Shown in pieces: positions 1-24,156 of a stretch of DNA of 24,156 nt; within the stretch, counting starts at the first letter, position 1, and every line of letters starts with the position of its first letter. The notes beneath the pieces were generated by a model. The model had not been told where the DNA came from, did not search any database, and was given only the letters and a program-made list of their open reading frames with translations. The stretch lies in IMG/VR virus record IMGVR_UViG_644736359_000007; one strand, written 5' to 3'. Origin of the DNA: a virus (lineage: Duplodnaviria > Heunggongvirae > Uroviricota > Caudoviricetes). Made by a program: the position numbers and the translations under genes.

Positions 1-1362
1 ATGTTTAAACCGGAACTCCTTTCCCCGGCGGGAACGCTGAAAAATATGCGTTACGCTTTCGCTTATGGCGCAGATGCTGTTTATGCGGGCCAGCCGCGTT
101 ACTCCCTGCGTGTGCGCAACAACGAATTCAACCACGAAAATCTTCAGCTCGGCATCAATGAAGCCCACGCGCTGGGGAAAAAGTTTTATGTCGTGGTCAA
201 CATTGCACCGCACAACGCCAAGCTGAAAACCTTTATCCGTGACCTGAAACCGGTGGTGGAAATGGGGCCGGATGCGCTGATTATGTCCGATCCAGGGCTG
301 ATTATGCTGGTGCGTGAGCACTTCCCTGAAATGCCGATCCACCTCTCGGTGCAAGCTAACGCCGTAAACTGGGCGACGGTGAAATTCTGGCAGCAAATGG
401 GCCTGACCCGCGTGATCCTCTCTCGCGAGCTGTCGCTGGAAGAGATTGAAGAGATCCGCAATCAGGTGCCGGATATGGAGATCGAGATCTTCGTTCACGG
501 CGCACTGTGCATGGCCTACTCCGGTCGCTGCCTGCTCTCTGGCTATATCAACAAGCGCGATCCGAACCAGGGTACCTGCACCAACGCCTGCCGCTGGGAG
601 TACAACGTCCAGGAAGGGAAAGAAGATGACGTTGGCAACATCGTACACAAGTACGAGCCGATTCCGGTGCAAAATGTTGAGCCGACGCTGGGTATCGGCG
701 CGCCAACCGACAAAGTGTTTATGATCGAAGAAGCCCAGCGTCCGGGCGAGTATATGACCGCGTTTGAAGATGAGCACGGCACTTACATCATGAACTCGAA
801 AGATCTGCGCGCCATCGCCCATGTAGAACGCCTGACCAAAATGGGCGTGCATTCGCTGAAAATCGAAGGCCGTACTAAATCTTTCTACTATTGCGCACGC
901 ACCGCACAGGTTTACCGTAAAGCTATCGATGACGCCGCTGCGGGCAAACCGTTCGATACCAGCCTGCTGGAAACTCTGGAAGGTCTGGCGCATCGTGGCT
1001 ATACCGAAGGTTTCCTGCGTCGTCATACTCACGACGATTATCAGAACTACGAATACGGTTATTCAGTTTCTGACCGCCAGCAGTTTGTTGGTGAGTTTAC
1101 CGGTGAGCGCAAGGGGGACCTCGCGGCGGTAGCGGTGAAAAATAAATTCTCCGTTGGCGACAGCCTTGAGCTGATGACGCCGCAAGGCAACATTAACTTT
1201 ACCCTTGAGCACATGGAAAACGCCAAAGGTGAAGCGATGCCGGTCGCACCAGGCGATGGTTATACTGTGTGGCTCCCGGTCCCGCAGGATCTTGAGCTCA
1301 ATTACGCTCTGCTGATGCGTAATTTCTCCGGGGAAACCACGCGTAACCCACACGGTAAGTGA
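1..1362 (+). CDS. yegQ: U32-family peptidase-like protein YegQ (TrhP/RlhA family, tRNA hydroxylation)
   Basis: Complete 453-aa ORF beginning at window position 1; recognised from memory as E. coli YegQ (U32 peptidase family, Cys-rich segment GTCTNACRWEY); E. coli-like codon usage; followed by cyaR as in E. coli. Confidence 0.9.
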   Translation: MFKPELLSPAGTLKNMRYAFAYGADAVYAGQPRYSLRVRNNEFNHENLQLGINEAHALGKKFYVVVNIAPHNAKLKTFIRDLKPVVEMGPDALIMSDPGLIMLVREHFPEMPIHLSVQANAVNWATVKFWQQMGLTRVILSRELSLEEIEEIRNQVPDMEIEIFVHGALCMAYSGRCLLSGYINKRDPNQGTCTNACRWEYNVQEGKEDDVGNIVHKYEPIPVQNVEPTLGIGAPTDKVFMIEEAQRPGEYMTAFEDEHGTYIMNSKDLRAIAHVERLTKMGVHSLKIEGRTKSFYYCARTAQVYRKAIDDAAAGKPFDTSLLETLEGLAHRGYTEGFLRRHTHDDYQNYEYGYSVSDRQQFVGEFTGERKGDLAAVAVKNKFSVGDSLELMTPQGNINFTLEHMENAKGEAMPVAPGDGYTVWLPVPQDLELNYALLMRNFSGETTRNPHGK

Positions 1363-1396
1363 TTAATTTCGATTATTTTTCCCGGATGGAAAATTC

Positions 1397-1439
1397 TTAG
1401 AAACCGATCACATACAGCTGCATTTATTAAGGTTATCAT
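1397..1439 (+). promoter_or_regulatory. Putative cyaR promoter: CRP-like half-site TCACA near -40 and -10 hexamer TATCAT (1434-1439)
   Basis: TATCAT ends 7 nt before the inferred cyaR 5' end at 1447; an imperfect CRP-type site (TAGAA-N5-TCACA) is centred about 42 nt upstream. cyaR is known to be CRP-activated; the site here is a weak match. Confidence 0.4.
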
Positions 1440-1446
1440 CCGTTTC

Positions 1447-1533
1447 GCTGAAAAACATAACCCATAAAATGCTAGCTGTACCAGGAACCACCTCCTTAGC
1501 CTGTGTAATCTCCCTTACACGGGCTTATTTTTT
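1447..1533 (+). ncRNA. cyaR: CyaR (RyeE) Hfq-dependent small RNA
   Basis: 87-nt sequence GCTGAAAAACATAACCCATAAAATGCTAGC...CCTGTGTAATCTCCCTTACACGGGCTTATTTTTT matches the E. coli CyaR sRNA as I recall it, ending in an intrinsic terminator hairpin (CCTGTGTAA/TTACACGGG) plus U-tract; located immediately downstream of yegQ as in E. coli. Confidence 0.85.
1507..1533. mobile_element. Prophage attL: P2-type att core (AATCTCCCTTACACGGGCTTATTTTTT) overlapping the cyaR terminator
   Basis: 27-mer is the reverse complement of the P2 att core AAAAAATAAGCCCGTGTAAGGGAGATT (from memory); a second copy with one mismatch lies at 23653-23679 next to int. Confidence 0.8.
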
Positions 1534-1596
1534 ACGCGTAATACAATGAAATAAAAGGATTTATTTCTGGTCACGTCCACACATTGACCACATCGA

Positions 1597-1623
1597 CAAA
1601 AAAGCCCCTCGACTGAGGGGCTT
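1597..1623 (-). terminator. Intrinsic terminator downstream of ogr
   Basis: On the minus strand: stem AGCCCCTC / GAGGGGCT with 4-nt loop followed by TTTTTT, 12 nt after the ogr stop codon. Confidence 0.6.
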
Positions 1624-1634
1624 CCTGTTTGTAA

Positions 1635-1853
1635 TTACATCCACATAATTTGCTGCCCTGACGGCAACGGGTGCGGTCTTACGGCGTGGACTTCTCCCGG
1701 CTTCACGATGTATCGCTGTACCGACTCATAAGTGATGAACGTGGCGCTGCAATTCACGTTCTGGCACTGATGATAACGCTCTTTTGTCGTGTCAGTGATA
1801 TAGCGGCTTGTACGCGCATGTGCGGCATGCTGGCATAAAGGACAATGAAACAT
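1635..1853 (-). CDS. ogr: Ogr, zinc-finger late-gene transcription activator (P2 Ogr / E. coli OgrK-like)
   Basis: 72-aa product MFHCPLCQHAAHARTSRYITDTTKERYHQCQNVNCSATF... with C4 zinc-binding cysteines; start taken at the internal ATG (1853) with upstream GGAAGAGG RBS rather than the longer track ORF (1916). Confidence 0.9.
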   Translation of the reverse strand: MFHCPLCQHAAHARTSRYITDTTKERYHQCQNVNCSATFITYESVQRYIVKPGEVHAVRPHPLPSGQQIMWM

Positions 1854-1934
1854 CGCGAGCACCTCTTCCGGTTTGGTTGATGGTGCCATTTTAGTTAAAT
1901 TATCCTTATAAAACAAACAGATAAAATAAAAACA

Positions 1935-2714
1935 TCACTCATCATCTTCTGTTTCGTACTCCACATCAGAAAGCCTGACCTCAAGCTCCAGGGACGTCGT
2001 GAAGCCGCTATTATTCAGAAAATGTGTCACCTTAGTGATTGTCCAGTCCTGCTCGTCTATGACGCGCTTAAAGCCTGACACTTTAACCGGTGTTTCCGTG
2101 TAAATATCAGCACGACCGGTAGCCAGACTGATGGAGAACTCCGCAACGCCCCGTTGCAGCTTATCCCACTTCGCCTGAGCGGCGCGCATGGCCTGCGCTT
2201 TCGTGGCATATACCGTGGTCAGGGCAAAAACGTTGTCAGCCTCACCGGCCATGTATTCACCTTCACGCGCTTCCGGTACTTTAGGCGCTTTCTTCTGCCT
2301 GACCGGTTTCGCGTTCGGGTGCTCCAGTGCGCGCAGGTGTTTCTCTTTCTTTTTGCGTTTCAGTTTTACCTTCTGCTTTTGCGGTTTCGGGTCTTTGGTG
2401 TGTAACCACTTTGCCGTTACGCCTGTATCGTCGCGCTGGTAAGAGCCTGCAAAACGAATCGGCACGGCATCCACACCGGTTGCGGCGTAAAGCTCCCAGA
2501 TAACCGAATCCGGGAATCCACCGAGCGACCACTCCATTGACAGCGCATCGTCATCAAGGCCGAGGTCTACCGGTGCGCTGCCGTTCATCCCCGCACCGCG
2601 ATAGTTTTCGAGCTTACGGGTCAGTTTTGGCAGCGTGACGGACTTTGCAACGCCCTGATAGCTGTAGCCGTTCAGAAAGACGTTCATTAACTTGAGTTTG
2701 CGCGGCATTGCCAT
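1935..2714 (-). pseudogene. Hybrid ORF: N-terminal ~95 aa of P2 tail tube protein FII fused in frame to the C-terminal part of tail protein D (yegZ-like remnant)
   Basis: N-terminus MAMPRKLKLMNVFLNGYSYQG... is the P2 FII start with a strong RBS (AAGGAG); after ...PIRFAGSYQRDDTG the sequence switches to a lysine-rich linker and a C-terminus (...FTTSLELEVRLSDVEYETEDDE) that I recall as gpD-like. Genes E, T, U and most of D are absent, consistent with an internal deletion. Confidence 0.65.
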
Positions 2715-2726
2715 CGGTCAGGCTCC

Positions 2727-3917
2727 TTAATTGCTGTTAACCGAGGTAACCAGACTTGCCAGGTATCTGGAAGTAATACGCTGGCGCAGGGTCAGGTTTT
2801 CGAGAGGAGGCACCGGGGTATAGTCGTAGTCGATATACAGTTTTCCGGCCTTGAGGGTTTCCGCATCATTGGCTTCTTCACTGAACCAGCATGTGCCATC
2901 CACGATATAACCGTTGTTTTTCAGTTCGCGGAATTTGGCATTAATGCCATCAATGATGTCACGAATCAGCGTTGCGGTAATTGGCTTATCAATAGCCCAC
3001 ATGTGCGCCTCGGCCATCGTGTCGGCCAGTACCTGCGCGGTGCGGGTGTAGCTTTCAAAGAGGAACAGCGGGTCATCAGAGCAGGTACGGTTACCCCAGA
3101 AGCGGAAGCCGTCGCGGCGAATCAGCGTAGTGATGCCTGACTCGTTAAGCAGGTCAGCATCAGTACCGGACTTCTGCAAATCCCAGAATACAGAGGCGCT
3201 GATGCCGGTAACACCATTTACCCCGACGTTGGACAGCGTTTTATGCCAGCCCTGCTCCTGGTCGATTTTGGCACGCAGCCCCAGCGCACGGGCGGTGGCA
3301 TACGCGGTGGCAGTGGTACTGGTAACCGTATCCCATGCGAGGAAATCCGGCCAGATGACCATCAGCTCACGCTGGCTGAAATTCTGACGGTAGGCTTTTG
3401 CCTCGGAAATGGTTTTACAGCCCCATGCGCTGATATACCCGAATGCATTCAGTTCCTGGCATACCGATGCCAGTGCGACGGCAACCTCTTTGGTGTCCAG
3501 CCCCGGCACACCAAGAATGCGCGGTTTAACGCCGGTAACCGACTCAGCCCCCATCAGGGCTTTCAGTCCGGTGTACTGACCGTTTTCGTCAGTGGTGCCG
3601 ATGATATTGGAAACGGTCTGCGCGAGTTTCGTTTCCTCGTCGTCGCCGGTGCCGTCTTCCACACGCACGACAACAGTGACCGGTTTTGACTGGTCGGCGA
3701 TAGCCTGCAACGACGCCGCCAGCGTGCCTTTTTTACCGGCCTTTGCAATTGCGCTCTGTACATTGGTAATCAGCACCGGTTTATTGACGGGGAAGGTTTC
3801 CGCATCCGCATCGCTGGCCGTGCAGACCATGCCGACAATGGCCGTGGATACGGTGGAAATGACGCGGGTGCCGTCGTTAATCTCCAGCACCTGCACGCCG
3901 TGATGATAGTCACTCAT
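2727..3917 (-). CDS. FI: Contractile tail sheath protein FI
   Basis: 396-aa product MSDYHHGVQVLEINDGTRVISTVSTAIVGMV... matches P2 gpFI from memory; start at ATG 3917 with GGAG RBS (8-nt spacer). The track ORF extends 50 codons further upstream without support. Confidence 0.9.
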   Translation of the reverse strand: MSDYHHGVQVLEINDGTRVISTVSTAIVGMVCTASDADAETFPVNKPVLITNVQSAIAKAGKKGTLAASLQAIADQSKPVTVVVRVEDGTGDDEETKLAQTVSNIIGTTDENGQYTGLKALMGAESVTGVKPRILGVPGLDTKEVAVALASVCQELNAFGYISAWGCKTISEAKAYRQNFSQRELMVIWPDFLAWDTVTSTTATAYATARALGLRAKIDQEQGWHKTLSNVGVNGVTGISASVFWDLQKSGTDADLLNESGITTLIRRDGFRFWGNRTCSDDPLFLFESYTRTAQVLADTMAEAHMWAIDKPITATLIRDIIDGINAKFRELKNNGYIVDGTCWFSEEANDAETLKAGKLYIDYDYTPVPPLENLTLRQRITSRYLASLVTSVNSN

Positions 3918-4387
3918 CCGTTTAACTCCGTGGTTAATGGGTGCAACTATTTTCTGTTGTGCGAAGCATGAGACGCTATTTGACCTGGCTGGGCAGTGGA
4001 TGAAACAACAGATAAAGAAAAAGTGGGCAACTTGCCCGCCTCTATTTATTGCGGTATACCCAGCCATTCAGGATTTGTTGCTACTCATAATTACCTGCAA
4101 AGAAACAAAGAAAAGATGAAAATACAAGCTGTCTGGTACAAAGAAATCCATCAGACTTCCAACACCCCATACATGTGCCCCCACCACGGTATGCTGCTCC
4201 GCTTCCCTTTGCGGATATTTTCTATCCATCGATTTTCAGCCAGGATATGCACGTGCGCGATGAAGAATGTCACACTACTATTGCCTTGTAAGCCCAGTTC
4301 CCGGTAAGAATAGCAACCAGCATCTGCGCTGCTACAGCACAAAGCGAGTGTATATTTGGGGGGAATATCCTTCATAAACTGTTCGAC

Positions 4388-4413
4388 GAAACCACGCTGT
4401 GGTTTCTCTTGTT
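4388..4413 (+). terminator. Hairpin plus T-rich tail (terminator-like) on + strand
   Basis: GAAACCAC-GCT-GTGGTTTC followed by TCTTGTT; no convincing upstream + strand gene. Confidence 0.35.
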
Positions 4414-4530
4414 ATCAAACCGAGTGGCATTATCACTAGTTTTACTAAATTACCAACTTCACTGTGAATGATATGCATGATAGAATCAGAAAATTAAATT
4501 ATACAGATCTTAATCAATTCCGCGTTTTAT

Positions 4531-4556
4531 GCCCGTTGCTTCCACGGGCTTTTTTT
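4531..4556 (+). terminator. Intrinsic terminator on + strand in ORF-free AT-rich segment
   Basis: GCCCGT-TGCTTCC-ACGGGC followed by TTTTTTT. Confidence 0.5.
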
Positions 4557-4651
4557 AAAAAATCACCTAAAATAAATAATTATATTCACTTTTATTCTAA
4601 TACAGAATAGAATATGAAATCGTCAATTTGTACCATTAATTTTCAAATCTT

Positions 4652-4681
4652 CCCCGCCTTCGAGAGAATGCGGGGCTTTTT
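4652..4681 (+). terminator. Intrinsic terminator-like hairpin on + strand
   Basis: CCCCGC ... GCGGGG stem with 12-nt loop followed by CTTTTT. Confidence 0.4.
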
Positions 4682-4829
4682 ACATGAGTACAACTTCACA
4701 TTAACTATTTTTATACTTATAATTTGCTTTGCTTAAAAATGTTCAAAATGTACGCCAACATATTTAATTATGCTGATTTTATCACCAACAAAACTATCAC
4801 CATGCAAACAATCCCTCGTGTTAGTTATA

Positions 4830-4845
4830 CTGCAATGCATTGCAG
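4830..4845. repeat. Perfect 16-bp palindrome CTGCAATGCATTGCAG, about 115 bp upstream of the leader ORF ATG
   Basis: Exact dyad symmetry seen directly in sequence; plausible binding site for a dimeric regulator. Confidence 0.9.
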
Positions 4846-4959
4846 CATGATGTGCTGATGACTTCATTAAATCATGTCACAATGTTCAGATATAATGCTT
4901 CATGTTATGAGATAGCATTCTGAATATTCATAAACATTATTAACGTTAGAGGTTGCATA

Positions 4960-5146
<187 letters not shown>

Positions 5147-5175
<29 letters not shown>

Positions 5176-6265
5176 TTGCCCTTATTATACTATAAAAGGC
5201 AACACTAAAAAAGAAAACATTTCATCTTCTGCTGTTTTAACAACAGCCCTGCATACTTCTCTTCTAAAAATCACAACGGTAATTAATGAAATTAATTCTA
5301 TTTATCCCTTTGATGTCTCAGTTGTTATTCCGGTTCACAACCGAGAAACCCTTATTCTCGAATGCATTAAATCTTTAAACAATCAGACTATAGATAAAAA
5401 TTGTTTTGAAGTTATTTTCATTGATGACTGTTCCACTGACAGGAGCATTGCCGCCATTGAATATAACATTTCGAGAGAAATAAATTATCGTATTATCCGT
5501 AGAGCAGTTGGTTCAGGGAATGCATCAGCGCCGCGAAATGAGGGAATAAAATCCGCAAAAGGTCGCTATGTGTTTTTCTTAGACTCTGATGATTCCATTC
5601 ACTCTGACTTACTGTCCGATGGTATTCAGATGGCTTATAAAAACAATAGTGACATTGTATATTTCAAGCAGGTTTCCTCTACAGGGAGAGGGGTTCCTGT
5701 ACGCCCATTTAAGGCAGACACGAATAAAGCAGATATTATAAAAAACCATCTTTTTAGATCATTAAAAATCTTCAAGTTCTTTAAAAGAGAGTTGCTAATC
5801 AATAACAACATCTTATTTAACCCATCAATTTCAGTCTATGAGGATATGCTTTTTTCTTGCCAGAGCCTAACTGTAGCTAATACGATATCTATACTGGCAA
5901 GAAAGGGCTACTACTCTCTGAATCGCCATGAAGAACCACATCTATCTAAAACATCTTTCTCCATTAAACAAAGAGCCTTGGTATTACAAACAGGTTTGAT
6001 TTATATCTTATCAAGCAATAAAAATGAAGCAGAAATAGTAAAAATGTTTAATGCATGGCTGGTTATTTGCGTTGAGCACTTGGCATCCATATTATCCAAA
6101 AAAAGTTTAACAACTAATGAGAAGTCTCACGTTTTTAACTTGATACATAAATCACTCTTACCATATACAGGGCTTGTAAATGAGTCCCAAATATATCCCG
6201 CACAAAGAGAGCTTGTCAGTTGCTTAATCTGTGGAGATTATTCTTCTTTTTGCGAAAAAATATAA
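5147..6265 (+). CDS. Family-2 (GT-A fold) glycosyltransferase
   Basis: Conserved GT2 motifs VSVVIPVHN, DDCSTD, APRNEG and FLDSDD in the first ~150 aa. There is no in-frame ATG: candidate starts are GTG 5147 or GTG 5153 (AGGTG RBS-like at 5143-5147), or ATG 4960 after a one-unit change in the AGCC tract. AT-rich, atypical for the prophage backbone. Confidence 0.75.
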
Positions 6266-6304
6266 AAACACTTAACTACAGATACTCCTAACTTTGTATC
6301 TGAC

Positions 6305-6334
6305 GCCCCTCACCCTAAATTAAGGGTGAGGGGC
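6305..6334. repeat. GC-rich inverted repeat (12-bp stem GCCCCTCACCCT / AGGGTGAGGGGC) followed by an A-tract
   Basis: Strong hairpin 40 nt downstream of the GT2 stop; flanked by A-run on the 3' side of the + strand, so not a canonical terminator for either strand. Confidence 0.5.
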
Positions 6335-6476
6335 AAAAAAAATAATTATTTGATGTTATATTTATATGCCATCACATCTTTTAACTCCAGTTGTTACGGG
6401 GAGGACAGTGACTCGTATCAACTAAAGTTTGATCTGTAGATAACACTATTTTAAGCAGATACTCATTAAGGCTTGT

Positions 6477-9335
6477 TTATTCTGAAGTCTCCAACTTCAT
6501 CAAACGACGATTTAAGTCAACAAAGCGTTCCATTAACAAATCCACCTGGCTGACAACAGCACGTAGACACCACCAGAGAAGCTCCTCTTTCCGGAAGCGA
6601 TAACGGCTTCCTGCTTCGGTTGCAGGGCGAACAAGAACCCTTTCCGCCTGTCGGGTAAGCACACGAGTTGTCCCGCTCAACAGCTCCCCTTCATCCGAAT
6701 AAATCGCTGGCTGAACCGGAATATCTTCATACTCTTCCGGTATATCTTCGTACTGTGCCTCCTCCGCTTCCCACGAATCCAGACAAAATGCGCTGTATTT
6801 CCGCCAGTCCAGACCGTGTTTCTCCATCACCGCTATCGCGGCCTGGACTGTCGGCCCGGCGTGCAGACGCGCGTCCTCGCCCTCCTCCTCAATTCTCTGT
6901 AACCAGCGCCACACGCCCGGAAGCCGTGCTATTTCTGCAAATGCCGCGTTTTCGGCTGCCGTCGCATCGCGCGGTGTATCCTTTAACGTCGCATCCGACA
7001 CAACGGTCGGCGAGTTGCAGAGATACACGCTCCGGAACGCTTTGTTGGGCGCACCCAGGTCGCTGGTATTGTTAACCGATGGCCGGAATGCACCGTTAAT
7101 ATCTGTATCCATCTGCATGAATGCAGTGCCGTCACTACGGGCTGCAATTACATAAGCGTCAGCAGAATCGTCATAAATACCCAGATTCCCGGCTGTTGAT
7201 ACCTGGAAAGCTCCCGCCTTCAGCGTGGTGCTGATGGCCATGCGCTTCTGGGTTTCGTCATCCGATTTAATATTCACGCCCTGCAGGTATGCCACATTCC
7301 AGCGATTTGGCGATGACCCCAGATTCATTGCCTTGTCCTGGTCGGGATGAAATGCCGGCGAGACCGGACTCAATAATACAGACCAGGTCTCACTGCCATC
7401 GGTACAATAAAGCCTTGTGCGCCCCGCCGACTGAGTATCGTTCATTGAGTAAAGGTTAATCCCGCCACCGCTCAACAAATCCACGTCAGCGCGTATTTCC
7501 AGACAATCGTGCACGGTGTTCAGTCGGTGTTTCCACTGAACGAAGCGGCCTGTGTATTCTCCGGTTCGGAACGCATCCCCGTACAAACGAAAAACAGCAG
7601 CAGAAGTGTCTGTATCCGGAGCCTCCTTTCTGACCTCAAATAACGGGCGATGCGAGCGCAGATTCTGCTCATAGGCTGCCACCTGGAAGTCTTCATTGGG
7701 TGACAGGGCAATATTTACAGCATTGGGACTCAGAAAAAGGCTAGCATGGCTGTCAGGAAACGCCACGCCGGAGTCCACCAGATAGCCTGTGCCGTCGTAA
7801 GCCTCCACGGAAACCACAGCTTTGCTGCGTTTTGTCGCCACGCCACACGTATAAGACTTCGTGGCATCATATTTCGTTGCAGCCGCCGTTCCATATGCTG
7901 TAGGCGTCCAGTAAGATGGATTCACCGGGGAACGGCCAGAAAAATTTGTTGCACGTGCTGCAAAGTATGCCCCCTCAAAAGAAACCACATCTGCTGTCTG
8001 ACACCAGAAATCCATATCGAGCAGATACAGTTTTCCGTTATGAAGAGCCAGCCCTTCGGCTTCCTGCAAAACGGGATACCCCAGCTCTGCATTCCCCAGC
8101 ATTTTCTGGCGGCCATACCTGGCACGAACGCCATCCACATTGAACTGTCTGACAACTTCGCCCGTTGACAGGTTATATACAACAATGCGGTGAGTCAGAA
8201 ATACGCCTGTATAACCGTAATAAGCAAACAGATAATGACCATCGCTGGCCATCCCCTGAAATGCCTGCGACACCATTGACTGGGTGGACAGATAAATCCG
8301 GTGTTTAAACGTCAGAGAAGCGCGATCGAAAACATAAACTGTGCGGCGGTCATCCCTGTTGTAATGAAGATGGACGGCTTCATTACTTGACTGAACAATC
8401 AACAGGCTTCCGTCTACCGACAATGCCACCGTTATAATTTCATCCCCGGTAAAAAAGTCAGAGGTGAAAATCTCCGTACGGGTGACATCTGTCAGACTGG
8501 TGTCAGCCCCATTCCAGTTGATGATATTCACACCCTTGCCGTCAGCGGTCGGGGTATACAGCATCACGCGACCGTCTTCACATACAGCCCCGATACTCTG
8601 GTGACCAATATCAGCGAAAACGGGAGAAAACGAAATGACCGTCGGGTTTTCGTTTTCTCCGTCAGGGTTAAATGTCGTTTCAACAATCCTTACGCCACCC
8701 GATACAGGCTGATGCAGAAACATTCTGGTTCCCTGCGGCGTATCACAGATACAGAACCCCTGACTCATATTATCCGCACCGTCAAAAATCCCGGCGTAGT
8801 CAATATCGTGGACAACTTTATGCTGAAGAACCACATCATCAATGACAGTACGATGAAAACTGGATATGGCTTTATCGACGTAATCCTGCGTCGCCATCAC
8901 CGTGCTGGCATCAATACTCAGCTCAACAGACGCCACGTTACTGACAATAATAACCATGCGGCAGGTCTGCGCACGCCCGGAGCCTTCAGCCAGTTCAGGC
9001 TTATAGCTTTCTACCATGTTAGCGACCGCAATCAGTGTTCCGGCATCGTCATACAGACCAAGTTCACGCATCCAGAAGCCGCCCACTTCTGGCGGTACAA
9101 CCAGTTCAGCCACGATATAGTTTTTATTCTTGTTATCCACGCTGACTTTATTCAGGGCGTGACGCCAGACCTCATGCACCAGTTTCGTCTGACCAGCATC
9201 CGGCACCGGCAATTTGCCATTACCGTCACCCACGGCCATTGCAGACAGGGTTACTTTTTTCCCGCCGGGGACAGTGGCGGCTGCCAGCTTTGCGGCTCCG
9301 GCAGTAGTGATAACGGTTTTAAATTTCGTGCTCAT
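6477..9335 (-). CDS. H: Tail fibre protein (P2 gpH-like N-terminal anchor domain with a divergent, longer distal region)
   Basis: N-terminal ~150 aa (MSTKFKTVITTAGAAKLAAAT...WRHALNK...GGFWMRELGLYDDAGTLIAVANM...) matches P2 gpH from memory; 952 aa versus 669 aa in P2; positioned directly after gene I as in P2. Confidence 0.8.
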   Translation of the reverse strand: MSTKFKTVITTAGAAKLAAATVPGGKKVTLSAMAVGDGNGKLPVPDAGQTKLVHEVWRHALNKVSVDNKNKNYIVAELVVPPEVGGFWMRELGLYDDAGTLIAVANMVESYKPELAEGSGRAQTCRMVIIVSNVASVELSIDASTVMATQDYVDKAISSFHRTVIDDVVLQHKVVHDIDYAGIFDGADNMSQGFCICDTPQGTRMFLHQPVSGGVRIVETTFNPDGENENPTVISFSPVFADIGHQSIGAVCEDGRVMLYTPTADGKGVNIINWNGADTSLTDVTRTEIFTSDFFTGDEIITVALSVDGSLLIVQSSNEAVHLHYNRDDRRTVYVFDRASLTFKHRIYLSTQSMVSQAFQGMASDGHYLFAYYGYTGVFLTHRIVVYNLSTGEVVRQFNVDGVRARYGRQKMLGNAELGYPVLQEAEGLALHNGKLYLLDMDFWCQTADVVSFEGAYFAARATNFSGRSPVNPSYWTPTAYGTAAATKYDATKSYTCGVATKRSKAVVSVEAYDGTGYLVDSGVAFPDSHASLFLSPNAVNIALSPNEDFQVAAYEQNLRSHRPLFEVRKEAPDTDTSAAVFRLYGDAFRTGEYTGRFVQWKHRLNTVHDCLEIRADVDLLSGGGINLYSMNDTQSAGRTRLYCTDGSETWSVLLSPVSPAFHPDQDKAMNLGSSPNRWNVAYLQGVNIKSDDETQKRMAISTTLKAGAFQVSTAGNLGIYDDSADAYVIAARSDGTAFMQMDTDINGAFRPSVNNTSDLGAPNKAFRSVYLCNSPTVVSDATLKDTPRDATAAENAAFAEIARLPGVWRWLQRIEEEGEDARLHAGPTVQAAIAVMEKHGLDWRKYSAFCLDSWEAEEAQYEDIPEEYEDIPVQPAIYSDEGELLSGTTRVLTRQAERVLVRPATEAGSRYRFRKEELLWWCLRAVVSQVDLLMERFVDLNRRLMKLETSE

Positions 9336-9345
9336 TGTTTCTCAC

Positions 9346-9876
9346 TTATCCGGGATAAACAGTAATAACATCACCATCACAGACCACACCGCCTGTATAC
9401 AGATAGCCGGGAATGTCCTGGATAATGTTCAGACCGATAAGGTGGCGACTTGCGGGTTTGGCATCGGCAATCAGCCGTTCCATTTCCAGATACATCTCCT
9501 CCGTGATGCCGCTTTCCAGTACGCCGATATCAAGGCGGAAGGTTCCGGGCGGGTCGTTTGTCTCCCACCATTCCTTTACGTTAATTAGATAGCCTAGCGG
9601 CTCCACCACACGCCGGATTGCACCTATAGTGCCTTTATGACAGTGGATGAAATACGCATCGCGGATAACGGCGCGTTTTGTCGCTTCCGGCCACTTTTCA
9701 TCCCATCTGTCGACCGAAAACGCCCACGCCAGCCACGGCAGCAGATTTGCCGGGCAGGTGTCCGGGTTCCACAGCTCACGAATACTGACCGGTGTTTTTT
9801 CAATTTCCGCACAGGCTTTTGCGGCGGCGACCTCAAGCGGTGATGAGCCGGTCGGCAGCAGTCGCGAATCACTCAT
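9346..9876 (-). CDS. I: Baseplate assembly protein I
   Basis: 176-aa product with P2 gpI length and sequence character; gene order J-I-H conserved. Confidence 0.85.
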   Translation of the reverse strand: MSDSRLLPTGSSPLEVAAAKACAEIEKTPVSIRELWNPDTCPANLLPWLAWAFSVDRWDEKWPEATKRAVIRDAYFIHCHKGTIGAIRRVVEPLGYLINVKEWWETNDPPGTFRLDIGVLESGITEEMYLEMERLIADAKPASRHLIGLNIIQDIPGYLYTGGVVCDGDVITVYPG

Positions 9877-10777
9877 CCGAGCCTCCGGTCACGACGCGGT
9901 ATTCAGTACAGAAAGACGCCTGCGTGCTGTTAAGCACGATATCGGCCAGCGGTGCAGCCAGTTCGACACGCTGCACGCCTTCCACATGCAAAGCGGCATA
10001 AATGGCAGACAGACGGATGTCGCGCCCCAGCCGGTGCTGTGCCGTGATGTACGCTTCCAGTTTTTTCACGGCAGCAGCGCGGATGGGTTCGCTTTCGGGA
10101 CCAGGGTAAAGGTAAAGCGTGGCGTTTATCTGGTATTCAACAATGGCGGCAGACTGCACGGTCACGCGGTCGGCCACCGGTCTGACGTCCTCGCCATTCA
10201 GGGCGTTACGCACCACCGCCAGCAGGTCTTCGGATGCGACACCGTTATTCTCACGTGACAGCACAGAGATGGTGACGCAGGCCGGAGACGGACTGGTGAC
10301 AGAGATATCCGCGACACGCCCGTCAGCACTGCGACCATGATACTGATAGGCACCCACCGACCCGGCGACGCTTAAACCTTCAAACGCCTGCTGAATACGC
10401 AGACGATAATCGGTATCAGATTCCATCACTGCCGGTGTCGGCGGGATAGTCGAATTATCTGCCGGGGTGATAGTCAGACGCGTGGTGTTGTAATTGGCAC
10501 CAATCACATCAAGGTCATTACCCGCGGCACAGGCCAGCATCACCGCCCGTGCGGCCTCATTCACACGCTGACGCCAGATAAGCTCACGATAAGCATTTTC
10601 CTCCAGCAATTTGACGAGAGGCTCGGATTCCAGCGTCAGGGTACGGGCGACCGCCTCCTGCTGGGCTTCCGGGTAAAGGGAAATCAGTGTCGCCTTGCGT
10701 TCGGCGAGAATGGTTTCAAAGTCCAGCTCCTCGACCACATCCGGTGCGGGTAGCTGGTTCAGGTCGATAATCGGCAT
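9869..10777 (-). CDS. J: Baseplate assembly protein J
   Basis: 302-aa product (P2 gpJ length); 8-nt overlap with I as in P2. Confidence 0.85.
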   Translation of the reverse strand: MPIIDLNQLPAPDVVEELDFETILAERKATLISLYPEAQQEAVARTLTLESEPLVKLLEENAYRELIWRQRVNEAARAVMLACAAGNDLDVIGANYNTTRLTITPADNSTIPPTPAVMESDTDYRLRIQQAFEGLSVAGSVGAYQYHGRSADGRVADISVTSPSPACVTISVLSRENNGVASEDLLAVVRNALNGEDVRPVADRVTVQSAAIVEYQINATLYLYPGPESEPIRAAAVKKLEAYITAQHRLGRDIRLSAIYAALHVEGVQRVELAAPLADIVLNSTQASFCTEYRVVTGGSDE

Positions 10778-10781
10778 GGTT

Positions 10782-11129
10782 TCAACTCACAGGGATGGTT
10801 AACGAAAGTGGCTGGCCGGTGTCGTTGTGCTGGCCGGTTAAGGTGACCGTCATTCGCCCGTCAAAACTGCGCTCAGTGGTGACGGATGACAGGGTGACGC
10901 GGGGTTCCCATTTCAGCACCGCCATGTAACAGGCGACCTTAATCTGCAACTCAAGCGCCGGGGTCTGCGGCTGGTCAATCATTGACGCCAGCAACGAGCC
11001 GTAATCACGACGCATCACCCGCGAGCCGACCGGTGTGCGCAGGATATCGCCGATACTCTGGCTGATATGCTCAAGGTCAGTGACAGTCAGGCCATCACTG
11101 CAATTCATTCCGAGATAACGCGCTGTCAT
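10782..11129 (-). CDS. W: Baseplate protein W (gp25-like)
   Basis: 115-aa product (P2 gpW length); position between V and J. Confidence 0.85.
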   Translation of the reverse strand: MTARYLGMNCSDGLTVTDLEHISQSIGDILRTPVGSRVMRRDYGSLLASMIDQPQTPALELQIKVACYMAVLKWEPRVTLSSVTTERSFDGRMTVTLTGQHNDTGQPLSLTIPVS

Positions 11130-11761
11130 AGAGGGCTCCCGGTTGTGCCGCCGCTGTCGCCGGGGTGTTTATGGGTATGCAGTACCTTACCGTTTGATGA
11201 GAGTTCACCGCCGGTGTGTTCAATGTTGCCGCGCATCGTCCCGCCCTTCTGCACTTCCAGCGTGCCGGTAATCAGCCTGTTGGTGCAAACCACCTCCGGT
11301 GTGTCCAGGGTGACGCGGGTTGATGCTTTCACCATGACCACCGGCACCGTGGCAGTAACAGAATCAGAAGCCGTCACGCTGGCCGTTTTAATTCCGCTTA
11401 CCGTGAGTGCACTGGTTTCGGGTTCATACTCAATCACCGCCCCGTCAGGGAAACGGATATGCAGGGCATCCGCCGACGCAGACGGCGCGGGGTTATCGCC
11501 GGAATAAATCCCCGGCAGAACGAACGCCGTGTCGAGTTCACCGCCCACAGCCAGAATCAGCACCTGTTCCCCCACGGAAGGTGCCCACCATGTGCGCGAA
11601 CGTCCGGCACGATGGGTCAGCCACTGAAGCCAGTCAGTGCACATGCCACCGGTCTGCACACGGCAGCGACCGGCTTTAAGGTTGGTTTCGACGACAAGGC
11701 CGGTACGAATCATGTTGCGCAGTGCGCGCGCGAGTTCCTGAATATTTGCGAGAGTGTTCAT
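11126..11761 (-). CDS. V: Baseplate spike protein V
   Basis: 211-aa product starting MNTLANIQELARALRNMIRTGLVVETNLKAG...; start chosen at ATG 11761 to match P2 gpV; ATGA-type overlap with W. Confidence 0.85.
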   Translation of the reverse strand: MNTLANIQELARALRNMIRTGLVVETNLKAGRCRVQTGGMCTDWLQWLTHRAGRSRTWWAPSVGEQVLILAVGGELDTAFVLPGIYSGDNPAPSASADALHIRFPDGAVIEYEPETSALTVSGIKTASVTASDSVTATVPVVMVKASTRVTLDTPEVVCTNRLITGTLEVQKGGTMRGNIEHTGGELSSNGKVLHTHKHPGDSGGTTGSPL

Positions 11762-11778
11762 GCGTGTGAGATTGCACA

Positions 11779-11827
11779 ATATATAAAAGTTATGCTATCT
11801 GGATTCATTTGTAGAACGACCATACAA
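11779..11827 (-). promoter_or_regulatory. Putative Ogr-dependent late promoter upstream of V (dyad TTGTA-N9-TACAA plus downstream -10-like TATATA)
   Basis: Partial dyad resembling the P2 late-promoter TGT...ACA element about 25 nt upstream of an AT-rich -10-like hexamer. Spacing differs by 1 nt from the consensus I recall. Confidence 0.35.
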
Positions 11828-11844
11828 CATTCGAGGAGAGCGTA

Positions 11845-12630
11845 ATGTTCAGTGATAATGTGACTAATGCGTGGTGGTTTATCTCTTTGTATCTATTTTT
11901 ATTAATAGCATTAACATTTATTACCTTTGGTAAAAGTAATCTTATGAGGTTTATTGCACATCATTTCAATTTTGAGTATTCAGACAGAAAGTTAAAAATG
12001 CTCGACAAAAAATGGCGCGACATTCAACTATTTAAAATAATTAACGGAATCAATGTATCAGGCATCGAAGATGTGAGAATGATACAGCAGGGGCTGATTG
12101 ATGGAAAACTAAAAACATCGTATTTTTTTCTTACTCGCTTCTGGGGTGACATAACAAAACCACCACACATAATTAAAACAATAATTGTAATTCTGTCCAG
12201 CATTATTTATATTCTCTTCGCATGTTATATACACAACAAACAATCCGCTATAGTAAGAGATGCCATAGGCATACCATATAAAAATATGATGTACTATGTT
12301 TATAGTGACAAAGTTCTTTTATCCTTCAACAATAAAACAGTTGAATTCAATAAAACTTATAGCCTTGCCGATTGCAAGAGGCTACGAAACATATTTATAA
12401 AAGACACACTTCCTGAGATCGCCTGCAATAAGCTCTTACAGCTAAACGAGGAGGACTCGGAATGGTTAAGTCAGGAAATTAAAGATAATAACAGCCAAAA
12501 AAAAGCATTATTAATAATATCCCTCATCTATTTCATTTCAGGTCTGGTTATATTCCTGTCATATACAAAATTCCTTTACGCCAATAAGAAGGTTGTAGAA
12601 TACAAAGCATCAAATAAAAATCACTCATAA
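11845..12630 (+). CDS. Hypothetical membrane protein (three predicted transmembrane helices), AT-rich cargo gene
   Basis: ATG with strong GAGGAG RBS; 261 aa with hydrophobic segments AWWFISLYLFLLIALTFITF, IIKTIIVILSSIIYILFACYI and ALLIISLIYFISGLVIFLSY; lysine/asparagine-rich; no homolog recognised. Confidence 0.6.
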   Translation: MFSDNVTNAWWFISLYLFLLIALTFITFGKSNLMRFIAHHFNFEYSDRKLKMLDKKWRDIQLFKIINGINVSGIEDVRMIQQGLIDGKLKTSYFFLTRFWGDITKPPHIIKTIIVILSSIIYILFACYIHNKQSAIVRDAIGIPYKNMMYYVYSDKVLLSFNNKTVEFNKTYSLADCKRLRNIFIKDTLPEIACNKLLQLNEEDSEWLSQEIKDNNSQKKALLIISLIYFISGLVIFLSYTKFLYANKKVVEYKASNKNHS

Positions 12631-12635
12631 GCCTC

Positions 12636-12672
12636 TAAACATTGAGCGACCAGCATGGCCGCTCAATGTTTA
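12636..12672. repeat. Perfect 13-bp inverted repeat (TAAACATTGAGCG ... CGCTCAATGTTTA) with 11-nt loop between convergent coding regions
   Basis: Seen directly in sequence; lies between the membrane-protein stop (12630) and the stop of the minus-strand fragment (12692); possible bidirectional terminator or rearrangement scar. Confidence 0.5.
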
Positions 12673-12694
12673 ATTGCGCATCAGCCTCTGCCTG

Positions 12695-12955
12695 GATAAA
12701 ACTAACGCTCAAGGTGAGCCAGGATAATCTCTTCAATCATCTGCACATCCTCACCGGTAAAGCCGAGCAGAGGACGCGCCGGATAATCAATTTTCTTACC
12801 GTCTTTCCGGGTTTCTTCCGACAGACCGAACTGATGCACACTGGCGATTTTCGGCGACTTTCCCAGCAGGATTTCAGCCGCTTTGTGCTGGATTTTCTGG
12901 TGTTCGGTAATGCGTTTCTGGAAAAGCGTTACAGCACCACCGGTAAGGTCATCAG
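12695..12955 (-). pseudogene. Orphan 3' fragment (87 codons) of an unidentified gene on the minus strand
   Basis: Minus-strand frame translates to GFQSDDLTGGAVTLFQKRITEHQKIQHKAAEILLGKSPKIASVHQFGLSEETRKDGKKIDYPARPLLGFTGEDVQMIEEIILAHLER-stop using preferred E. coli codons (CTG, CCG, GGT, CGT), whereas the overlapping + strand track ORF uses rare codons (AGG, CGG, ATA, CGA); no start codon; bounded upstream by an in-frame stop at the junction with the Q fragment. Confidence 0.5.
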
Positions 12956-12958
12956 ACT

Positions 12959-13616
12959 GGAAACCTCACCGGCAAAATATACCCGCCGTGGCGTGGAGGA
13001 GGATGTTTACTGGTGGGTGCCGTCCTTCAACGAACCGACAGCCTTCGCGCCCGGTTCCGTGTTTCACCTGCTGGAGCCCGATATTAATCAGGAGCTGTAC
13101 GGCCTGCCGGAATATCTCAGCGCCCTTAACTCTGCCTGGCTGAATGAGTCGGCCACGCTGTTCCGCCGCAAGTATTACGAAAACGGCGCACATGCCGGAT
13201 ACATCATGTACGTCACTGATGCCGTGCAGGATCGCAACGATATCGAAATGCTTCGCGAAAACATGGTGAAGTCGAAAGGCCGCAACAACTTTAAAAACCT
13301 GTTTCTCTATGCCCCACAGGGAAAAGCCGACGGCATTAAAATTATCCCGCTCAGTGAAGTGGCGACGAAGGACGATTTTTTTAATATCAAAAAAGCCAGT
13401 GCCGCAGACCTGCTGGACGCGCACCGCATCCCCTTTCAGTTGATGGGCGGCAAGCCGGAGAACGTCGGGTCGCTGGGTGATATTGAGAAAGTGGCAAAGG
13501 TCTTTGTCCGCAATGAGCTTATCCCGTTACAGGACAGGATCCGTGAGATAAACGGCTGGCTCGGTCAGGAGGTCATCCGCTTTAAAAACTACTCACTGGA
13601 CACTGACAACGGCTGA
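12959..13616 (+). pseudogene. Q: 3' fragment of portal (capsid vertex) protein gene Q
   Basis: C-terminal ~219 codons (…GLPEYLSALNSAWLNESATLFRRKYYENGAHAGYIMYV…RFKNYSLDTDNG) with good codon usage, ending next to cos as P2 Q does; the 5' ~125 codons and upstream gene P are absent. The 324-aa track ORF begins at a TTG and its first ~105 codons are non-coding read-through. Confidence 0.65.
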
Positions 13617-13620
13617 ACAT

Positions 13621-13644
13621 CGCCGCCTGCGGGCGGCTTTTTTA
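13621..13644 (+). terminator. Intrinsic terminator after Q
   Basis: GCCGCC-TGC-GGGCGGC hairpin followed by TTTTTTT, 5 nt after the Q stop. Confidence 0.6.
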
Positions 13645-13784
13645 CACCCCGTCATCACGCCCTCACACGCTCACCACCGCACAAAACACCCCGCAGACAC
13701 ACCAACGCCCCGGCGCACAATCTAAACGCCATCACGACGCGCTGAGACGCTAAAAAATAAAATCAGCACCACCGCCAGCGCGCA

Positions 13785-13803
13785 GTGCTTTCCCCGCCTC
13801 GCC
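13785..13803. other. cos site (19-nt P2-type cohesive end sequence)
   Basis: GTGCTTTCCCCGCCTCGCC is the reverse complement of GGCGAGGCGGGGAAAGCAC, the P2/186 cohesive end as I recall it; located between Q and the old/tin position as in P2. Confidence 0.7.
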
Positions 13804-13931
13804 CGCCCGCTTCATGGGGCGGTTTTAATGCGGTTGAATTTTATCGAAAGTCACGTCACACAAAACCTTCCCTTCACTAAATAGACTCATTATCCACATG
13901 CAATCTAATTCAAAAAAATGCATGTATAGTA

Positions 13932-15902
13932 TTAAAGGTCATCAATTAAACCTAAAGGCAAACCATCCTCACCAACCGAGCTATAATGAGCGATAATATT
14001 CGAAAGTTCACCAGTAGAAAACGAATTAGGCAAATCATTATCAACTAATATAATCTGGCACGGAACATTTTTTCTTTCTGCTTTTTGAACTGTATTCAAT
14101 AGTTGCTCATAAATATTTTGATACTTCATCGGGTCTGACATCCCCTCAAGGTCATCCTCGACTGCAAGAGTTTCTTTTGAGTATTTTTCCTTGGTCTGTT
14201 TCCCTAAATATTTACCAACCGTATCAAATATCAAAAGTAAAGGATGGTTAACATTATGGTCTATTGCATAATCAAGAATAGACAAAAGATACCCAATAGA
14301 AGAAATAGTTCTCAAACCTCCGGACGTTATTTTAAAATATTCCTTTCCTCTTATAACAGGGGTGTAATATCTTTCAGAGATTTTTATCCCCGTTCTGTTT
14401 TTGATATTAATACCCTTCAAATACTGACTAAATCTATCACCTAAACCTTGTAAAATGCCTTCCATACTAGGTGCGTTTTTCTTTAACGCATCCAAGCGTT
14501 CAGTTAATGTTTCAATATCTTTTATCAGTACCTGATGCTTTTCAAGCAGTTCCTCTTGCTGGTTTCTAACCTTCAAATCTTTTACTAACTGCTCCCTAAC
14601 CTTCTCGTTTTTTGATATCTCTTTAATATAAAAATCTCTCTGAGTCAAGAATGGTGTAATCATTGACTGGCTTTCTTCGTCAATTAACTCTCTCAACTCG
14701 TCAAGTTGTTCATCTAATTCTTTTTTATAACCAGATTCTTTTTTTAATTTAAATGACATTTCTGAGATCATGTCATTAATATTTCGTCTACGTCGACTAA
14801 GTGAATTCAACTCTTCATTAAGATCTTTTTCTGATGAAATTTCAAATGGAAAATCGGAATCATCTATTTTAATGTGGCTATCACAGATCGGACAGGAAAA
14901 TACTTCCTTATCCAATACACCAATGCGAGAATTTGCTGTTTTAATCGCTTTGAGTTTTTCAATATCATTATCATAGTCATTTTTTAACCGCGAATATTTA
15001 TCAATCTTATCCTCAAGCGTGCTAATATTTAATATGCACTCCTTGTATTTAAGCGAAATAAAATTGTGGGCATCTTTCAATTCTGTATACTGCATGGAAT
15101 CCGCTTTCATATTTTTATCGAGAGCAGACAAACCTGCAACAAGTTCTTCTAAAATAAGATCTATCCTATTAATCTCATCATCAATTGATTCAATTGTTTC
15201 ATAGTCTGTATCGCGAAGAAATTCAGATATTATCTGATACTTCTTATTTAGTTCCGTTACTAAACTACTTTTTGCAGATATTTCACCTTGGAGTCTGGCG
15301 ATGCTTTCATCCAACACATTGAACATGTATTTAAAAACTTCTTTCGTAAATGCGTAACGGGACCAATCCTCCAATCGTAAGAATGATTTACTACCAATAT
15401 CATCCTGACTTACATAAACAAATTTATATATATTTCTAAAGCTTAACCTGCGCATCTGTGAATGTGCTTTAGAAGGAGACACCTTAATTTCAATTTTTGG
15501 AAAATTAAGACTATCAAGTAAAAACTCCGAAAAAACGCCATCAACATTTGATAAGGGGCTATAATTAGGAGCGTATTTTTTCGGAAAGTGTTTATGTAAA
15601 TCATCAAACTTACAACGATAAACTTCTATTGATTTTTTATGATCATAGATATCTCTTACGATTGTGAATACAGTATCATTGATCACTACTTCAAGAGCAG
15701 CATAGTTTACTGATGTTTTTATTTCATCTGCTAAATCTATAGAACTAGCACCTAAAAGATAATTAATAAACTCCAGAATACTTGACTTACCTGTGTCAGA
15801 GTCTCCGTAGATAACATTGAGACCTTTATAAAAAGTAGTGACGTAGTTTTTACGAACGCCAACAAGAATCAAACTATTGATATTGAGATATGATTTCATC
15901 AT
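13932..15902 (-). CDS. Rad50/SbcC/SMC-like ABC ATPase with central coiled coil and CPxC zinc-hook motif (candidate LmuB-like)
   Basis: 656 aa; Walker A GDSDTGKSS (about 15781-15807); long heptad-like charged region; CPICD near the middle (about 14878-14892); ABC signature ITSGG (about 14311-14322); Walker B HPLLLIFD (about 14221-14250). AAGGAG RBS; start ATG 15902 or 15899; ATGA overlap with the upstream gene stop. Confidence 0.7.
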   Translation of the reverse strand: MMKSYLNINSLILVGVRKNYVTTFYKGLNVIYGDSDTGKSSILEFINYLLGASSIDLADEIKTSVNYAALEVVINDTVFTIVRDIYDHKKSIEVYRCKFDDLHKHFPKKYAPNYSPLSNVDGVFSEFLLDSLNFPKIEIKVSPSKAHSQMRRLSFRNIYKFVYVSQDDIGSKSFLRLEDWSRYAFTKEVFKYMFNVLDESIARLQGEISAKSSLVTELNKKYQIISEFLRDTDYETIESIDDEINRIDLILEELVAGLSALDKNMKADSMQYTELKDAHNFISLKYKECILNISTLEDKIDKYSRLKNDYDNDIEKLKAIKTANSRIGVLDKEVFSCPICDSHIKIDDSDFPFEISSEKDLNEELNSLSRRRRNINDMISEMSFKLKKESGYKKELDEQLDELRELIDEESQSMITPFLTQRDFYIKEISKNEKVREQLVKDLKVRNQQEELLEKHQVLIKDIETLTERLDALKKNAPSMEGILQGLGDRFSQYLKGINIKNRTGIKISERYYTPVIRGKEYFKITSGGLRTISSIGYLLSILDYAIDHNVNHPLLLIFDTVGKYLGKQTKEKYSKETLAVEDDLEGMSDPMKYQNIYEQLLNTVQKAERKNVPCQIILVDNDLPNSFSTGELSNIIAHYSSVGEDGLPLGLIDDL

Positions 15903-16264
15903 TTCTCCTTGAAGACTTTGTTTATAACAGAGTTTAACTTAGAGGTAGGCAATGCTTGTAGCGGTAACAATGCTTCGGCTAGTCGTTTTATTTCTTTAAA
16001 ATATCCATCAGTCAATGAGCTAGCAAATTCCTTACCTTTTTCAGATAAAAATAATTTAACACTCTCATTATTTTTTTTCTCAGCTGAGAGCAATCCCCGC
16101 AATGACATAATTTTTATAAGATATTTCACTTTGGAATTGTCGAATAAGATATCTACATTTGATGAAAAACTCTTTATTGTATAAGTTAACTGGGACTCGA
16201 CACAAGCAGGCTTTTTCCCCGAAACTGTAAGAGCACAATCAATTTTTGATGGATTTTTTATCAC
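15899..16264 (-). CDS. Small hypothetical protein encoded between the hydrolase and the ATPase (candidate LmuC-like accessory)
   Basis: 121-codon ORF (GTG start at 16264; alternative ATG at 16108 would give 70 aa); stop overlaps the ATPase start (ATGA), indicating translational coupling; AT-rich. Confidence 0.5.
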   Translation of the reverse strand: MIKNPSKIDCALTVSGKKPACVESQLTYTIKSFSSNVDILFDNSKVKYLIKIMSLRGLLSAEKKNNESVKLFLSEKGKEFASSLTDGYFKEIKRLAEALLPLQALPTSKLNSVINKVFKEK

Positions 16265-16399
16265 AGATACATAAAAATTTGTATTTTATTAATATCTAAT
16301 GACAACACTCCTTTTTTACTATGAGATAATATAGATATAGCAATGGCAAGCATAGCAAAATTCAAACTATACTCTTCATCAAGAGGTATATACGGCAAG

Positions 16400-17623
16400 T
16401 TATTTTTCTTCATGATTACCTCGCCGTAATTGCTCCAAAGTTTCTACGCTGGTTTCAGATGACCAGACAATATCCCTGTCATTTTTGTTAGCCAGTTGAT
16501 GCAACATTCCTTTCTTATGTATCGTTTCCAAACTTTTTATAAGAGAATCTAACGACGACTTATCCTCCTGGGTTATTCGTCTATGAACAGCAGCAATAAA
16601 TTTATCTGGGGAAATTGAATTTGCAATGTATTGCTCATACTCTTCCTGGTAAATCTCCCTTATTTTAGAATACAAATGACCAAGTTGTTTTCTATCGTAA
16701 TCACTCGTAAAAATATTTCTCGCAAGCTCAGCATTATAATAATATTCCTTTGCATGCAGAGCGATATCCTGATGTATATCTGCGACAATCATTTTTAAGA
16801 CGAAATACTCATTATCATATTGTTTATCATCAGAAAAACGCTCAACGCAAATCTTCTTGGGTGCTTCTAAATTTATCTGCTGAATAAATTGCTTTACCGC
16901 AACAAACACTGTAGACGAGCTATTTTCGGGCTTGCAAATTGAGCTATGCCCTTCATTAACTGCAATTGAGTTATGTCGTTCACTATCCATCGGTAATGCG
17001 CTTTTTTTATCGACTATAGTGTCATGAGATCCATAAACATATCTAGTGATAGGAAGTTTTTTGCTACAATTTATCCAGCGCCTATTCAATGTATCAGTCG
17101 CTTCACTTAACAATCCAAGATCTACTAACTGAGCATTTGAAGATACCATTGAAGTTATATTCGCTAATTTAGCACCAAAGTGAGGGACTGCTAACGAAAT
17201 GAATCCAATTATATTAGATTGTTCCTCATGCTCAACTTTTTTTAGAATTAGATTTTTTGATATTAACCCCCCCATACTATGGGCGATTATTATAATTCGA
17301 GAGTAATCACTTAGTGTTACTCTAATCTCAGTATACAATAACTCAGCTATTTCATCAGTTGGTAAATTTCTCTCTAACTTATTTTTCTTAAAGAAAATAC
17401 GAGCCAAGAATCCTGACGTTTTAGCATACGTTTGTGTGAATTTAGTAAAATAATTGAAACATGCAATATCAAATACGTTGCTAATATCTTCATCTTCTGC
17501 TAATAGTTTTGGAAATGAAATTTCTTTATTAAAGTTCCATGTTTCCAAACCACCATTTAATCCATGTACAAATAGTATCAGGCTATCTTTTTTCTCGTGG
17601 CTTATCCATTCAACCATGCTCAT
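16400..17623 (-). CDS. Alpha/beta-hydrolase (lipase/esterase-like) domain protein with a C-terminal helical domain (candidate LmuA-like effector)
   Basis: 407 aa; N-terminal LILFVHGLNGG and nucleophile-elbow IIIAHSMGGL (GXSXG-type, about 17267-17284), then candidate Asp (GSHDTIVD) and His (NEGHSSIC) in Ser-Asp-His order; C-terminal ~160 aa charged/helical; sigma70-like promoter (TTGTTT-N16-TATACA) just upstream. Confidence 0.7.
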   Translation of the reverse strand: MSMVEWISHEKKDSLILFVHGLNGGLETWNFNKEISFPKLLAEDEDISNVFDIACFNYFTKFTQTYAKTSGFLARIFFKKNKLERNLPTDEIAELLYTEIRVTLSDYSRIIIIAHSMGGLISKNLILKKVEHEEQSNIIGFISLAVPHFGAKLANITSMVSSNAQLVDLGLLSEATDTLNRRWINCSKKLPITRYVYGSHDTIVDKKSALPMDSERHNSIAVNEGHSSICKPENSSSTVFVAVKQFIQQINLEAPKKICVERFSDDKQYDNEYFVLKMIVADIHQDIALHAKEYYYNAELARNIFTSDYDRKQLGHLYSKIREIYQEEYEQYIANSISPDKFIAAVHRRITQEDKSSLDSLIKSLETIHKKGMLHQLANKNDRDIVWSSETSVETLEQLRRGNHEEK

Positions 17624-17711
17624 ATGCTTTTCTGCCGTGTATAAAAATTAAACCATAACAAACAATTCCTCAACAATAACATATTGTTACCCCGTTCAAC
17701 CGTTTTTTCAA

Positions 17712-19994
17712 CTACCACTCACGCTGTCTGTCAAAAAAGTCGATATCGGTATCAAATTTAAAACGCTTATGCCCAAAATCCAAAACAGCTCCGCGAGCGA
17801 GAGCTTCAAGCTCCCAATAACTAGCCTGAATGTCACTTTGTGCAAGAAGAACCTTAATTTTCGGGATAGTCTTTCTCTCCTGCCTTGTCAACCGGGCGGA
17901 TGGGGCAGGAAAGTAGCTTCGACCATTGAAAGGAGTAAAGCTCTGCTGTGAACGATTACTGCATTTCAGTTCATTACTCAATAAGTCTCTAAGTACCTTC
18001 ATAATGCCTGGCTCGGTCCAACTTAGAATCCCTTCATCTATAAAATTTAACACCGCTGCAGCATGCTCAGTCGGTGTGGGAGCCGATAACGAAGTATCAC
18101 CACCGGTGAGCTTTCCACAGTTATTGACAGGACTCCGAGGCGCGGCGATGCCGCTTTTTAAAGTCAAAGGCTCCACGACCGGAACTTTCGGCACAATGCG
18201 CCAGTCCGTCGTTCTGGTGATATGAATATGACGCGCGCCGAGATGCGGCGCGTAAATGCCGACCACTCTCTCGACTTCTTCCTCGTACTCGTTAACTTCA
18301 TCCGACGGGCTACGGGCGACTCTGACAGTCTGGCAATCGCGCGGAACATTTGCCCCACCCTGCGCACTGATATACAACGCAAAATCGCCACTGTCTGCGG
18401 CAGCGCGTGCAGCCTCGACGCGTTCGTCAAACTCATCAGCAATGCTGACGCCGCGAGGCAATTTGCGTAGTTCACGGTAAGCCCCCATTGTCGGCAGACC
18501 AACCGTTTTAAATTGCGGGATGCGCCACGTTGACGCCCATGCAGTAACAGCCGCGGCAGTATCTTTCAGAGGTCTGCCGGTATCGTTATCGAGCTGACCA
18601 TCCAGTGCATAGCCGTCGATGTTTTTTGAGATGTATTTCGCGATATACCCCGCAGCACCGCCCCGATTAAGGTGTTTTGCCTGAAAACGGTTTCGCGCGG
18701 CTCCTCTTTCGTCGCCATCCTCTTTGAGCGCATAGCGACGCATGATTTCGATAATCTGGTTACGCTGGCGCGGATTACAAAAAAGCATCATATGCCAGTG
18801 CGGCGTTCCGTCGTGATGTGGCTCGACGACACGCAAACCGTAGACCTGTAAATCATTATCCTTGAATGCCGTGCGCATCAGGCTCCAGATACGGCAGAGA
18901 TAACGCTGCGCATCCTTTGGATTAAATGCCTCATCGTTCCAGCCGTGATTTAGCTGGACGGTTTTACTTTCGCCTTTTCCAACCTGACGTGTCGGGTGAT
19001 ACTTTGACGGCGCGGTCAGCGTGATAAACATCCCCACATCACCCTCTGCTGCGGCGTAACGCTCAATACCGGCAATGGTGTTCATCAGCTCCATCCGGCG
19101 AATTTCAGGATTAGAAATACTGCCCATCACCTTACTGATAAGGTCGATGCGCTCGCCGGTTTCCCTGTTTTCGAGATCACACGATTTAAGAAATTCCAGA
19201 TTTGCCTGGCGGCGTGCACGCACATCACGAATGGCATGTTTACTGGCATAAGGAGAACGGTCTTTATTGACCTCCCCGACAGCAATCAGTAACGCCTCAT
19301 GCCAGCGCATACGCTGGCCTTTGAGCTGATGAGTCCACCACTCATCGTTAAACAGACGGGCAATGGCAGAATATGCCTGCCTCGTGGTCATCTGTCCTTT
19401 ACGGTATTTTTTCCAGTAAAGCGGGGAAATATTGAAAGCACGTGCAGCGCCAGCAACATGACCATAGAGGTGAGCCTGCGCCTCATCCGTAAACAGCGAT
19501 TCTTTTTCGCCATGTGCATCCACCCAGGCATCGCTGAGTTCCTCATACATCATGAAAAGCTGCGATGAGATACGGGCGGCAAACTTTTTCAGCTCCTTGT
19601 CATTCATTCCCGGCAGGCGCGCATAGTGGTCACGCTCTGCCAGAAACAGCAACGACGCGTCGGTGTTCATTTCATGGCGCTGATTCACACGCTCAATGCA
19701 CGGCCATAAACGACGCTGAAAAGTGGATGTGAGGAAATAAAACCCGTGCACCGGGCTTTTATTGCGCCGGATGTAGTCATAGTGTGAAGTAAACAGCGAG
19801 CGCAAAAAGTAAGGCAGGCGGTTAATCGTGGATAAAACACCTTGCACCTGACGCATCTCGTCACGTGTAAGGGGTCTTTCGCGCCCGACGGCCTCGCGTG
19901 GCGCGTTCCATGCATAAGCACCGGTAAACGTCTTACCGGTGCCTGCGGCAAATGCTGACGGAGGGACAAAACGCCCGGAGGCTTTAACGGCCAT
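17712..19994 (-). CDS. A: Replication initiation protein A (rolling-circle nickase)
   Basis: 761-aa product starting MAVKASGRFVPPSAFAAGTGK... matching P2 gpA over most of its length from memory; start set at ATG 19994 rather than the longer track ORF; C-terminal ~120 aa diverge from P2. Confidence 0.9.
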   Translation of the reverse strand: MAVKASGRFVPPSAFAAGTGKTFTGAYAWNAPREAVGRERPLTRDEMRQVQGVLSTINRLPYFLRSLFTSHYDYIRRNKSPVHGFYFLTSTFQRRLWPCIERVNQRHEMNTDASLLFLAERDHYARLPGMNDKELKKFAARISSQLFMMYEELSDAWVDAHGEKESLFTDEAQAHLYGHVAGAARAFNISPLYWKKYRKGQMTTRQAYSAIARLFNDEWWTHQLKGQRMRWHEALLIAVGEVNKDRSPYASKHAIRDVRARRQANLEFLKSCDLENRETGERIDLISKVMGSISNPEIRRMELMNTIAGIERYAAAEGDVGMFITLTAPSKYHPTRQVGKGESKTVQLNHGWNDEAFNPKDAQRYLCRIWSLMRTAFKDNDLQVYGLRVVEPHHDGTPHWHMMLFCNPRQRNQIIEIMRRYALKEDGDERGAARNRFQAKHLNRGGAAGYIAKYISKNIDGYALDGQLDNDTGRPLKDTAAAVTAWASTWRIPQFKTVGLPTMGAYRELRKLPRGVSIADEFDERVEAARAAADSGDFALYISAQGGANVPRDCQTVRVARSPSDEVNEYEEEVERVVGIYAPHLGARHIHITRTTDWRIVPKVPVVEPLTLKSGIAAPRSPVNNCGKLTGGDTSLSAPTPTEHAAAVLNFIDEGILSWTEPGIMKVLRDLLSNELKCSNRSQQSFTPFNGRSYFPAPSARLTRQERKTIPKIKVLLAQSDIQASYWELEALARGAVLDFGHKRFKFDTDIDFFDRQREW

Positions 19995-20259
19995 ATGAGC
20001 CAAAAGCCTCTGAACAACGCTTGCTGAGTTGCTCAACCTGCGCGTTTAAATCAGCAAAAGACTTTGCGCTTCCGGTAAGAATATCGTGATGCATCAGGCC
20101 GGAAACGAGCTGGCTTAATTTCGGGTAATAACCAACCACCGCCAGCCATTCCTGACCGGCGTTTTTACCGCTTTCCGCTCTCTTTTTCTCGTGGAGAATA
20201 AACTGAAAGCTGTCACTGGTAACGACATAACGTTCGCCAATTTCAATACGAATACTCAT
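19984..20259 (-). CDS. P2 early-region small protein (orf83-like)
   Basis: 91-aa ORF with GGAGAA RBS, immediately upstream of A and overlapping its start, as in the P2 B-A interval. Confidence 0.6.
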   Translation of the reverse strand: MSIRIEIGERYVVTSDSFQFILHEKKRAESGKNAGQEWLAVVGYYPKLSQLVSGLMHHDILTGSAKSFADLNAQVEQLSKRCSEAFGSYGR

Positions 20260-20480
20260 GCCGTTCTCCGGTAATGTTTGTTTTTTGCTTCAAAGACTGA
20301 CTGACAGGAAACACAACGCGTGGCTGACGGGTAAGCCGCACGACGGGCAGCAGGTATTGGCGCGTTACACTCTTCGCAAACCAGCGCAGAAGCACCGCAA
20401 TGTTTTACCCTTGCCGCGTTAATCTGGCGCTCCAGTAATTCAGCCTGTTGTTCCTGAATAAAATCTACGTTGTCCGGCAT
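20256..20480 (-). CDS. DksA/TraR-family C4 zinc-finger protein
   Basis: 74 aa with CEEC...CVSC motif pair; AAGGAG RBS; 4-nt overlap with the downstream ORF. Confidence 0.65.
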   Translation of the reverse strand: MPDNVDFIQEQQAELLERQINAARVKHCGASALVCEECNAPIPAARRAAYPSATRCVSCQSVFEAKNKHYRRTA

Positions 20481-20482
20481 TA

Positions 20483-20782
20483 TCAGCTCCTTTTATCGTT
20501 AAGTTTCCTGGATACATCAGCGCAATAACTGGCAAGTTCTGTCGTTAATTTTGTCAGTTCATCCACTGAGGAAATTTGCTTGTGGAATACAGCGCGTTTA
20601 ACAAGTAAATTGACCACATCAGACAGGAGGTTTAATTCATTCTGATAAATCGCGATAACAGATTCAGTTATGTCGCGTTTTTCTTTATCAAGGCAAAGTT
20701 GAATAAGAGACAAATCGCCATTTTTCATAACGGCGATTTTTAAGGCGTTATTCAGTAATACAACTGAATGAGAACAGGACAT
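20483..20782 (-). CDS. P2 early-region small protein (hypothetical)
   Basis: 99-aa ORF starting at ATG 20782, which overlaps the upstream stop (ATGA). Confidence 0.5.
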   Translation of the reverse strand: MSCSHSVVLLNNALKIAVMKNGDLSLIQLCLDKEKRDITESVIAIYQNELNLLSDVVNLLVKRAVFHKQISSVDELTKLTTELASYCADVSRKLNDKRS

Positions 20783-21006
20783 CAAAGCACCTCCCCGCGA
20801 GACAATCCGATATTGTGAAATTTTTCCGACTCCTGACTGAGCAGCTCGACTATCTCCACGCGGGATAACTCCGCCTTTGTGATATGGCGAATCATGGCGT
20901 CAAGATGAGAAGAAAAGCGTGTCGCTGCGTCGGCATGTGCTTCGGCTCTGGCCTGTTGCAGCAGTAATGCGTATTTACCGCACTTGTTTTCAGAAACTGT
21001 ATGCAT
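20782..21006 (-). CDS. P2 early-region small protein (hypothetical)
   Basis: 74-aa ORF with GGAGAA RBS. Confidence 0.5.
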
Positions 21007-21069
21007 GACTTTCTCCAGGCAAAAAGAAGCCCCGCACGATTAAGTGCATTAAAAACTCTGGTTAATTAT

Positions 21070-21570
21070 TTAATGCAGATATTGCTCTGGTTTTACCGAC
21101 GTCAGAATTGTCGGTGCATACTCAAACAGGCTGAATAATTCACGTAATGCACGGAATAAAGCATCACGCCAGTAACATGATTCTTCATTAATTCGCCAGT
21201 ATGGCTGGTTGAATTCTTTTTCAGTCAATCCGGCATGCATAAATAAAGTACGACGCTGACTGACTGTTAAAAAACTAATATATGCATACTCACTTGCGCC
21301 AACCTGACGGCGTTTTGAGAATGCCCCACGCAATTCATCAATTGCACAAACCAGCCGTTCACGTTCGACGTCGTTCATTTCTTCAAAACGCATCGTTGCG
21401 TGACGCTGTTTTAACTGCGCATGGAAGCAAACCGTTAGCCGTTCGCGTTCCATCATCTGATTATAATAATCGCATGTCTCCTGCCAGCGAGGGACGGCCA
21501 GATGCTTACCAATTATCCGGCGCATAGCTGCTGGCTGTTTTTCAACGAGATTGAGCGTCATCACTGTCAT
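21070..21570 (-). CDS. B: Replication protein B (helicase-loader-like)
   Basis: 166-aa product (P2 gpB length), in the expected position between cox and A. Confidence 0.8.
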   Translation of the reverse strand: MTVMTLNLVEKQPAAMRRIIGKHLAVPRWQETCDYYNQMMERERLTVCFHAQLKQRHATMRFEEMNDVERERLVCAIDELRGAFSKRRQVGASEYAYISFLTVSQRRTLFMHAGLTEKEFNQPYWRINEESCYWRDALFRALRELFSLFEYAPTILTSVKPEQYLH

Positions 21571-21737
21571 TTCCAGACCCTCCGGCTTTTCAGAAAGGTC
21601 AGAGCCTTTTTTAACGGACTCTGTTTTTTGGTGCGGATAATGATTCCCTTACGCCCCTTACCGTGGGTGATGGTGAAGTCAATCGCCCTAGGGCTTTCGT
21701 TACGCAATAACTGAGCAATACAACGAGGCTCATTCAT
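21567..21737 (-). CDS. Small early protein (orf78-like)
   Basis: 56-codon ORF from ATG 21737 with strong AAGGAGAA RBS; stop overlaps the B start (ATGA); the track's GTG start at 21761 would overlap cox. Confidence 0.5.
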   Translation of the reverse strand: MNEPRCIAQLLRNESPRAIDFTITHGKGRKGIIIRTKKQSPLKKALTFLKSRRVWK

Positions 21738-21747
21738 ACGGTTCTCC

Positions 21748-22023
21748 TTAACGTGGTTCACCGAGACCTAACCACATCAACCAGCCGTCACGAATCTCTT
21801 TAGGACGGCTTTCATAAGCCAGTTTTAGTCCGTTATTCCATGCCGGAAGGTATACCCAATATTCACCAGCACGCCCCGATACTGACTGAGGGTCAGTAAT
21901 CTCAATAACTGGTAATTTCCCTTTCTCAATCATGCCCCTTACAGCTCTTGGAGTTTTACCAATGAGTTTTGCAAACTCCTGATAAGGCACGGCATCAGTC
22001 ACGCTTACAAGCTGTCTATTCAT
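21748..22023 (-). CDS. cox: Cox (excisionase / repressor of Pc)
   Basis: 91-aa product with C-terminus ...SGRAGEYWVYLPAWNNGLKLAYESRPKEIRDGWLMWLGLGEPR matching P2 Cox from memory. Confidence 0.85.
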   Translation of the reverse strand: MNRQLVSVTDAVPYQEFAKLIGKTPRAVRGMIEKGKLPVIEITDPQSVSGRAGEYWVYLPAWNNGLKLAYESRPKEIRDGWLMWLGLGEPR

Positions 22024-22144
22024 CTGCTACGATTCTCCCTTAGTGCTTCTAATGGCTCCTAATGGCTAATTATTGCCTAAAAGGATAACTCCAGAAGCAC
22101 AACATTTCACACTATCAGCAAGAAATTACGCAATCGGAGTAATT
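22024..22144. promoter_or_regulatory. Immunity switch region (Pe/Pc promoters and operator) with tandem direct repeat CTAATGGCT-C-CTAATGGCT (22049-22067)
   Basis: Intergenic region between divergently oriented cox and C; two perfect 9-bp direct repeats with 10-bp periodicity, consistent with P2-type repressor operators, which are direct repeats. Confidence 0.5.
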
Positions 22145-22444
22145 ATGTCAATAGACGTTTCGGAGAAGTTGAAGCTAATCCGTGAATCTGAAAGGTTAAA
22201 CCGTAAAGAATTCAGTGAATTAACTGGTGTAGCCTACAGCTCACTTTCGAGCTATGAGAGCCGGTCAAAAAACGCTGGAGTTGAAGCCATAATGAAGGTC
22301 TTACAACATCCTAGATTTACTAAATATACTTTGTGGTTCATGACTGATCAGGTAGCTCCAGAAGCCGGGCAAATTGCGCCCGCTCTCGCACACTTTGGGC
22401 AAAACGAAACAACGTCGCCCCACTCCGGTCAAAAGACTGGTTAA
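22145..22444 (+). CDS. C: Immunity repressor C
   Basis: 99-aa product from ATG 22145; C-terminal half (...FTKYTLWFMTDQVAPEAGQIAPALAHFGQNETTSPHSGQKTG) matches P2 C from memory; N-terminal DNA-binding region divergent, suggesting a distinct immunity specificity. Confidence 0.85.
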   Translation: MSIDVSEKLKLIRESERLNRKEFSELTGVAYSSLSSYESRSKNAGVEAIMKVLQHPRFTKYTLWFMTDQVAPEAGQIAPALAHFGQNETTSPHSGQKTG

Positions 22445-22482
22445 CAATTTATCGTGAATATATTCATCACAAGTGCCTACTA

Positions 22483-22505
22483 TTGGTGGCTAAATTTCAG
22501 CCACC
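22483..22505 (+). promoter_or_regulatory. Hairpin (TGGTGGCT-N7-AGCCACCA) between C and int
   Basis: 8-bp inverted repeat in the 115-bp C-int spacer, followed by an A-run; possible attenuator or processing site. Confidence 0.3.
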
Positions 22506-22559
22506 ACGAAAAAAGCGATTAGTAGTAGCAAAAAAAAGTACCACTCGGAGGGTTTTCTG

Positions 22560-23573
22560 ATGGCAATCAAAAAACTCGATGATGGTCGATATGAAGTGGA
22601 CATCCGCCCTACTGGACGTAATGGAAAACGCATCCGTAGGAAGTTTGATAAGAAAAGCGAAGCTGTCGCTTTCGAAAAATACACGTTGTACAACCACCAC
22701 AATAAAAAATGGCTATCAAAACCAACAGACAAACGACGTCTGTCGGAACTGACACAGATCTGGTGGGATTTAAAGGGTAAACACGAAGAGCATGGGAAAT
22801 CTAATCTTGGAAAAATTGAAATCTTCACAAAAATAACGAATGACCCATGCGCATTTCAAATCACGAAATCCCTTATCAGCCAGTACTGCGCCACCCGAAG
22901 AAGTCAGGGTATTAAACCTTCGAGTATCAATCGTGATTTAACATGTATTAGCGGCATGTTTACAGCCCTGATTGAAGCGGAGTTATTCTTTGGTGAGCAC
23001 CCTATCAGAGGGACAAAGAGGCTTAAGGAGGAAAAACCAGAAACAGGCTATCTCACACAGGAAGAAATTGCCTTACTGCTTGCAGCACTTGACGGCGACA
23101 ATAAAAAGATTGCGATTCTTTGCCTGAGTACAGGAGCACGTTGGGGAGAAGCAGCTCGTTTGAAAGCAGAAAATATCATCCATAACCGCGTCACGTTTGT
23201 TAAAACGAAAACAAACAAACCACGCACCGTCCCGATCTCAGAGGCTGTTGCCAAAATGATCGCGGATAACAAACGAGGTTTTTTATTCCCTGATGCTGAT
23301 TACCCTCGCTTCAGACGAACAATGAAAGCAATAAAACCGGATTTGCCAACGGGGCAAGCCACACATGCACTAAGGCACAGCTTTGCCACTCATTTCATGA
23401 TTAATGGAGGAAGTATTATCACGCTACAACGGATACTAGGTCACACGCGGATTGAGCAAACTATGGTTTACGCTCATTTTGCGCCAGAGTACCTTCAGGA
23501 CGCCATTTCTCTTAATCCGCTAAGAGGTGGTACTGAGGCCGAGAGTGTCCACACAGTGTCCACAGTAGAGTAA
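22560..23573 (+). CDS. int: Tyrosine integrase
   Basis: 337-aa product MAIKKLDDGRYEVDIRPTGRNGKRIRRKFDKKSEAVAFEKY... with C-terminal catalytic residues (R...HALRHSFA...LGH...Y); GGAGGG RBS; adjacent to the att core. Confidence 0.9.
   Translation: MAIKKLDDGRYEVDIRPTGRNGKRIRRKFDKKSEAVAFEKYTLYNHHNKKWLSKPTDKRRLSELTQIWWDLKGKHEEHGKSNLGKIEIFTKITNDPCAFQITKSLISQYCATRRSQGIKPSSINRDLTCISGMFTALIEAELFFGEHPIRGTKRLKEEKPETGYLTQEEIALLLAALDGDNKKIAILCLSTGARWGEAARLKAENIIHNRVTFVKTKTNKPRTVPISEAVAKMIADNKRGFLFPDADYPRFRRTMKAIKPDLPTGQATHALRHSFATHFMINGGSIITLQRILGHTRIEQTMVYAHFAPEYLQDAISLNPLRGGTEAESVHTVSTVE
23545..23564. promoter_or_regulatory. Tandem direct repeats GTGTCCACA (x2, 11-bp period) inside the int 3' end: putative Int arm-type binding sites
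   Basis: Repeats seen directly; related GTCCACACA and GACCACAT motifs occur in the opposite arm next to attL (1574-1596); position about 90-110 bp from the att core. Confidence 0.4.
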
Positions 23574-23652
23574 CGTTTAAGGGCTTTCAGTGGTAATTTA
23601 TGCCGCTCAAACCCGCATTGTACCGTTGAAAGCCCCTACTGGTGACACCCTA

Positions 23653-23679
23653 AATATCCCTTACACGGGCTTATTTTTT
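23653..23679. mobile_element. Prophage attR: P2-type att core copy (AATATCCCTTACACGGGCTTATTTTTT, one mismatch)
   Basis: 23 of 27 positions form an identical run with 1511-1533; directly follows int. Confidence 0.75.
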
Positions 23680-23838
23680 TATGCATAAGCCCTATCTCTG
23701 GTAACCGTCTTCCATTGACCACATCGATAGAATCCTCCTTCATAGCACGATGCCTTTCACTTATCGGCATCGTGCTCCCACAGGTTCCGGCTACGCACAG
23801 CCAGAACGCGCATATTTGACGCTTACCAAAAAATATTC

Positions 23839-24156
23839 TCACTCTCCACATTTGAATGTCAGACGAGCGACACCATGTAATCCTACACCTTCTGTCTTCA
23901 GCTCAACTATTTGCATTTTTTTGCCCTGAGTAACACAGAAATGAGTTGCATCATTTTTTACTATATTTTCTGCACCAGATATTCTACCCCTGGCTAAAGA
24001 AGCTTCGGCTTCGGTGTAGTATTGGTTATCGAGTTTACGCTGAATATTACTTTTATATGCAAGACCAAATTTACCGATACTTGTCTCATCATTATGCACA
24101 GCACAACCAGACATAATAAAAATACTAATTAATGATATAGCAGCTATCTTTTTCAT
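23839..24156 (-). CDS. yegR: Small lipoprotein-like protein YegR
   Basis: 105-aa ORF with signal peptide and lipobox (IMSGC); recognised from memory as E. coli yegR, which flanks the cyaR-associated P2 remnant in K-12; start codon is the last three bases of the window. Confidence 0.75.
   Translation of the reverse strand: MKKIAAISLISIFIMSGCAVHNDETSIGKFGLAYKSNIQRKLDNQYYTEAEASLARGRISGAENIVKNDATHFCVTQGKKMQIVELKTEGVGLHGVARLTFKCGE

Follow-up and report, generated by a model that had tools for sequence, protein, structure and literature searches.

Genetic knowledge of the defective P2 prophage of E. coli B reportedly dates back to Cohen in 1959, the year in which P2 Hy dis is also said to have arisen from strain B, and sequencing of the prophage is attributed to Jeong et al. 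and Studier et al. in 2009. The lineage of strain REL606 has an MNNG treatment in its history, and the names locI and locH are also in use. An element P2*B at the cyaR site of REL606 is listed in Table 2 of Archer et al. 2011 (PMC3032704). The stretch of DNA analysed here (the window, 24,156 nucleotides) is the yegQ–cyaR…yegR locus of the same strain: E. coli B genomes match it at 100%, and an exact look-up found its Int E50K variant in CP000819.1 (REL606). Strain, site and sequence are all the same as for P2*B, with no difference, and the element is very probably the REL606 version of this catalogued defective P2-like prophage, already known and not novel. The present analysis adds the exact breakpoints, compares the element with that of sister strains and describes the condition of the REL606 cargo.

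Six colinear blocks were aligned with P2 (NC_001895) at 92-98% DNA identity by blastn, and 22 P2 proteins were matched in the window by tblastn. Gene order, similarity and the att and cos sites identify a P2-like (Peduovirus) prophage, and the missing virion and lysis essentials make it a defective (cryptic) one. It spans 22.2 kb, and the bounds proposed in the sequence-only reading (1507-23679) are borne out by two 27-bp att cores at 1507-1533 and 23653-23679. The features of the locus are as follows.

1445-1530, plus strand: cyaR sRNA gene, full length (Rfam RF00112, 100.7 bits), overlapping the core at 1507-1533
1507-1533, no strand: attL core (27 bp), 27/27 identical to the P2 attP core
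1532-1596, minus strand: attL IHF site and Int P-arm site (P arm 28/28 and IHF 29/34 against P2)
1635-1853, minus strand: ogr, late-gene activator (72 aa), 100% identical to P2 Ogr
1935-2714, minus strand: FII(aa 1-101)::D(aa 225-387) in-frame fusion ORF, 259 aa, made by deletion 1 (tblastn, blastn breakpoints)
2727-3917, minus strand: FI tail sheath, intact, 396 aa, 94% to P2 FI
4042-6476, no strand: AT-rich island (island 1) at the Z/fun hotspot, GC 33-37%, no P2 DNA match, also in L003
4960-6265, plus strand: family-2 glycosyltransferase, interrupted (Pfam PF00535), leader ORF 4960-5175 and body 5147-6265
6477-9335, minus strand: tail fibre, intact (Pfam PF12571 at aa 1-151, PF13884 at aa 780-842)
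9346-11761, minus strand: baseplate genes I, J, W and V, intact, full length at 94-99% aa identity to P2 (tblastn)
11845-12630, plus strand: orf30 homologue (cargo island 2 of the sequence-only reading), 261 aa, 84% to P2 Orf30 over the full length, phrog_2407
12702-12881, minus strand: S' remnant (aa 92-150; tblastn)
12858-13616, plus strand: Q' portal remnant (aa 93-344; tblastn, blastn)
13778-13832, no strand: cos, with the 19-nt cohesive end at 13785-13803 (19/19 against P2) and a conserved flank
13932-17623, minus strand: Lamassu (ABC-3C) operon (island 3) at the old/tin hotspot (PADLOC, Pfam)
13932-15902, minus strand: lmuB (PADLOC LmuB, 1e-233)
15899-16413, minus strand: lmuC (PADLOC LmuC, 3e-52 for the B reference allele)
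16400-17623, minus strand: lmuA (PADLOC LmuA, 1e-108), alpha/beta-hydrolase and CTD8
17712-19994, minus strand: replication gene A with ori, 91% aa identity to P2 A, nick region 18116-18156
19984-22023, minus strand: early operon orf83, orf82, orf81, orf80, B, orf78 and cox, all full length, 84-100% to P2
22145-22444, plus strand: immunity repressor C, 65% (64.6%) identical to P2 C, P2 Hy dis type
22560-23573, plus strand: integrase, 337 aa, 99.4% identical to P2 Int
23539-23679, no strand: attR with Int P' arm (27/27 against P2), Cox boxes (74/74 against P2) and core

All 42 P2 proteins were used as tblastn queries against the whole window, and no match was obtained for P, O, N, M, L, X, Y, K, lysA, lysB, lysC and R, or for G, fun(Z), E, T, U, orf91, tin and old. 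As this search finds none of them, the missing genes have not been rearranged elsewhere in the window. Both deletion junctions were detected in 10 of 5,426 complete E. coli genomes (a set to which REL606 itself, NC_012967, does not belong), every one of the B lineage. An artefact, with the missing genes placed elsewhere or collapsed in assembly, has a negligible chance of being correct, given a window without any of these genes and the same junctions in ten independent complete assemblies; neither of the two refuting findings named in the sequence-only reading was made.

The pattern of gene loss is real and reduces to two microhomology-mediated deletions, by which 12.6 kb of P2 late genes are gone. 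Deletion 1 (FII'–E–T–U–D', 4.3 kb) runs from mid-FII to mid-D, with its junction at 2414-2428 in an imperfect microhomology (13/15), and deletion 2 (S'–R–lysis–X–L–M–N–O–P–Q', 8.3 kb) runs from mid-S to mid-Q, with its junction at 12858-12863 and a microhomology of 3-6 bp. An ancestor of ~34.7 kb passed through these two deletions (4.3 kb and 8.3 kb) at short junction microhomologies and in them lost capsid, terminase, lysis and tail-completion functions, the tube, the tape measure and part of the portal. The element is morphogenesis- and lysis-defective, as had been read from the sequence, with P to L, X, Y, K, R, E, T and U missing and Q, S, FII and D truncated. The earlier list of absent genes was correct for E, T, U, L, M, N, O, P, R and the lysis cassette, and also for the partial loss of D and Q, of which D still has 42% of the protein (aa 225-387). 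S had been called absent, but it is truncated, with its last 59 codons still there, and the truncated FII (aa 1-101) and the missing X were not named.

G had also been counted as lost. The 952-aa fibre has an H-type N-terminus, a resemblance to P2 H limited to aa 1-163 and a foreign distal part, and its C-terminus is a Peptidase_S74 intramolecular chaperone domain (Pfam). Because the fibre carries its own chaperone domain and the fibre module of the intact relative L003 is equally G-less, the missing G does not count as a loss. The FI protein accession is also the same in L003. The ogr promoter (28/30) and terminator (23/24) closely match those of P2. The ogr gene is reportedly functional in both B and K-12. 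The pF Ogr site region is present but diverged from P2 in a global alignment, and it falls in a segment that is 99.4% identical to L003. A tailocin (R-type bacteriocin) was considered and rejected: the element has only a truncated tube and lacks E, T, U, R, X, the tape measure and the lysis genes.

The sequence-only reading described three intact cargo islands, which overstates their condition. In island 1, a (CAGC)7 tract at 5114-5144 splits the glycosyltransferase, which is in the OFF frame in the window (TRF, frame analysis), and a 429-aa homologue without the expansion reads through uninterrupted. The CAGC copy number varies from 7 to 66 across 28 genomes and is 34, 35 or 45 in isogenic B derivatives, and a single fused glycosyltransferase CDS is annotated only where the copy number is a multiple of 3. 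The tract has been described as hypermutable in REL606 papers. The glycosyltransferase can be classed as a probable simple-sequence-repeat contingency (phase-variable) gene, and what evolution experiments know as the "hypermutable ECB_01992" corresponds to its leader. Island 2 is simply the homologue of P2 orf30, an ordinary P2 gene.

Island 3 has the composition of a Lamassu system, with the LmuA effector, the LmuB SMC-like ATPase and the LmuC middle component in one operon and the Pfam domains MC4, CTD8 and DUF676. Its three genes are not all intact in the window: a 2-bp CA insertion at 16262-16263 shifts the frame of lmuC and leads to a stop at codon 51, whereas lmuC is unbroken in 10 other B genomes and in the clinical sister isolate H1827/12. 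Two of the three cargo units in the window are, by their reading frames, not in an expressible state. As Lamassu is frameshifted in lmuC in REL606, intact in other B stocks and absent from BL21, comparisons of phage sensitivity between REL606, other B strains and BL21 are not isogenic at this locus.

The modules for integration, immunity, replication, ogr, cos and att appear intact at the sequence level, in agreement with the earlier statement that int, C, cox, B, A, ogr and cos are retained: the ORFs are full length, Cox is 84% identical to P2, ori ±20 bp is 41/41 and the cos end is identical to P2. Against other B strains, Int E50K and A R99C are strain-specific missense changes. The published identity between the C proteins of P2 and Hy dis is 63%, and P2 lacks the sequence of the Hy dis-specific 16-mer primer A3-44, which the window contains without a mismatch at 22180-22195; judged by the C identity figure and this primer match, the C/operator region would belong to the P2 Hy dis immunity class. 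The Hy dis operator is described as a pair of 8-bp half-sites, spaced by 26 bp, on either side of the -35 of Pe. In 22001-22160, a scan for any 8-mer that recurs 26 bp away with ≤1 mismatch gave no candidate. A Hy dis-type C repressor would silence the early operon. The element is predicted to be heteroimmune to P2, and for that reason P2 should be able to grow in B.

Int would have integrated the element at the 3' end of cyaR, whose 3' terminator comes from the attL core; the attR core (23653-23679) is 26/27 against the P2 attP core. In BL21(DE3), a B derivative, window positions 1-1533 are joined to 23680-24156 via a single 27-bp core. Since this site is empty without a scar, excision works, as the sequence-only reading had thought possible; it had proposed PCR for the attB junction, and the exact junction is found in the BL21(DE3) genome sequence. 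The loss in BL21 could in principle have gone through RecA between the 26/27-bp repeats instead. Excision by Int and Cox would be possible, while cell lysis and particle production would not.

From the pattern of losses it had been concluded that the element is domesticated and kept for its cargo rather than decaying at random. Such selection, acting on Lamassu, the glycosyltransferase and orf30, would preserve the maintenance modules while morphogenesis was purged. H1827/12 carries this prophage too, at 99.95% identity, but its deletions are others, and the B-lineage IMG/VR isolate L011 has a third deletion. Every deletion in B, H1827/12 and L011 sits in late genes, the Lamassu proteins of B and H1827/12 are identical, and defective P2-like elements with conserved defence genes have been reported, with domestication posed as a question (PMC13586616). 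However, the late region makes up 70% of the ancestral prophage, and under uniform placement the probability that both window deletions fall in it is p≈0.40. With the relatives included, the same test gives p=0.13 for four events and p=0.05 for five. None of the five B-clade deletions touches the early region, Lamassu, cos or ogr (product p≈0.05 on the assumption of independence), which leaves room for weak selection or constraint.

A reduced architecture conserved across diverged lineages was not seen in the 5,426 genomes, where the junctions are private to the B lineage; as the deleted architecture is confined to one clone, there is no long-term conservation to explain. The relatives differ in their deletions, BL21 has lost the whole element and K-12 all but ogr-D', and in REL606 itself a frameshift breaks lmuC and the glycosyltransferase stands in the OFF frame. 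The baseplate, fibre and sheath genes are also kept intact, which selection for cargo does not predict. The cargo is normal for intact prophages, including that of O157:H7, and Lamassu, the phase-variable glycosyltransferase and orf30 would be ordinary hotspot cargo of intact P2-like phages and not evidence of domestication. Taken together, domestication is unlikely and is not demonstrated here, and we favour recent, ongoing decay of a known element, at a probability of about 85%. The deletions are recent, for the late genes outside them are undamaged and what is left of the DNA matches an intact relative at 99.4-99.6%; they are private to the B clone, with erosion going on in its relatives. 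The decaying element could still act as an allele reservoir for superinfecting P2-like phages through homologous recombination.

Another, not exclusive, possibility is a constraint of survivorship, which is compatible with recent decay. Loss of C with cox, A and ori left in place would be lethal or curing, and deletions into the attL core would destroy the cyaR terminator, so that only late-region deletions or complete losses would be seen. The states found are late deletions (B, H1827/12, L011), near-total loss in K-12, which keeps the cyaR side, and precise excision in BL21; the attL core forms the cyaR 3' end, and the A nickase and ori are intact. There are few independent events, however, and this constraint is held tentatively, as something that may well not apply.

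Helper-mediated mobilisation, also raised in the sequence-only reading, would be plausible from the modules retained. A further step would be a helper-dependent mobilisable island, in which the excised circle replicates itself, is packaged at cos by a P2-like helper and spreads the defence cargo. The intact int, cox, att, A, B, ori and cos, the excision documented in BL21, the heteroimmunity to P2 and the size of the circle (22,146 bp, 0.66 of P2 and near two P4 genomes) would fit such an island. Against it, the deleted element is at no other site and in no other lineage in the 5,426 genomes; no copy outside the chromosomal context was found there or in IMG/VR, where the matches are colinear B-lineage chromosomal fragments. 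Genes for manipulating a helper are lacking, with every ORF a P2 homologue or hotspot cargo, and the deletions are very recent. A resident helper is missing as well: the rybB prophage, the other P2-family prophage of B, was considered and rejected for this role, being likewise defective and without N, M, L, E, T and U. Matches in the LTEE literature on excision of P2*B concern only unrelated prophages. A helper-dependent island is very unlikely, and equally so a satellite in the making, that is, a selectively retained 22-kb unit for excision, replication and cos packaging, spread by helpers with Lamassu and the phase-variable glycosyltransferase. If that were true, the repeated retention of ogr-D' would reflect selection on a host-kept Ogr; D'-ogr is kept in four independent remnants (P2*B, H1827/12, K-12 PR-X and the rybB prophage of B).

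Among known systems, P4 resembles the element in having a P2-type cos block of ~55 bp (found also in P2 and L003), in encoding an integrase and replication of its own, and in carrying a defence hotspot. P4 has sid, psu, delta and epsilon and no late-gene remnants, whereas the B element, a product of recent deletion, has no helper-exploitation genes and still carries its sheath, baseplate and fibre genes in intact form; it does not have the make-up of a P4-like satellite. It is syntenic with P2, and the two agree exactly in the cos end, the attP core, the Int arm sites, the Cox boxes and ori; replacements set it apart in the distal part of the fibre and at the Z/fun and old/tin islands. Three relatives keep all morphogenesis and lysis genes, unlike the B element. 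L003 (Z0117EC0062), intact at the same locus, matches the element at 99.4% in the late region, the fibre and the glycosyltransferase island; L016 (O157:H7 TW14359), apparently intact at the same locus, has identical C and Cox proteins and Lamassu at 97%; and the viable phage vB_EcoM-720R8 shares the immunity region at 99.7%. The B element is a mosaic of the two types represented by these relatives, minus two segments.

Confirming a textbook element mainly guards against over-interpretation, and shows how little one genome tells about domestication. The value of the locus is as a clean, datable series of stepwise prophage erosion, from the intact relatives through B, H1827/12 and L011 to K-12, with precise loss in BL21. 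At its far end stands K-12 PR-X (cyaR-ogrK-yegZ), at the same site, with the attL core, ogr and the 3' end of D kept and 97.9% identity over window positions 1-2147. It retains only this segment and 23662-24156, and differs from the B element in that 2148-23661, from mid-D to inside the attR core, is gone, including int, immunity, replication, cos and cargo; its junction is found in 359 of the 5,426 genomes.

Over its full length the window is a 100% match to complete genomes from E. coli B and strains derived from it, and the P2-like prophage lies between two host genes.

Flanking genes (window positions)
1-1362, yegQ/trhP, left flank
23839-24156, yegR, right flank

Against ten other B-lineage assemblies, the window differed by five substitutions, each of them G-to-A, by an insertion of 2 bp and by a repeat tract of reduced length. 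The exact Int E50K variant also occurs in CP000819.1 (the genome of REL606) and in numerous assemblies from sequencing runs, so the window is REL606 or one of its descendants. The G-to-A substitutions were at positions 354, 3165, 16318, 19700 and 22707, i.e. five in 24 kb, and include E50K in Int and R99C in A. The pattern suggests a cluster of chemically induced mutations, acquired in the lineage of REL606. The element is already known: a defective prophage related to P2 was recognised genetically in strain B from 1959 on, when P2 Hy dis was isolated, and its description accompanied the B genome sequences in 2009. A published comparison of laboratory strains names a P2-type element, P2*B, at cyaR in B (REL606) and, for K-12, lists 'ogr-D'' there (PMC3032704, Table 2).

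When the window was aligned to P2, six colinear blocks were obtained.

Blocks of the P2 alignment (window positions, then P2 positions)
1507-2426, block 1, P2 24382-23463
2414-4041, block 2, P2 19155-17524
8874-12863, block 3, P2 13195-9206
12858-13803, block 4, P2 945-1
18031-22001, block 5, P2 29997-26027
22315-23679, block 6, P2 25720-24356

A tblastn search with all P2 proteins found none of P, O, N, M, L, X, Y, K, lysA/B/C, R, G, fun(Z), E, T, U, orf91, tin and old in the window. Truncated matches were found for Q (aa 93-343), S (92-150), FII (1-101) and D (225-387), and H was matched by its first 163 residues alone, while ogr, FI, I, J, W, V, orf30, A, orf83-80, B, orf78, cox, C and int were full-length. 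The list of missing morphogenesis genes in the sequence-only reading was therefore essentially right, except that S is partly kept, FII is truncated and X is also gone.

The prophage of strain Z0117EC0062 (L003), which is apparently intact and located at the same locus, was 99.4-99.6% identical to the late region of the window. Both have the 952-aa fibre, the glycosyltransferase island, a homologue of orf30 and no G gene, and two deletions, 4,306 bp (FII to D) and 8,260 bp (S to Q) long, are all that sets the window apart. With an intramolecular chaperone domain (Peptidase_S74) at its C-terminus, the fibre needs no separate assembly protein, and since the intact relative also lacks G, its absence, previously counted among the losses, is not one. 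Replacements at Z/fun and old/tin are the usual hotspot variation among P2-like phages (PMC9122126). The junction of the first deletion showed an imperfect 13/15 microhomology and that of the second a 3-6 bp microhomology, which is the signature of spontaneous illegitimate recombination. The first deletion also produced a predicted in-frame FII(1-101)::D(225-387) fusion ORF (1935-2714), downstream of the retained F-operon promoter region.

The cis-acting sites were well preserved. The att cores matched the P2 attP core at 27/27 and 26/27 positions, the Int P arm, P' arm and Cox boxes were identical to those of P2, and so was the 19-nt cohesive end. The ori nick region matched at 41/41 positions, and the approximately 55-bp cos block common to P2, P4 and an intact relative was complete. 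The immunity region appears to be of the P2 Hy dis type: the C protein was 64.6% identical to P2 C by tblastn (63% is published for P2 and Hy dis C), and a Hy dis-specific primer, not found in P2, matched exactly at 22180-22195. In the classical account, superinfecting P2 can rescue markers from the strain B prophage, and a Hy dis-type immunity fits with such marker rescue.

It had also been proposed that the element could still excise and possibly be mobilised by a helper. Excision was supported by BL21(DE3), whose flanks are B-type, with yegQ and yegR proteins the same as those of strain B. Its locus was exactly window 1-1533 followed by 23680-24156, leaving one 27-bp core and no scar; the empty attachment site, cyaR with the single core between yegQ and yegR, is at NC_012971.2 30951-31280. 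As the prophage is present in REL606 and other B stocks, its scar-free absence indicates precise loss in the BL21 lineage. The junction is the expected product of Int/Cox recombination between attL and attR; RecA recombination between the 26/27-bp repeats could give the same junction and is less likely. The capacity to excise is thus supported by a natural experiment in the BL21 lineage. The predicted excised circle is 22,146 bp, 0.66 of P2 and near two P4 genomes, and heads of P2 size can hold P4 dimers.

Helper-mediated transfer is a hypothetical possibility. The rybB prophage of B, considered as a helper, had no N, M, L, X, Y, FI, FII, E, T or U, and as it is also defective there is no resident helper in B. 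Outside its own chromosomal site, the deleted element turned up neither in 5,426 complete E. coli genomes nor among the IMG/VR hits. The rybB prophage (NZ_CP115178.1 19689-43162) is a second P2-family element, 186-like, with retron cargo and defective in a parallel way. It keeps D' (aa 275-382) and an ogr-like gene, and a D'-ogr remnant was kept in four independent cases, this prophage included.

Two of the cargo islands carry sequence changes that affect their reading frames.

Features of the cargo islands (window positions)
5114-5144, (CAGC)n tract inside the glycosyltransferase reading frame starting at 4960
15899-16413, minus strand, lmuC, with a CA insertion at 16262-16263

At the Z/fun hotspot lies a gene (4960-6265) for a family-2 glycosyltransferase. 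In an E. coli homologue that lacks the expansion, one 429-aa protein runs on across the tract point; with n=7, as in the window, the leader and catalytic body are in different frames (OFF). The repeat number ranged from 7 to 66 across 28 E. coli genomes, was 34, 35 and 45 among isogenic B derivatives, and annotation pipelines gave a single fused gene exactly when n was a multiple of 3. The tract looks like a tetranucleotide contingency locus. Papers on evolution experiments have treated it solely as hypermutable and placed it in a gene without a known function, ECB_01992 (PMC7750951, PMC10195153). The small beta-rich domain split by the tract (4960-5260) is N-terminal in E. coli and C-terminal in Campylobacter and Psychrobacter homologues, an apparent domain permutation.

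In the old/tin hotspot there is a Lamassu (ABC-3C) operon of LmuA (alpha/beta-hydrolase domain and CTD8), LmuC (MC4) and LmuB. The 2-bp insertion in lmuC leads to a stop at codon 51. The gene is intact in H1827/12 and ten other B genomes and truncated in this strain only, so REL606 is probably without a working Lamassu.

The sequence-only reading took the pattern of losses for that of a domesticated element maintained for its cargo. Both deletion junctions were found in 10 of the 5,426 complete E. coli genomes, all B stocks or derivatives, while about 1,640 had uninterrupted sequences at the junction sites. The human blood isolate H1827/12 (NZ_CP013031.1 14765-29768) had 99.95% identity with the window across the flanks and all prophage DNA present in both, and in the Lamassu, A, C, Cox and Int proteins it was identical to other B stocks. 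However, its deletions were unlike those of B, with D' joined to J' and lysB' joined to Q', and its D breakpoint was 21-23 bp off that of B. Neither architecture is derivable as a whole from the other, but any one junction may have arisen when an earlier one, nested inside it, was enlarged.

A B-lineage isolate contig in IMG/VR (L011) had both B junctions and a third deletion from H' to V' (window 6594-11392, L011 5927-5937). K-12 keeps window 1-2147 joined to 23662-24156 and nothing else of the element, a junction type found in 359 genomes, and in BL21(DE3) the element is wholly lost. Together, these states form a graded erosion series at the locus, with no conserved reduced form. Between K-12 and B, the right flank was 100% identical, and the left flank with ogr-D' 97.9%, a contrast that suggests that the left and right sides of the site differ in history. 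A metagenome contig (L013, 5121-5123) had lost 87 bp, in frame, from the fibre gene (window 8406-8492).

If deletions are placed uniformly inside the element, the chance that the window's two both hit the late region (70% of the ancestor) is p=0.40. When the relatives' events were added, assuming independence and uniform placement, p was 0.13 (four events) or 0.05 (five events). Such a pattern could also come from a constraint on survivorship and not from benefit: loss of C with cox, A and ori kept should be lethal or curing, and, since the sRNA gene cyaR (Rfam match 1445-1530) has its terminator formed by the attL core, a deletion reaching into that core would ruin the terminator.

At the same site, O157:H7 TW14359 (L016 1-29770) has an apparently complete P2-like prophage, with C and Cox identical to those of B and a Lamassu operon at 97%. 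Its fibre module is different from that of B, and invertible. The B element is a mosaic of the TW14359 type and the Z0117EC0062 type. Its immunity region is also that of vB_EcoM-720R8, a viable phage. Given the rarity of the junctions, the erosion series, the p of 0.40 and cargo shared with intact prophages, maintenance for cargo is not supported, though weak selection may be at work. The question of domestication has been raised for defective P2-like elements in general by a 2026 survey (PMC13586616); in the B element, the cargo and immunity type are those of intact prophages.

Follow-up and report, generated by a model that had tools for sequence, protein, structure and literature searches.

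Escherichia coli B carries a P2-like element that begins within the gene of the sRNA CyaR, which raises the question of how a phage can come to lie inside a terminator without depriving the sRNA of its 3′ end, and which parts of that end are of host and which of phage origin. The window considered here, that is the whole stretch of 24,156 nt that was analysed, holds the element together with both host flanks (Table 1). The overall model, which none of the observations contradicts and to which we assign a probability of about 95%, is that a P2-type phage integrated at an attB located in the cyaR terminator. A P2-type temperate phage would have recombined its attP with attB in a site-specific reaction catalysed by the tyrosine recombinase Int, attB being the 3′ end of E. 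coli cyaR between yegQ and yegR and the preferred site of P2. Owing to the shared 27-nt core, the cyaR sequence would be left unchanged through position 1533, with a second copy of the core left at the int end.

Table 1. Features of the window; positions count from its first nucleotide, and the last column gives the basis of each assignment.
Feature	Position	Strand	Basis
yegQ/trhP, host gene, left flank	1-1362	+	RefSeq annotation of the identical E. coli B stretch; ORF list
cyaR (ryeE) sRNA gene	1445-1533	+	Rfam RF00112 and published 87-nt length
CyaR intrinsic terminator	1498-1533	+	Fold and terminator scan
cyaR-proximal att core (host arm, core, P2 P arm)	1507-1533		Equals P2 attP core and empty-site core
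Inferred strand-exchange interval, core positions 5-12, TCCCTTAC	1511-1518		Paired-junction polymorphisms
P arm: IHF site about 1532-1565, Int arm-type sites 1569-1596	1532-1596		Transferred P2 features 24293-24357
Defective P2-like prophage body (published as P2*B)	1534-23652		Homology; PMC3032704 Table 2
ogr/F-operon rho-independent terminator	1601-1624	-	P2 record feature 24265-24288; hairpin 1602-1623
ogr, late-gene activator	1635-1853	-	72/72 identical to P2 Ogr
cox, excision directionality factor and Pc repressor	21748-22023	-	Pfam Phage_Cox 1.7e-42
C immunity repressor, helix-turn-helix	22145-22444	+	RefSeq annotation; Pfam
int, tyrosine integrase	22560-23573	+	335/337 identical to P2 Int
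P′ arm: Int arm-type sites and Cox-binding region about 23563-23636	23539-23636		Transferred P2 features 24399-24496
int-proximal att core (P′ arm, core, host right arm)	23653-23679		Variant A at 23656 (core position 4)
P-arm-like stretch of the host right arm	23692-23727		Repeat family, alignment, consensus search
yegR, host gene, right flank	23839-24156	-	ORF list; RefSeq annotation

The Rfam family CyaR_RyeE (RF00112) matches positions 1445-1530 of the plus strand with 100.7 bits against a gathering score of 47, over the full length of the model (1-85 of 85) and without truncation. CyaR, the expression of which is CRP-dependent and the transcript of which is bound by Hfq (PMC5686845, citing De Lay & Gottesman 2009), has a length of 87 nt (PMC5686845). 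Counted from a start at 1445-1447, the 3′ end of the sRNA therefore falls at 1531-1533 and the core constitutes its last 25-27 nt. The terminator folds into an 11-bp stem (1498-1508 paired with 1515-1525) with the loop at 1509-1514 and the tail or U tract TATTTTTT at 1526-1533 (dG -15.9 kcal/mol, z -4.9). Of the 5′ arm the core includes only the final two bases, and loop, 3′ arm and U tract belong to it in full. Both the Rfam match and the fold bear out the sequence-only reading, which had placed the core at the cyaR 3′ end including the U tract.

The core at 1507-1533, AATCTCCCTTACACGGGCTTATTTTTT, numbered 1-27 in what follows, recurs at 23653-23679 as AATATCCCTTACACGGGCTTATTTTTT. A C-to-A change had been reported for this second copy and is indeed the single difference between the two (26 of 27 positions match); the variable base corresponds to the second nucleotide of the terminator loop. 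With up to three mismatches allowed the window holds two core matches, as compared with none in any of 100 dinucleotide shuffles. The bare presence of a direct repeat, and nothing more, would fit a chance match or the target-site duplication of a transposable element, an explanation to which we give practically no credence: the shuffles yield no match, 27 nt far exceeds transposon target duplications, the repeat is the annotated attP core of P2 and the DNA between the copies is a P2 genome that includes int, cox and arm sites. The annotated core lies at 24356-24382 of the P2 record and is identical to the left copy; around it the record annotates the Int P and P′ arm sites, an IHF site and the Cox region.

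Alignment at base level gives junctions of the Campbell type, with host arm, core and P arm on the left, P′ arm, core and host arm on the right, and host, core and host at the empty site. The empty site was rebuilt by joining the left flank, one core and the right flank, and this 1010-nt query is found uninterrupted and with 100% identity in RM9513, MS 124-1 and other E. coli as well as in locus L003. The comparison with an unoccupied cyaR locus, which had been proposed as a check, thus has a single core joining the flanks. According to megablast against phage genomes, homology to P2 spans exactly 1507 to 23679, and the insert between the two cores amounts to 22.1 kb. That the two att copies delimit the foreign segment consequently holds exactly, by the empty-site match as well as by the alignment of the junctions, and so does the assignment to the phage of the DNA from the core rightward, including ogr on the opposite strand, which lies 101 nt beyond the left core. 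The P2-type junction of P′ arm and core is present at this locus in 670 of 5426 complete E. coli genomes (about 12%).

At the occupied locus of the window and at the empty locus the terminator fold is identical. The claim that an intact sRNA 3′ end is regenerated is upheld in that the transcribed cyaR sequence is unchanged through 1533; after this position the sole change in the B window relative to the empty site of the same haplotype is the replacement of the seventh T by an A in the lysogen, so that a run of seven U in B-type hosts becomes a run of six. On this comparison the outcome of integration for the terminator of the B window is neutral. The int-side core, on the other hand, forms no hairpin (fold z 0.03), and it was rejected as a candidate terminator of int on account of this value and of a scan without any terminator-like match.

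E. coli B strains (B, ATCC 11303 and derivatives) match the whole window at 100% identity, and the RefSeq order on the identical stretch is yegQ/trhP, ogrK, a P2-like prophage with several truncated late genes, int and yegR. The prophage of the window is the published P2*B, the defective P2-like element of E. coli B (REL606/BL21), with the same insertion site and in the same strain (PMC3032704 Table 2); among B records only the copy number of a (CAGC)n array at 5114-5144 varies, and nothing of substance. An intact 33-kb version of the element is present in strain TOE3. In comparison with this relative, two segments are missing from the B element, one of 4.3 kb spanning D′ to FII′ (junction at about 2414-2423) and one of 8.3 kb spanning S′ to Q′ (junction at about 12858-12864), and it is because of these two late-gene deletions that the B prophage is defective. 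The losses would have occurred after integration, giving rise to the defective P2*B. A further record, NZ_CP029371.1 ('strain C', from cow's milk), covers 83% of the E. coli B window at 100% identity, the remainder being split by the origin of the record, and also has the B-type junction with the A allele, which suggests a member of the B lineage and not classical E. coli C.

The distribution of this junction also bears on whether integration took place in the B lineage itself. TOE3 and three other non-B genomes share the A-allele junction over a 71-nt query, and the flank of TOE3, which was compared as a whole, is identical to that of B, which is compatible with shared descent or with regional transfer. 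The occupied locus could accordingly have reached the B lineage by homologous recombination of a prophage-bearing segment in the course of transduction or conjugation. We regard this route as unlikely, and it would alter only the place of the integration event but not the structure, the junctions being exact Int products.

Integration by Int at the cyaR site is in line with the gene content of the right end of the prophage. Int matches the Pfam models Phage_integrase and Int_N, both above the cut-offs, int and cox are intact open reading frames, and the int stop codon is separated from the right core by 79 nt. The coordinates of the arms were carried over from the P2 record through an alignment with the window that is free of gaps. 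The consensus of the arm-type Int site is tgTGGaCa, arranged in direct repeats (PMC3448106); a search with it recovers two near-perfect sites in the P arm, TGTGGACG at 1574-1581 and TGTGGTCA at 1585-1592, and two perfect copies of TGTGGACA in the P′ arm at 23546-23553 and 23557-23564, all on the minus strand. Int, IHF and Cox may catalyse integration and excision at the att sites of the window.

In comparison with phage P2 and its 'locI' reaction (attP x attB with Int, IHF and Cox), the window has the same 27-nt core, an Int that is 99% identical, the same P and P′ arm-type sites, the same IHF and Cox regions and the same arrangement with ogr on one side and int on the other. It differs from P2 by the A at position 4 of the int-side core, the Int substitutions E50K and M264T, the absence of 12.6 kb of late genes and a different cargo at the variable hotspots.

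Where within the core the strands are exchanged determines the ancestry of each half of the terminator. Junctions were collected from IMG/VR by the phage arms alone, with the core free to vary, and left and right junctions were paired per contig. At position 4, the copy next to cyaR has C and the copy next to int has A in B, in TOE3 and in one B-like IMG/VR contig. Contig 640753023_000011, an E. coli lysogen with a host side 98.5% identical to the window, has TTACGCAGGC on the cyaR side and the native TTACACGGGC on the int side, so that at positions 13 and 15 the phage alleles face cyaR and the host alleles face int; TTACGCAGGC is also the core of a true attP composed of P′ arm, core and P arm (L107). 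Two further alleles, each native at some empty sites, are seen in lysogens exclusively in int-side copies, namely A15 (L110, L111) and C19 (L106, L108). On the cyaR side, position 15 is G on the contig of L110 (L167) and on a neighbouring contig of the genome of L111 (L207), and position 19 is T on the contig of L106 (L173), L108 being without a paired left junction.

Four independent polymorphisms, at positions 4, 13, 15 and 19, agree with one another, and from them we infer that strand exchange takes place between core positions 4 and 13 (window 1511-1518), natural variants in prophage predictions and isolate genomes being the basis of this assignment. An imperfect inverted repeat in the core had also been considered as a guide to the overlap region and was discarded as too weak by eye, the polymorphisms being used instead. 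A crossover between positions 4 and 13 implies that the terminator is host DNA in its 5′ arm and the larger part of its loop and phage DNA in its 3′ arm and U tract, and the CyaR terminator of a lysogen would thus be a chimera of host and phage. The proposal that the prophage now supplies the terminator would accordingly hold for the 3′ arm and the U tract and fail for the 5′ arm and most of the loop. Likewise, the C-to-A change would not mark the ancestral copy as had been suggested, as both copies would be hybrids of host and phage and neither ancestral.

This leads to the origin of the A at 23656, which lies on the phage (P′) side of the crossover. An implied reading of the earlier suggestion is that the A arose as a point mutation after integration, in the copy outside the selection on cyaR, in which case attP would have read AATCTCCC. 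C is the state of position 4 in the attP of P2 and at empty sites, and the A is rare: in IMG/VR it was met in 3 of 97 int-side junctions, and the 670 occupied complete genomes gave 14 exact matches, 10 of them in the B family. Furthermore, a free-phage attP with A was not recovered from IMG/VR, where the single standard-core attP (L078) and the variant-core L107 both have C at position 4. All of these observations would suit a mutation in place. However, the three IMG/VR carriers of the A have int regions closest to that of the window prophage and three different haplotypes of the host right arm. In one of them (L067), identity amounts to 99.66% over 5.6 kb on the prophage side and to 96.4% over 476 nt on the host side, and the host haplotype switches at the first base after the core, which fits independent integrations of a phage carrying the A. 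Moreover, the intact relative in TOE3 shows the same pattern of C on the left and A on the right as B.

A mutation after integration is, for these reasons, rather improbable. As the A occurs beside three host haplotypes, and divergence is much lower on the phage-derived side of the junction than in the host flank, it was most likely carried in by the attP of the phage and did not arise in place. The A at 23656 would then represent the phage attP allele kept on the P′ side, and attP would read AATATCCC.

Whether the exchange of terminator halves has any consequence depends on the alleles that meet. CyaR terminators whose 5′ arm comes from the host and whose 3′ arm comes from a phage bearing another allele are observed in the lysogens L120, L175, L156, L117 and L126. 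In L120 and L175, from a non-E. coli host with a host side 76% identical, the GCCTGCGTAA 5′ arm of the host is joined to the P2-type TTACACGGGC 3′ arm, which introduces a C.A mismatch into the terminator stem, so that regeneration of the terminator is not always perfect. In E. coli hosts with native A15 or C19, lysogeny turns a U-A pair into U.G or alters the tail, and upon infection of E. coli by a phage with the TTACGCAGGC core the pair types of the terminator swap. The chimeric terminators of IMG/VR lysogens indicate that integration can change the sequence of the sRNA terminator.

Downstream of the CyaR terminator, the hairpin of the ogr/F-operon terminator follows at a distance of 69 nt. 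In a reporter about 41% read-through of the CyaR terminator has been found (PMC9765468). Read-through from cyaR in lysogens, and also in K-12, would run antisense into ogr.

The host DNA to the right of the second core presents a peculiarity of its own, as positions 23692-23727 resemble the P arm of P2 (compare 1561-1596). The local alignment scores 38, with a mean of 17.9 and a maximum of 32 upon shuffling and none of 500 shuffles reaching 38. The stretch retains one arm-type Int site, TGTGGTCA at 23716-23723 on the minus strand, and is located 15 nt nearer to the core than in P2; it occurs at empty E. coli sites, whereas the right arms of non-E. coli hosts in IMG/VR lack it. A very old P2-like relic may consequently adjoin attB in E. 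coli, and with its Int site this relic might contribute to the preference of P2 for the cyaR site. An open reading frame of 71 amino acids on the minus strand (23636-23851) was considered as a relic of ogr and rejected, as by eye it has neither a resemblance to Ogr nor a CxxC zinc-finger motif.

With respect to cargo, the perfect (CAGC)n array is found directly upstream of a gene for a family-2 glycosyltransferase (5147-6265), with 7.8 copies in the window versus 35.8 in the strain B record CP115178, and the span of the match among B derivatives ranges from 24166 to 24306 nt. The array has the appearance of a hypervariable simple repeat and could serve as an expression switch for the glycosyltransferase; an assembly error is also possible. 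A block of low GC content (33-36%, 13932-17623) occupies the old/tin hotspot of P2 between the portal remnant and gene A. RefSeq annotates in it an ABC-three-component system of two proteins and an AAA-family ATPase, so that a role of the block in anti-phage defence is probable; at the same hotspot, the cargo of relatives is a DUF7380 protein or a different AAA ATPase. Between the baseplate gene V and the S remnant, a hypothetical open reading frame of 261 amino acids (11845-12630, plus strand) is present in some relatives (L103, L104) and absent from TOE3 and P2; this patchy occurrence indicates that 11845-12630 is another variable cargo position.

The 27-nt core and the P2 site were reportedly described by Yu et al. 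(1989) and by Barreiro & Haggard-Ljungquist (1992). Literature searches pairing cyaR with P2 terms returned no direct match. Under the designation 'cyaR RNA', the insertion site is listed in the description of the E. coli W genome for P2*B in B (REL606), ogr-D′ in K-12 and Wphi2 (P2) in W (PMC3032704 Table 2), and ryeE, the older name of cyaR, has been called 'previously known to be targeted by phages' (Bobay et al., PMC3603311, citing Wassarman et al. 2001). From these sources, the cyaR-terminator site is the classical preferred attachment site of P2 and as such already known, an identity that the sequence-only reading had not recognised.

The ogr-D′ remnant of K-12 has the same junction of cyaR, core, P arm and ogr and shares 1641 nt with the window (501-2141) at 97.6% identity, but of the prophage genes it retains just ogrK and part of D, the latter joined to an incomplete second core of 18 nt, TACACGGGCTTATTTTTT. 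The K-12 remnant derives by deletion from an insertion of this kind. Integration into the 3′ end of tRNA, tmRNA and sRNA genes is exemplified by phage 186 in tRNA-Ile, Fels-2 and SopE-phi in ssrA and prophages at ryeB/sdsR (PMC3448106, PMC3603311). In these cases the core likewise overlaps the hairpin at the 3′ end of the RNA and the phage copy restores the hairpin, whereas the target of the P2-type phage is the terminator of an Hfq-dependent sRNA and not a tRNA-like arm.

As cyaR (ryeE) has been recognised as an attachment site of P2 for more than two decades, the location as such carries little weight as a discovery. It is a textbook case of a phage that targets the conserved terminator hairpin of an sRNA and then restores it. 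As the target remains conserved, the site remains usable, at no cost to the host. What is added here, on a small scale, is a map of natural variation, from which the terminator of lysogens emerges as chimeric, with a loop-proximal crossover, and integration as able to swap the terminator allele of the host for that of the phage. That lysogeny subtly tunes termination, Hfq binding or stability of CyaR, and that the P-arm-like relic may aid site preference, is a long shot. If true, the former would be lysogenic conversion acting on an sRNA, by way of the phage alleles of the 3′ arm and tail of its terminator.

Follow-up and report, generated by a model that had tools for sequence, protein, structure and literature searches.

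At the yegQ end of a P2-like prophage, a reading frame of 259 amino acids begins as the tail-tube gene FII and finishes as gene D, which encodes the baseplate hub protein. The frame raises three questions: how the two genes came to be joined, whether the joined product does anything, and whether the ogrK-yegZ remnant that E. coli K-12 carries at the same chromosomal site descends from it. The frame has an ATG start and lies on the minus strand at 1935-2714 of the window (the whole stretch of viral DNA analysed, 24,156 nt), as given in the window's ORF listing. It is very probably a deletion scar, that is, a chimeric pseudogene in a defective P2-like prophage of E. coli B.

The window comes from E. 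coli B and contains its defective P2-like prophage, which is integrated at the cyaR/yegQ-yegR att site. Across bases 1400-4400, the window shows 100% identity to ten complete genomes, comprising B, ATCC 11303, AS19 and drug-selected B lines (nine genomes named as B or its derivatives) and one genome labelled 'strain C'. In the annotated copy NZ_CP115178.1, the genes run in the order yegQ/trhP, ogrK, two phage pseudogene pieces, the tail-sheath gene and cargo genes, followed by baseplate and fibre genes, more pseudogene pieces, a defence-type cassette, replication genes, cox, C, int and yegR. The layout is that of a P2-like (Peduovirus) prophage, with att cores, with int, C and cox at one end and with ogr at the other. 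Both 27-bp cores match the P2 attP core, and across the P2 int-attP region the identity is 99.1%. This P2-type att core lies within the terminator of the CyaR gene, so that after integration the 3' end of cyaR is made up of phage sequence. In BL21(DE3) (NC_012971.2; L006 5950-6281), the att site is empty and one 27-bp core is left. The element therefore spans 1507-23679, an excisable unit of 22,146 bp, and the defective prophage can still excise precisely and has been lost in that subline.

The reference for mapping is an intact sister prophage that strain Z0117EC0062 (L004) carries between yegQ and yegR, at the same site; its sheath and OgrK proteins have the same accessions as those of E. 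coli B. Relative to this sister, the B prophage lacks the complete late-gene set of a viable phage and carries two internal deletions, FII'-'D (4,321 bp) and S'-'Q (8,266 bp). The latter extends from the 5' part of S to the 5' part of the portal gene Q and removes R, the lysis genes, X, L, M, N, O and P. Together with the loss of E, T and U, it leaves the prophage unable to make tails, heads and lysis proteins. The stretch upstream of FI, which ends near 4041, is homologous to the late-promoter region pF of P2 but has diverged from it. The diverged region is also present in the otherwise intact sister, within its 99.4% colinear match to the window. The features of the locus are collected in Table 1.

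Table 1. Coordinates of the chimeric frame, its parts and the surrounding prophage features in the window.
Feature	Coordinates	Strand	Source or remark
CyaR sRNA gene	1445-1530		Rfam RF00112, 100.7 bits
27-bp att core, yegQ side	1507..1533	.	overlaps CyaR terminator
Hairpin where P2 has the annotated rho-independent terminator of ogr and the F operon	1602..1623	.	scan, found on + strand
ogr, intact (OgrK, 72 aa), late-gene activator	1635..1853	-	
Chimeric FII'-'D ORF, 259 aa	1935..2714	-	PGAP: two pseudogene fragments
D-derived part (D nt 671-1164, gpD residues 225-387 and stop)	1935..2428	-	
Deletion junction, 13/15 imperfect direct repeat	2414..2428	-	coding strand: FII ATACCGGCGAAACGG, D ATACAGGCGTAACGG
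FII-derived part (FII nt 1-290, aa 1-98 including the shared Thr-Gly)	2425..2714	-	P2 comparison
AAGGAG ribosome-binding site of FII, overlaps FI stop codon	2723..2728	-	read from sequence
FI tail-sheath gene, intact, 396 aa from MSDYHHG	2727..3917	-	
Second internal deletion junction, S'-'Q, 6-nt microhomology	12858..12863	.	
27-bp att core, yegR side	23653..23679	.	

Both halves of the chimera align with the P2 proteins from which a sequence-only reading of this DNA had derived them. By BLASTP, chimera residues 1-101 match gpFII 1-101 with 99 of 101 positions identical, and residues 97-259 match gpD 225-387 with 162 of 163 identical. The in-frame chimera takes residues 1-98 from gpFII 1-98 and residues 97-259 from gpD 225-387, with the Thr-Gly at the joint common to both parents; the retained coding length is 286 + 494 = 780 nt. 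The start is also the authentic start of FII, as had been claimed: AAGGAG lies 8 nt before the ATG, and the FI-FII spacing of 12 nt is the same as in P2.

Judged from profile and structure matches, neither half of the chimera is a complete fold unit. The Pfam Phage_tube domain (PF04985) is recognised on residues 4-100 (E 4.3e-26; 92.1 bits against a cut-off of 22.4), where the match covers only positions 1-95 of the 165-position profile. A full-length tube domain, which comprises about 165-172 amino acids and forms a stacked hexameric tube, is not present, and the C-terminal 74 residues of gpFII (99-172) are deleted. The Phage_GPD domain (PF05954) on residues 144-236 scores 27.7 bits, under its cut-off of 30.1, and corresponds to profile positions 214-304 of 305; a whole late control D/baseplate hub gpD domain is not found at the gathering score. 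The N-terminus of the hub is gone, with gpD residues 1-224 absent (D codons 1-223 deleted). Matches in the PDB are confined to residues 1-66, which resemble the solved R2 pyocin tube, and to residues 167-243, which resemble the C-terminal end of the pyocin hub chain 6u5h_C. PGAP labels both halves of 1935-2714 as pseudogenes.

Comparison with the sister resolves the event that joined them. Window positions 1-2428 correspond to L004 2267-4694 and positions 2414-12863 to L004 9001-19503. Through the FII-D stretch, the alignment is colinear with a single break, at which the two segments overlap by 15 nt and a gap of 4,321 bp opens; against P2, the same gap measures 4,320 bp. These lengths bear out the single in-frame deletion of about 4 kb that the sequence-only reading had proposed as the cause of the loss of E, T, U and the 5' part of D. 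That account did not include the 3' 229 nt of FII, the 3' 44% of the gene, which are lost as well. In full, the missing segment consists of FII nt 291-519, the FII-E spacer, E/E', T, U and D nt 1-670.

Mapped to the nucleotide, the joint does contain microhomology. Within the 13/15 repeat at 2414-2428, the stretch shared exactly is ATAC (2425-2428). On the coding strand, the context reads ...GACGATACCGGCGAAACGG... in FII, ...CCTATACAGGCGTAACGG... in D and ...GACGATACAGGCGTAACGGCAAAG... in the window. The window has the D base at both mismatches of the repeat, which places the crossover in the ATAC. FII-D homologies of at least 13/15 occur in only two places in the intact sister, one of them the junction repeat, compared with a mean of 0.55 in shuffled sequences; the endpoints were therefore guided by homology and not arbitrary. 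The frame was kept because the deletion length (4,321 nt) and the distance between the starts of FII and D in L004 (3,937 nt) are both 1 mod 3. An assembly artefact was considered and is ruled out by the presence of the same junction in ten complete assemblies.

We infer that illegitimate recombination or replication slippage between ATACCGGCGAAACGG in FII and ATACAGGCGTAACGG in D removed the 4,321 bp in one event. The FII start and ribosome-binding site would then read into the D frame, giving a predicted 259-aa product composed of tube residues 1-98 and hub residues 225-387.

Of the 5,426 complete E. coli genomes, 10 contain the 241 nt that span the junction, at 100% identity; nine of these bear the name of B or of a derivative, and the tenth is the one labelled 'strain C'. 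REL606 has the exact chimeric protein in its record (ACT39646.1, 'putative phage protein (D protein)'), as do at least 1000 contigs, and copies of the fusion show little or no variation. Fusions of the same two genes occur in other strains with different joints. MB06022 has a separate FII'-'D deletion of 4,463 bp at the same att site (L005 6127-6128), beside a sheath gene that is 6% divergent. This fusion is out of frame, since the FII frame reads only two more codons (Pro-Ala) beyond the joint before it stops, and its D-side end lies 1-3 nt from that of B. A third FII'-'D fusion, in the draft genome GCA_012219145.1 (EEZ7385511.1), is in frame and belongs to a prophage adjoining fieF-pfkA. Its joint runs from GATACCGGCGA into CCCGAAA (L010 6268-6269), 3-7 nt from the B end on the FII side and about 30 nt from it on the D side. 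Each of these junction types is confined to its own strain. At the att site used in B, 11PC has D and U intact beside a sheath fragment, and ET881 has ogrK beside a sheath fragment.

An open frame across a junction has a prior of about one in three, and in MB06022 the frame is closed; the open frame was for these reasons rejected as a sign of significance, and in B it is probably not meaningful. The count of two in-frame fusions among three independent cases (B and GCA_012219145.1) is compatible with chance, though it does not prove chance. It is extremely improbable that the chimera is a retained functional protein, whether a dominant-negative tube/hub fragment that blocks tail assembly by superinfecting P2-like phages or a domesticated module together with the sheath and ogr. 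Such a role would suit the authentic start and ribosome-binding site ahead of an open frame, the intact sheath gene and ogr on either side, the second independent in-frame fusion at another att site, and the defence-type cargo that PGAP names indicate in the prophage. It fits poorly with a fusion limited to one laboratory lineage, with the out-of-frame variant in MB06022 and with two halves that are each partial domains; moreover, a tail cannot be built without E, T and U, and BL21(DE3) has lost the whole element. As a deletion scar, the chimera would yield a product without function. By analogy with P2, its transcription would depend on the late F-operon promoter, which is Ogr-dependent, and would occur only when Ogr is made; the chimera should therefore be silent in the repressed prophage.

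The three fusions also bear on whether the B deletion was a one-off event. E-T-U has been lost from at least three prophages that integrated independently, at two att sites, and the endpoints lie between a few and about 30 nt apart. The closeness of the D-side end of the 4,463-bp deletion in MB06022 (1-3 nt), and of both ends in GCA_012219145.1 (3-7 nt and about 30 nt), could reflect a deletion hotspot that is used repeatedly, or a family of related junctions, modified stepwise, to which that of B belongs. Such a history is unlikely, given that the junction types are each private, that other strains have quite different endpoints at the same site, and that only three cases are at hand, the third drawn from the same 90%-identity protein cluster and MB06022 found through its retention of both flanks, which introduces ascertainment bias. 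It is quite improbable, too, that the GC-rich motif common to FII nt 287-301 and D nt 671-685 is itself a recurrent deletion hotspot in P2-like prophages. A microhomology hotspot may exist around the motif ACCGGCG/ACAGGCG, as far as three cases subject to ascertainment bias can indicate. If it does, prophage inactivation in the P2-like family could follow a preferred, sequence-determined route; alternatively, the clustered ends could mean that selection favours the arrangement of sheath, FII'-'D and ogr.

The remaining question concerns K-12. In MG1655, the order is yegQ-cyaR-ogrK-yegZ-yegR (cryptic prophage PR-X, b2082-b2083), and the observation that K-12 carries ogrK and a D fragment (yegZ) at the site of the B prophage is correct as to att site, orientation and gene order. 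The K-12 YegZ protein (72 aa) pairs with chimera residues 190-259 at 68 of 70 positions. Window positions 1-2147 are colinear with K-12, and positions 23662-24156 come directly next in K-12. The D fragment of K-12 measures 213 nt and passes, at a 3-nt TAC microhomology, into the att core on the yegR side (attR), 9 nt into the 27-bp core; this junction (L003 4813-4815) is equivalent to window position 2147 joined to 23662. An aberrant excision, driven either by Int or by microhomology, may have produced it. Of 5,426 complete genomes, 357 have the K-12-type junction, and among the matches listed, the three at full coverage are K-12 laboratory strains. The window shares with K-12 the presence of ogr and a 3' D fragment at the yegQ-side core. 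It does not have the K-12-type junction, in which D is joined directly to the yegR-side core without other phage genes, and instead retains 21.5 kb of prophage between 2148 and 23661.

The sequence-only reading had gone on to suggest that the K-12 remnant is a further-decayed derivative of the B lineage, and this part of it is not supported. In its most direct form, K-12 ogrK-yegZ would descend from the FII-D-deleted prophage through one more deletion, from D to attR. The arrangement yegQ-cyaR-attL-ogr-'D is alike in att site, orientation and order, a single 21.5-kb deletion from window position 2148 to 23661 would turn B into K-12, and the two are related laboratory strains whose yegR flanks are 100% identical over 495 nt. 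Structures alone are therefore compatible with K-12 as a more eroded state of a B-like prophage, but the sequences argue otherwise and make such descent very unlikely. Over the 641 nt that they share, B differs from K-12 at 22 positions (3.4%) and from the intact sister, in an unrelated strain, at only 5 (0.8%). B and K-12 each show 21 differences from P2, which leaves K-12 as distant from B as from P2, and at eight sites (1677, 1909, 1989, 2076, 2085, 2109, 2112 and 2127) K-12 has the P2 base where B has that of the sister. A prophage inherited by both strains should be no more divergent than its flanks, yet the flanks differ by only 23/1506 (1.5%) in yegQ and 0/495 (0%) on the yegR side. The best phage match of K-12 is vB_EcoM-720R8 (98.3%), not the B type; B itself best matches the phages P22H1 and 720R8 at about 97-98% and has closer relatives among prophages such as L004. 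The K-12 D fragment ends at the equivalent of window position 2147, 280 nt before the FII-D junction, and there is therefore no shared derived junction. In addition, several independent forms of decay occur at this site in other strains. The best reading of these sequences is that the K-12 remnant represents a different P2-like phage that decayed independently at the same att site, a site that would have been lysogenised repeatedly by different P2-like phages, each followed by independent decay.

Other parts of the B prophage have features of their own. A perfect (CAGC)n tract at 5114-5144 lies inside a short 5' ORF (ATG at 4960) within the interval 4960-6265. This ORF is directly upstream of a family-2 glycosyltransferase gene, in the Z/fun cargo slot. 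The tract has 7.75 copies in the window, 35.75 in the B strain NZ_CP115178.1 (L002 23715-23857) and 20.75 in the sister (L004 11701-11783), the window and NZ_CP115178.1 differing in length by 112 nt. When repeat length was varied in a simulation, one class out of three joined the 5' ORF and the glycosyltransferase into a single frame of 433-437 aa; the three copy numbers seen here all belong to classes without the fusion. The tract looks like a case of slipped-strand phase variation, which is unusual for E. coli, and it may be more interesting than the FII'-'D fusion.

The tail-fibre gene at 6477-9335 (minus strand) has 952 codons; P2 gpH, with about 669, is well below this length. No separate fibre-assembly (G) gene follows it in either B or the sister, and the glycosyltransferase cargo comes directly next. 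The P2 old/tin cargo slot, between the portal gene and gene A (about 13932-17623, minus strand), encodes an AAA ATPase and two 'ABC-three component system' proteins by their PGAP names, and the sister has a DUF7380 protein in place of this set. The cox-C (immunity) interval at 22002-22314 has no match in the sister, although the early region flanking it is about 96-97% identical, which suggests by sequence comparison that the two prophages are of different immunity types. The late regions of B and the sister are 99.4-99.6% identical; taken with the unmatched cox-C interval, this identifies the B prophage as a mosaic.

The B prophage and its fusion ORF are already known, the ORF having been in GenBank since the REL606 genome. 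Cohen in 1959 reportedly obtained P2 Hy dis by recombination between P2 and a cryptic prophage that gave it its immunity region, and we take the defective prophage of E. coli B to be that donor. The K-12 remnant is said to have been described by Barreiro and Haggard-Ljungquist in 1992, and the prophages of B and K-12 to have been compared by Studier and colleagues in 2009. A full-text literature search found no paper describing the yegQ-yegR remnant or the B defective-prophage locus. In a passage of PMC8594841, Studier et al. are cited for the distinct cryptic prophages of B. The nucleotide-level junction map and the comparison with an intact sister may be unpublished.

The importance of these results is slight and mostly a matter of housekeeping. 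They provide a nucleotide-resolution account of why the P2-like prophage of E. coli B cannot make tails, they identify the 259-aa ORF of REL606 as a chimera and the two pseudogene calls of PGAP as the outcome of one single event, and they correct the tempting inference that K-12 ogrK-yegZ descends from the B prophage. The forms found at this site (intact, B, MB06022, 11PC, ET881, K-12 and the empty site of BL21) make up a small and clean decay series that is usable for teaching or for studies of prophage erosion.

Among known systems, P2 itself (NC_001895) offers a close counterpart of the two halves, which are 98-99% identical to gpFII and gpD and retain the ribosome-binding site and FI-FII spacing of the phage; ogr and its terminator lie downstream of D in both. 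In P2, E, E', T and U stand between FII and D, whereas in B they are gone and both proteins are incomplete. The K-12 yegZ/ogrK remnant (PR-X) resembles the B locus in its att site at the cyaR terminator, its orientation, its intact ogr and its 3' D fragment; it differs in having only 213 nt of D, without FII, FI or other phage genes. The fusions in MB06022 and GCA_012219145.1 join the same gene pair, lack E-T-U and have at least one end within 0-35 nt of that in B, but their junction sequences are different, that of MB06022 is out of frame and that of GCA_012219145.1 lies at a different att site. The defective prophage of E. coli B, represented by REL606 ACT39646.1 and by the PGAP annotation of B strains, is the same object as the one described here, identical in both protein and DNA.

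Follow-up and report, generated by a model that had tools for sequence, protein, structure and literature searches.

A P2-type anchor joined to a propeller and an S74 domain: a probably self-folding tail spike in the defective P2-like prophage of Escherichia coli B

How does a P2-family fibre locus manage with no chaperone gene next to the fibre gene? In phage P2 an intact gene G lies beside the fibre gene H, whereas in the 24,156-nt stretch of DNA analysed here (hereafter the window) G is cut down to a 32-bp scar, and the fibre gene preceding it encodes a protein whose greater part is unlike P2 gpH. The open reading frame of this gene is complete and uninterrupted, the gene itself is found at 100% identity in E. 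coli B genomes (annotated there as a phage tail-collar fiber domain-containing protein), and its 952-aa product matches PHROG 19921 ('tail spike protein') over residues 1-952 of 952. We identify it as the gpH-equivalent receptor-binding protein (RBP) of the defective P2-like prophage of 'wild' E. coli B. In our view the protein, referred to below as the spike, is probably a four-part chimera, consisting of a P2 anchor, a propeller with a CBM5/12-like hairpin, a beta stalk and an S74 chaperone, with self-assisted folding that makes G dispensable. The gene, its parts and its upstream neighbour are as follows.

6477..9335, minus strand: tail-fibre/tail-spike gene, gpH equivalent; 952 codons plus stop, ATG start (ORF list and translation)
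8874..9335, minus strand: P2 gpH-type baseplate-attachment (anchor) domain, residues 1-154 (PF12571, identity to P2 H)
7992..8843, minus strand: five-bladed beta-propeller, presumed receptor-binding domain, residues 165-448
7776..7991, minus strand: putative CBM5/12-like aromatic hairpin (VVSFEGAYFAAR...SYWTPT) and connector, residues 449-520 (family-alignment pattern)
6999..7775, minus strand: beta-rich stalk/tip, presumably an intertwined trimer, residues 521-779 (monomer models, phmmer)
6480..6998, minus strand: Peptidase_S74 intramolecular chaperone, residues 780-952 (PF13884, PDB sequence matches)
9346..9876, minus strand: gpI, baseplate partner directly upstream of the fibre gene (PF09684 Tail_P2_I, E 2e-55; B-genome annotation)

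The N-terminal part of the spike is directly identifiable as a P2-type anchor. Residues 1-151 match the Pfam family PF12571 (P2-type tail-collar fibre N-terminus) with an E-value of 5e-57, and a tblastn search of the window with P2 gpH as the query gave a match only at fibre residues 1-163 (79% identity), a segment that is about 93-94% identical to other Peduovirus H proteins. The initial annotation had limited the resemblance to P2 gpH to the N-terminal ~150 aa and had called the remaining ~800 aa different, and both statements hold. The possibility that the spike carries a canonical P2 H distal region was rejected, as no alignment extends past residue 163 and DNA homology to P2 H ends directly past codon 154, at ...ATQDYVD. 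The gene also keeps the position of its P2 counterpart, following V-W-J-I and followed by the FI promoter region, and the position of gpI, evident from both Pfam and the E. coli B annotation, confirms that the order V-W-J-I-H is canonical. Residues 1-154 would be expected to anchor the trimer in a P2 baseplate beside gpI. Beyond this shared segment the two proteins differ in build: P2 H, with 669 aa, is a fibrous shaft ending in a C-terminal tip dependent on gpG, whereas the 952-aa spike continues with a propeller, a stalk and a chaperone.

The part directly following the anchor, residues 165-448, has a five-bladed propeller fold, and its best structural matches are the 'platforms' of phage RBPs and other five-bladed propellers; the role of this fold in phages has been described as unclear (PMC12491483). 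The platforms compared come from staphylococcal phages (phi11 Gp45, 5EFV; 80alpha gp61; P68 gp17, 6IAB; NF5 gp17, 9M7X) and are represented in Pfam by PF21311. The sequence identity of the spike to them is only 10-14%, and PF21311 hits the spike itself below its gathering score (E 0.21), but 7 of the 35 relatives of the spike match it (best E 1e-6), and the family profile reaches NF5 gp17 with an E-value of 0.0013 and P68 with 0.045. Considering the fold, the profile motifs and the relatives together, we propose that the propeller is remotely homologous to the staphylococcal platform. The proteins carrying the latter are otherwise unlike the spike, since they have helical stem and 'tower' domains and no S74 chaperone, belong to siphovirus or podovirus baseplates, and serve to infect Gram-positive hosts by binding the GlcNAc of wall teichoic acid. 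The enterobacterial propeller spikes are nevertheless now structurally linked to these platforms, and the link supplies pocket residues that can be tested. Five residues (Q192, H245, Q360, E425 and E427) are invariant across the propeller family, all of them located in blades 1, 2, 4 and 5 on the innermost strand, and judging from these strand positions they most likely line the central cavity. By analogy with phi11 Gp45, whose central cavity is the proposed sugar pocket, the cavity of the spike is a putative sugar-binding site, and the three propellers of the mature trimer would bind a glycan of the host surface as the receptor.

Binding need not be all that such a propeller does, and we considered whether it might be a catalytic depolymerase (a glycosidase, lyase or deacetylase) that cuts O-antigen, capsule or another exopolysaccharide, the architecture of the protein being the same. 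Propeller folds of the GH43, GH62 and GH32 families do appear among the structural matches, but lower in rank and at 5-11% identity; there is no match to hydrolase or lyase Pfam families in the spike, nor to any glycoside-hydrolase family in the spike and its 35 relatives. The closest structural and motif relatives are instead the phi11 Gp45, P68 and NF5 RBPs, which have QG and EPEG motifs in common with the propeller, and the paper on the phi11 structure describes a GlcNAc-binding cavity that was only modelled and does not contain the word 'enzymatic'. The literature that we checked on phages with a relative of the spike (Pollock, R4596, CC1/CC2 and the UKE phages) contained no receptor or enzymatic data and no halo or depolymerase phenotype. 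A catalytic role thus appears rather unlikely, and a glycan-binding propeller remains our preferred reading.

The propeller is followed by a short segment, residues 449-520, in which a hairpin pattern including W476 and Y495 is conserved across the family alignment. PF02839 (CBM_5_12) is matched by two of the 35 relatives, and the profile match of the hairpin to the chitin-binding domain of chitinase A1 is weak (E 1.3), so the segment may be described as CBM5/12-like on the strength of its sequence pattern.

The rest of the protein is divided between a stalk and a chaperone. Two monomer predictions give residues 521-779 as beta strands of low pLDDT, presumably an intertwined trimeric stalk, and its last ~70 residues share homology with what precedes the chaperone in T5 pb1 (the phmmer alignment starts at residue 710), a homologous beta segment being found in front of the S74 domain both in the spike and in known S74 chaperones. 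The AlphaFold models agree with the beta-rich middle and helical C-terminus proposed at the outset; the chaperone residues are modelled as helical with pLDDT of 58-88, and the C-terminal segment is indeed acidic (D+E 19.8% versus K+R 12.8% in residues 781-952). What had been suspected to be an intramolecular chaperone turned out to be a Peptidase_S74 domain. PF13884 matches residues 780-842 with an E-value of 2e-9 and a score of 38.1 bits against a gathering cut-off of 22, and significant sequence matches in PDB, ranging from 9e-15 to 2.5e-4, include 4UW8 (9e-15), 7Y5S, 6EU4, 9VVR, 3GW6 and 3GUD. The motif S780-D-A-T-L-K785, confirmed at its coordinates in the DNA (Ser780 at nt 6996-6998, Lys785 at nt 6981-6983), aligns with (A/S)DARLK of T5 pb1 and 7Y5S; its counterpart in 6EU4 is SDARKK. 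All eight close S74-bearing relatives share D782 and K785, and seven of them also have Ser780 (Cys in P0047).

The S74 domains of K1F endosialidase (3GW6), the L-shaped T5 fibre pb1 (4UW8), a phage tail fibre (7Y5S) and the Acinetobacter AS12 spike (6EU4) have the same C-terminal Ser-x4-Lys dyad. In T5 pb1 the domain is described as mediating trimerisation, templating the stalk and releasing itself (PMC4690869), and the same role is expected of its counterpart in the spike. By this analogy, three C-terminal chaperone domains would trimerise first and then template the folding of the stalk, whereupon Ser780, activated by Lys785, would cut the chain at Ser780; such autoproteolysis, predicted from the S74 dyad, would free a chaperone of ~173 residues and leave a mature trimer of 779-residue chains. 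The spike departs from the known S74 proteins in its receptor part, which is a five-bladed propeller rather than a six-bladed sialidase, a beta-helix or the pb1 tip, and in an extra acidic insertion of ~30 residues in the chaperone, which is also missing from the T7-type relatives. One known protein, gp12 (the neck appendage) of the Bacillus phage GA-1, has the same propeller, stalk and S74 design. It ranks second among the matches from the viral structure library, with an E-value of 2e-24 and 20% identity across 566 columns, and its chaperone is the solved 3GUD domain, to which the family profile matches at 1e-33; it differs from the spike in its phi29-type collar attachment and Gram-positive host, and the identity is low.

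Since S74 domains were first described in endosialidases, the spike might be suspected to be an endosialidase-type tail spike directed against the K1 capsule. Residues 660-686 of the stalk do match PF12219 (End_tail_spike), at a sub-threshold E-value of 0.025, five of the 35 relatives match the same family, and the profile touches the stalk ends of 4HIZ (5e-5) and 1V0E (0.28). The likeness is, however, confined to the stalk and chaperone region: there is no Pfam match to the propeller or N-terminal extension families of endosialidases, 1V0E, 3GVJ and 4HIZ are absent among the 50-60 top structural matches listed, and the best folds are five-bladed. We consider this reading extremely improbable, and an identity as an endosialidase (GH58) was rejected, the six-bladed sialidase propeller with its inserted barrel and the N-terminal extension both being absent.

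If the four-part chimera folds with the help of its own C-terminus, the fate of gene G becomes understandable, and the region downstream of the fibre gene preserves a record of it. The relevant features are listed below.

4460..6470, plus strand: low-GC (32-38%) cargo island inside the cassette, with a GT2 glycosyltransferase gene and a (CAGC)n tract
4100..4362, minus strand: frameshifted pseudogene of a phrog_1443-family small membrane protein (fragments in two frames by tblastn, combined E 1e-13)
4046..4077, minus strand: scar of gene G, comprising its terminal 32 bp with the TAA stop (28/32 positions match the very 3' end of P2 G)
3900..4041, minus strand: terminator-like hairpin and FI promoter/leader, abutting the G scar (P2-homologous; FI start codon 3917)

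A tblastn search of the whole 24,156-nt window with P2 gpG found no match better than E=1.3, which agrees with the earlier statement that no G homologue follows the fibre gene. Of the 25 stop-to-stop ORFs of at least 35 aa listed between 4060 and 6480, the ten longest were scanned with Pfam and gave no Tfa-type domain. The initial annotation had regarded a G homologue in a remnant at 3937-4400 as evidence against its reading. What this region holds of G is the 32-bp terminal scar alone, and there is no functional G; the remnant region also holds the frameshifted phrog_1443 copy. A homologue limited to such a scar supports the replacement of a cassette rather than contradicting it. In Salmonella phage STYP1 the stretch corresponding to the scar runs on from the end of an annotated tail fiber assembly gene into the downstream region, and in the window the scar is abutted by a region that contains the hairpin GGGCAAGTTGCCC with a T-run, the sequence upstream of FI being 76% identical to that of P2 over 147 nt. 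The prophage of strain MINF_1A, apparently complete by annotation, has the same spike layout without G and carries the same G remnant; tblastn of related loci found no G homologue in this prophage or beside the same spike in an ST131 prophage. We conclude that the scar marks the right edge of a replaced cassette, the left edge being codon 154. The incoming cassette, at ~4078-8872, would have replaced the distal part of H and all of G but its last 32 bp, and would now consist of the GT2 island, the module for the spike and a gene for a small membrane protein, decayed in the meantime. G would have become dispensable because the built-in chaperone, as proposed above, assists the folding of the spike, which would explain why this P2-family fibre locus is without a chaperone gene. 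It is rare for both recombination edges of such a swap to be documented so clearly, down to the 32-bp scar.

The decayed small gene deserves attention in this context, as the fibre might instead depend on a separate factor, be it Tfa or G of another prophage or the phrog_1443 protein, with the S74 domain serving as a structural tip only. An intact phrog_1443 gene of 94 codons does follow the same spike in the ST131 prophage at a distance of 3 nt, and the window retains its decayed copy. The 94-aa protein is, however, mostly hydrophobic by reading of its sequence and has no similarity to Tfa families; a Pfam scan found no family at the cut-off (the sole match being PhoR, E 0.3), and in the window its gene is a frameshifted pseudogene. 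Moreover, the S74 domain is conserved in the eight close S74-bearing relatives, PF13884 is matched by 14 of the 35 family members, and downstream of the orthologue in phage Pollock there is a terminator but no gene for a chaperone. With the searches for G covering the window and related loci, dependence on a separate factor is very unlikely compared with assistance by the spike's own S74 domain.

The distal module is not restricted to P2-type anchors. Our searches located it (residues ~165-952) behind at least five further N-terminal anchors, with 50-98% identity, in Mu-, T7/SP6- and G7C/N4-type phages, in keeping with the swapping of receptor-binding domains suggested by the initial annotation. 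The highest value, 98%, is that of a Mu-type baseplate fibre. Orthologous modules including the chaperone are present in gp75 of the N4-like phage Pollock (77% identity over residues 161-949) and in the 1027-aa spikes of the SP6-like phages vB_EcoP_R4596, CC1 and CC2 (~49% over 167-948). These are lytic podophages, and their modules are mounted on anchors of the G7C-gp66 type (PF18668) and the T7-gp17 type (PF03906), respectively, whereas the spike has PF12571 and belongs to a P2-like prophage. One further sequence, P0050, was left out of the alignments owing to pervasive odd substitutions (A to V, T to I and similar). One receptor-binding cassette circulates among temperate P2-/Mu-type phages with contractile tails and lytic N4-/SP6-like podophages of E. 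coli, a circumstance relevant to the prediction of host range and to the design of chimeric phages and tailocins. For the latter purpose nature offers a graft site at the junction following ...ATQDYVD (residue 154), where no helper chaperone would be needed. In engineered pyocin/spike fusions the anchor is reportedly taken from the N-terminus of a fibre of the P2 H family. The same concept of grafting onto a contractile tail underlies an R-type pyocin to which an O104-specific prophage tail spike was fused (PMC3303846), but such fusions are laboratory constructs with beta-helix spikes, whereas the E. coli B protein is a natural fusion with a propeller and its own chaperone. The locus is a tidy yet fairly ordinary case of phage module swapping and does not overturn current understanding.

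As for the hosts, CC1 and CC2 infected ST131 and no other E. coli of their isolation panel, and R4596 plaqued on one of 64 strains. E. coli B carries an O7 cluster, and the module is shared, at 99.3% identity, by O25b ST131 and numerous other strains. That it is 99-100% identical in O7 and O25b hosts speaks against a simple O-serotype specificity, and O-antigen specificity deduced from the host serotype was rejected, with no simple O7 association among the strains compared.

Whether the gene still serves E. coli B is a separate matter. The prophage sits between yegQ and yegR and is heavily reduced, lacking the tube C-terminus, E, T, U and the N-terminus of D (with an FII'-'D fusion at 1935-2714), as well as R, the lysis genes, X, L, M, N, O and P, with Q present as a fragment only. 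Owing to the deletion of tail and head genes, the spike gene is intact but unusable in this strain. In BL21(DE3) the prophage site is empty, and the element is thus dispensable. We take the 'Bc' strains of the BL21/REL606 lineage to have been cured of this prophage, which is consistent with the empty site. Given the missing head, tail and other prophage genes, the spike gene may well be dead cargo, an intact-looking relic with no present function, and we lean slightly towards this view, which does not conflict with the identity of the protein as proposed here. Pointing the other way, the reading frame is uninterrupted, its DNA is 97.8-100% identical to copies in apparently complete prophages, and the late activator gene ogr is retained along with the V-W-J-I-H operon, so that expression upon superinfection by a P2-like phage remains possible. 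Among the papers searched, those on the prophage of E. coli B and on P2 Hy dis yielded nothing about the fibre.

There remains the GT2 island. Its glycosyltransferase gene (5147-6265, plus strand; PF00535, E 1.6e-28) lies between the fibre gene and FI and is preceded by a hypervariable (CAGC)n tandem repeat at 5114-5144. The initial annotation placed the island where G should be, and this is accurate as to its location between the fibre gene and FI but not as to function; more precisely, the island is part of the replaced cassette and lies upstream of the scar of G. It is conceivable, though doubtful, that the propeller is a putative Gram-negative counterpart of the GlcNAc platform for a non-serotype glycan and the strictly co-occurring GT2 its putative phase-variable, receptor-modifying partner. 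If so, a propeller recognising or cleaving such a glycan would allow P2-/Mu-type prophages to pass from one O-type to another (E. coli B has O7, ST131 O25b), GT2 switched by the hypermutable (CAGC)n tract would give lysogens reversible protection, and one cassette would hold a spike/seroconversion pair. The island occurs in 28 of 5426 E. coli genomes, and the whole stretch comprising GT2 plus the spike likewise in 28.

The tail spike gene (6477-9335, minus strand) is uninterrupted, and its 952-residue product resembles the P2 tail fibre only at its N-terminus. The P2-type fibre N-terminal domain (PF12571) matches residues 1-151 (E = 5e-57), and the alignment of P2 gpH to the spike is confined to residues 1-163 (79% identity), with other Peduovirus H proteins being up to about 93% identical to the spike N-terminus. 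At the DNA level, homology to P2 H ends directly after the ...VMATQDYVD codons, at residue 154. The observation made in the initial annotation, namely a conserved gpH anchor followed by an unrelated distal region, is real, and the interpretation offered there is right. PHROG 19921 spans the full length of the protein, and its RefSeq annotation is generic.

The intramolecular chaperone suspected earlier is indeed identifiable. Residues 780-842 match Peptidase_S74 ("chaperone of endosialidase") above the Pfam gathering score, and residues 710-868 are significantly similar to the C-termini of several solved structures, including T5 pb1 (4UW8, E = 9e-15), a phage tail fiber (7Y5S), the AS12 spike (6EU4), 9VVR, the K1F endosialidase (3GW6) and GA-1 gp12 (3GUD); in a family profile search the matches to these solved chaperone C-termini strengthened to E = 1e-27 to 1e-39. 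The stretch S780-D-A-T-L-K785 (nt 6981-6998) aligns on the (A/S)DARLK motif of the solved chaperone proteins, which holds their self-cleaving Ser/Lys dyad, with Ser780 and Lys785 as the counterparts in the spike. A report on T5 pb1 places the chaperone in the last 133 residues and describes its auto-proteolysis once folded (PMC4690869). By analogy with T5 pb1, the mature spike chain would comprise residues 1-779, and residues 780-952 would be the chaperone set free. The C-terminal segment was also described as acidic and helical, and so it is: a monomer model shows it as helices at pLDDT 58-88, a moderate to good confidence, and the acidity comes mostly from an insertion of about 30 residues (about 862-892) that is absent from the T7-anchored relatives. 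Two database homologues (P0048 and P0049) carry another C-terminus in place of the S74 chaperone.

The beta-rich middle proposed from the sequence is recovered in the monomer models, in which residues 521-779 are beta-rich and poorly modelled, as expected of an intertwined trimeric stalk. As for the propeller, an exhaustive HMMER search yielded 144 clusters of relatives, mostly 600-1000 aa long and 23-35% identical, across which six residues are invariant: Q192, H245, Q360, E425, E427 and W476. The structure model places all of them except W476 on the first, innermost strand of blades 1, 2, 4 and 5 or immediately ahead of it. In the propeller profile, Q360-G..D is aligned with "MQGVA.SD" of NF5 gp17 and "MQGIAVDG" of P68 gp17, and the E-P-E-G-L motif with "EPEGL" of NF5 gp17, both being staphylococcal phage receptor-binding proteins; PF21311, the Pfam family built on the platform domain of such proteins, is matched by seven of 35 relatives. 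A GlcNAc pocket has been proposed at the propeller centre of phi11 Gp45, lined by M164/Q165, T211 and M329/Q330 (PMC4901313), and the spacing between the two glutamines is 168 residues in the spike versus 165 in phi11 Gp45. From this analogy we infer that the invariant spike residues line an equivalent central sugar pocket. The closest relatives are described as sugar-binding only; catalysis may nevertheless be possible, since the fold is glycosidase-like and the E-x-E/H/Q set is invariant, and a recent survey called it unclear what propeller-type "depolymerases" do in enterobacterial prophages (PMC12491483). Residues 449-480 display a conserved aromatic pattern (V-x-F/Y-x-G-x-x-F/Y-A ... W-x-x-T) that is faintly reminiscent of CBM5/12 modules.

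Receptor-binding-domain swapping, likewise suggested in the initial annotation, is documented by the occurrence of the distal module (about residue 165 to the C-terminus) on many different anchors:

Mu-type fibre anchor: 98% identity; gp45, gp46, gp47 and gp48 upstream, Mu-type N-terminus, 609-sequence cluster
Tail spike gp75 of the N4-like podophage Pollock: 77% identity
PF18668 anchors (G7C gp66/CBA120-type): 70-73% identity
Another myovirus-type anchor: 66% identity
Second P2-family anchor type: 54% identity
PF03906 anchors (T7 gp17-type) in SP6-like phages, including R4596 and the ST131-specific CC1/CC2: about 50% identity

The combination of the P2 anchor with this module is absent from the records of the phage collection searched. 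The match ranked second in a viral structure library is Bacillus phage GA-1 gp12, the source of the solved chaperone domain 3GUD, so the propeller-stalk-S74 design is of old origin and widely distributed. When the stretch including window 6999-7775 is compared with Pollock gp75 (5533-8370 of the phage sequence L003), identity appears by eye to be uneven, at about 70% in the propeller (161-520) and about 95% in the stalk (521-750), a sequence pattern suggesting either that the stalk was exchanged more recently or that the receptor-binding propeller has diverged faster. One homologue, P0050 (589 aa, from a read-archive assembly), was left out of the analyses. Compared with the window protein it is pervaded by substitutions such as A to V, T to I/M, P to L/F, H to Y and R to C, and our guess is that it stems from chemically converted or damaged reads.

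The claim that no homologue of the P2 tail-fibre assembly gene G follows the fibre gene holds: P2 gpG finds no match anywhere in the window better than E = 1.3, and among the ORFs that separate the fibre gene from the sheath gene FI, none of the ten longest has a tail-fibre-assembly domain. The interval 3937-4400, singled out as a place where G might survive, does retain a short piece of its 3' end, and nothing of G beyond that. Past the fibre gene, the order on the minus strand is as follows:

GT2 island (glycosyltransferase gene)
About 4100-4362, minus strand: frameshifted copy of the phrog_1443 gene
4077-4046, minus strand: G scar of 32 bp, the exact 3' end of P2 G including the stop codon (28/32 identical)
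Hairpin and FI promoter/leader region, beginning four bases past the scar (homologous to P2, 76% identity over 147 nt)

In Salmonella phage STYP1 the G-scar stretch runs on from the end of an annotated tail-fibre-assembly gene, so the order G end, hairpin, FI promoter represents the ancestral state. Where the distal two-thirds of H and all but ten codons of G once lay, there is now a cassette of roughly 4078-8872. MINF_1A carries an apparently complete P2-like prophage at the same site, with all late genes annotated and with both the G-less order and the G scar of the window, and the O25b ST131 prophage likewise lacks G. Since these prophages are G-less and the spike has an S74 domain, self-chaperoned folding is the most economical explanation. 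The phrog_1443 gene, which encodes a mostly hydrophobic 94-aa protein, is intact in the ST131 prophage (L008 8217-8501, minus strand), 3 nt downstream of the same spike.

The spike is not a new kind of system but a well-documented case of phenomena already known, namely fibre module exchange, S74 self-chaperoning and receptor-binding proteins of the propeller type. Its useful new details are the two edges of the recombination, G scar included, and a connection between a coliphage spike family and the staphylococcal platform domain. The spike module occurs, at 95-100% DNA identity, in 86 of 5426 complete E. coli genomes. Its carriers include both E. coli B, with an O7 wzx/wzy cluster, and O25b:H4 ST131 isolates, which makes a single O-serotype receptor unlikely.

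The 24-kb P2-like prophage of the window sits between yegQ (trhP) and yegR of "wild" Escherichia coli B, and, one repeat tract excepted, window 4000-9400 agrees at 100% identity with several genomes of E. coli B (B, ATCC 11303 and derivatives). The annotated gene order is yegQ, ogr, D and FII remnants, FI, GT2, fibre gene, I, J, W, V, S and Q remnants, defence island, early genes, int, yegR. In BL21(DE3) (NC_012971.2, 2064588-2066597) yegQ adjoins yegR, so that the whole prophage, including the fibre gene, is missing from the BL21 lineage, in keeping with the descent of the BL21/REL606 lineage from a B strain cured of its defective P2-related prophage. Compared with its apparently complete MINF_1A relative, the prophage is defective through two internal deletions, and other features were noted alongside:

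1935-2714: deletion 1, an in-frame-looking fusion of the FII (tube) N-terminus and the D C-terminus; E, E', T and U gone
12642-13616: deletion 2, the S remnant joined to the Q (portal) remnant; R, lysis, X, L, M, N, O and P gone
13932-17623, minus strand: low-GC (32-36%) island between the portal-gene remnant and replication gene A, encoding an AAA-family ATPase and two "ABC-three component system" proteins
2727-4067, minus strand: 446-aa ORF listed for the sheath gene, an artefactual upstream extension of FI (annotated start 3917) that crosses the FI promoter region and the G scar

In E. coli B itself the spike protein cannot be incorporated into a virion, as the prophage has lost its genes for tube, tape measure, head and lysis. 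The low-GC island is presumably anti-phage cargo; its position corresponds to that of the old/tin cargo of P2, and in the MINF_1A relative another AAA ATPase occupies this place.

Of the side observations, the most intriguing is a hypervariable tract preceding the GT2 gene, itself strictly linked to the spike. Between an upstream ATG ORF (4960-5175) and the GT2 ORF (5147-6265, plus strand) lies a perfect (CAGC)n tract (5114-5144), whose copy number is 7-8 in the window, 35 in a further E. coli B assembly (L001 17115-17257) and 19 in MINF_1A (L004 21113-21188). The two ORFs are in different frames in the window, and loss of one repeat would fuse them. The arrangement suggests a prophage glycosyltransferase that undergoes slipped-strand phase variation; matched tract lengths vary even between laboratory derivatives of B, although such differences may also be assembly errors in the repeat. 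The GT2 gene is found in 28 of the 5426 complete genomes, and the whole GT2-plus-spike stretch also in 28, against 86 for the spike module by itself; this strict linkage may mark a functional pair, spike plus receptor modification, or simply one prophage lineage.

What the first reader, a model, noticed from the sequence alone, without database searches (positions are those of the whole stretch)
11780..12692. Stand-alone AT-rich membrane protein replacing the capsid/lysis module
Immediately divergent from the V late promoter region, where P2 has S, R, lysis and capsid genes, there is a single 261-aa ORF with three predicted transmembrane helices, a strong RBS and markedly lower GC than the flanking baseplate genes. 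It is flanked by a 13-bp perfect inverted repeat. Such solitary membrane proteins in prophage cargo positions are frequently superinfection-exclusion or abortive-infection factors.
Basis: inference. Interest (0 to 1): 0.55.

Follow-up and report, generated by a model that had tools for sequence, protein, structure and literature searches.

The report
Phage P2 orf30 membrane-protein gene
The flagged ORF is the E. coli B copy of orf30, a non-essential three-pass membrane-protein gene that phage P2 itself carries at exactly this spot; its function is still unknown, and it sits beside, but does not replace, a separately deleted capsid/lysis module.

Summary
The 261-aa, AT-rich, three-TM ORF (11845-12630, +) is real. 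It is not a replacement for the capsid/lysis module. It is the orthologue of phage P2 orf30 (84% aa identity; 99.6% to Peduovirus P24A7b; full-length phrog_2407), in its native slot between S and V on the opposite strand. The module is missing because of a separate 8.25-kb deletion. That deletion starts about 165 bp beyond the cassette and fuses S' to 'Q. It occurs only in E. coli B-lineage genomes. The "13-bp inverted repeat" is one hairpin downstream of the ORF, annotated in P2 as the O-operon terminator.

New here: orf30 belongs to a small family of about 250-270-aa proteins. Members only 17-32% identical occupy the same V|S slot in other P2-like prophages. All 26 aligned members keep a Cys pair in the TM2-TM3 loop, which with the charge pattern suggests an N-out/C-in topology. 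The soluble loops are under purifying selection (dN/dS 0.24-0.32). The S/V slot is a cargo hotspot that elsewhere carries defence-type genes.

No known family, fold or defence model matches. The most likely role is an envelope-level phage-exclusion factor expressed from the prophage (about 0.35); this is inferred, not shown.

The parts
11845..12630 (+). orf30 orthologue CDS (261 aa plus stop); predicted three-pass inner-membrane protein
   Evidence: ORF. phrog_2407 match 1-261/261, E = 1.8e-143. 84.3% aa identity to P2 Orf30 and 99.6% to P24A7b. RefSeq WP_000490543.1, 'hypothetical protein'.
11831..11836 (+). Shine-Dalgarno sequence GAGGAG, 6-nt spacer to the ATG
   Evidence: Read directly from the sequence.
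11762..12699 (.). Variable S/V cassette (938 bp). Everything between the V start codon and the S stop differs from the 64-bp 'empty' version of the site.
   Evidence: blastn against phage fiAA91-ss: homology ends at window 11761 and resumes at 12700.
11803..11830 (-). Ogr/activator binding site of the V late promoter, 15-42 nt upstream of the orf30 ATG
   Evidence: Coordinates transferred from the P2 annotation (AF063097 10239-10266). The ACACAAC half-site is conserved in all 11 cassettes compared.
11869..11931 (+). TM1 (aa 9-29)
   Evidence: Hydropathy peak 2.14. dN/dS 1.23 for aa 1-29 among 7 alleles.
11932..12162 (+). Loop 1 (aa 30-106): the most conserved part of the family (DxQLFRxxNGINV...DA..I...G); predicted cytoplasmic
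   Evidence: Highest information content (2.29 bits) and net charge +4.2 across 26 members. dN/dS 0.32.
12163..12225 (+). TM2 (aa 107-127)
   Evidence: Hydropathy peak 2.49. dN/dS 0.92.
12226..12504 (+). Loop 2 (aa 128-220): four beta-strands plus helices. Holds the conserved Cys pair C177 (12373-12375) and C194 (12424-12426). Predicted periplasmic.
   Evidence: AF2 secondary structure. C194 is invariant; a Cys at or within 3 residues of position 177 is present in all 26 members. Net charge -0.2. dN/dS 0.24.
12505..12567 (+). TM3 (aa 221-241), followed by a Lys-rich C-terminal tail
   Evidence: Hydropathy peak 2.58. C-tail net charge +2.1.
12636..12672 (.).
   Evidence: P2 annotates the equivalent feature as the putative rho-independent terminator of the O operon.
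11126..11761 (-). Gene V (baseplate spike), intact
   Evidence: Pfam Phage_base_V, Phage_spike and Apex. ATG at 11761.
12702..12863 (-). Remnant of gene S (last 54 of 150 codons)
   Evidence: phrog_26 tail completion, profile positions 186-228. Alignment to LR595887 9204-9365. PGAP pseudogene.
12858..12864 (.). Deletion junction with about 7 bp of microhomology (CTTTCCC); 8,255 bp are missing relative to Peduovirus P24A7b
   Evidence: The junction is present in only 10 of 5,426 E. coli genomes, mostly strain B and its derivatives.
12858..13616 (+). Remnant of portal gene Q (last 253 of 344 codons)
   Evidence: phrog_68, profile positions 89-343.. PGAP pseudogene.

Best explanation
Identity (shown, about 0.97): the ORF is the E. 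coli B allele of bacteriophage P2 orf30. It is a single-gene, AT-rich cassette that occupies the cargo slot between late genes S and V in a subset of P2-like (Peduovirus) phages, and it is transcribed opposite to the late operons. The window is the defective P2-like prophage of E. coli B, lying between ogrK and yegR. An unrelated 8.25-kb deletion next to the cassette removed R, the lysis genes, the capsid genes and the terminase.

Architecture (inferred from sequence): a three-pass inner-membrane protein with the N-terminus out and the C-terminus in. It has a conserved, positively charged cytoplasmic loop (aa 30-106). It also has a periplasmic alpha/beta domain (aa 128-220), probably stabilised by a C177-C194 disulfide.

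Function (inferred, about 0.35): a moron expressed from the prophage that acts at the cell envelope to exclude other phages. The most plausible mode is interference with genome delivery across the inner membrane, analogous to, but not homologous with, P22 SieA. Expression in the lysogen, the target phages and the mechanism are all unshown.
For: Identity: full-length phrog_2407 match. 84-99.6% aa identity to Orf30 of P2 and to 20 other Peduovirus records, always between S and V.

Real gene: nine alleles are all 261 codons with no stops or indels. Overall dN/dS is 0.46, and 0.24-0.32 in the two loops. 460 of 463 E. coli matches cover at least 80% of the ORF.

Family: a profile search of 1.84e9 proteins gives 44 hits, about 25 of them full-length with the same three-TM plan. 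Members only 17-32% identical (P0006, P0008, P0026, P0042) sit in the same V|S slot on the opposite strand. tblastn of P0026 recovers P2 orf30 at E = 1e-7 over 91% of its length.

Topology: charge bias and the Cys pair present in all 26 aligned members.

Cargo or defence context: of 55 P2-like loci from different species in which S was found, 21 have an empty slot of 68-85 bp and 34 carry 0.8-3.1 kb of unrelated cargo. That cargo includes Ppl-like, PDC-S06, RelA/SpoT (PDC-S33), caspase-like and ion-channel-domain proteins. The literature already lists orf30, Z/fun and the TO region as the three horizontal-transfer loci of P2 (PMC3091744; PMC2771037).

Against: There is no experimental phenotype. 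P2's annotation says only 'nonessential'.

No sigma-70-like promoter was found upstream of the ORF. The only room for one overlaps the V late promoter, so expression in the lysogen is unproven.

Rousset et al. isolated four P2-like phages and tested E. coli C lysogens against their eight-phage panel. Three of the isolates (AC1, DC1, SIAC10) carry orf30 alleles. The paper reports protection only for AC1, and the cloned gpA/gpQ-hotspot system recapitulated it (PMC9122126; alleles). Negative results for the other lysogens are implied, not stated.

Guilt by association in a hotspot is weak, because much of the S/V cargo is itself unannotated.
Confidence: 0.4

Rival explanations
1. Abortive-infection effector: the protein sits inertly in the inner membrane and, on sensing an infecting phage, permeabilises or depolarises the membrane, killing the cell before phage release (a single-gene Abi, in the manner of RexB or other membrane effectors).
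For: Three TM helices and a stand-alone gene in a slot that elsewhere holds defence-type proteins, including an ion-channel-domain protein and another membrane protein (8xMP) in the same position and orientation. Rousset et al. note that TM proteins in defence systems are usually suicide effectors.
Against: There is no sensor domain and no partner gene; in E. coli the cassette is a single gene. The two soluble loops, not the TM helices, are the constrained parts. That pattern fits binding domains better than a pore. There is no PADLOC hit and no reported toxicity.
Confidence: 0.15
2. Lysogenic-conversion or host-fitness factor unrelated to phage exclusion: an envelope protein that alters the cell surface, transport or stress tolerance of the lysogen.
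For: It is an AT-rich moron transcribed against the late operons. The same prophage carries another envelope-modifying cargo, a GT2 glycosyltransferase in the Z/fun slot. The family also occurs outside P2-like prophages, next to an integrase remnant or a DsbA-like gene.
Against: There is no enzymatic or transporter signature in any library. The family is strongly tied to one phage slot. No phenotype is known.
Confidence: 0.15
3. Accessory function in the phage's own lytic cycle, for example modulating lysis timing, DNA entry of the phage itself, or protection of the producing cell from its own progeny.
For: The gene lies between the lysis/tail-completion operon and the baseplate operon. Its 5' region overlaps the Ogr-activated V promoter.
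Against: It is annotated as non-essential in P2. It is absent from many fully functional P2-like phages, which have a 64-85-bp empty slot (PMC2771037). It is on the opposite strand to the late transcripts. An Ogr site centred near 11817 would place an Ogr-dependent start inside the ORF. There is no holin, spanin or antiholin homology.
Confidence: 0.1
4. Chance or decaying ORF with no function.
For: AT-rich DNA gives long ORFs by chance less often, not more. The only support is the lack of any annotation.
Against: Length is exactly conserved in nine alleles, with purifying selection in the loops. The motifs and the Cys pair are conserved down to 17% identity. There is a strong RBS.
Confidence: 0.02

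Closest known systems
Bacteriophage P2 Orf30 (AF063097, AAD03281.1; PHROG family phrog_2407)
   Same: Orthologue. Same length (261 aa), 84% aa identity, and the same position and orientation between S and V. It has the same downstream terminator hairpin and the same upstream Ogr site.
   Different: Allelic divergence only, concentrated in TM1 and TM2. Here it sits in a defective prophage whose neighbouring S-to-Q segment is deleted.
P22 SieA (superinfection exclusion, inner-membrane protein)
   Same: Prophage-borne, stand-alone, three predicted TM helices, inner-membrane location, and very divergent sequence types within one phage group (PMC10883804). This is the working analogy for the proposed mechanism.
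   Different: No detectable homology (hhalign probability 0.4%). SieA is 162-164 aa without large loops, whereas Orf30 has two soluble domains of 75-95 aa. SieA's activity has been shown experimentally; Orf30's has not.
Pfam DUF6216 (PF19723), uncharacterised membrane-protein family
   Same: Similar length (profile of 270 positions). Collinear sub-threshold matches from several family members across profile positions about 20-243.
   Different: The window protein itself gives no hit. The member hits shown are below the 27.3-bit gathering score (best shown 24.3 bits). DUF6216 has no known function, so the link adds no mechanism.
P2 accessory-gene hotspots (old/tin between gpA and gpQ; Z/fun between G and FI)
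   Same: AT-rich, non-essential cargo at a fixed junction between conserved genes, swapped between otherwise near-identical phages. The S/V slot shows the same behaviour in 55 loci. It was already named as a third horizontal-transfer locus.
   Different: old, tin and fun have demonstrated exclusion phenotypes. No phenotype is known for orf30. The recent hotspot surveys I read do not discuss this slot or this gene by name.

Membership tests
P2 Orf30 / phrog_2407 | Full-length sequence match to the family profile | tested here: met
   phrog_2407 1-261/261, E = 1.8e-143. tblastn gives 84.3% identity to P2 orf30 over 100% of the query.
P2 Orf30 / phrog_2407 | Located between tail-completion gene S and baseplate gene V, on the opposite strand | tested here: met
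   V lies at 11126-11761 (-) and the S remnant at 12702-12863 (-). The arrangement is the same in P2 and seven other phages.
P2 Orf30 / phrog_2407 | Intact reading frame under selective constraint | tested here: met
   No indels or stops in nine alleles. dN/dS is 0.46 overall and 0.24-0.32 in the loops.
Pfam DUF6216 (PF19723) | Score at or above the gathering threshold (27.3 bits) | tested here: not met
   The window protein has no DUF6216 hit. Five of 26 relatives hit with E up to 8.7e-7, and the individual scores shown are 12-24 bits.
SieA-type superinfection exclusion proteins | Sequence homology to SieA | tested here: not met
   hhalign of family profile A2 against P22 SieA gives probability 0.4%.
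SieA-type superinfection exclusion proteins | Integral inner-membrane protein with about three TM helices, encoded by a prophage | tested here: met
   Three hydropathy peaks and AF2 helices over the same segments. This is prediction only, with no fractionation data.
SieA-type superinfection exclusion proteins | Expressed from the prophage and blocks DNA entry of superinfecting phage | not testable with these tools
   Needs transcript mapping and infection assays. No clear promoter was found.
Known anti-phage defence systems (PADLOC-DB v2) | Match to a defence-protein model | tested here: not met
   Zero families at E <= 0.1.
Phage lysis proteins (holin, antiholin, spanin) | Match to a holin or spanin family, and a position within the lysis cassette | tested here: not met
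   No such Pfam or PHROG hit. The gene is on the opposite strand, outside the Y-K-lysABC block.
Transposon or IS-like insertion bounded by terminal inverted repeats | Inverted-repeat copies at both ends of the inserted segment | tested here: not met
   The only strong inverted repeat is one hairpin with a 3-nt loop, downstream of the ORF. The cassette boundaries at 11762 and 12699 carry no repeats.

The most novel reading that the evidence does not exclude
The Orf30 family would be a previously unrecognised class of single-gene, inner-membrane phage-exclusion proteins. It has a cytoplasmic conserved loop and a disulfide-bonded periplasmic domain. It is resident at a third defence hotspot of P2-like phages (the S/V slot) and diversifies to below 20% identity while staying in place. 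It would block genome delivery of competing phages.
Probability: 0.3. Interest if true: 0.55.

Novelty: already known. Interest (0 to 1): 0.3.

Why it matters
P2 is a model phage, and orf30 is one of its few genes still without a function more than 25 years after the genome was annotated. The two other AT-rich cargo loci of P2 (old/tin and Z/fun) proved to be rich sources of anti-phage systems. The S/V slot behaves the same way in this survey, but its most recurrent occupant has never been tested on its own. A defined phenotype would add a third P2 hotspot to defence-discovery pipelines and give a new envelope-level exclusion protein. For the scan itself, the value is corrective. The ORF is a known gene in its normal place, and the missing capsid/lysis module is a separate deletion specific to the E. 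coli B cryptic prophage.

Tried and rejected
1. "Replaces the capsid/lysis module": rejected. The cassette boundaries (11762-12699) are distinct from the deletion junction (12858-12864).

2. "Flanking inverted repeats suggest a mobile cassette": rejected. The repeat is one terminator hairpin.

3. Remote homology: Pfam, PHROGs, PADLOC, NCBIfam and a PDB sequence profile gave only phrog_2407 and sub-threshold DUF6216.

5. SieA homology: none.

6. Promoter search upstream of orf30: no consensus site. Cassettes with longer leaders have plausible -35/-10 pairs by eye, but this allele does not.

7. The two small ORFs upstream of the metagenomic homologue P0016 were checked as possible partner peptides. 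They look like the C-terminal remnant of a tyrosine integrase, not partners.

8. The search for related loci with the diverse alignment failed for lack of a conserved 7-10-mer. The gpV protein was used instead.

9. Literature: no paper found assigns a function to P2 orf30. WP_000490543 is not mentioned anywhere. Christie & Calendar 2016 is not held.

10. AF2 coordinates are not returned by the tool, so the C177-C194 distance could not be measured.

Full report
OBSERVATION. The ORF is present as described: 11845-12630 on the + strand, 261 aa, ATG start. GAGGAG lies 6 nt upstream of the ATG. GC is 0.32 (GC3 0.35), against 0.59 (GC3 0.64) for the adjacent gene V. Three hydrophobic segments lie at aa 9-29, 107-127 and 221-241. 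Two details are not as stated. First, the "13-bp perfect inverted repeat" does not flank the ORF. It is one hairpin at 12636-12672, 6 nt after the stop codon, with 17-nt arms of which 13 bp are perfect and a 3-nt loop. It folds far better than shuffled controls on both strands (z = -4.7 and -5.8). Second, the ORF does not stand where P2 has its S, R, lysis and capsid genes.

WHAT IT IS. The protein matches PHROG family phrog_2407 end to end (1-261/261, E = 1.8e-143). megablast and tblastn against 50,697 phage records find it in 21 Peduovirus records. Identity is 99.6% to Peduovirus P24A7b and 84.3% to bacteriophage P2, where the gene is annotated "orf30, nonessential". In P2 and seven other phages the order is the same: V (-), orf30 (+), a hairpin annotated as the putative rho-independent terminator of the O operon, then S and R (-). 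The Ogr activator site of the V late promoter lies between V and orf30. Transferred to the window, that site is 11803-11830. The literature already describes orf30 as a 786-bp ORF of unknown function inserted between S and V (PMC2771037). It also names the orf30 position, together with Z/fun and the TO region, as one of three loci of P2-like phages where horizontally acquired genes are found (PMC3091744).

SURROUNDINGS. The window is a reversed P2-like prophage lying between trhP/ogrK and yegR of E. coli B. Comparison with phage fiAA91-ss, which lacks orf30, shows that homology stops at the V start codon (11761) and resumes at 12700, 2 nt before the S stop. The variable cassette is therefore 11762-12699 (938 bp), against 64 bp in the empty site.

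The missing capsid/lysis module is a different event. Against P24A7b, window 11667-12864 aligns to 10400-9204 (99.8%) and window 12858-13803 aligns to 947-1 (97.6%). That leaves 8,255 bp absent, with about 7 bp of microhomology at the junction. S keeps its last 54 of 150 codons and Q its last 253 of 344. This junction is found in only 10 of 5,426 complete E. coli genomes, mostly strain B and its derivatives. By contrast, close orf30 alleles occur in 463 genomes, always chromosomal. In 460 of these the match covers at least 80% of the ORF. Some alleles are 100% identical to the window copy in prophages that have the full 8.5-kb spacing to Q, for example strain 21AH057.

IS IT A REAL, CONSTRAINED GENE? 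Nine alleles are all exactly 261 codons. Pairwise Nei-Gojobori dN/dS averages 0.46, against 0.06-0.13 for V, W, S and R, and dN is 6-10 times higher than in those genes. By region, the two soluble loops are constrained (dN/dS 0.32 and 0.24). TM1 and TM2 evolve at about the neutral rate (1.23 and 0.92). The pairs are not independent, so these values are descriptive only.

THE FAMILY. A word-indexed search of 5.8e9 proteins found only five 90%-identity clusters. A profile search of 1.84e9 representatives found 44 proteins, about 25 of them full-length (250-271 aa) with the same plan. In a 26-sequence alignment G68, G87, C194 and I212 are invariant. G29, Q61, D76, C177 and K254 are nearly so. The best-conserved stretch is aa 58-73 (DIQLFKIINGINV) in loop 1. 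Every member has a Cys pair in the TM2-TM3 loop. Across the family, loop 1 has net charge +4.2, loop 2 has -0.2, the C-tail has +2.1, and the N-terminus has no Lys or Arg. The positive-inside rule and the conserved Cys pair both point to the same topology: N-out/C-in, loop 1 cytoplasmic, and loop 2 periplasmic and probably disulfide-bonded. This is inference. AF2 (pLDDT 74-75) predicts a small helical loop 1, and a loop 2 with four beta-strands followed by helices.

GENOMIC CONTEXT OF RELATIVES. Members only 32%, 31%, 20% and 17% identical to the window protein (P0006, P0008, P0026, P0042) are each encoded between V and S of a P2-like prophage, on the opposite strand. tblastn with P0026 recovers P2 orf30 directly (E = 1e-7, 91% coverage). 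A few members lie elsewhere: next to a degraded integrase (P0016), next to a DsbA-like gene (P0017), or at a contig end (P0005).

I fetched 80 gpV-centred loci from different species. S was found within 3.5 kb in 55 of them. Of these, 21 have an empty gap of 68-85 bp and 34 carry 0.8-3.1 kb of cargo falling into more than 30 unrelated protein clusters. The Orf30 family is the most recurrent cluster (five loci), always adjacent to and divergent from V. Other cargo includes a Ppl-like PHP+ATPase protein, PDC-S06, a RelA/SpoT-domain protein (PDC-S33), a caspase-like protein (beside an Orf30 homologue), an ion-channel-domain protein, DUF4062, and another membrane protein (8xMP) in the Orf30 position. 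The S/V slot is therefore a true cargo hotspot with a defence flavour. All 11 cassettes compared keep the ACACAAC Ogr half-site, so each variant retains its own copy of the V promoter region.

WHAT IT IS NOT. There is no hit in PADLOC or NCBIfam. There is no Pfam hit above threshold. A few relatives give collinear but sub-threshold matches to DUF6216, itself uncharacterised. A PDB sequence profile search found nothing meaningful. There is no holin or spanin signature. There is no homology to P22 SieA. Fold searches were uninformative.

MECHANISM. What is shown is a conserved, stand-alone envelope protein carried as swappable cargo by a temperate phage, oriented against the late operons. What is inferred is that it is expressed from the prophage and acts at the inner membrane or periplasm against incoming phages. 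The best analogy is P22 SieA, a prophage-encoded three-TM inner-membrane protein. [quoted passage not shown] The constrained loops and free-running TM helices fit a binding protein better than a pore.

Several points count against the exclusion idea. No sigma-70-like promoter is detectable upstream in this allele, and the only space for one overlaps the V promoter. Rousset et al. isolated four P2-like phages and tested E. coli C lysogens on their eight-phage panel. Three of the isolates (AC1, DC1, SIAC10) carry orf30 alleles. The paper reports protection only for AC1, and its gpA/gpQ-hotspot system recapitulated that protection (PMC9122126). This is weak evidence, because the negatives are only implied, the panel is small, and AT-rich genes may be silenced in the laboratory. 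I put exclusion at about 0.35, abortive infection at 0.15, a non-phage envelope or fitness role at 0.15, a lytic-cycle accessory role at 0.10, and leave the rest open.

NOVELTY AND VERDICT. The feature is an already-known, already-annotated gene of a model phage in its normal position. Its functional guess is reasonable but untested. This analysis adds four things: the cassette and deletion boundaries, the extent of the family and its fidelity to the slot, a topology and disulfide model, and evidence that the S/V slot is a defence-flavoured hotspot. Interest is modest (0.3). A cheap plaque-assay experiment could settle whether P2 has a fourth exclusion function.

Noticed in passing
window 4981-6265 (repeat at 5114-5141): A (CAGC)n tetranucleotide repeat lies between an ATG at 4981 (MSENIVGFF...FT(ASQP)n) and a GT2 glycosyltransferase ORF (5147-6265) in the Z/fun cargo slot. 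The window has 7 copies; E. coli B NZ_CP115178.1 has 35. The glycosyltransferase is out of frame with the ATG in both, and would be in frame for n = 9, 12... 36. This looks like a slipped-strand phase-variable glycosyltransferase carried by a P2-like prophage. A literature search found no description of it.
   Followed up: partly
window 13932-17623 (-): The gpA/gpQ (old/tin) hotspot carries a Lamassu system: LmuA, an alpha/beta-hydrolase type with an ABC-3C CTD8 domain (16400-17623); LmuC (about 15899-16411); and LmuB (13932-15902). In the window, lmuC is frameshifted by a 2-bp TG duplication near 16262-16266 relative to NZ_CP115178.1, so the system may be inactive in this strain, or this may be a sequencing error.
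   Followed up: partly
window about 1935-2714 (-): A second internal deletion of the prophage fuses a C-terminal fragment of late-control gene D to an N-terminal fragment of tail-tube gene FII, removing U, T, E/E' and part of FII (PGAP pseudogenes). The prophage is therefore defective twice over. This fits the classical defective P2-related prophage of E. coli B (from my own knowledge, not checked).
   Followed up: no
E. coli H1827/12, NZ_CP013031.1 2933914-2936507: This strain has an orf30 allele identical to the window's, but only about 1.6 kb separates orf30 from the same Q fragment (228 bp in the window, about 8.5 kb in intact prophages). It may be another deletion variant of the same prophage.
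   Followed up: no
L062 1056-2528 (+) and 2604-3368 (-); L029/L035 about 2718-3399 (-): In Pseudescherichia vulneris a caspase-domain protein (Peptidase_C14) shares the S/V slot with an Orf30 homologue. In two other loci (L029, whose record is titled Vagococcus sp., and L035, Yersinia alsatica) the Orf30 position and orientation is taken by an unrelated membrane protein of Pfam family 8xMP (PF24838).
   Followed up: no
L013 682-980 (+): The metagenomic Orf30-family gene P0016 is preceded by two 49-aa ORFs that read like the broken C-terminus of a tyrosine integrase (...IRKTIRYAHFTLDHLEEA). This suggests the family also rides on other integrative elements.
   Followed up: no

Follow-up and report, generated by a model that had tools for sequence, protein, structure and literature searches.

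A probable internal deletion scar between the S and Q gene remnants of the defective P2-like prophage of Escherichia coli B

The P2 gene map and the prophage at the cyaR site of E. coli B

In phage P2 (NC_001895), the genes S (8915-9367, forward strand) and Q (187-1221, complement) are natively located on opposite strands. The P-Q genes on the complement and the genes O through S on the forward strand diverge from the promoters pP and pO, which are found at about 3000-3130. For E. coli, a published table (PMC3032704) contains the entry 'P2*B' for strain B REL606 at the cyaR site and the entry 'ogr-D'' for K-12 at the identical site. In the literature on P2 Hy dis and on the defective prophage of E. 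coli B, no description of the junction treated here was found, and the element is named only in this table.

The window analysed in this study, i.e. the whole stretch of 24,156 bases, is a part of the E. coli B chromosome (99.9-100% identity, e.g. to strain B NZ_CP115178.1, ATCC 11303 and AS19) and extends from trhP/yegQ (1-1362) into yegR. The sRNA gene cyaR is located at 1445-1530, and its 3' end overlaps one of the two direct copies of a 27-bp att core which flank the prophage (1507-1533 and 23653-23679). The cyaR site between yegQ and yegR and the identity of 99.96-100% to E. coli B records were both found, and the element can be identified by its sequence as the known defective P2-like prophage P2*B of Escherichia coli B, inserted at cyaR between yegQ/trhP and yegR. 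The P2 Hy dis recombinants (Cohen 1959) are reported to derive from this prophage. In BL21(DE3) the site is empty, with one 27-bp core between yegQ and yegR and no prophage, which corresponds to the precise loss of the element of about 22 kb. This single core indicates that the element can still be lost precisely.

According to the RefSeq annotation, the prophage begins with ogrK, D (partial), FII (partial), FI, a glycosyltransferase gene, H, I, J, W and V. These genes are followed by a hypothetical gene, S (partial), a portal gene (partial) and a three-gene ABC-three-component system, and finally by A, several small early genes, cox, the repressor gene and int. The junction between the two partial genes S and Q in the middle of this order is the subject of the following analysis.

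The remnants of S and Q and the junction between them

A frame on the minus strand is open over 87 codons (12705-12965, stop codon at 12702-12704) and ends with ...IILAHLER, which confirms what an earlier note on this DNA had stated from codon usage. The S fragment within this frame matched the Pfam family Phage_tail_S (PF05069) with 67 bits (cutoff 24.3, E = 2e-18, profile positions 78-148 of 148), and blastp aligned the frame to residues 92-150 of gpS, with one substitution in comparison to the S tail of P2. At the DNA level, positions 11700-12863 are 99.8% identical to phage P24A7b and positions 5114-12864 are 99.9% identical to an intact prophage (L005, strain Z0117EC0062, yegQ-yegR site), both of which are close relatives of the true parent phage and not its ancestor. 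This homology mapping showed that only the last 52-53 or so of the 87 codons derive from S. The remnant (S', 12702..12860, minus strand) comprises codons 99-150 and the stop codon of the tail-completion/virion-morphogenesis gene S, as indicated by PF05069, blastp, the collinearity with P2 up to 9206-9209 and the PGAP label 'phage virion morphogenesis protein, incomplete, missing N-terminus'. The synteny is of the P2 type, as the O-operon terminator, orf30 and V come next beyond the 3' end of S'. Full-length members of the gpS family comprise about 150 amino acids and possess their own start codon; S' breaks off at the position of P2 9206-9209, and the N-terminal 98 codons are deleted together with the promoter pO. 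Judged by these features, S' is to be regarded as a pseudogene fragment which represents the C-terminal third of gpS, and it would not be a functional member of this family.

The first 34 codons of the minus-strand frame (12864..12965) lie antisense to the remnant of Q. Here the DNA is that of Q, 99.6% identical to the intact Q of L005, and the minus-strand frame is no remnant of a gene and is open by chance. In a codon model derived from the phage genes of the window itself, the antisense frame at 12864-12965 reached 0.506 bits per codon and the true Q frame 0.572 bits per codon. Because the antisense frame scores nearly like the true Q frame in codon usage, the fragment was overextended by about 95 bp in the first reading. 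Coding on the minus strand, as proposed there, was consequently retained for the S-derived codons and discarded for the antisense part, and the meeting point, which had been placed at about 12956, was shifted about 95 bp further to the left. As a methodological caution, it should be kept in mind that the strand opposite to a real gene can mimic a coding sequence in codon usage.

On the plus strand, the remnant of the portal gene (Q', 12858..13616) comprises codons 93-344 and the stop codon of Q, as shown by Pfam, blastp and PGAP, in which it is labelled 'phage portal protein, incomplete, missing N-terminus'. The match to the Pfam family Phage_portal (PF04860) amounted to 50.3 bits (cutoff 39.1) and started at residue 79 of the open reading frame. 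In blastp, the Q' protein was 100% identical to residues 93-344 of the L005 protein and identical in 251 of 251 positions to residues 93-343 of P2 gpQ. Since codons 1-92, gene P and the promoter pP are lost, Q' lacks the complete N-terminus of gpQ and can no longer be transcribed from pP together with the terminase gene P. By its sequence it belongs to the gpQ family, yet it falls short of the full length and can be classified as a pseudogene.

As the earlier note had correctly pointed out, the gene tail adjoins a portal gene which is truncated at its 5' end, and the only long open reading frame called in the region is located on the plus strand (12642-13616). This frame of 324 amino acids is chimeric: 72 codons which run across a terminator hairpin and antisense to S' are fused in frame to Q codons 93-344. 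The blastp match to gpQ begins at residue 73 of the frame, which corresponds to residue 93 of Q, and the first 72 codons showed neither a portal match nor any homologue in blastp. The minus-strand fragment, in turn, has a clear homologue, and the rearrangement as such, which the earlier note had proposed, therefore stood.

The breakpoints were determined from three-way alignments with P2, P24A7b and L005, which placed the deletion junction at 12858..12863. The BLAST segments overlap at 12858-12863/4; the homology to S ends at 12860-12863, and that to Q begins at 12858. In the parental state, the S side reads GGCGACTTCCCGCCG and the Q side GTGGCTTTCCCAGCAGG, and the product reads GGCGACTTTCCCAGCAGG. 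Both parents overlap exactly in CTT (12858-12860) and, if one extra T is allowed, in CTT(T)CCC. Filler DNA, an IS element and a recombinase-type repeat were all absent from the junction alignments. The flanks are collinear with and oriented as in P2 and L005, and a short homology is shared without inserted bases, as is expected for a short-homology deletion. An IS-mediated deletion was rejected, since the alignments to S and Q leave no unaligned bases. An assembly artefact was likewise rejected, since 10 complete assemblies under separate accessions show an identical junction.

In comparison to L005 the missing segment has a length of 8,267 bp, and in P2 coordinates (about 943-9208) of 8,266 bp. 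It contained S codons 1-98, R, lysC, lysB, lysA, K, Y, X, L, M, N, O, the pO/pP promoters, P and Q codons 1-92. In L005, the genes S, R, lysC, lysB, lysA, K, Y, X, L, M, N, O, P and Q are present between the breakpoints.

The features on both sides of the junction are retained in the P2 arrangement. To the left, gene V for the baseplate spike (11126..11761, minus strand; Pfam Phage_base_V, Phage_spike and Apex) is intact and forms the start of the retained V-W-J-I-H tail operon; it is collinear with V of P2 and was annotated by PGAP as 'phage baseplate assembly protein V' (strain B locus 12467-13102). It is followed by a homologue of orf30, a non-essential moron of P2 (11845..12630, plus strand, 261 amino acids, about 31% GC), which occupies its usual position between V and S. 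For this homologue, neither a Pfam match above the cutoff nor a PADLOC match was obtained. It is predicted to be membrane-associated, with hydrophobic stretches at the N- and the C-terminus, and it is kept between V and S in many P2-type phages. Downstream of S, a palindromic hairpin (12636..12672) matches P2 9397-9433, the putative rho-independent terminator of the O operon. Its fold energy was calculated as -23.3 kcal/mol on the plus and -30.5 kcal/mol on the minus strand, with z-scores of -4.4 and -4.7, respectively. To the right, the intrinsic terminator tQ after Q (13622..13637, plus strand; terminator scan, -14.4 kcal/mol; P2 tQ 160-181) and, just past Q', the equivalent of cosL, the left cohesive end of P2 (13785..13803, aligned to P2 1-19), are both retained.

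Origin of the arrangement and competing explanations

It is most probable, at a level of about 0.96, that a single internal deletion of about 8.3 kb in the defective prophage of E. coli B left its scar here, and no observation speaks against this deletion. In phages of the P2 type, the P-Q operon and the O-N-M-L-X-Y-K-lysABC-R-S operon are divergent, with the 5' ends of Q and S facing each other across about 8 kb. Illegitimate short-homology recombination or replication slippage between CTTCCC in S and CTTTCCC in Q might then have removed all DNA in between. As the outcome, S codons 99-150 on the minus strand would have been placed head to head against Q codons 93-344 on the plus strand. A microhomology-mediated mechanism can be suggested only tentatively, because three exact bases are close to the chance level at any junction.

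The distribution of the junction is narrow. The 401 bp which span it were detected in 10 of 5,426 complete E. coli genomes, in all cases with 100% identity to the window, and none of the phage records extended across it. Among the ten carriers, nine bear the name of E. coli B, ATCC 11303 or a B derivative; the remaining one, a record of 4.61 Mb labelled 'strain C', is presumably a mislabelled B strain. About 1,630 other complete E. coli genomes possess the S half or the Q half only. Owing to this confinement to 10 of 5,426 genomes, the scar can be considered a private marker of one laboratory lineage.

Several other explanations have to be weighed against the single deletion. The earlier note had assumed that P2 has no gene in minus orientation ending at this position, and it had therefore considered a deletion/inversion scar, an inverted piece of P or M, or a fragment of a foreign gene. 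This assumption did not hold, as S and Q of P2 are natively opposed and S' lies in its normal place. An inversion, alone or in combination with a deletion, which flipped the fragment of a morphogenesis gene to face Q, would agree with the head-to-head meeting of the fragments, and this meeting does appear odd if all late genes are assumed to be co-oriented. However, P2 itself carries Q on the complement and S on the forward strand, neither flank is reversed with regard to P2 or L005, the gene order is kept, and inverted repeats or recombinase sites are not needed. Since S and Q are already opposed in P2 and in the intact relative, one deletion suffices and an inversion is unnecessary; the latter is extremely improbable, and of the deletion/inversion scar the deletion was upheld by the collinear flanks. 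The fragment also is no inverted piece of P or M, since it represents the C-terminus of gpS beside orf30 and V. That it is instead a piece of a foreign, non-P2 gene inserted beside Q might be proposed in view of the AT-rich moron directly to its left (the orf30 homologue, 11845-12630), by which foreign DNA is indeed nearby. At the DNA level, however, the fragment agrees to 99.8-99.9% with S of P2-type phages. Orf30 and V follow it without interruption as in P2, it matches Phage_tail_S, and the probability of a foreign origin is practically negligible.

A gap which grew by two or more successive deletions, i.e. a stepwise decay of which the junction records only the last step, is unlikely, although successive nested deletions would be indistinguishable from a single event. 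The presence of an independent second deletion (FII' to D') in the same prophage is in line with it. On the other hand, none of the 5,426 complete genomes shows an intermediate with one of these breakpoints, a single event is the more parsimonious assumption, and the 100% identity of the Q' protein to that of the intact relative suggests little time for a stepwise erosion. A different question is whether the plus-strand frame at 12642-13616 is a real, expressed gene for a portal fragment with a replaced N-terminus, which might for example interfere with incoming P2-like phages. The frame is open across the junction, it is located downstream of orf30 on the same strand, and its Q-derived part is undegraded. 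In contrast, its TTG start codon (12642) sits within the stem of the strong terminator hairpin, which separates the frame from orf30; a promoter scan of 12541-13616 yielded no sigma-70-like hit, and pP is deleted. In addition, the first 72 codons consist of antisense S and intergenic DNA without a homologue, and PGAP annotates a pseudogene. Expression of this frame is thus very improbable, and the chimeric frame is probably no gene. Even more doubtful is the special case that small amounts of it are formed when transcription reads through the orf30 terminator, and that it acts as a dominant-negative portal fragment against the head assembly of superinfecting P2-type phages; if this were true, it would provide a selective reason for the undegraded state of Q'. 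As both S' and Q' lack start codons and the promoters pO and pP, the two remnants left by the deletion are most likely dead, unexpressed pseudogenes.

Consequences, cargo genes and comparison with related prophages

The deletion between S and Q is one of two in this prophage. The second junction (D' to FII', 2414-2428) shows an exact GTAT within a match of 13 of 15 positions and corresponds to a loss of 4,321 bp relative to L005, by which the 3' end of FII, E/E', T, U and the 5' end of D were removed; PGAP annotates both flanks as partial pseudogenes. The prophage retains int, cox, the repressor gene, A, cos and the cargo genes. Going by its gene content, it is devoid of all head, packaging and lysis functions and of several tail-completion genes. 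The promoters pO and pP with their Ogr-type activator site were also removed by the deletion between S and Q. As a consequence of both deletions, the prophage would form no particles and would not lyse its host. A function as a tailocin or a domesticated tail module was rejected, because the prophage lacks X, R, S, E, T and U and has only truncated forms of FII and D.

The junction is a textbook deletion of prophage decay in a long-known defective prophage, and both partial pseudogenes are already contained in RefSeq/PGAP. The value of its analysis lies chiefly in a correct annotation, i.e. in a base-level record of one of the two deletions which disable the P2-like prophage of E. coli B. The 'orphan gene tail' and the open reading frame of 324 amino acids are artefacts of the deletion junction.

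Beside the remnants, the prophage carries cargo genes. A small open reading frame (about 4959-5113) and a glycosyltransferase frame (about 5147-6265), both on the plus strand, form a gene pair at the position of P2 G and Z/fun. A perfect tetranucleotide repeat, (CAGC)n, is located at 5114-5141 inside the small open reading frame (DFTASQPASQPA) and immediately upstream of the family-2 glycosyltransferase. The window contains 7 copies of the repeat, E. coli B CP115178 contains 35 and L005 contains 20. From the match spans in 28 genomes, copy numbers of about 7 to 86 can be estimated, and the values among the window and the ten genomes sharing the junction include 7, 10, 21, 34, 35, 45 and 59. 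From frame arithmetic, the small frame is fused to the glycosyltransferase if n is divisible by 3. In line with this, a single glycosyltransferase CDS is annotated in several records with n = 18, 21, 45, 60 or 66, and in most others a 'hypothetical protein' and a glycosyltransferase. The repeat looks like a phase-variation switch of the simple-sequence-repeat type known from Haemophilus, here on a prophage cargo glycosyltransferase in E. coli, and a literature search revealed no description of a (CAGC)n switch. Among the by-products of this analysis, the repeat upstream of the glycosyltransferase is most worth a separate study.

The tail-fibre gene H (6477-9335, minus strand, 952 amino acids) presumably encodes a protein which is much longer than P2 gpH. 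After H, no tail-fibre assembly gene of the G type is annotated, and the glycosyltransferase pair is found instead; the apparently intact L005 shows the same layout. In the cargo hotspot between cos and A, which corresponds to old/tin of P2, a three-gene Lamassu / ABC-three-component defence system is located (13932-17623, minus strand). It comprises LmuB, an SMC-like ATPase of 656 amino acids (PADLOC E = 1e-233), LmuC/MC4, and LmuA with alpha/beta-hydrolase (DUF676) and CTD8 domains. Due to a CA insertion of 2 bp (16262-16263) in comparison to E. coli B CP115178, the lmuC/MC4 frame has 121 amino acids in contrast to 170 in strain B, and its PADLOC match spans only profile positions 48-166. 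Lamassu may be inactivated in the strain from which the window originates, or one of the two sequences may contain an error.

Compared with its closest relatives, the window agrees best with the strain B chromosome, to which it is 99.96-99.97% identical over the whole element, apart from the length of (CAGC)n. Strain record CP115178 differs by 5 substitutions, lacks the additional CA of the window at 16262-16263 and has another number of (CAGC)n copies, whereas no difference exists at the junction; in strain B and ATCC 11303, the 401 bp across the junction are 100% identical to the window and the pseudogene calls are alike. P2 shares the neighbours (V, orf30 and the terminator beside S', tQ and cosL beside Q') and their relative orientations. 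The identity to P2 amounts to 92.8% for the S'-bearing segment (11700-12863 including the orf30 homologue, P2 10369-9206) and to 96.6% for the Q'-bearing segment (12858-13803, P2 945-1), and P2 positions of about 943-9208 are missing from the window. The intact prophage L005, an example of the complete P2-like prophages that other E. coli carry at this att site, resembles the B prophage in the integration site, in 99.9% identical tail genes and in the cargo of orf30 and the glycosyltransferase. In contrast to the B prophage, it retains the 8,267 bp from S to Q and the 4,321 bp from FII to D, and next to cos it possesses a DUF7380 gene in place of the Lamassu-type system.

The ogr-D' remnant of E. 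coli K-12 is likewise a decayed P2-type prophage at cyaR according to the published table (PMC3032704), and going by this table alone, only ogr and a fragment of D are left. In comparison with this remnant, the prophage of E. coli B retains about 22 kb, including int, cox, a C-type repressor gene, A and the genes V through FI.

Follow-up and report, generated by a model that had tools for sequence, protein, structure and literature searches.

Lamassu systems with lipase or hydrolase effectors are already known: they are included in PADLOC and DefenseFinder, and an E. coli member has been tested. The E. coli system Lamassu Ec-Lipase protects against lambda-vir, is impaired in this protection by the substitutions K42A in LmuB and H215A in LmuA, and is toxic on over-induction (Haudiquet et al., PNAS 2025, PMC12663957). 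In the same study, short Lamassu systems of the lipase type are described by an LmuB of about 600-700 aa with a Walker B of the form hhhhD[Q/S/T/E] and a CxxC motif, together with a lipase-type effector; their clade H has the hhhhD-T form of Walker B, a single CxxC and a lipase effector. In published Lamassu systems, LmuA is sequestered in an LmuA1-LmuB2-LmuC1 complex that senses DNA ends and replication origins, and LmuA is activated by oligomerisation. The Rad50-Mre11/SbcCD complex has been proposed as the evolutionary origin of Lamassu.

The locus described here was found in a window of 24,156 nucleotides, which is the whole stretch of DNA that was analysed, and belongs to a P2-like prophage, now decayed, in E. 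coli B REL606 (RefSeq NC_012967.1). We consider it quite likely that it is a short lipase-type Lamassu system, forming the cargo that this defective prophage has between its cos site and gene A, working by the mechanism proposed below, and that the REL606 copy is most likely non-functional. None of the papers searched names both REL606 and Lamassu. The features of the locus are the following.

12858-13616, plus strand: remnant of the portal gene Q, beyond cos, with its N-terminus missing (RefSeq, pseudogene)
13785-13803, minus strand: P2 cos cohesive-end sequence GGCGAGGCGGGGAAAGCAC, bounding the cargo slot on the portal gene side (exact 19/19 match)
13932-15902, minus strand: lmuB, Rad50/SMC-like ABC ATPase of 656 aa (PADLOC LmuB PDLC03862)
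15899-16264, minus strand: 3' fragment of lmuC, 121 aa, GTG start (PADLOC LmuC PDLC03869, Pfam MC4)
16262-16263: 2-bp insertion in lmuC (alignment with strains carrying the intact gene)
16261-16413, minus strand: 5' fragment of lmuC, 50 aa, ending at a premature TGA caused by the frameshift (PADLOC LmuC PDLC03869)
16400-17623, minus strand: lmuA, effector of 407 aa (PADLOC LmuA, Pfam CTD8 and DUF676)
17683-17711, minus strand: candidate sigma-70-like promoter (TTGAAA, 17 nt, AACAAT; consensus scan, 9/12 matches)
17712-19994, minus strand: P2 gene A (replication endonuclease), bounding the cargo slot opposite cos (RefSeq NC_012967.1 and ORF)

The original prediction had placed the cassette in the slot where P2 carries old and tin, and this placement was borne out, with gene A on one side, ending at 17712, and cos and the portal gene remnant on the other. 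The query GGCGAGGCGGGGAAAGCAC, which we take to be the P2 cos sequence, was used to mark the slot edge and matched at all 19 positions, and none of 100 shuffled sequences gave a match. As had also been claimed, the interval is a documented site for defence genes: the cos-proximal gpA-gpQ interval of P2-like phages is a validated anti-phage hotspot (PMC9122126), and the same slot is described as a defence hotspot in bioRxiv 10.64898/2026.02.27.708500. The cassette thus shares with old and tin of P2 both the slot between gene A and cos and the role of prophage-borne exclusion cargo, but old and tin are unrelated single-protein systems and neither of them is found in the slot of the REL606 prophage.

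The limits predicted for the two large ORFs, on the minus strand, proved exact, and the cassette is AT-rich as proposed (32-36% G+C versus 50-58% in the flanking DNA). Its genes are co-directional and tightly packed in the order A-C-B expected of a Lamassu operon, and their suggested translational coupling agrees with an overlap of 14 nt between lmuA and the next ORF and of 4 nt between the lmuC stop and the lmuB start (ATGATGA). The promoter candidate follows the gene A stop and precedes the lmuA start codon; promoter-like sites are rarer in the region than in shuffled sequence, and the candidate is therefore weak evidence.

The family proposed from motifs was recovered by profile searches, and assignment to Lamassu (ABC-3C), with an LmuA of the CTD8 type, an LmuC of the MC4 type and an LmuB that has about 650 aa and a single CxxC hook, is supported. 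LmuA matched the PADLOC model PDLC03851 over residues 3-406 (E 1.3e-108), and a second LmuA model, PDLC03852, matched the C-terminal domain only, in line with a modular LmuA in which the effector part varies and the C-terminal domain is conserved. In agreement with the hydrolase and helical domains that had been predicted, LmuA has an alpha/beta-hydrolase domain of the DUF676/PGAP1/LCAT lipase-like group at residues of about 10-250 (Pfam matches at about 10-210; DUF676, 2.8e-09) and, by Pfam, a helical ABC-3C CTD8 domain, one of the family-specific C-terminal domains CTD1-12, at residues 265-389 (9.2e-36). The nucleophile elbow (AHSMGG, Ser116), the acid (Asp201) and the histidine (His226) occur in the canonical order of a serine alpha/beta hydrolase, and neither they nor the H20-G21 oxyanion motif vary among 23 homologues (43-91% identity). 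In an AF2 model, the hydrolase core was predicted with a pLDDT of 85-95 and the C-terminal domain with low confidence (pLDDT 30-66). A Foldseek search with this model gave 707 PDB matches at E<=0.001, the best 50 of the 707 being all alpha/beta hydrolases; the matches are generic for this fold and include esterases, thioesterases and monoacylglycerol lipases. The single LmuA sequence had no match in the PDB, and its family profile was weakly linked to lipases (putative lipase 7x2p, 3e-06; LCAT, PLA2-XV and PGAP1, E 0.04-0.7).

LmuB matched PDLC03862 over residues 2-656 (E 1.2e-233). It has the motifs of a Rad50/SMC-like ABC ATPase split by a coiled coil: Walker A G33-S40 (GDSDTGKS, with K39), Q166, the signature S527-G-G, a Walker B (LLLIFD) ending in D560-T561, and H639, with the single CxxC hook C337-P-I-C340 at the midpoint of the coiled coil. 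All these residues are invariant in five sequences down to 40% identity. The nucleophile elbow, Walker A, hook, ABC signature and Walker B that had been claimed for the two large proteins are therefore all present (AHSMGG, GDSDTGKS, CPIC, TSGG and LLLIFD), with their key residues conserved, and both LmuA, by its triad, and LmuB, by its ATPase motifs, are predicted to be catalytically competent. A single-sequence search of the PDB with LmuB found no relative, and the family profile reached a 660-aa chain of a DUF3732 protein (9hqu_A, 6.6e-05), with Rad50 heads next-best. None of the three proteins had an NCBIfam match above the cut-off, LmuB scoring 22.6 bits with Rad50 (cut-off 1000) and 25 bits with SMC (cut-off 729).

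With its 656-aa LmuB, LLLIFD-T, a single C337-P-x-C340 and an effector matching DUF676, PGAP1 and LCAT, the locus has the characters of a short lipase-type Lamassu, and it fits the description of clade H because the hhhhD-T Walker B, the single CxxC and the lipase effector are common to both. Like Ec-Lipase, it is a short E. coli Lamassu in which LmuA is of the lipase type, an LmuC is encoded and LmuB has a CxxC zinc hook. The corresponding residues are K42 and H215 there and K39 and H226 here, and this difference in numbering marks Ec-Lipase as a relative and not the same protein or allele; the REL606 copy differs further by its frameshifted lmuC. With DdmABC (Lamassu Vc-Cap4) of Vibrio cholerae and LmuACB of Salmonella the locus shares an effector whose C-terminal domain serves for sequestration and oligomerisation, a small protein encoded in the middle, and an LmuB that is Rad50-like but departs from the canonical Walker B. 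In those systems, however, the effector is a Cap4 nuclease that degrades DNA, whereas here it is a serine alpha/beta hydrolase, and the C-terminal domain and middle component are of other types than the CTD8 and MC4 found here; the V. cholerae LmuB has also lost the zinc hook that is kept at this locus. Rad50-Mre11/SbcCD likewise have an ABC ATPase head that is interrupted by an antiparallel coiled coil bearing a CxxC hook at its apex, but the LmuB coiled coil is much shorter, its Walker B ends in D-T instead of D-E, no nuclease partner is encoded, and the genes are mobile AT-rich cargo.

The cassette is carried by 96 of 5426 complete E. coli genomes, and its genes are already named as ABC-three-component proteins in RefSeq. 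The predicted LmuA-LmuC-LmuB layout is kept in homologous loci down to 40-44% protein identity, and the loci of Serratia, Pseudomonas and Methylomonas have the three genes in this order with an intact MC4 gene of 169-190 aa. The Serratia homologue occupies the same slot of an intact P2-like prophage, and some other homologues have TraG and T4SS genes beside them, in loci that resemble conjugative elements. In 50,697 phage records megablast found no match to the cassette, and no sequenced free phage in this set therefore has this allele.

The mechanism that we propose for the intact system is modelled on published Lamassu structures of other systems. One LmuA would be bound through its C-terminal domain by two LmuB and one LmuC, close to where the folded coiled coils carry the zinc hook, and LmuA held in this way would be monomeric and inactive. 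On sensing of invader DNA ends or aberrant replication intermediates by LmuB and LmuC, LmuA would be freed and would self-associate through its C-terminal domain, and the putative Ser116-Asp201-His226 hydrolase would then attack an essential cellular ester substrate, most likely a membrane phospholipid, so that the cell would die before phage release (abortive infection). CBASS with the patatin-like phospholipase CapV is likewise an abortive infection system with a lipid-hydrolase effector, thought to destroy the membrane, but its signal is a cyclic nucleotide and not release from an SMC-like complex, and its effector is a patatin and not a DUF676 alpha/beta-hydrolase fold.

The sensor would read DNA structures and not sequences, which, together with the homologues in conjugative-element-like loci and the discovery of DdmABC, a Vibrio Lamassu system first found through plasmid restriction, speaks for a main role in restricting plasmids or other replicons, or in competition of the prophage with rival elements, instead of defence against lytic phages. 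We give this reading a small share of the probability, as the related Ec-Lipase and several other Lamassu systems give phage protection and as the hotspot in the P2 slot has been validated for anti-phage genes. Plasmid restriction and anti-phage activity are mutually compatible roles.

The first and third genes of the predicted three-gene cassette stood as described, but the second, which had been read as one small protein, did not: a 2-bp insertion at 16262-16263, not present in sister strains, splits lmuC into a 50-aa and a 121-aa ORF that are read in different frames. The insertion is CA on the plus strand, a TG duplication on the gene strand (CTGATA to CTGTGATA), and shifts the frame after codon 50. 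The 5' fragment covers positions 2-47 of the 168-position PADLOC model PDLC03869 (4.7e-13) and does not differ from residues 1-50 of LmuC in other B strains, where the protein is intact at 170 aa; the 3' fragment covers positions 48-166 (3.1e-34) and holds most of the MC4 domain (Pfam positions 22-132 of 133, 6e-19). As MC4 spans residues 29-160 of the intact protein, the break lies inside this domain. The insertion was found in one of the 96 complete E. coli genomes with the cassette, the other 95 having an intact 170-aa lmuC. The REL606 copy thus lacks the intact middle component (MC1-8) of Lamassu systems, and its lmuC is a mutated family member rather than a different architecture. Programmed frameshifting in lmuC was considered and rejected, since the frame is uninterrupted in the 95 other copies and the stop is not preceded by a slippery site.

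Deletion of lmuC removes defence in the Lamassu systems tested (bioRxiv 10.1101/2022.05.11.491447), and the REL606 copy is therefore probably inactive. Lamassu function is sensitive to point mutations in LmuC as well as to its full deletion, and in the Vibrio structure N-terminal LmuC residues lie at the LmuA-LmuC interface. A cassette that still works in REL606 would require that the 50-aa and 121-aa pieces reassemble or that the 121-aa piece suffices, the latter being made by termination-reinitiation at GTGA, where the GTG of the 3' ORF overlaps the premature stop. This overlap, the MC4 positions retained in the 3' fragment, and the intact lmuA and lmuB ORFs with every catalytic residue are in its favour. 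It nevertheless appears improbable: the GTG has no purine-rich ribosome-binding sequence upstream, the break falls within MC4, the portion of LmuC in the 50-aa piece is conserved in the family profile, lmuC is one continuous gene in 95/95 other E. coli copies and in distant homologues, and Lamassu tolerates changes in LmuC poorly.

An error of the REL606 reference sequence, with the gene in reality intact, could be suspected from the fact that only the reference shows the frameshift among the 96 complete genomes and has a second difference, a SNP, 55 bp from it. This explanation is very improbable and was rejected as effectively refuted, as assemblies made independently from separate runs (SRR5943703, SRR6172700, SRR6172874 and SRR6172796) contain the identical split, with the sequence CTGTGATAAAAAATCC, the insertion is also present in two further NCBI assemblies, and the index gives the 121-aa product in 1226 blocks. 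Being reproduced by independent assemblies of many runs, the insertion is real. The two NCBI assemblies carry it without the SNP, and the two differences therefore arose separately.

The reading as a housekeeping Rad50/SbcC-like repair ATPase beside an unrelated hydrolase, suggested by the match of the LmuB profile to Rad50 heads and by the weak SMC/Rad50 NCBIfam matches, is refuted by scores far under the family cut-offs where the Lamassu profiles match end to end, by the Pfam domains, by a Walker B without D-E, by the absence of an Mre11/SbcD partner gene, and by the location of the cassette as AT-rich cargo on mobile elements in so few E. coli genomes.

A clone of 13850-17720 from REL606, as originally suggested, would probably carry a dead system because of the lmuC frameshift, and an intact allele is better taken from another B strain, such as ATCC 11303, or from O157:H7, such as TW14359. 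It is conceivable, though doubtful, that the frameshift was selected in the laboratory in the REL606 lineage, the intact system being costly or auto-toxic, or that it leaves an unsequestered LmuA-LmuB with altered activity. If so, phage or plasmid susceptibility would not be the same in ancestral E. coli B and in the strain from which the long-term evolution experiment was started. B and ATCC 11303 have the intact cassette, REL606 has the frameshifted one, and BL21(DE3) lacks it along with the entire prophage; such differences may matter for phage phenotypes across B derivatives. With the cassette intact in one, frameshifted in the next and missing with its prophage from BL21(DE3), the three standard B strains would offer a ready-made comparison, which could serve to find the substrate of the lipase-type Lamassu effector.

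The 3.87-kb cassette region matches the chromosome of E. coli B REL606 (NC_012967.1) with 100% identity, and the window maps whole onto this chromosome at about 2,098,775-2,122,930. The cassette comprises an effector gene, a middle-component gene broken in two and an ATPase gene, as follows:

16400-17623, minus strand: lmuA, ORF of 407 aa; LmuA matches PADLOC model PDLC03851 (1.3e-108, residues 3-406) and Pfam CTD8 of ABC-3C systems (9.2e-36, residues 265-389), and its N-terminal half matches Pfam DUF676, PGAP1, Abhydrolase_1 and LCAT
16261-16413, minus strand: lmuC 5' ORF of 50 aa, positions 2-47 of 168 in PADLOC model PDLC03869
15899-16264, minus strand: lmuC 3' ORF of 121 aa, positions 48-166 of 168 in PDLC03869
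13932-15902, minus strand: lmuB, ORF of 656 aa; LmuB matches PADLOC model PDLC03862 (1.2e-233, residues 2-656) and Pfam SMC_N and AAA_23 (weak)

The two LmuC pieces match PDLC03869 at 4.7e-13 and 3.1e-34, as well as Pfam MC4. The overlaps between adjacent genes are 14 nt and 4 nt, and the G+C content of the cassette is 32-36% versus 50-58% for the prophage backbone. The original prediction was of an AT-rich, Lamassu-like three-gene cassette. Its base composition holds, the limits it set for both large ORFs are exact, all the motifs it listed were found in the sequence, and the PADLOC and Pfam searches gave clear matches to LmuA, LmuC and LmuB, but its 'gene 2' is split and not a single small gene.

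Li et al. described a diverged 'short' Lamassu sub-family characterized by CTD6-12, MC2-8 and a small LmuB; with its CTD8, its MC4 and an LmuB of 656 aa, the cassette falls in this sub-family. It is similar to clade H of Haudiquet et al. (short, lipase-bearing; PMC12663957) in its single CxxC, its Walker B ending in D-T and its lipase effector. A second LmuA model, PDLC03852, matched within the C-terminal domain only, which fits a modular Lamassu organization with a variable effector and a conserved C-terminal domain. The cassette genes are already annotated in RefSeq as ABC-three-component proteins. Both the family, which has a name and experimental support, and the hotspot in which the cassette lies were known before.

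A search with LmuA retrieved 372 relatives, nearly all with the DUF676 + CTD8 architecture. Comparison of 23 of these relatives (43-91% identity) showed that H20-G21, the H115-S116-M-G-G-L elbow, D201 and H226 are invariant; judged from the sequences, H20-G21 is the expected oxyanion motif and S116/D201/H226 the expected Ser-Asp-His triad, in canonical order. The AF2 model has a confident alpha/beta-hydrolase core and a poorly resolved helical C-terminal domain. Foldseek matches of the model are esterases, thioesterases and monoacylglycerol lipases, and the family profile matches the putative lipase 7x2p (3e-06), with weak matches to LCAT, phospholipase A2-XV and PGAP1. In view of the affinities to DUF676, LCAT and PGAP1, the simplest assumption is that the substrate is membrane phospholipid, which has slightly better than even chances of being right.

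In LmuB, residues G33, G38, K39 and S40 of Walker A, Q166, S527-G-G, L556-L557, D560-T561 and H639 are unchanged in five sequences down to 40% identity, as is C337-P-x-C340, which lies midway along the coiled coil. The best PDB match of the LmuB profile is a 660-aa chain, 9hqu_A, described as 'DUF3732 domain-containing protein' (6.6e-05), followed by Rad50 head domains; DUF3732 is, we assume, the Pfam name attached to LmuB. Whereas Rad50 and SMC proteins carry a catalytic D-E in Walker B, in LmuB the motif (residues 556-561) ends in D-T, without variation in the subfamily. For short Lamassu, the final residue of Walker B has been reported as Q, S, T or E, and slow ATP hydrolysis has been suggested (PMC12663957; Li et al.).

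The P2-like prophage is integrated between yegQ and yegR in REL606 and is badly decayed. It has lost most of its head and lysis genes, no terminase or capsid genes are present, and int, C, cox and A (immunity, integration and replication) are retained together with an exact cos. The parts of the backbone are:

1635-13616 and 17712-23573: decayed P2-like prophage backbone
1935-2426: remnant of D
2475-2714: remnant of FII
12702-12869: remnant of S
12858-13616: remnant of the portal gene Q, N-terminus missing

The sequence that we take to be that of the P2 cohesive end occurs as an exact copy at 13785-13803, with 0 matches in 100 shuffles, and the end of the replication gene A is at 17712. The cassette thus takes up the cos-to-A interval, where it had been placed by the original prediction. 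This interval is the old/tin slot of P2, a defence hotspot of P2-like phages according to Rousset et al. (PMC9122126); see also bioRxiv 10.64898/2026.02.27.708500.

Two other AT-rich segments were observed in the prophage. The first, at 4151-6265 (32-38% G+C), lies between FI (2727-3917), the tail sheath gene, and H (6477-9335), the tail-fibre gene, presumably the Z/fun cargo position of P2, and contains three ORFs:

4151-4375, minus strand: small hypothetical ORF
4960-5175, plus strand: small hypothetical ORF
5153-6265: family-2 glycosyltransferase (Pfam PF00535, 1.6e-28)

PADLOC gave no matches for the ORFs of this island, which may be a surface-modification moron (O-antigen or receptor-masking). 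The second is an ORF at 11845-12630 (about 34% G+C) coding for a hydrophobic protein of 261 aa, on the opposite strand between the baseplate gene V and the S remnant, which we take to be the orf30 position of P2. It had no Pfam match above the cut-off and no PADLOC match; it is a prophage cargo gene and could provide a further exclusion function.

Of 5426 complete E. coli genomes, 96 carry the cassette, in every case on the chromosome, and a replication endonuclease gene adjoins it in all 30 of the 96 for which neighbours were listed. Twelve copies are at least 99% identical, 11 of them from laboratory B or B-derived strains, and the other 84, many from O157:H7, are about 97% identical. In Serratia marcescens, a LmuA of 63% identity is encoded in the gpA-portal slot of a P2-like prophage that appears to be complete, and the more distant homologues of Pseudomonas aeruginosa and Methylomonas adjoin TraG and T4SS genes in conjugative-element-like DNA. 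The loci of all three have a single intact MC4 gene (169-190 aa) followed by an ATPase of 656-668 aa. Rather than a housekeeping locus, the cassette is mobile cargo with a sporadic distribution. In BL21(DE3) (NC_012971.2, 2064588-2066597), yegQ directly adjoins yegR, and the whole P2-like prophage with its cassette is therefore absent. Standard B strains thus vary at this locus, which can be intact, frameshifted or absent.

The two lmuC ORFs are in different frames. Alignment with the B-type genome CP029371 and an O157 strain, in both of which lmuC is continuous (513 nt, 170 aa), revealed a 2-bp insertion at 16262-16263 that changes CTGATA to CTGTGATA on the gene strand and creates a TGA after codon 50. 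Among the 96 complete cassette-bearing genomes the insertion is found in REL606 only, the other 95 aligning over 164 bases and not 166. An error in the reference sequence was rejected, as the insertion recurs in independent assemblies of separate runs: those of SRR5943703, SRR6172700 and SRR6172874 all carry it and differ from the window by 0 or 1 base. The 121-aa product was found in 1226 blocks of the assembly-collection index. The frameshift is real and confined to one lineage. A G-to-A change at 16318, 55 bp from the frameshift, is synonymous (on the gene strand, AGC becomes AGT) and is found among complete genomes in REL606 only. The draft NCBI assemblies GCA_002979635.1 and GCA_002872175.1 carry the insertion with the ancestral G, indicating that the insertion is older than this SNP; these two assemblies also differ at 15528. 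Studier et al. 2009 reportedly describes nitrosoguanidine treatments in the REL606 pedigree, and the G:C-to-A:T transition at 16318 is of the type expected from such a treatment.

By analogy with its relatives, the intact system would consist of two LmuB, with folded coiled coils, and one LmuC gripping the C-terminal domain of one LmuA near the hook, which would keep LmuA monomeric and inactive. LmuB and LmuC would bind to DNA ends or to aberrant replication intermediates; in published Lamassu work, LmuB showed enrichment at the origin of lambda in early infection. Once freed, LmuA would oligomerise via its C-terminal domain, activating the effector domain and leading to abortive infection. 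In the lipase subtype, defence against lambda-vir depends on the Walker A lysine of LmuB and on the catalytic histidine of LmuA, and over-induction is toxic, an effect that the LmuA mutant alone relieves (Haudiquet et al., PMC12663957).

Since MC4 spans residues 29-160 of intact LmuC, the break after residue 50 cuts this domain, and the 50-aa piece is itself conserved in the family profile. Millman et al. (bioRxiv 10.1101/2022.05.11.491447) found that the Lamassu systems they tested lost defence when lmuC was deleted. In the Vibrio structure LmuC is central to the complex, with N-terminal residues at its contact with LmuA; several mutants of the interface are dead, and a LmuC DNA-binding triple mutant also lost protection (Li et al.). 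The main alternative is that a two-piece LmuC provides residual function, as the GTG of the 3' fragment overlaps the premature stop; however, no ribosome-binding sequence was found upstream of this GTG in REL606. Given the cut MC4, the published LmuC mutants and this missing signal, the REL606 copy is quite probably non-functional.

Our literature search found no paper naming REL606 together with Lamassu, and the lineage-specific lmuC frameshift is the sole feature that we did not find reported; it is a useful practical caveat rather than a discovery. In a REL606-type assembly of SRR6172796 (4 samples), the G7 run at ~17268-17274, within the AHSMGG codons, is longer by one G, which also frameshifts lmuA, and two T-to-C transitions are present at 17345 and 14548. 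It looks as if the cassette has decayed further in this assembly, as in a mutator derivative.

Follow-up and report, generated by a model that had tools for sequence, protein, structure and literature searches.

A degenerate P2-type arm beside the cyaR attachment core of Escherichia coli as the probable end of an older P2-like prophage

The DNA between cyaR and yegS in Escherichia coli is very likely a fossil P2-like prophage, of which a degenerate copy of a phage integrase arm, lying just outside a younger prophage at the same place, would be the ogr-side end. We regard the relic as a genuine prophage scar of great age and as an example of a familiar kind. The first-pass annotation of the window, which is the whole stretch of 24,156 nucleotides analyzed here, had proposed that this outside copy is what remains of a previous P2-like integration at this position. 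Longer alleles of the copy in other strains and a second degenerate end on the yegS side both support the older integration, but the relic is common to nearly all E. coli and is not specific to this strain or lysogen. In the full-text literature that we searched, which did not extend to the key primary papers on the P2 att sites, no description of the relic was found, and the matching degenerate second end beyond yegR is new.

The window is 100% identical to the corresponding sequence of E. coli B strains, including ATCC 11303 and strain B. Judged by this identity, its element is the defective P2-like prophage of E. coli B, located in the terminator of cyaR between yegQ (1–1362), the left host flank of the prophage, and yegR (23839–24156, minus strand), a 105-aa orphan gene annotated as YegR in E. 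coli genomes. The cyaR (RyeE) sRNA gene at 1445–1530 on the plus strand was recognized over the full length of its Rfam model (RF00112, model positions 1–85 of 85) with 100.7 bits against a gathering score of 47, and its terminator is the P2 attachment core. The resident prophage would have been inserted into this terminator by site-specific recombination through its tyrosine integrase, at a position that we take to be the classical P2 site locI. With approximately 22 kb it is defective compared to the 33.6 kb of P2, whereas the order of ogr, P arm, core, P' arm and int is the same as in P2. The reference for comparison was P2 attP; in the integrated prophage, the arms are divided between the two junctions. 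The open reading frame of the integrase (22560–23573, plus strand) has a homologue annotated as 'site-specific integrase' in E. coli genomes, and its last 521 bases together with the DNA up to the core (23053–23679) are identical to P2 at 624 of 627 positions. The labels attL and attR of the first-pass annotation hold for the orientation of the window only, as the P2 convention names the ogr-side junction attR.

Reference features for the P' arm, Cox region, attP core, IHF site, P arm and ogr terminator were taken from the P2 GenBank record AF063097. The left core on the cyaR side (1507–1533) is the 27-bp P2 core AATCTCCCTTACACGGGCTTATTTTTT and matches the attP core feature at 27/27 positions, while the right core on the int side (23653–23679) matches at 26/27, with A for C at 23656. 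The 23-mer TCCCTTACACGGGCTTATTTTTT occurs in both cores (1511–1533 and 23657–23679) and has no third copy in the window. Next to the left core, an IHF-binding segment is predicted by homology at 1532–1565 (29/34 identical to 'protein_bind IHF', so that 5/34 positions differ from P2), and the following P arm (1569–1596) is identical to the feature 'Int, P arm' at 28/28 positions. Its direct repeats, GTCCACA at 1575–1581 and GACCACA at 1586–1592, have a period of 11 bp, and the sequence GTCCACAcattGACCACAtcga that contains them spans 1575–1596; it had been noticed before, with a start at 1574 that was off by one. On the other side, the P' arm (23539–23565, 27/27 identical to 'Int, P' arm') lies in the 3' end of int and is followed by a Cox-binding region that is predicted by homology (23563–23636, 74/74 identical to 'protein_bind Cox'). 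The tandem pair of GTGTCCACA reported at 23545–23564 was recovered as two exact copies (23545–23553 and 23556–23564) with an 11-bp period within the final 30 bases of int, and there are no others in the window. When one mismatch is allowed, this 9-mer is found 3 times against 3.9 expected and is unremarkable alone; what counts is the adjacent pair at the 3' end of int and not the lone 9-mer.

The earlier suggestion that these repeats are Int arm-binding sites agrees with their complete identity to the annotated P2 arms. Binding by the integrase is assigned here through the P2 record AF063097, in which the identical sequence carries an experimental annotation; the underlying footprints are reported to come from the work of Yu and Haggard-Ljungquist in 1993. 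As far as identity to P2 can tell, the resident repeats are the P' and P arm-type sites for the N-terminal domain of the P2 integrase; as such they are already known as the P2 attP arms, and there is nothing new about them. With two direct repeats 11 bp apart in each arm, both resident arms fit the P2-type arm consensus tgTGGaCa (reverse complement tGtCCAca; PMC3448106). In P2, the central and C-terminal domains of the integrase bind the core, and its N-terminal domain recognizes the arm repeats; IHF introduces a bend on the P side, and for excision Cox occupies the stretch between P' arm and core (PMC3448106, PMC3936717). The arms of the resident prophage would work as in P2, and their layout, with short direct repeats at helical-turn spacing (11 bp) on both sides of the core and an IHF site between the core and one arm, resembles the lambda Int paradigm of heterobivalent tyrosine integrases (PMC3448106).

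Beyond the right core, in host DNA, part of the P arm is found again. The 15-mer CATTGACCACATCGA occurs exactly at 1582–1596 and at 23713–23727, where it begins 34 positions past the last base of the int-side core, just as the first-pass annotation had described. Even when 2 mismatches are tolerated, no further place in the window carries it; by chance 0.06 occurrences would be expected, and two or more were not seen in any of 100 shuffles. The imperfect similarity of about 35 bp noted around it was equally confirmed: a local alignment of the P2 P-arm segment with 23680–23880 covers 23692–23727 in 36 columns and scores 38, compared to 14.9 ± 2.2 for dinucleotide shuffles (z = 10.6, 0/2000). 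The whole of 23680–23727 can be described as a degenerate copy of the P2 IHF-site/P-arm module, a 'short' allele of a fossil P arm, which adjoins the core, is collinear with the phage module and has the orientation of the prophage. Its first bases (23680–23688, TATGCATAA) align with the phage sequence ACGCGTAAT, followed by an internal gap of approximately 16–20 bp relative to the phage that is present in the window as well as in K-12 and takes in the IHF-site part of the module. As an arm-type site the outside copy is thus preserved in part only. The second heptamer (23717–23723, GACCACA) is intact, but its partner at 23706–23712 reads CGTCTTC and matches the phage GTCCACA at 1/7 positions, so that one heptamer is left instead of paired consensus repeats at helical spacing, and the IHF site between core and arm is deleted in the allele of the window and K-12. 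Similarity to the phage stops after ...CATCGA. Between this point and the yegR stop lies a host inverted repeat, AGCACGATGCC / GGCATCGTGCT (23744–23776), which occupies the position of the ogr terminator in the phage and is kept across host alleles.

Of 5426 complete E. coli genomes, 5417 contain the host flank with the arm-like copy (23680–23900, 221 bases), which lies beside yegR and has a median of one location per genome. A synthetic empty site, in which cyaR and the core were joined straight to position 23680 and onward, had a single counterpart covering 80% or more of its length in 4569 genomes; in many of them, C43(DE3) included, the match is uninterrupted and 100% identical. Inspection of the K-12 locus, which the first-pass annotation had recommended, revealed the same relic flank, there following K-12's own young P2 remnant (ogrK and a fragment of gene D), which ends in the partial core tacacgggcttattttttt. 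Since the relic is present in empty sites and in K-12, the arm-like copy is part of the ordinary attB and was not made in this lysogen. Given that nearly every E. coli has the fossil, the site at which P2 classically integrates would itself be an old phage scar. A P2-type junction at the relic flank was present in 810/5426 genomes (approximately 15%).

Full-length orthologues of the fossil arm were found in three of the loci compared (L019, L015 and L018). In E. coli M160133, the sequence directly after the core reads ATGCGTAATTCAATGAAACAGAAGGAAGGATTCATACCTGGTTACCTCCTTCCATTGACCATATCGA, for which the counterpart in the resident phage is ACGCGTAATACAATGAAATAAAAGGATTTATTTCTGGTCACGTCCACACATTGACCACATCGA. 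Against the P2 P-arm segment this long allele reached z = 11.4 (0/2000 shuffles), and a similar full-length version in Escherichia sp. MOD1-EC7003, which we take to be a strain of a cryptic clade, reached z = 13.1 (0/2000 shuffles). The segment with the IHF site is kept, in diverged form, only in the alleles of M160133 and MOD1-EC7003. The alignment of the long alleles to the phage begins with the base that follows the core and extends to ...CATCGA, and all host alleles have the same breakpoint, beyond which the phage has the ogr terminator and the host reads TAGAAT..., followed by the hairpin and yegR. All host alleles also have derived changes in common, among them the ruined first heptamer (...CTTCCATTGACC...). 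From these common changes and the identical breakpoint we infer one ancestral event that was followed by decay. Long left alleles of the M160133 type are rare (18/5426 genomes). In M160133, the second heptamer is mutated to GACCATA, and in S. flexneri the 15-mer is altered.

The opposite end of the presumed fossil was found outside the window in the spacer between yegR and yegS, where a P' arm, a Cox region and a core, all degenerate, follow one another in the order and orientation that such a prophage would have. The spacer of M160133 (L019 2485–2600) aligned to the P2 segment from P' arm to core with a score of 87, compared to 17.5 ± 2.3 for shuffles (z = 29.8, 0/2000). M160133 and 2017-02-2CC contain a collinear copy that starts at the second P' repeat, spans the Cox region and ends in a degenerate core (CTGAATTCCCCATCCTTGAACTGATTTTTT versus CTAAATCTCCCTTACACGGGCTTATTTTTT), in which about 19 of 30 positions match by count from the alignment. 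When the right-end spacer was used as a query against the E. coli collection, it independently matched 39 annotated P2-like integrase genes at their 3' ends, with an identity of 84%. A well-preserved right end was found in 23 genomes. K-12 and most other strains have only the core-proximal ~40 bp and a piece upstream of an internal deletion of ~75 bp (in K-12 at L002 ~3739–3790); taken alone, this K-12-type right end is not significantly similar to P2 (z = 2.2), and its assignment leans on the alignment to the rare long allele. A search of the phage collection with the right fossil at E ≤ 0.01 yielded no P2 match, because the match is too short for a database of that size.

Between the two fossil ends there are only the hairpin at 23744–23776, yegR as the sole open reading frame, and AT-rich DNA. 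The GC content is 36% in yegR and 33% in the region upstream of it, compared to 50–54% in yegQ and yegS; this would fit a foreign origin, though it is not specific to one. No remnants of P2 genes were recognized when 158 stop-to-stop ORFs of the prophage were compared with five fossil alleles by tblastn, which returned noise only. Likewise, a tblastn search against 50,697 phage records detected no yegR homologue in genuine phages: only two records of the phage collection matched, and both contain the host flank. A strong match to phrog_21109 in PHROG is probably of host-flank origin as well. For YegR, no family was found in the copy of Pfam that we searched, and homologues of PF27694 occurred almost only in E. 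coli and Shigella in one homology search. Distant homologues of YegR (82–46% identity) reside in unrelated chromosomal contexts, one of them flanked by IS elements; two apparent homologues with 74–76% identity were discarded as E. coli assemblies with homopolymer errors. Since no P2 gene remnants were recognized, yegR was not found in genuine phages and its distant homologues lie elsewhere, the interior is not demonstrably phage-derived, and yegR may be either cargo of the old phage or a later arrival.

The direction of transfer could in principle have been the opposite, such that the P2-type P arm was taken from Escherichia DNA downstream of cyaR, for instance by aberrant excision. The cores of phages that integrate in RNA genes are generally thought to be derived from the host, and the host copy directly adjoins the core as imprecise excision would need. 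Against such a capture, the same IHF/P-arm module is located at the ogr terminator of the P2-like phages vB_YpM_46 and pro483, which have unrelated cores and different integrases; it is therefore a module of the phages and not a piece of the cyaR neighbourhood. The arm heptamers moreover agree with the P' arm heptamers within int, as the phage requires, and the host copy is degenerate, riddled with indels and polymorphic, whereas the phage copies are conserved. Capture also cannot account for the degenerate int 3' end, Cox region and core beyond yegR. In Kluyvera, the exact cyaR 3' end is followed directly by yegS, with neither the arm-like segment nor yegR between them, although this sole outgroup that we read with the same flanking genes is a distant one. 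Altogether we regard capture by the phage as very unlikely and infer transfer from phage to host. Homology between the Kluyvera cyaR-yegS spacer and the yegS-proximal spacer of E. coli was considered and rejected (z = -1.0 and 0.4, not significant), and the motif 'ATCCTCC' that follows the T-run in both was therefore not counted as evidence. The scan across species was anchored on the exact 27-base cyaR 3' end, which retrieved 13 loci from Escherichia, Shigella, Kluyvera and Enterobacter hormaechei. E. albertii, E. fergusonii and Salmonella gave no match to this exact anchor and lie outside the scan, so that the age of the event is only roughly bounded.

A chance resemblance, a generic motif or a recent scar specific to this strain, such as one that a past tandem lysogen had left in the lineage of E. 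coli B, is extremely improbable. Heptamers of the form GWCCACA do occur nine times in the window compared to 4.1 expected, and single heptamers are therefore uninformative. The 15-mer, by contrast, is exact, has the same orientation and a comparable offset from the core, and shuffled sequences never reached the observed values (0/100 and 0/2000). It lies in a median of one place per genome, so that the widespread chromosomal motif named by the first-pass annotation as the finding that would speak against a relic did not emerge, and a scar restricted to one strain is at odds with the relic in empty sites and K-12. Somewhat more weight, though still little, can be given to the idea that selection has kept the heptamer in attB, either for Int binding during locI capture and excision or as part of a host element downstream of yegR. 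The 15-mer with the perfect second repeat is identical in most sampled alleles, whereas the segment towards the core is full of indels; locI is reportedly the site preferred by P2 in E. coli C, according to Barreiro and Haggard-Ljungquist in 1992; and the frequency of P2-type junctions at this flank (810 of 5426 genomes) points in the same direction. Yet the conservation of the 15-mer does not exceed that of nearby intergenic sequence, for example the hairpin, and it is not intact in M160133, where it is mutated, or in S. flexneri, where it is altered. Its partner repeat is destroyed, the common allele lacks the IHF-site segment, and perfect identity of the 27-bp core suffices to explain the preference for the site. 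We therefore consider maintenance by selection quite unlikely.

For the same reasons, namely the loss of the partner repeat together with the deletion of the IHF-site segment in the common allele, the mutated heptamer of some alleles (GACCATA in M160133) and a conservation of the 15-mer no better than that of adjacent host DNA, the fossil arm is probably non-functional, neutral DNA. It is likewise quite unlikely that locI is 'pre-armed' in the sense that the surviving heptamer, in rare alleles together with the IHF-site segment, is still bound by Int and measurably changes recombination. If this were true, binding to the heptamer could contribute to the strong preference for locI, and excision could change as well, since the int-side junction of a lysogen would have arm-type sequence on both sides of the core.

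With the spacer read as a fossil prophage, its history may be pictured as follows. An ancestor shared by E. coli and the cryptic Escherichia clades would have acquired an older P2-like prophage in this cyaR core, and the element would subsequently have decayed. It would have left, in this order, the intact core, the degenerate P arm, the AT-rich interior with yegR, and the P' arm, Cox region and duplicate core on the yegS side. The first core would have stayed intact because it is the cyaR terminator, while the duplicate beside yegS, which has no role as a terminator, decayed. The present 'empty' attB would then be the surviving ogr-side junction of the fossil, and its core would have been used again by later P2-like phages. 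A fossil prophage would also account for the presence of an AT-rich orphan gene, yegR, in the gap from cyaR to yegS.

The remnant of K-12 (ogrK and the gene D fragment, yegZ) provides a younger counterpart. Like the prophage of the window, it is a decayed P2-like element in the cyaR terminator, in the same orientation and with an intact ogr-side junction. It is approximately 98% identical to living phages, retains ogr and part of D, and ends in a partial core that is fused to D and abuts the fossil. The fossil is far older: it is only about 65–75% identical to the phage by count from the alignments, has no phage genes left, and is found in almost all E. coli, outside the K-12 remnant. Canonical attB sites, to our knowledge, do not contain arm-type sites. 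The fossil attB differs from them by one intact arm heptamer that is left over next to a degenerate partner.

The fossil reading has a practical consequence, as the 'attB' fragments in P2 recombination assays contain one arm-type heptamer, which calls for caution. More generally, an attB that has long been used as a model would represent a junction that has outlived an ancient P2-like prophage, both ends of which are still recognizable. The site has been used again since then, by the K-12 remnant, the defective prophage of E. coli B and the P2-type elements in ~15% of complete genomes. It may serve as a dated example of how an att junction decays when selection in the host holds only the core, in this case as the terminator of an sRNA.

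The resident prophage (1534-23652), at about 22 kb, is defective, and neither capsid nor terminase genes were found within window positions 1534-23652. A fusion ORF (1935-2714, minus strand) combines the N-terminus of a head-closure protein (aa 1-100) with a gpD-like tail C-terminus (aa 85-258), and genes for the tail sheath (2727-4067) and for a tail spike or fibre of 952 aa (6477-9335) are present. A portal fragment is located at 12642-13616 on the plus strand, and replication gene A, encoding gpA, at 17712-20036. Between these two, the minus strand carries a Lamassu anti-phage system (13932-17623), for which PADLOC identified LmuB (13932-15902, E = 1e-233), LmuC (15899-16264, E = 3e-34) and LmuA (16400-17623, E = 1e-108), all on the minus strand. 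In P2, the tin/old cargo region occupies this position.

Over its whole length, the window matches E. coli B strains at 100% identity. In C43(DE3), a derivative of BL21, the empty-site search detected an unbroken empty site with 100% identity over 315 bases (hit H64), and other E. coli B strains carry the resident prophage at the site that is empty in C43(DE3). This suggests that the prophage was lost from the BL21 lineage by clean site-specific excision and thus that the int/cox/att system of this defective prophage may still be functional. The two core copies flanking the prophage (1507-1533 and 23653-23679) differ at one of 27 bases, with A at position 23656 and C at position 1510, where P2 has C as well. 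The A at 23656 was either brought in by the incoming phage with strand exchange to the right of 23656, or it arose by later mutation.

In the common short allele, the form of the window and of K-12 that lacks the IHF-site segment, the bases following the int-side core give rise to an 8-bp inverted repeat, GGGCTTAT (23667-23674) and ATAAGCCC (23685-23692), separated by a 10-nt spacer and overlapping the tail of the cyaR terminator. The full-length alleles (M160133, MOD1-EC7003) do not have this repeat, so it originated when the IHF-site segment was lost. The minus strand of 23692-23740 also contains a 10-codon ORF (ATG TGG TCA ATG GAA GAC GGT TAC CAG AGA TAG), which begins 9 nt downstream of AAGGAGG and overlaps the fossil arm (23680-23727), the degenerate copy of the P2 IHF-site/P-arm module in host DNA. 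This ORF is probably a product of chance, because neither its start codon nor the Shine-Dalgarno-like sequence is conserved in the alleles of M160133 and ECMA0423. At the cyaR site in E. coli K-12 (L002, 2773-3000), the young P2 remnant terminates in a gene D fragment joined directly to a partial core (...gagaactctgc followed by tacacgggcttattttttt), so one endpoint of the deletion that formed it lay within the int-side core. Comparison with the intact D sequence (window 2133-2150) revealed little or no microhomology at this junction.

Many E. coli strains contain approximately 170 additional bases immediately 3' of the yegR stop codon (yegR, 23839-24156, minus strand), which are absent from K-12 and E. 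coli B. The extra stretch corresponds to window position about 23829-23830 (L018, 1745-1880; L019, M160133; L020), and in strains carrying it the flank matches in two pieces spanning 391 instead of 221 bases. In Enterobacter sp. BIDMC 29 (L022, 4001-4318), a YegR homologue with 50% identity has IS elements on both sides and adjoins an omptin gene, and further homologues with 82-46% identity reside in unrelated chromosomal contexts. From these surroundings, YegR-family genes look like mobile orphan genes.

Among the 5426 E. coli genomes, 810 carry a P2-type int-end junction at the yegR-side host flank (23680 onward). Downstream of cyaR, E. coli ECDA1023 (L004) and Kluyvera intermedia (L014) harbour a P2-like prophage of a second type, which uses the same cyaR core but differs by a diverged P side (GCCTGTAATAAACTGAAATAAAAGAATTTATTTCTCTCAATGTCCACACATTGACCAC...). 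The cyaR terminator is thus a target common to different genera.
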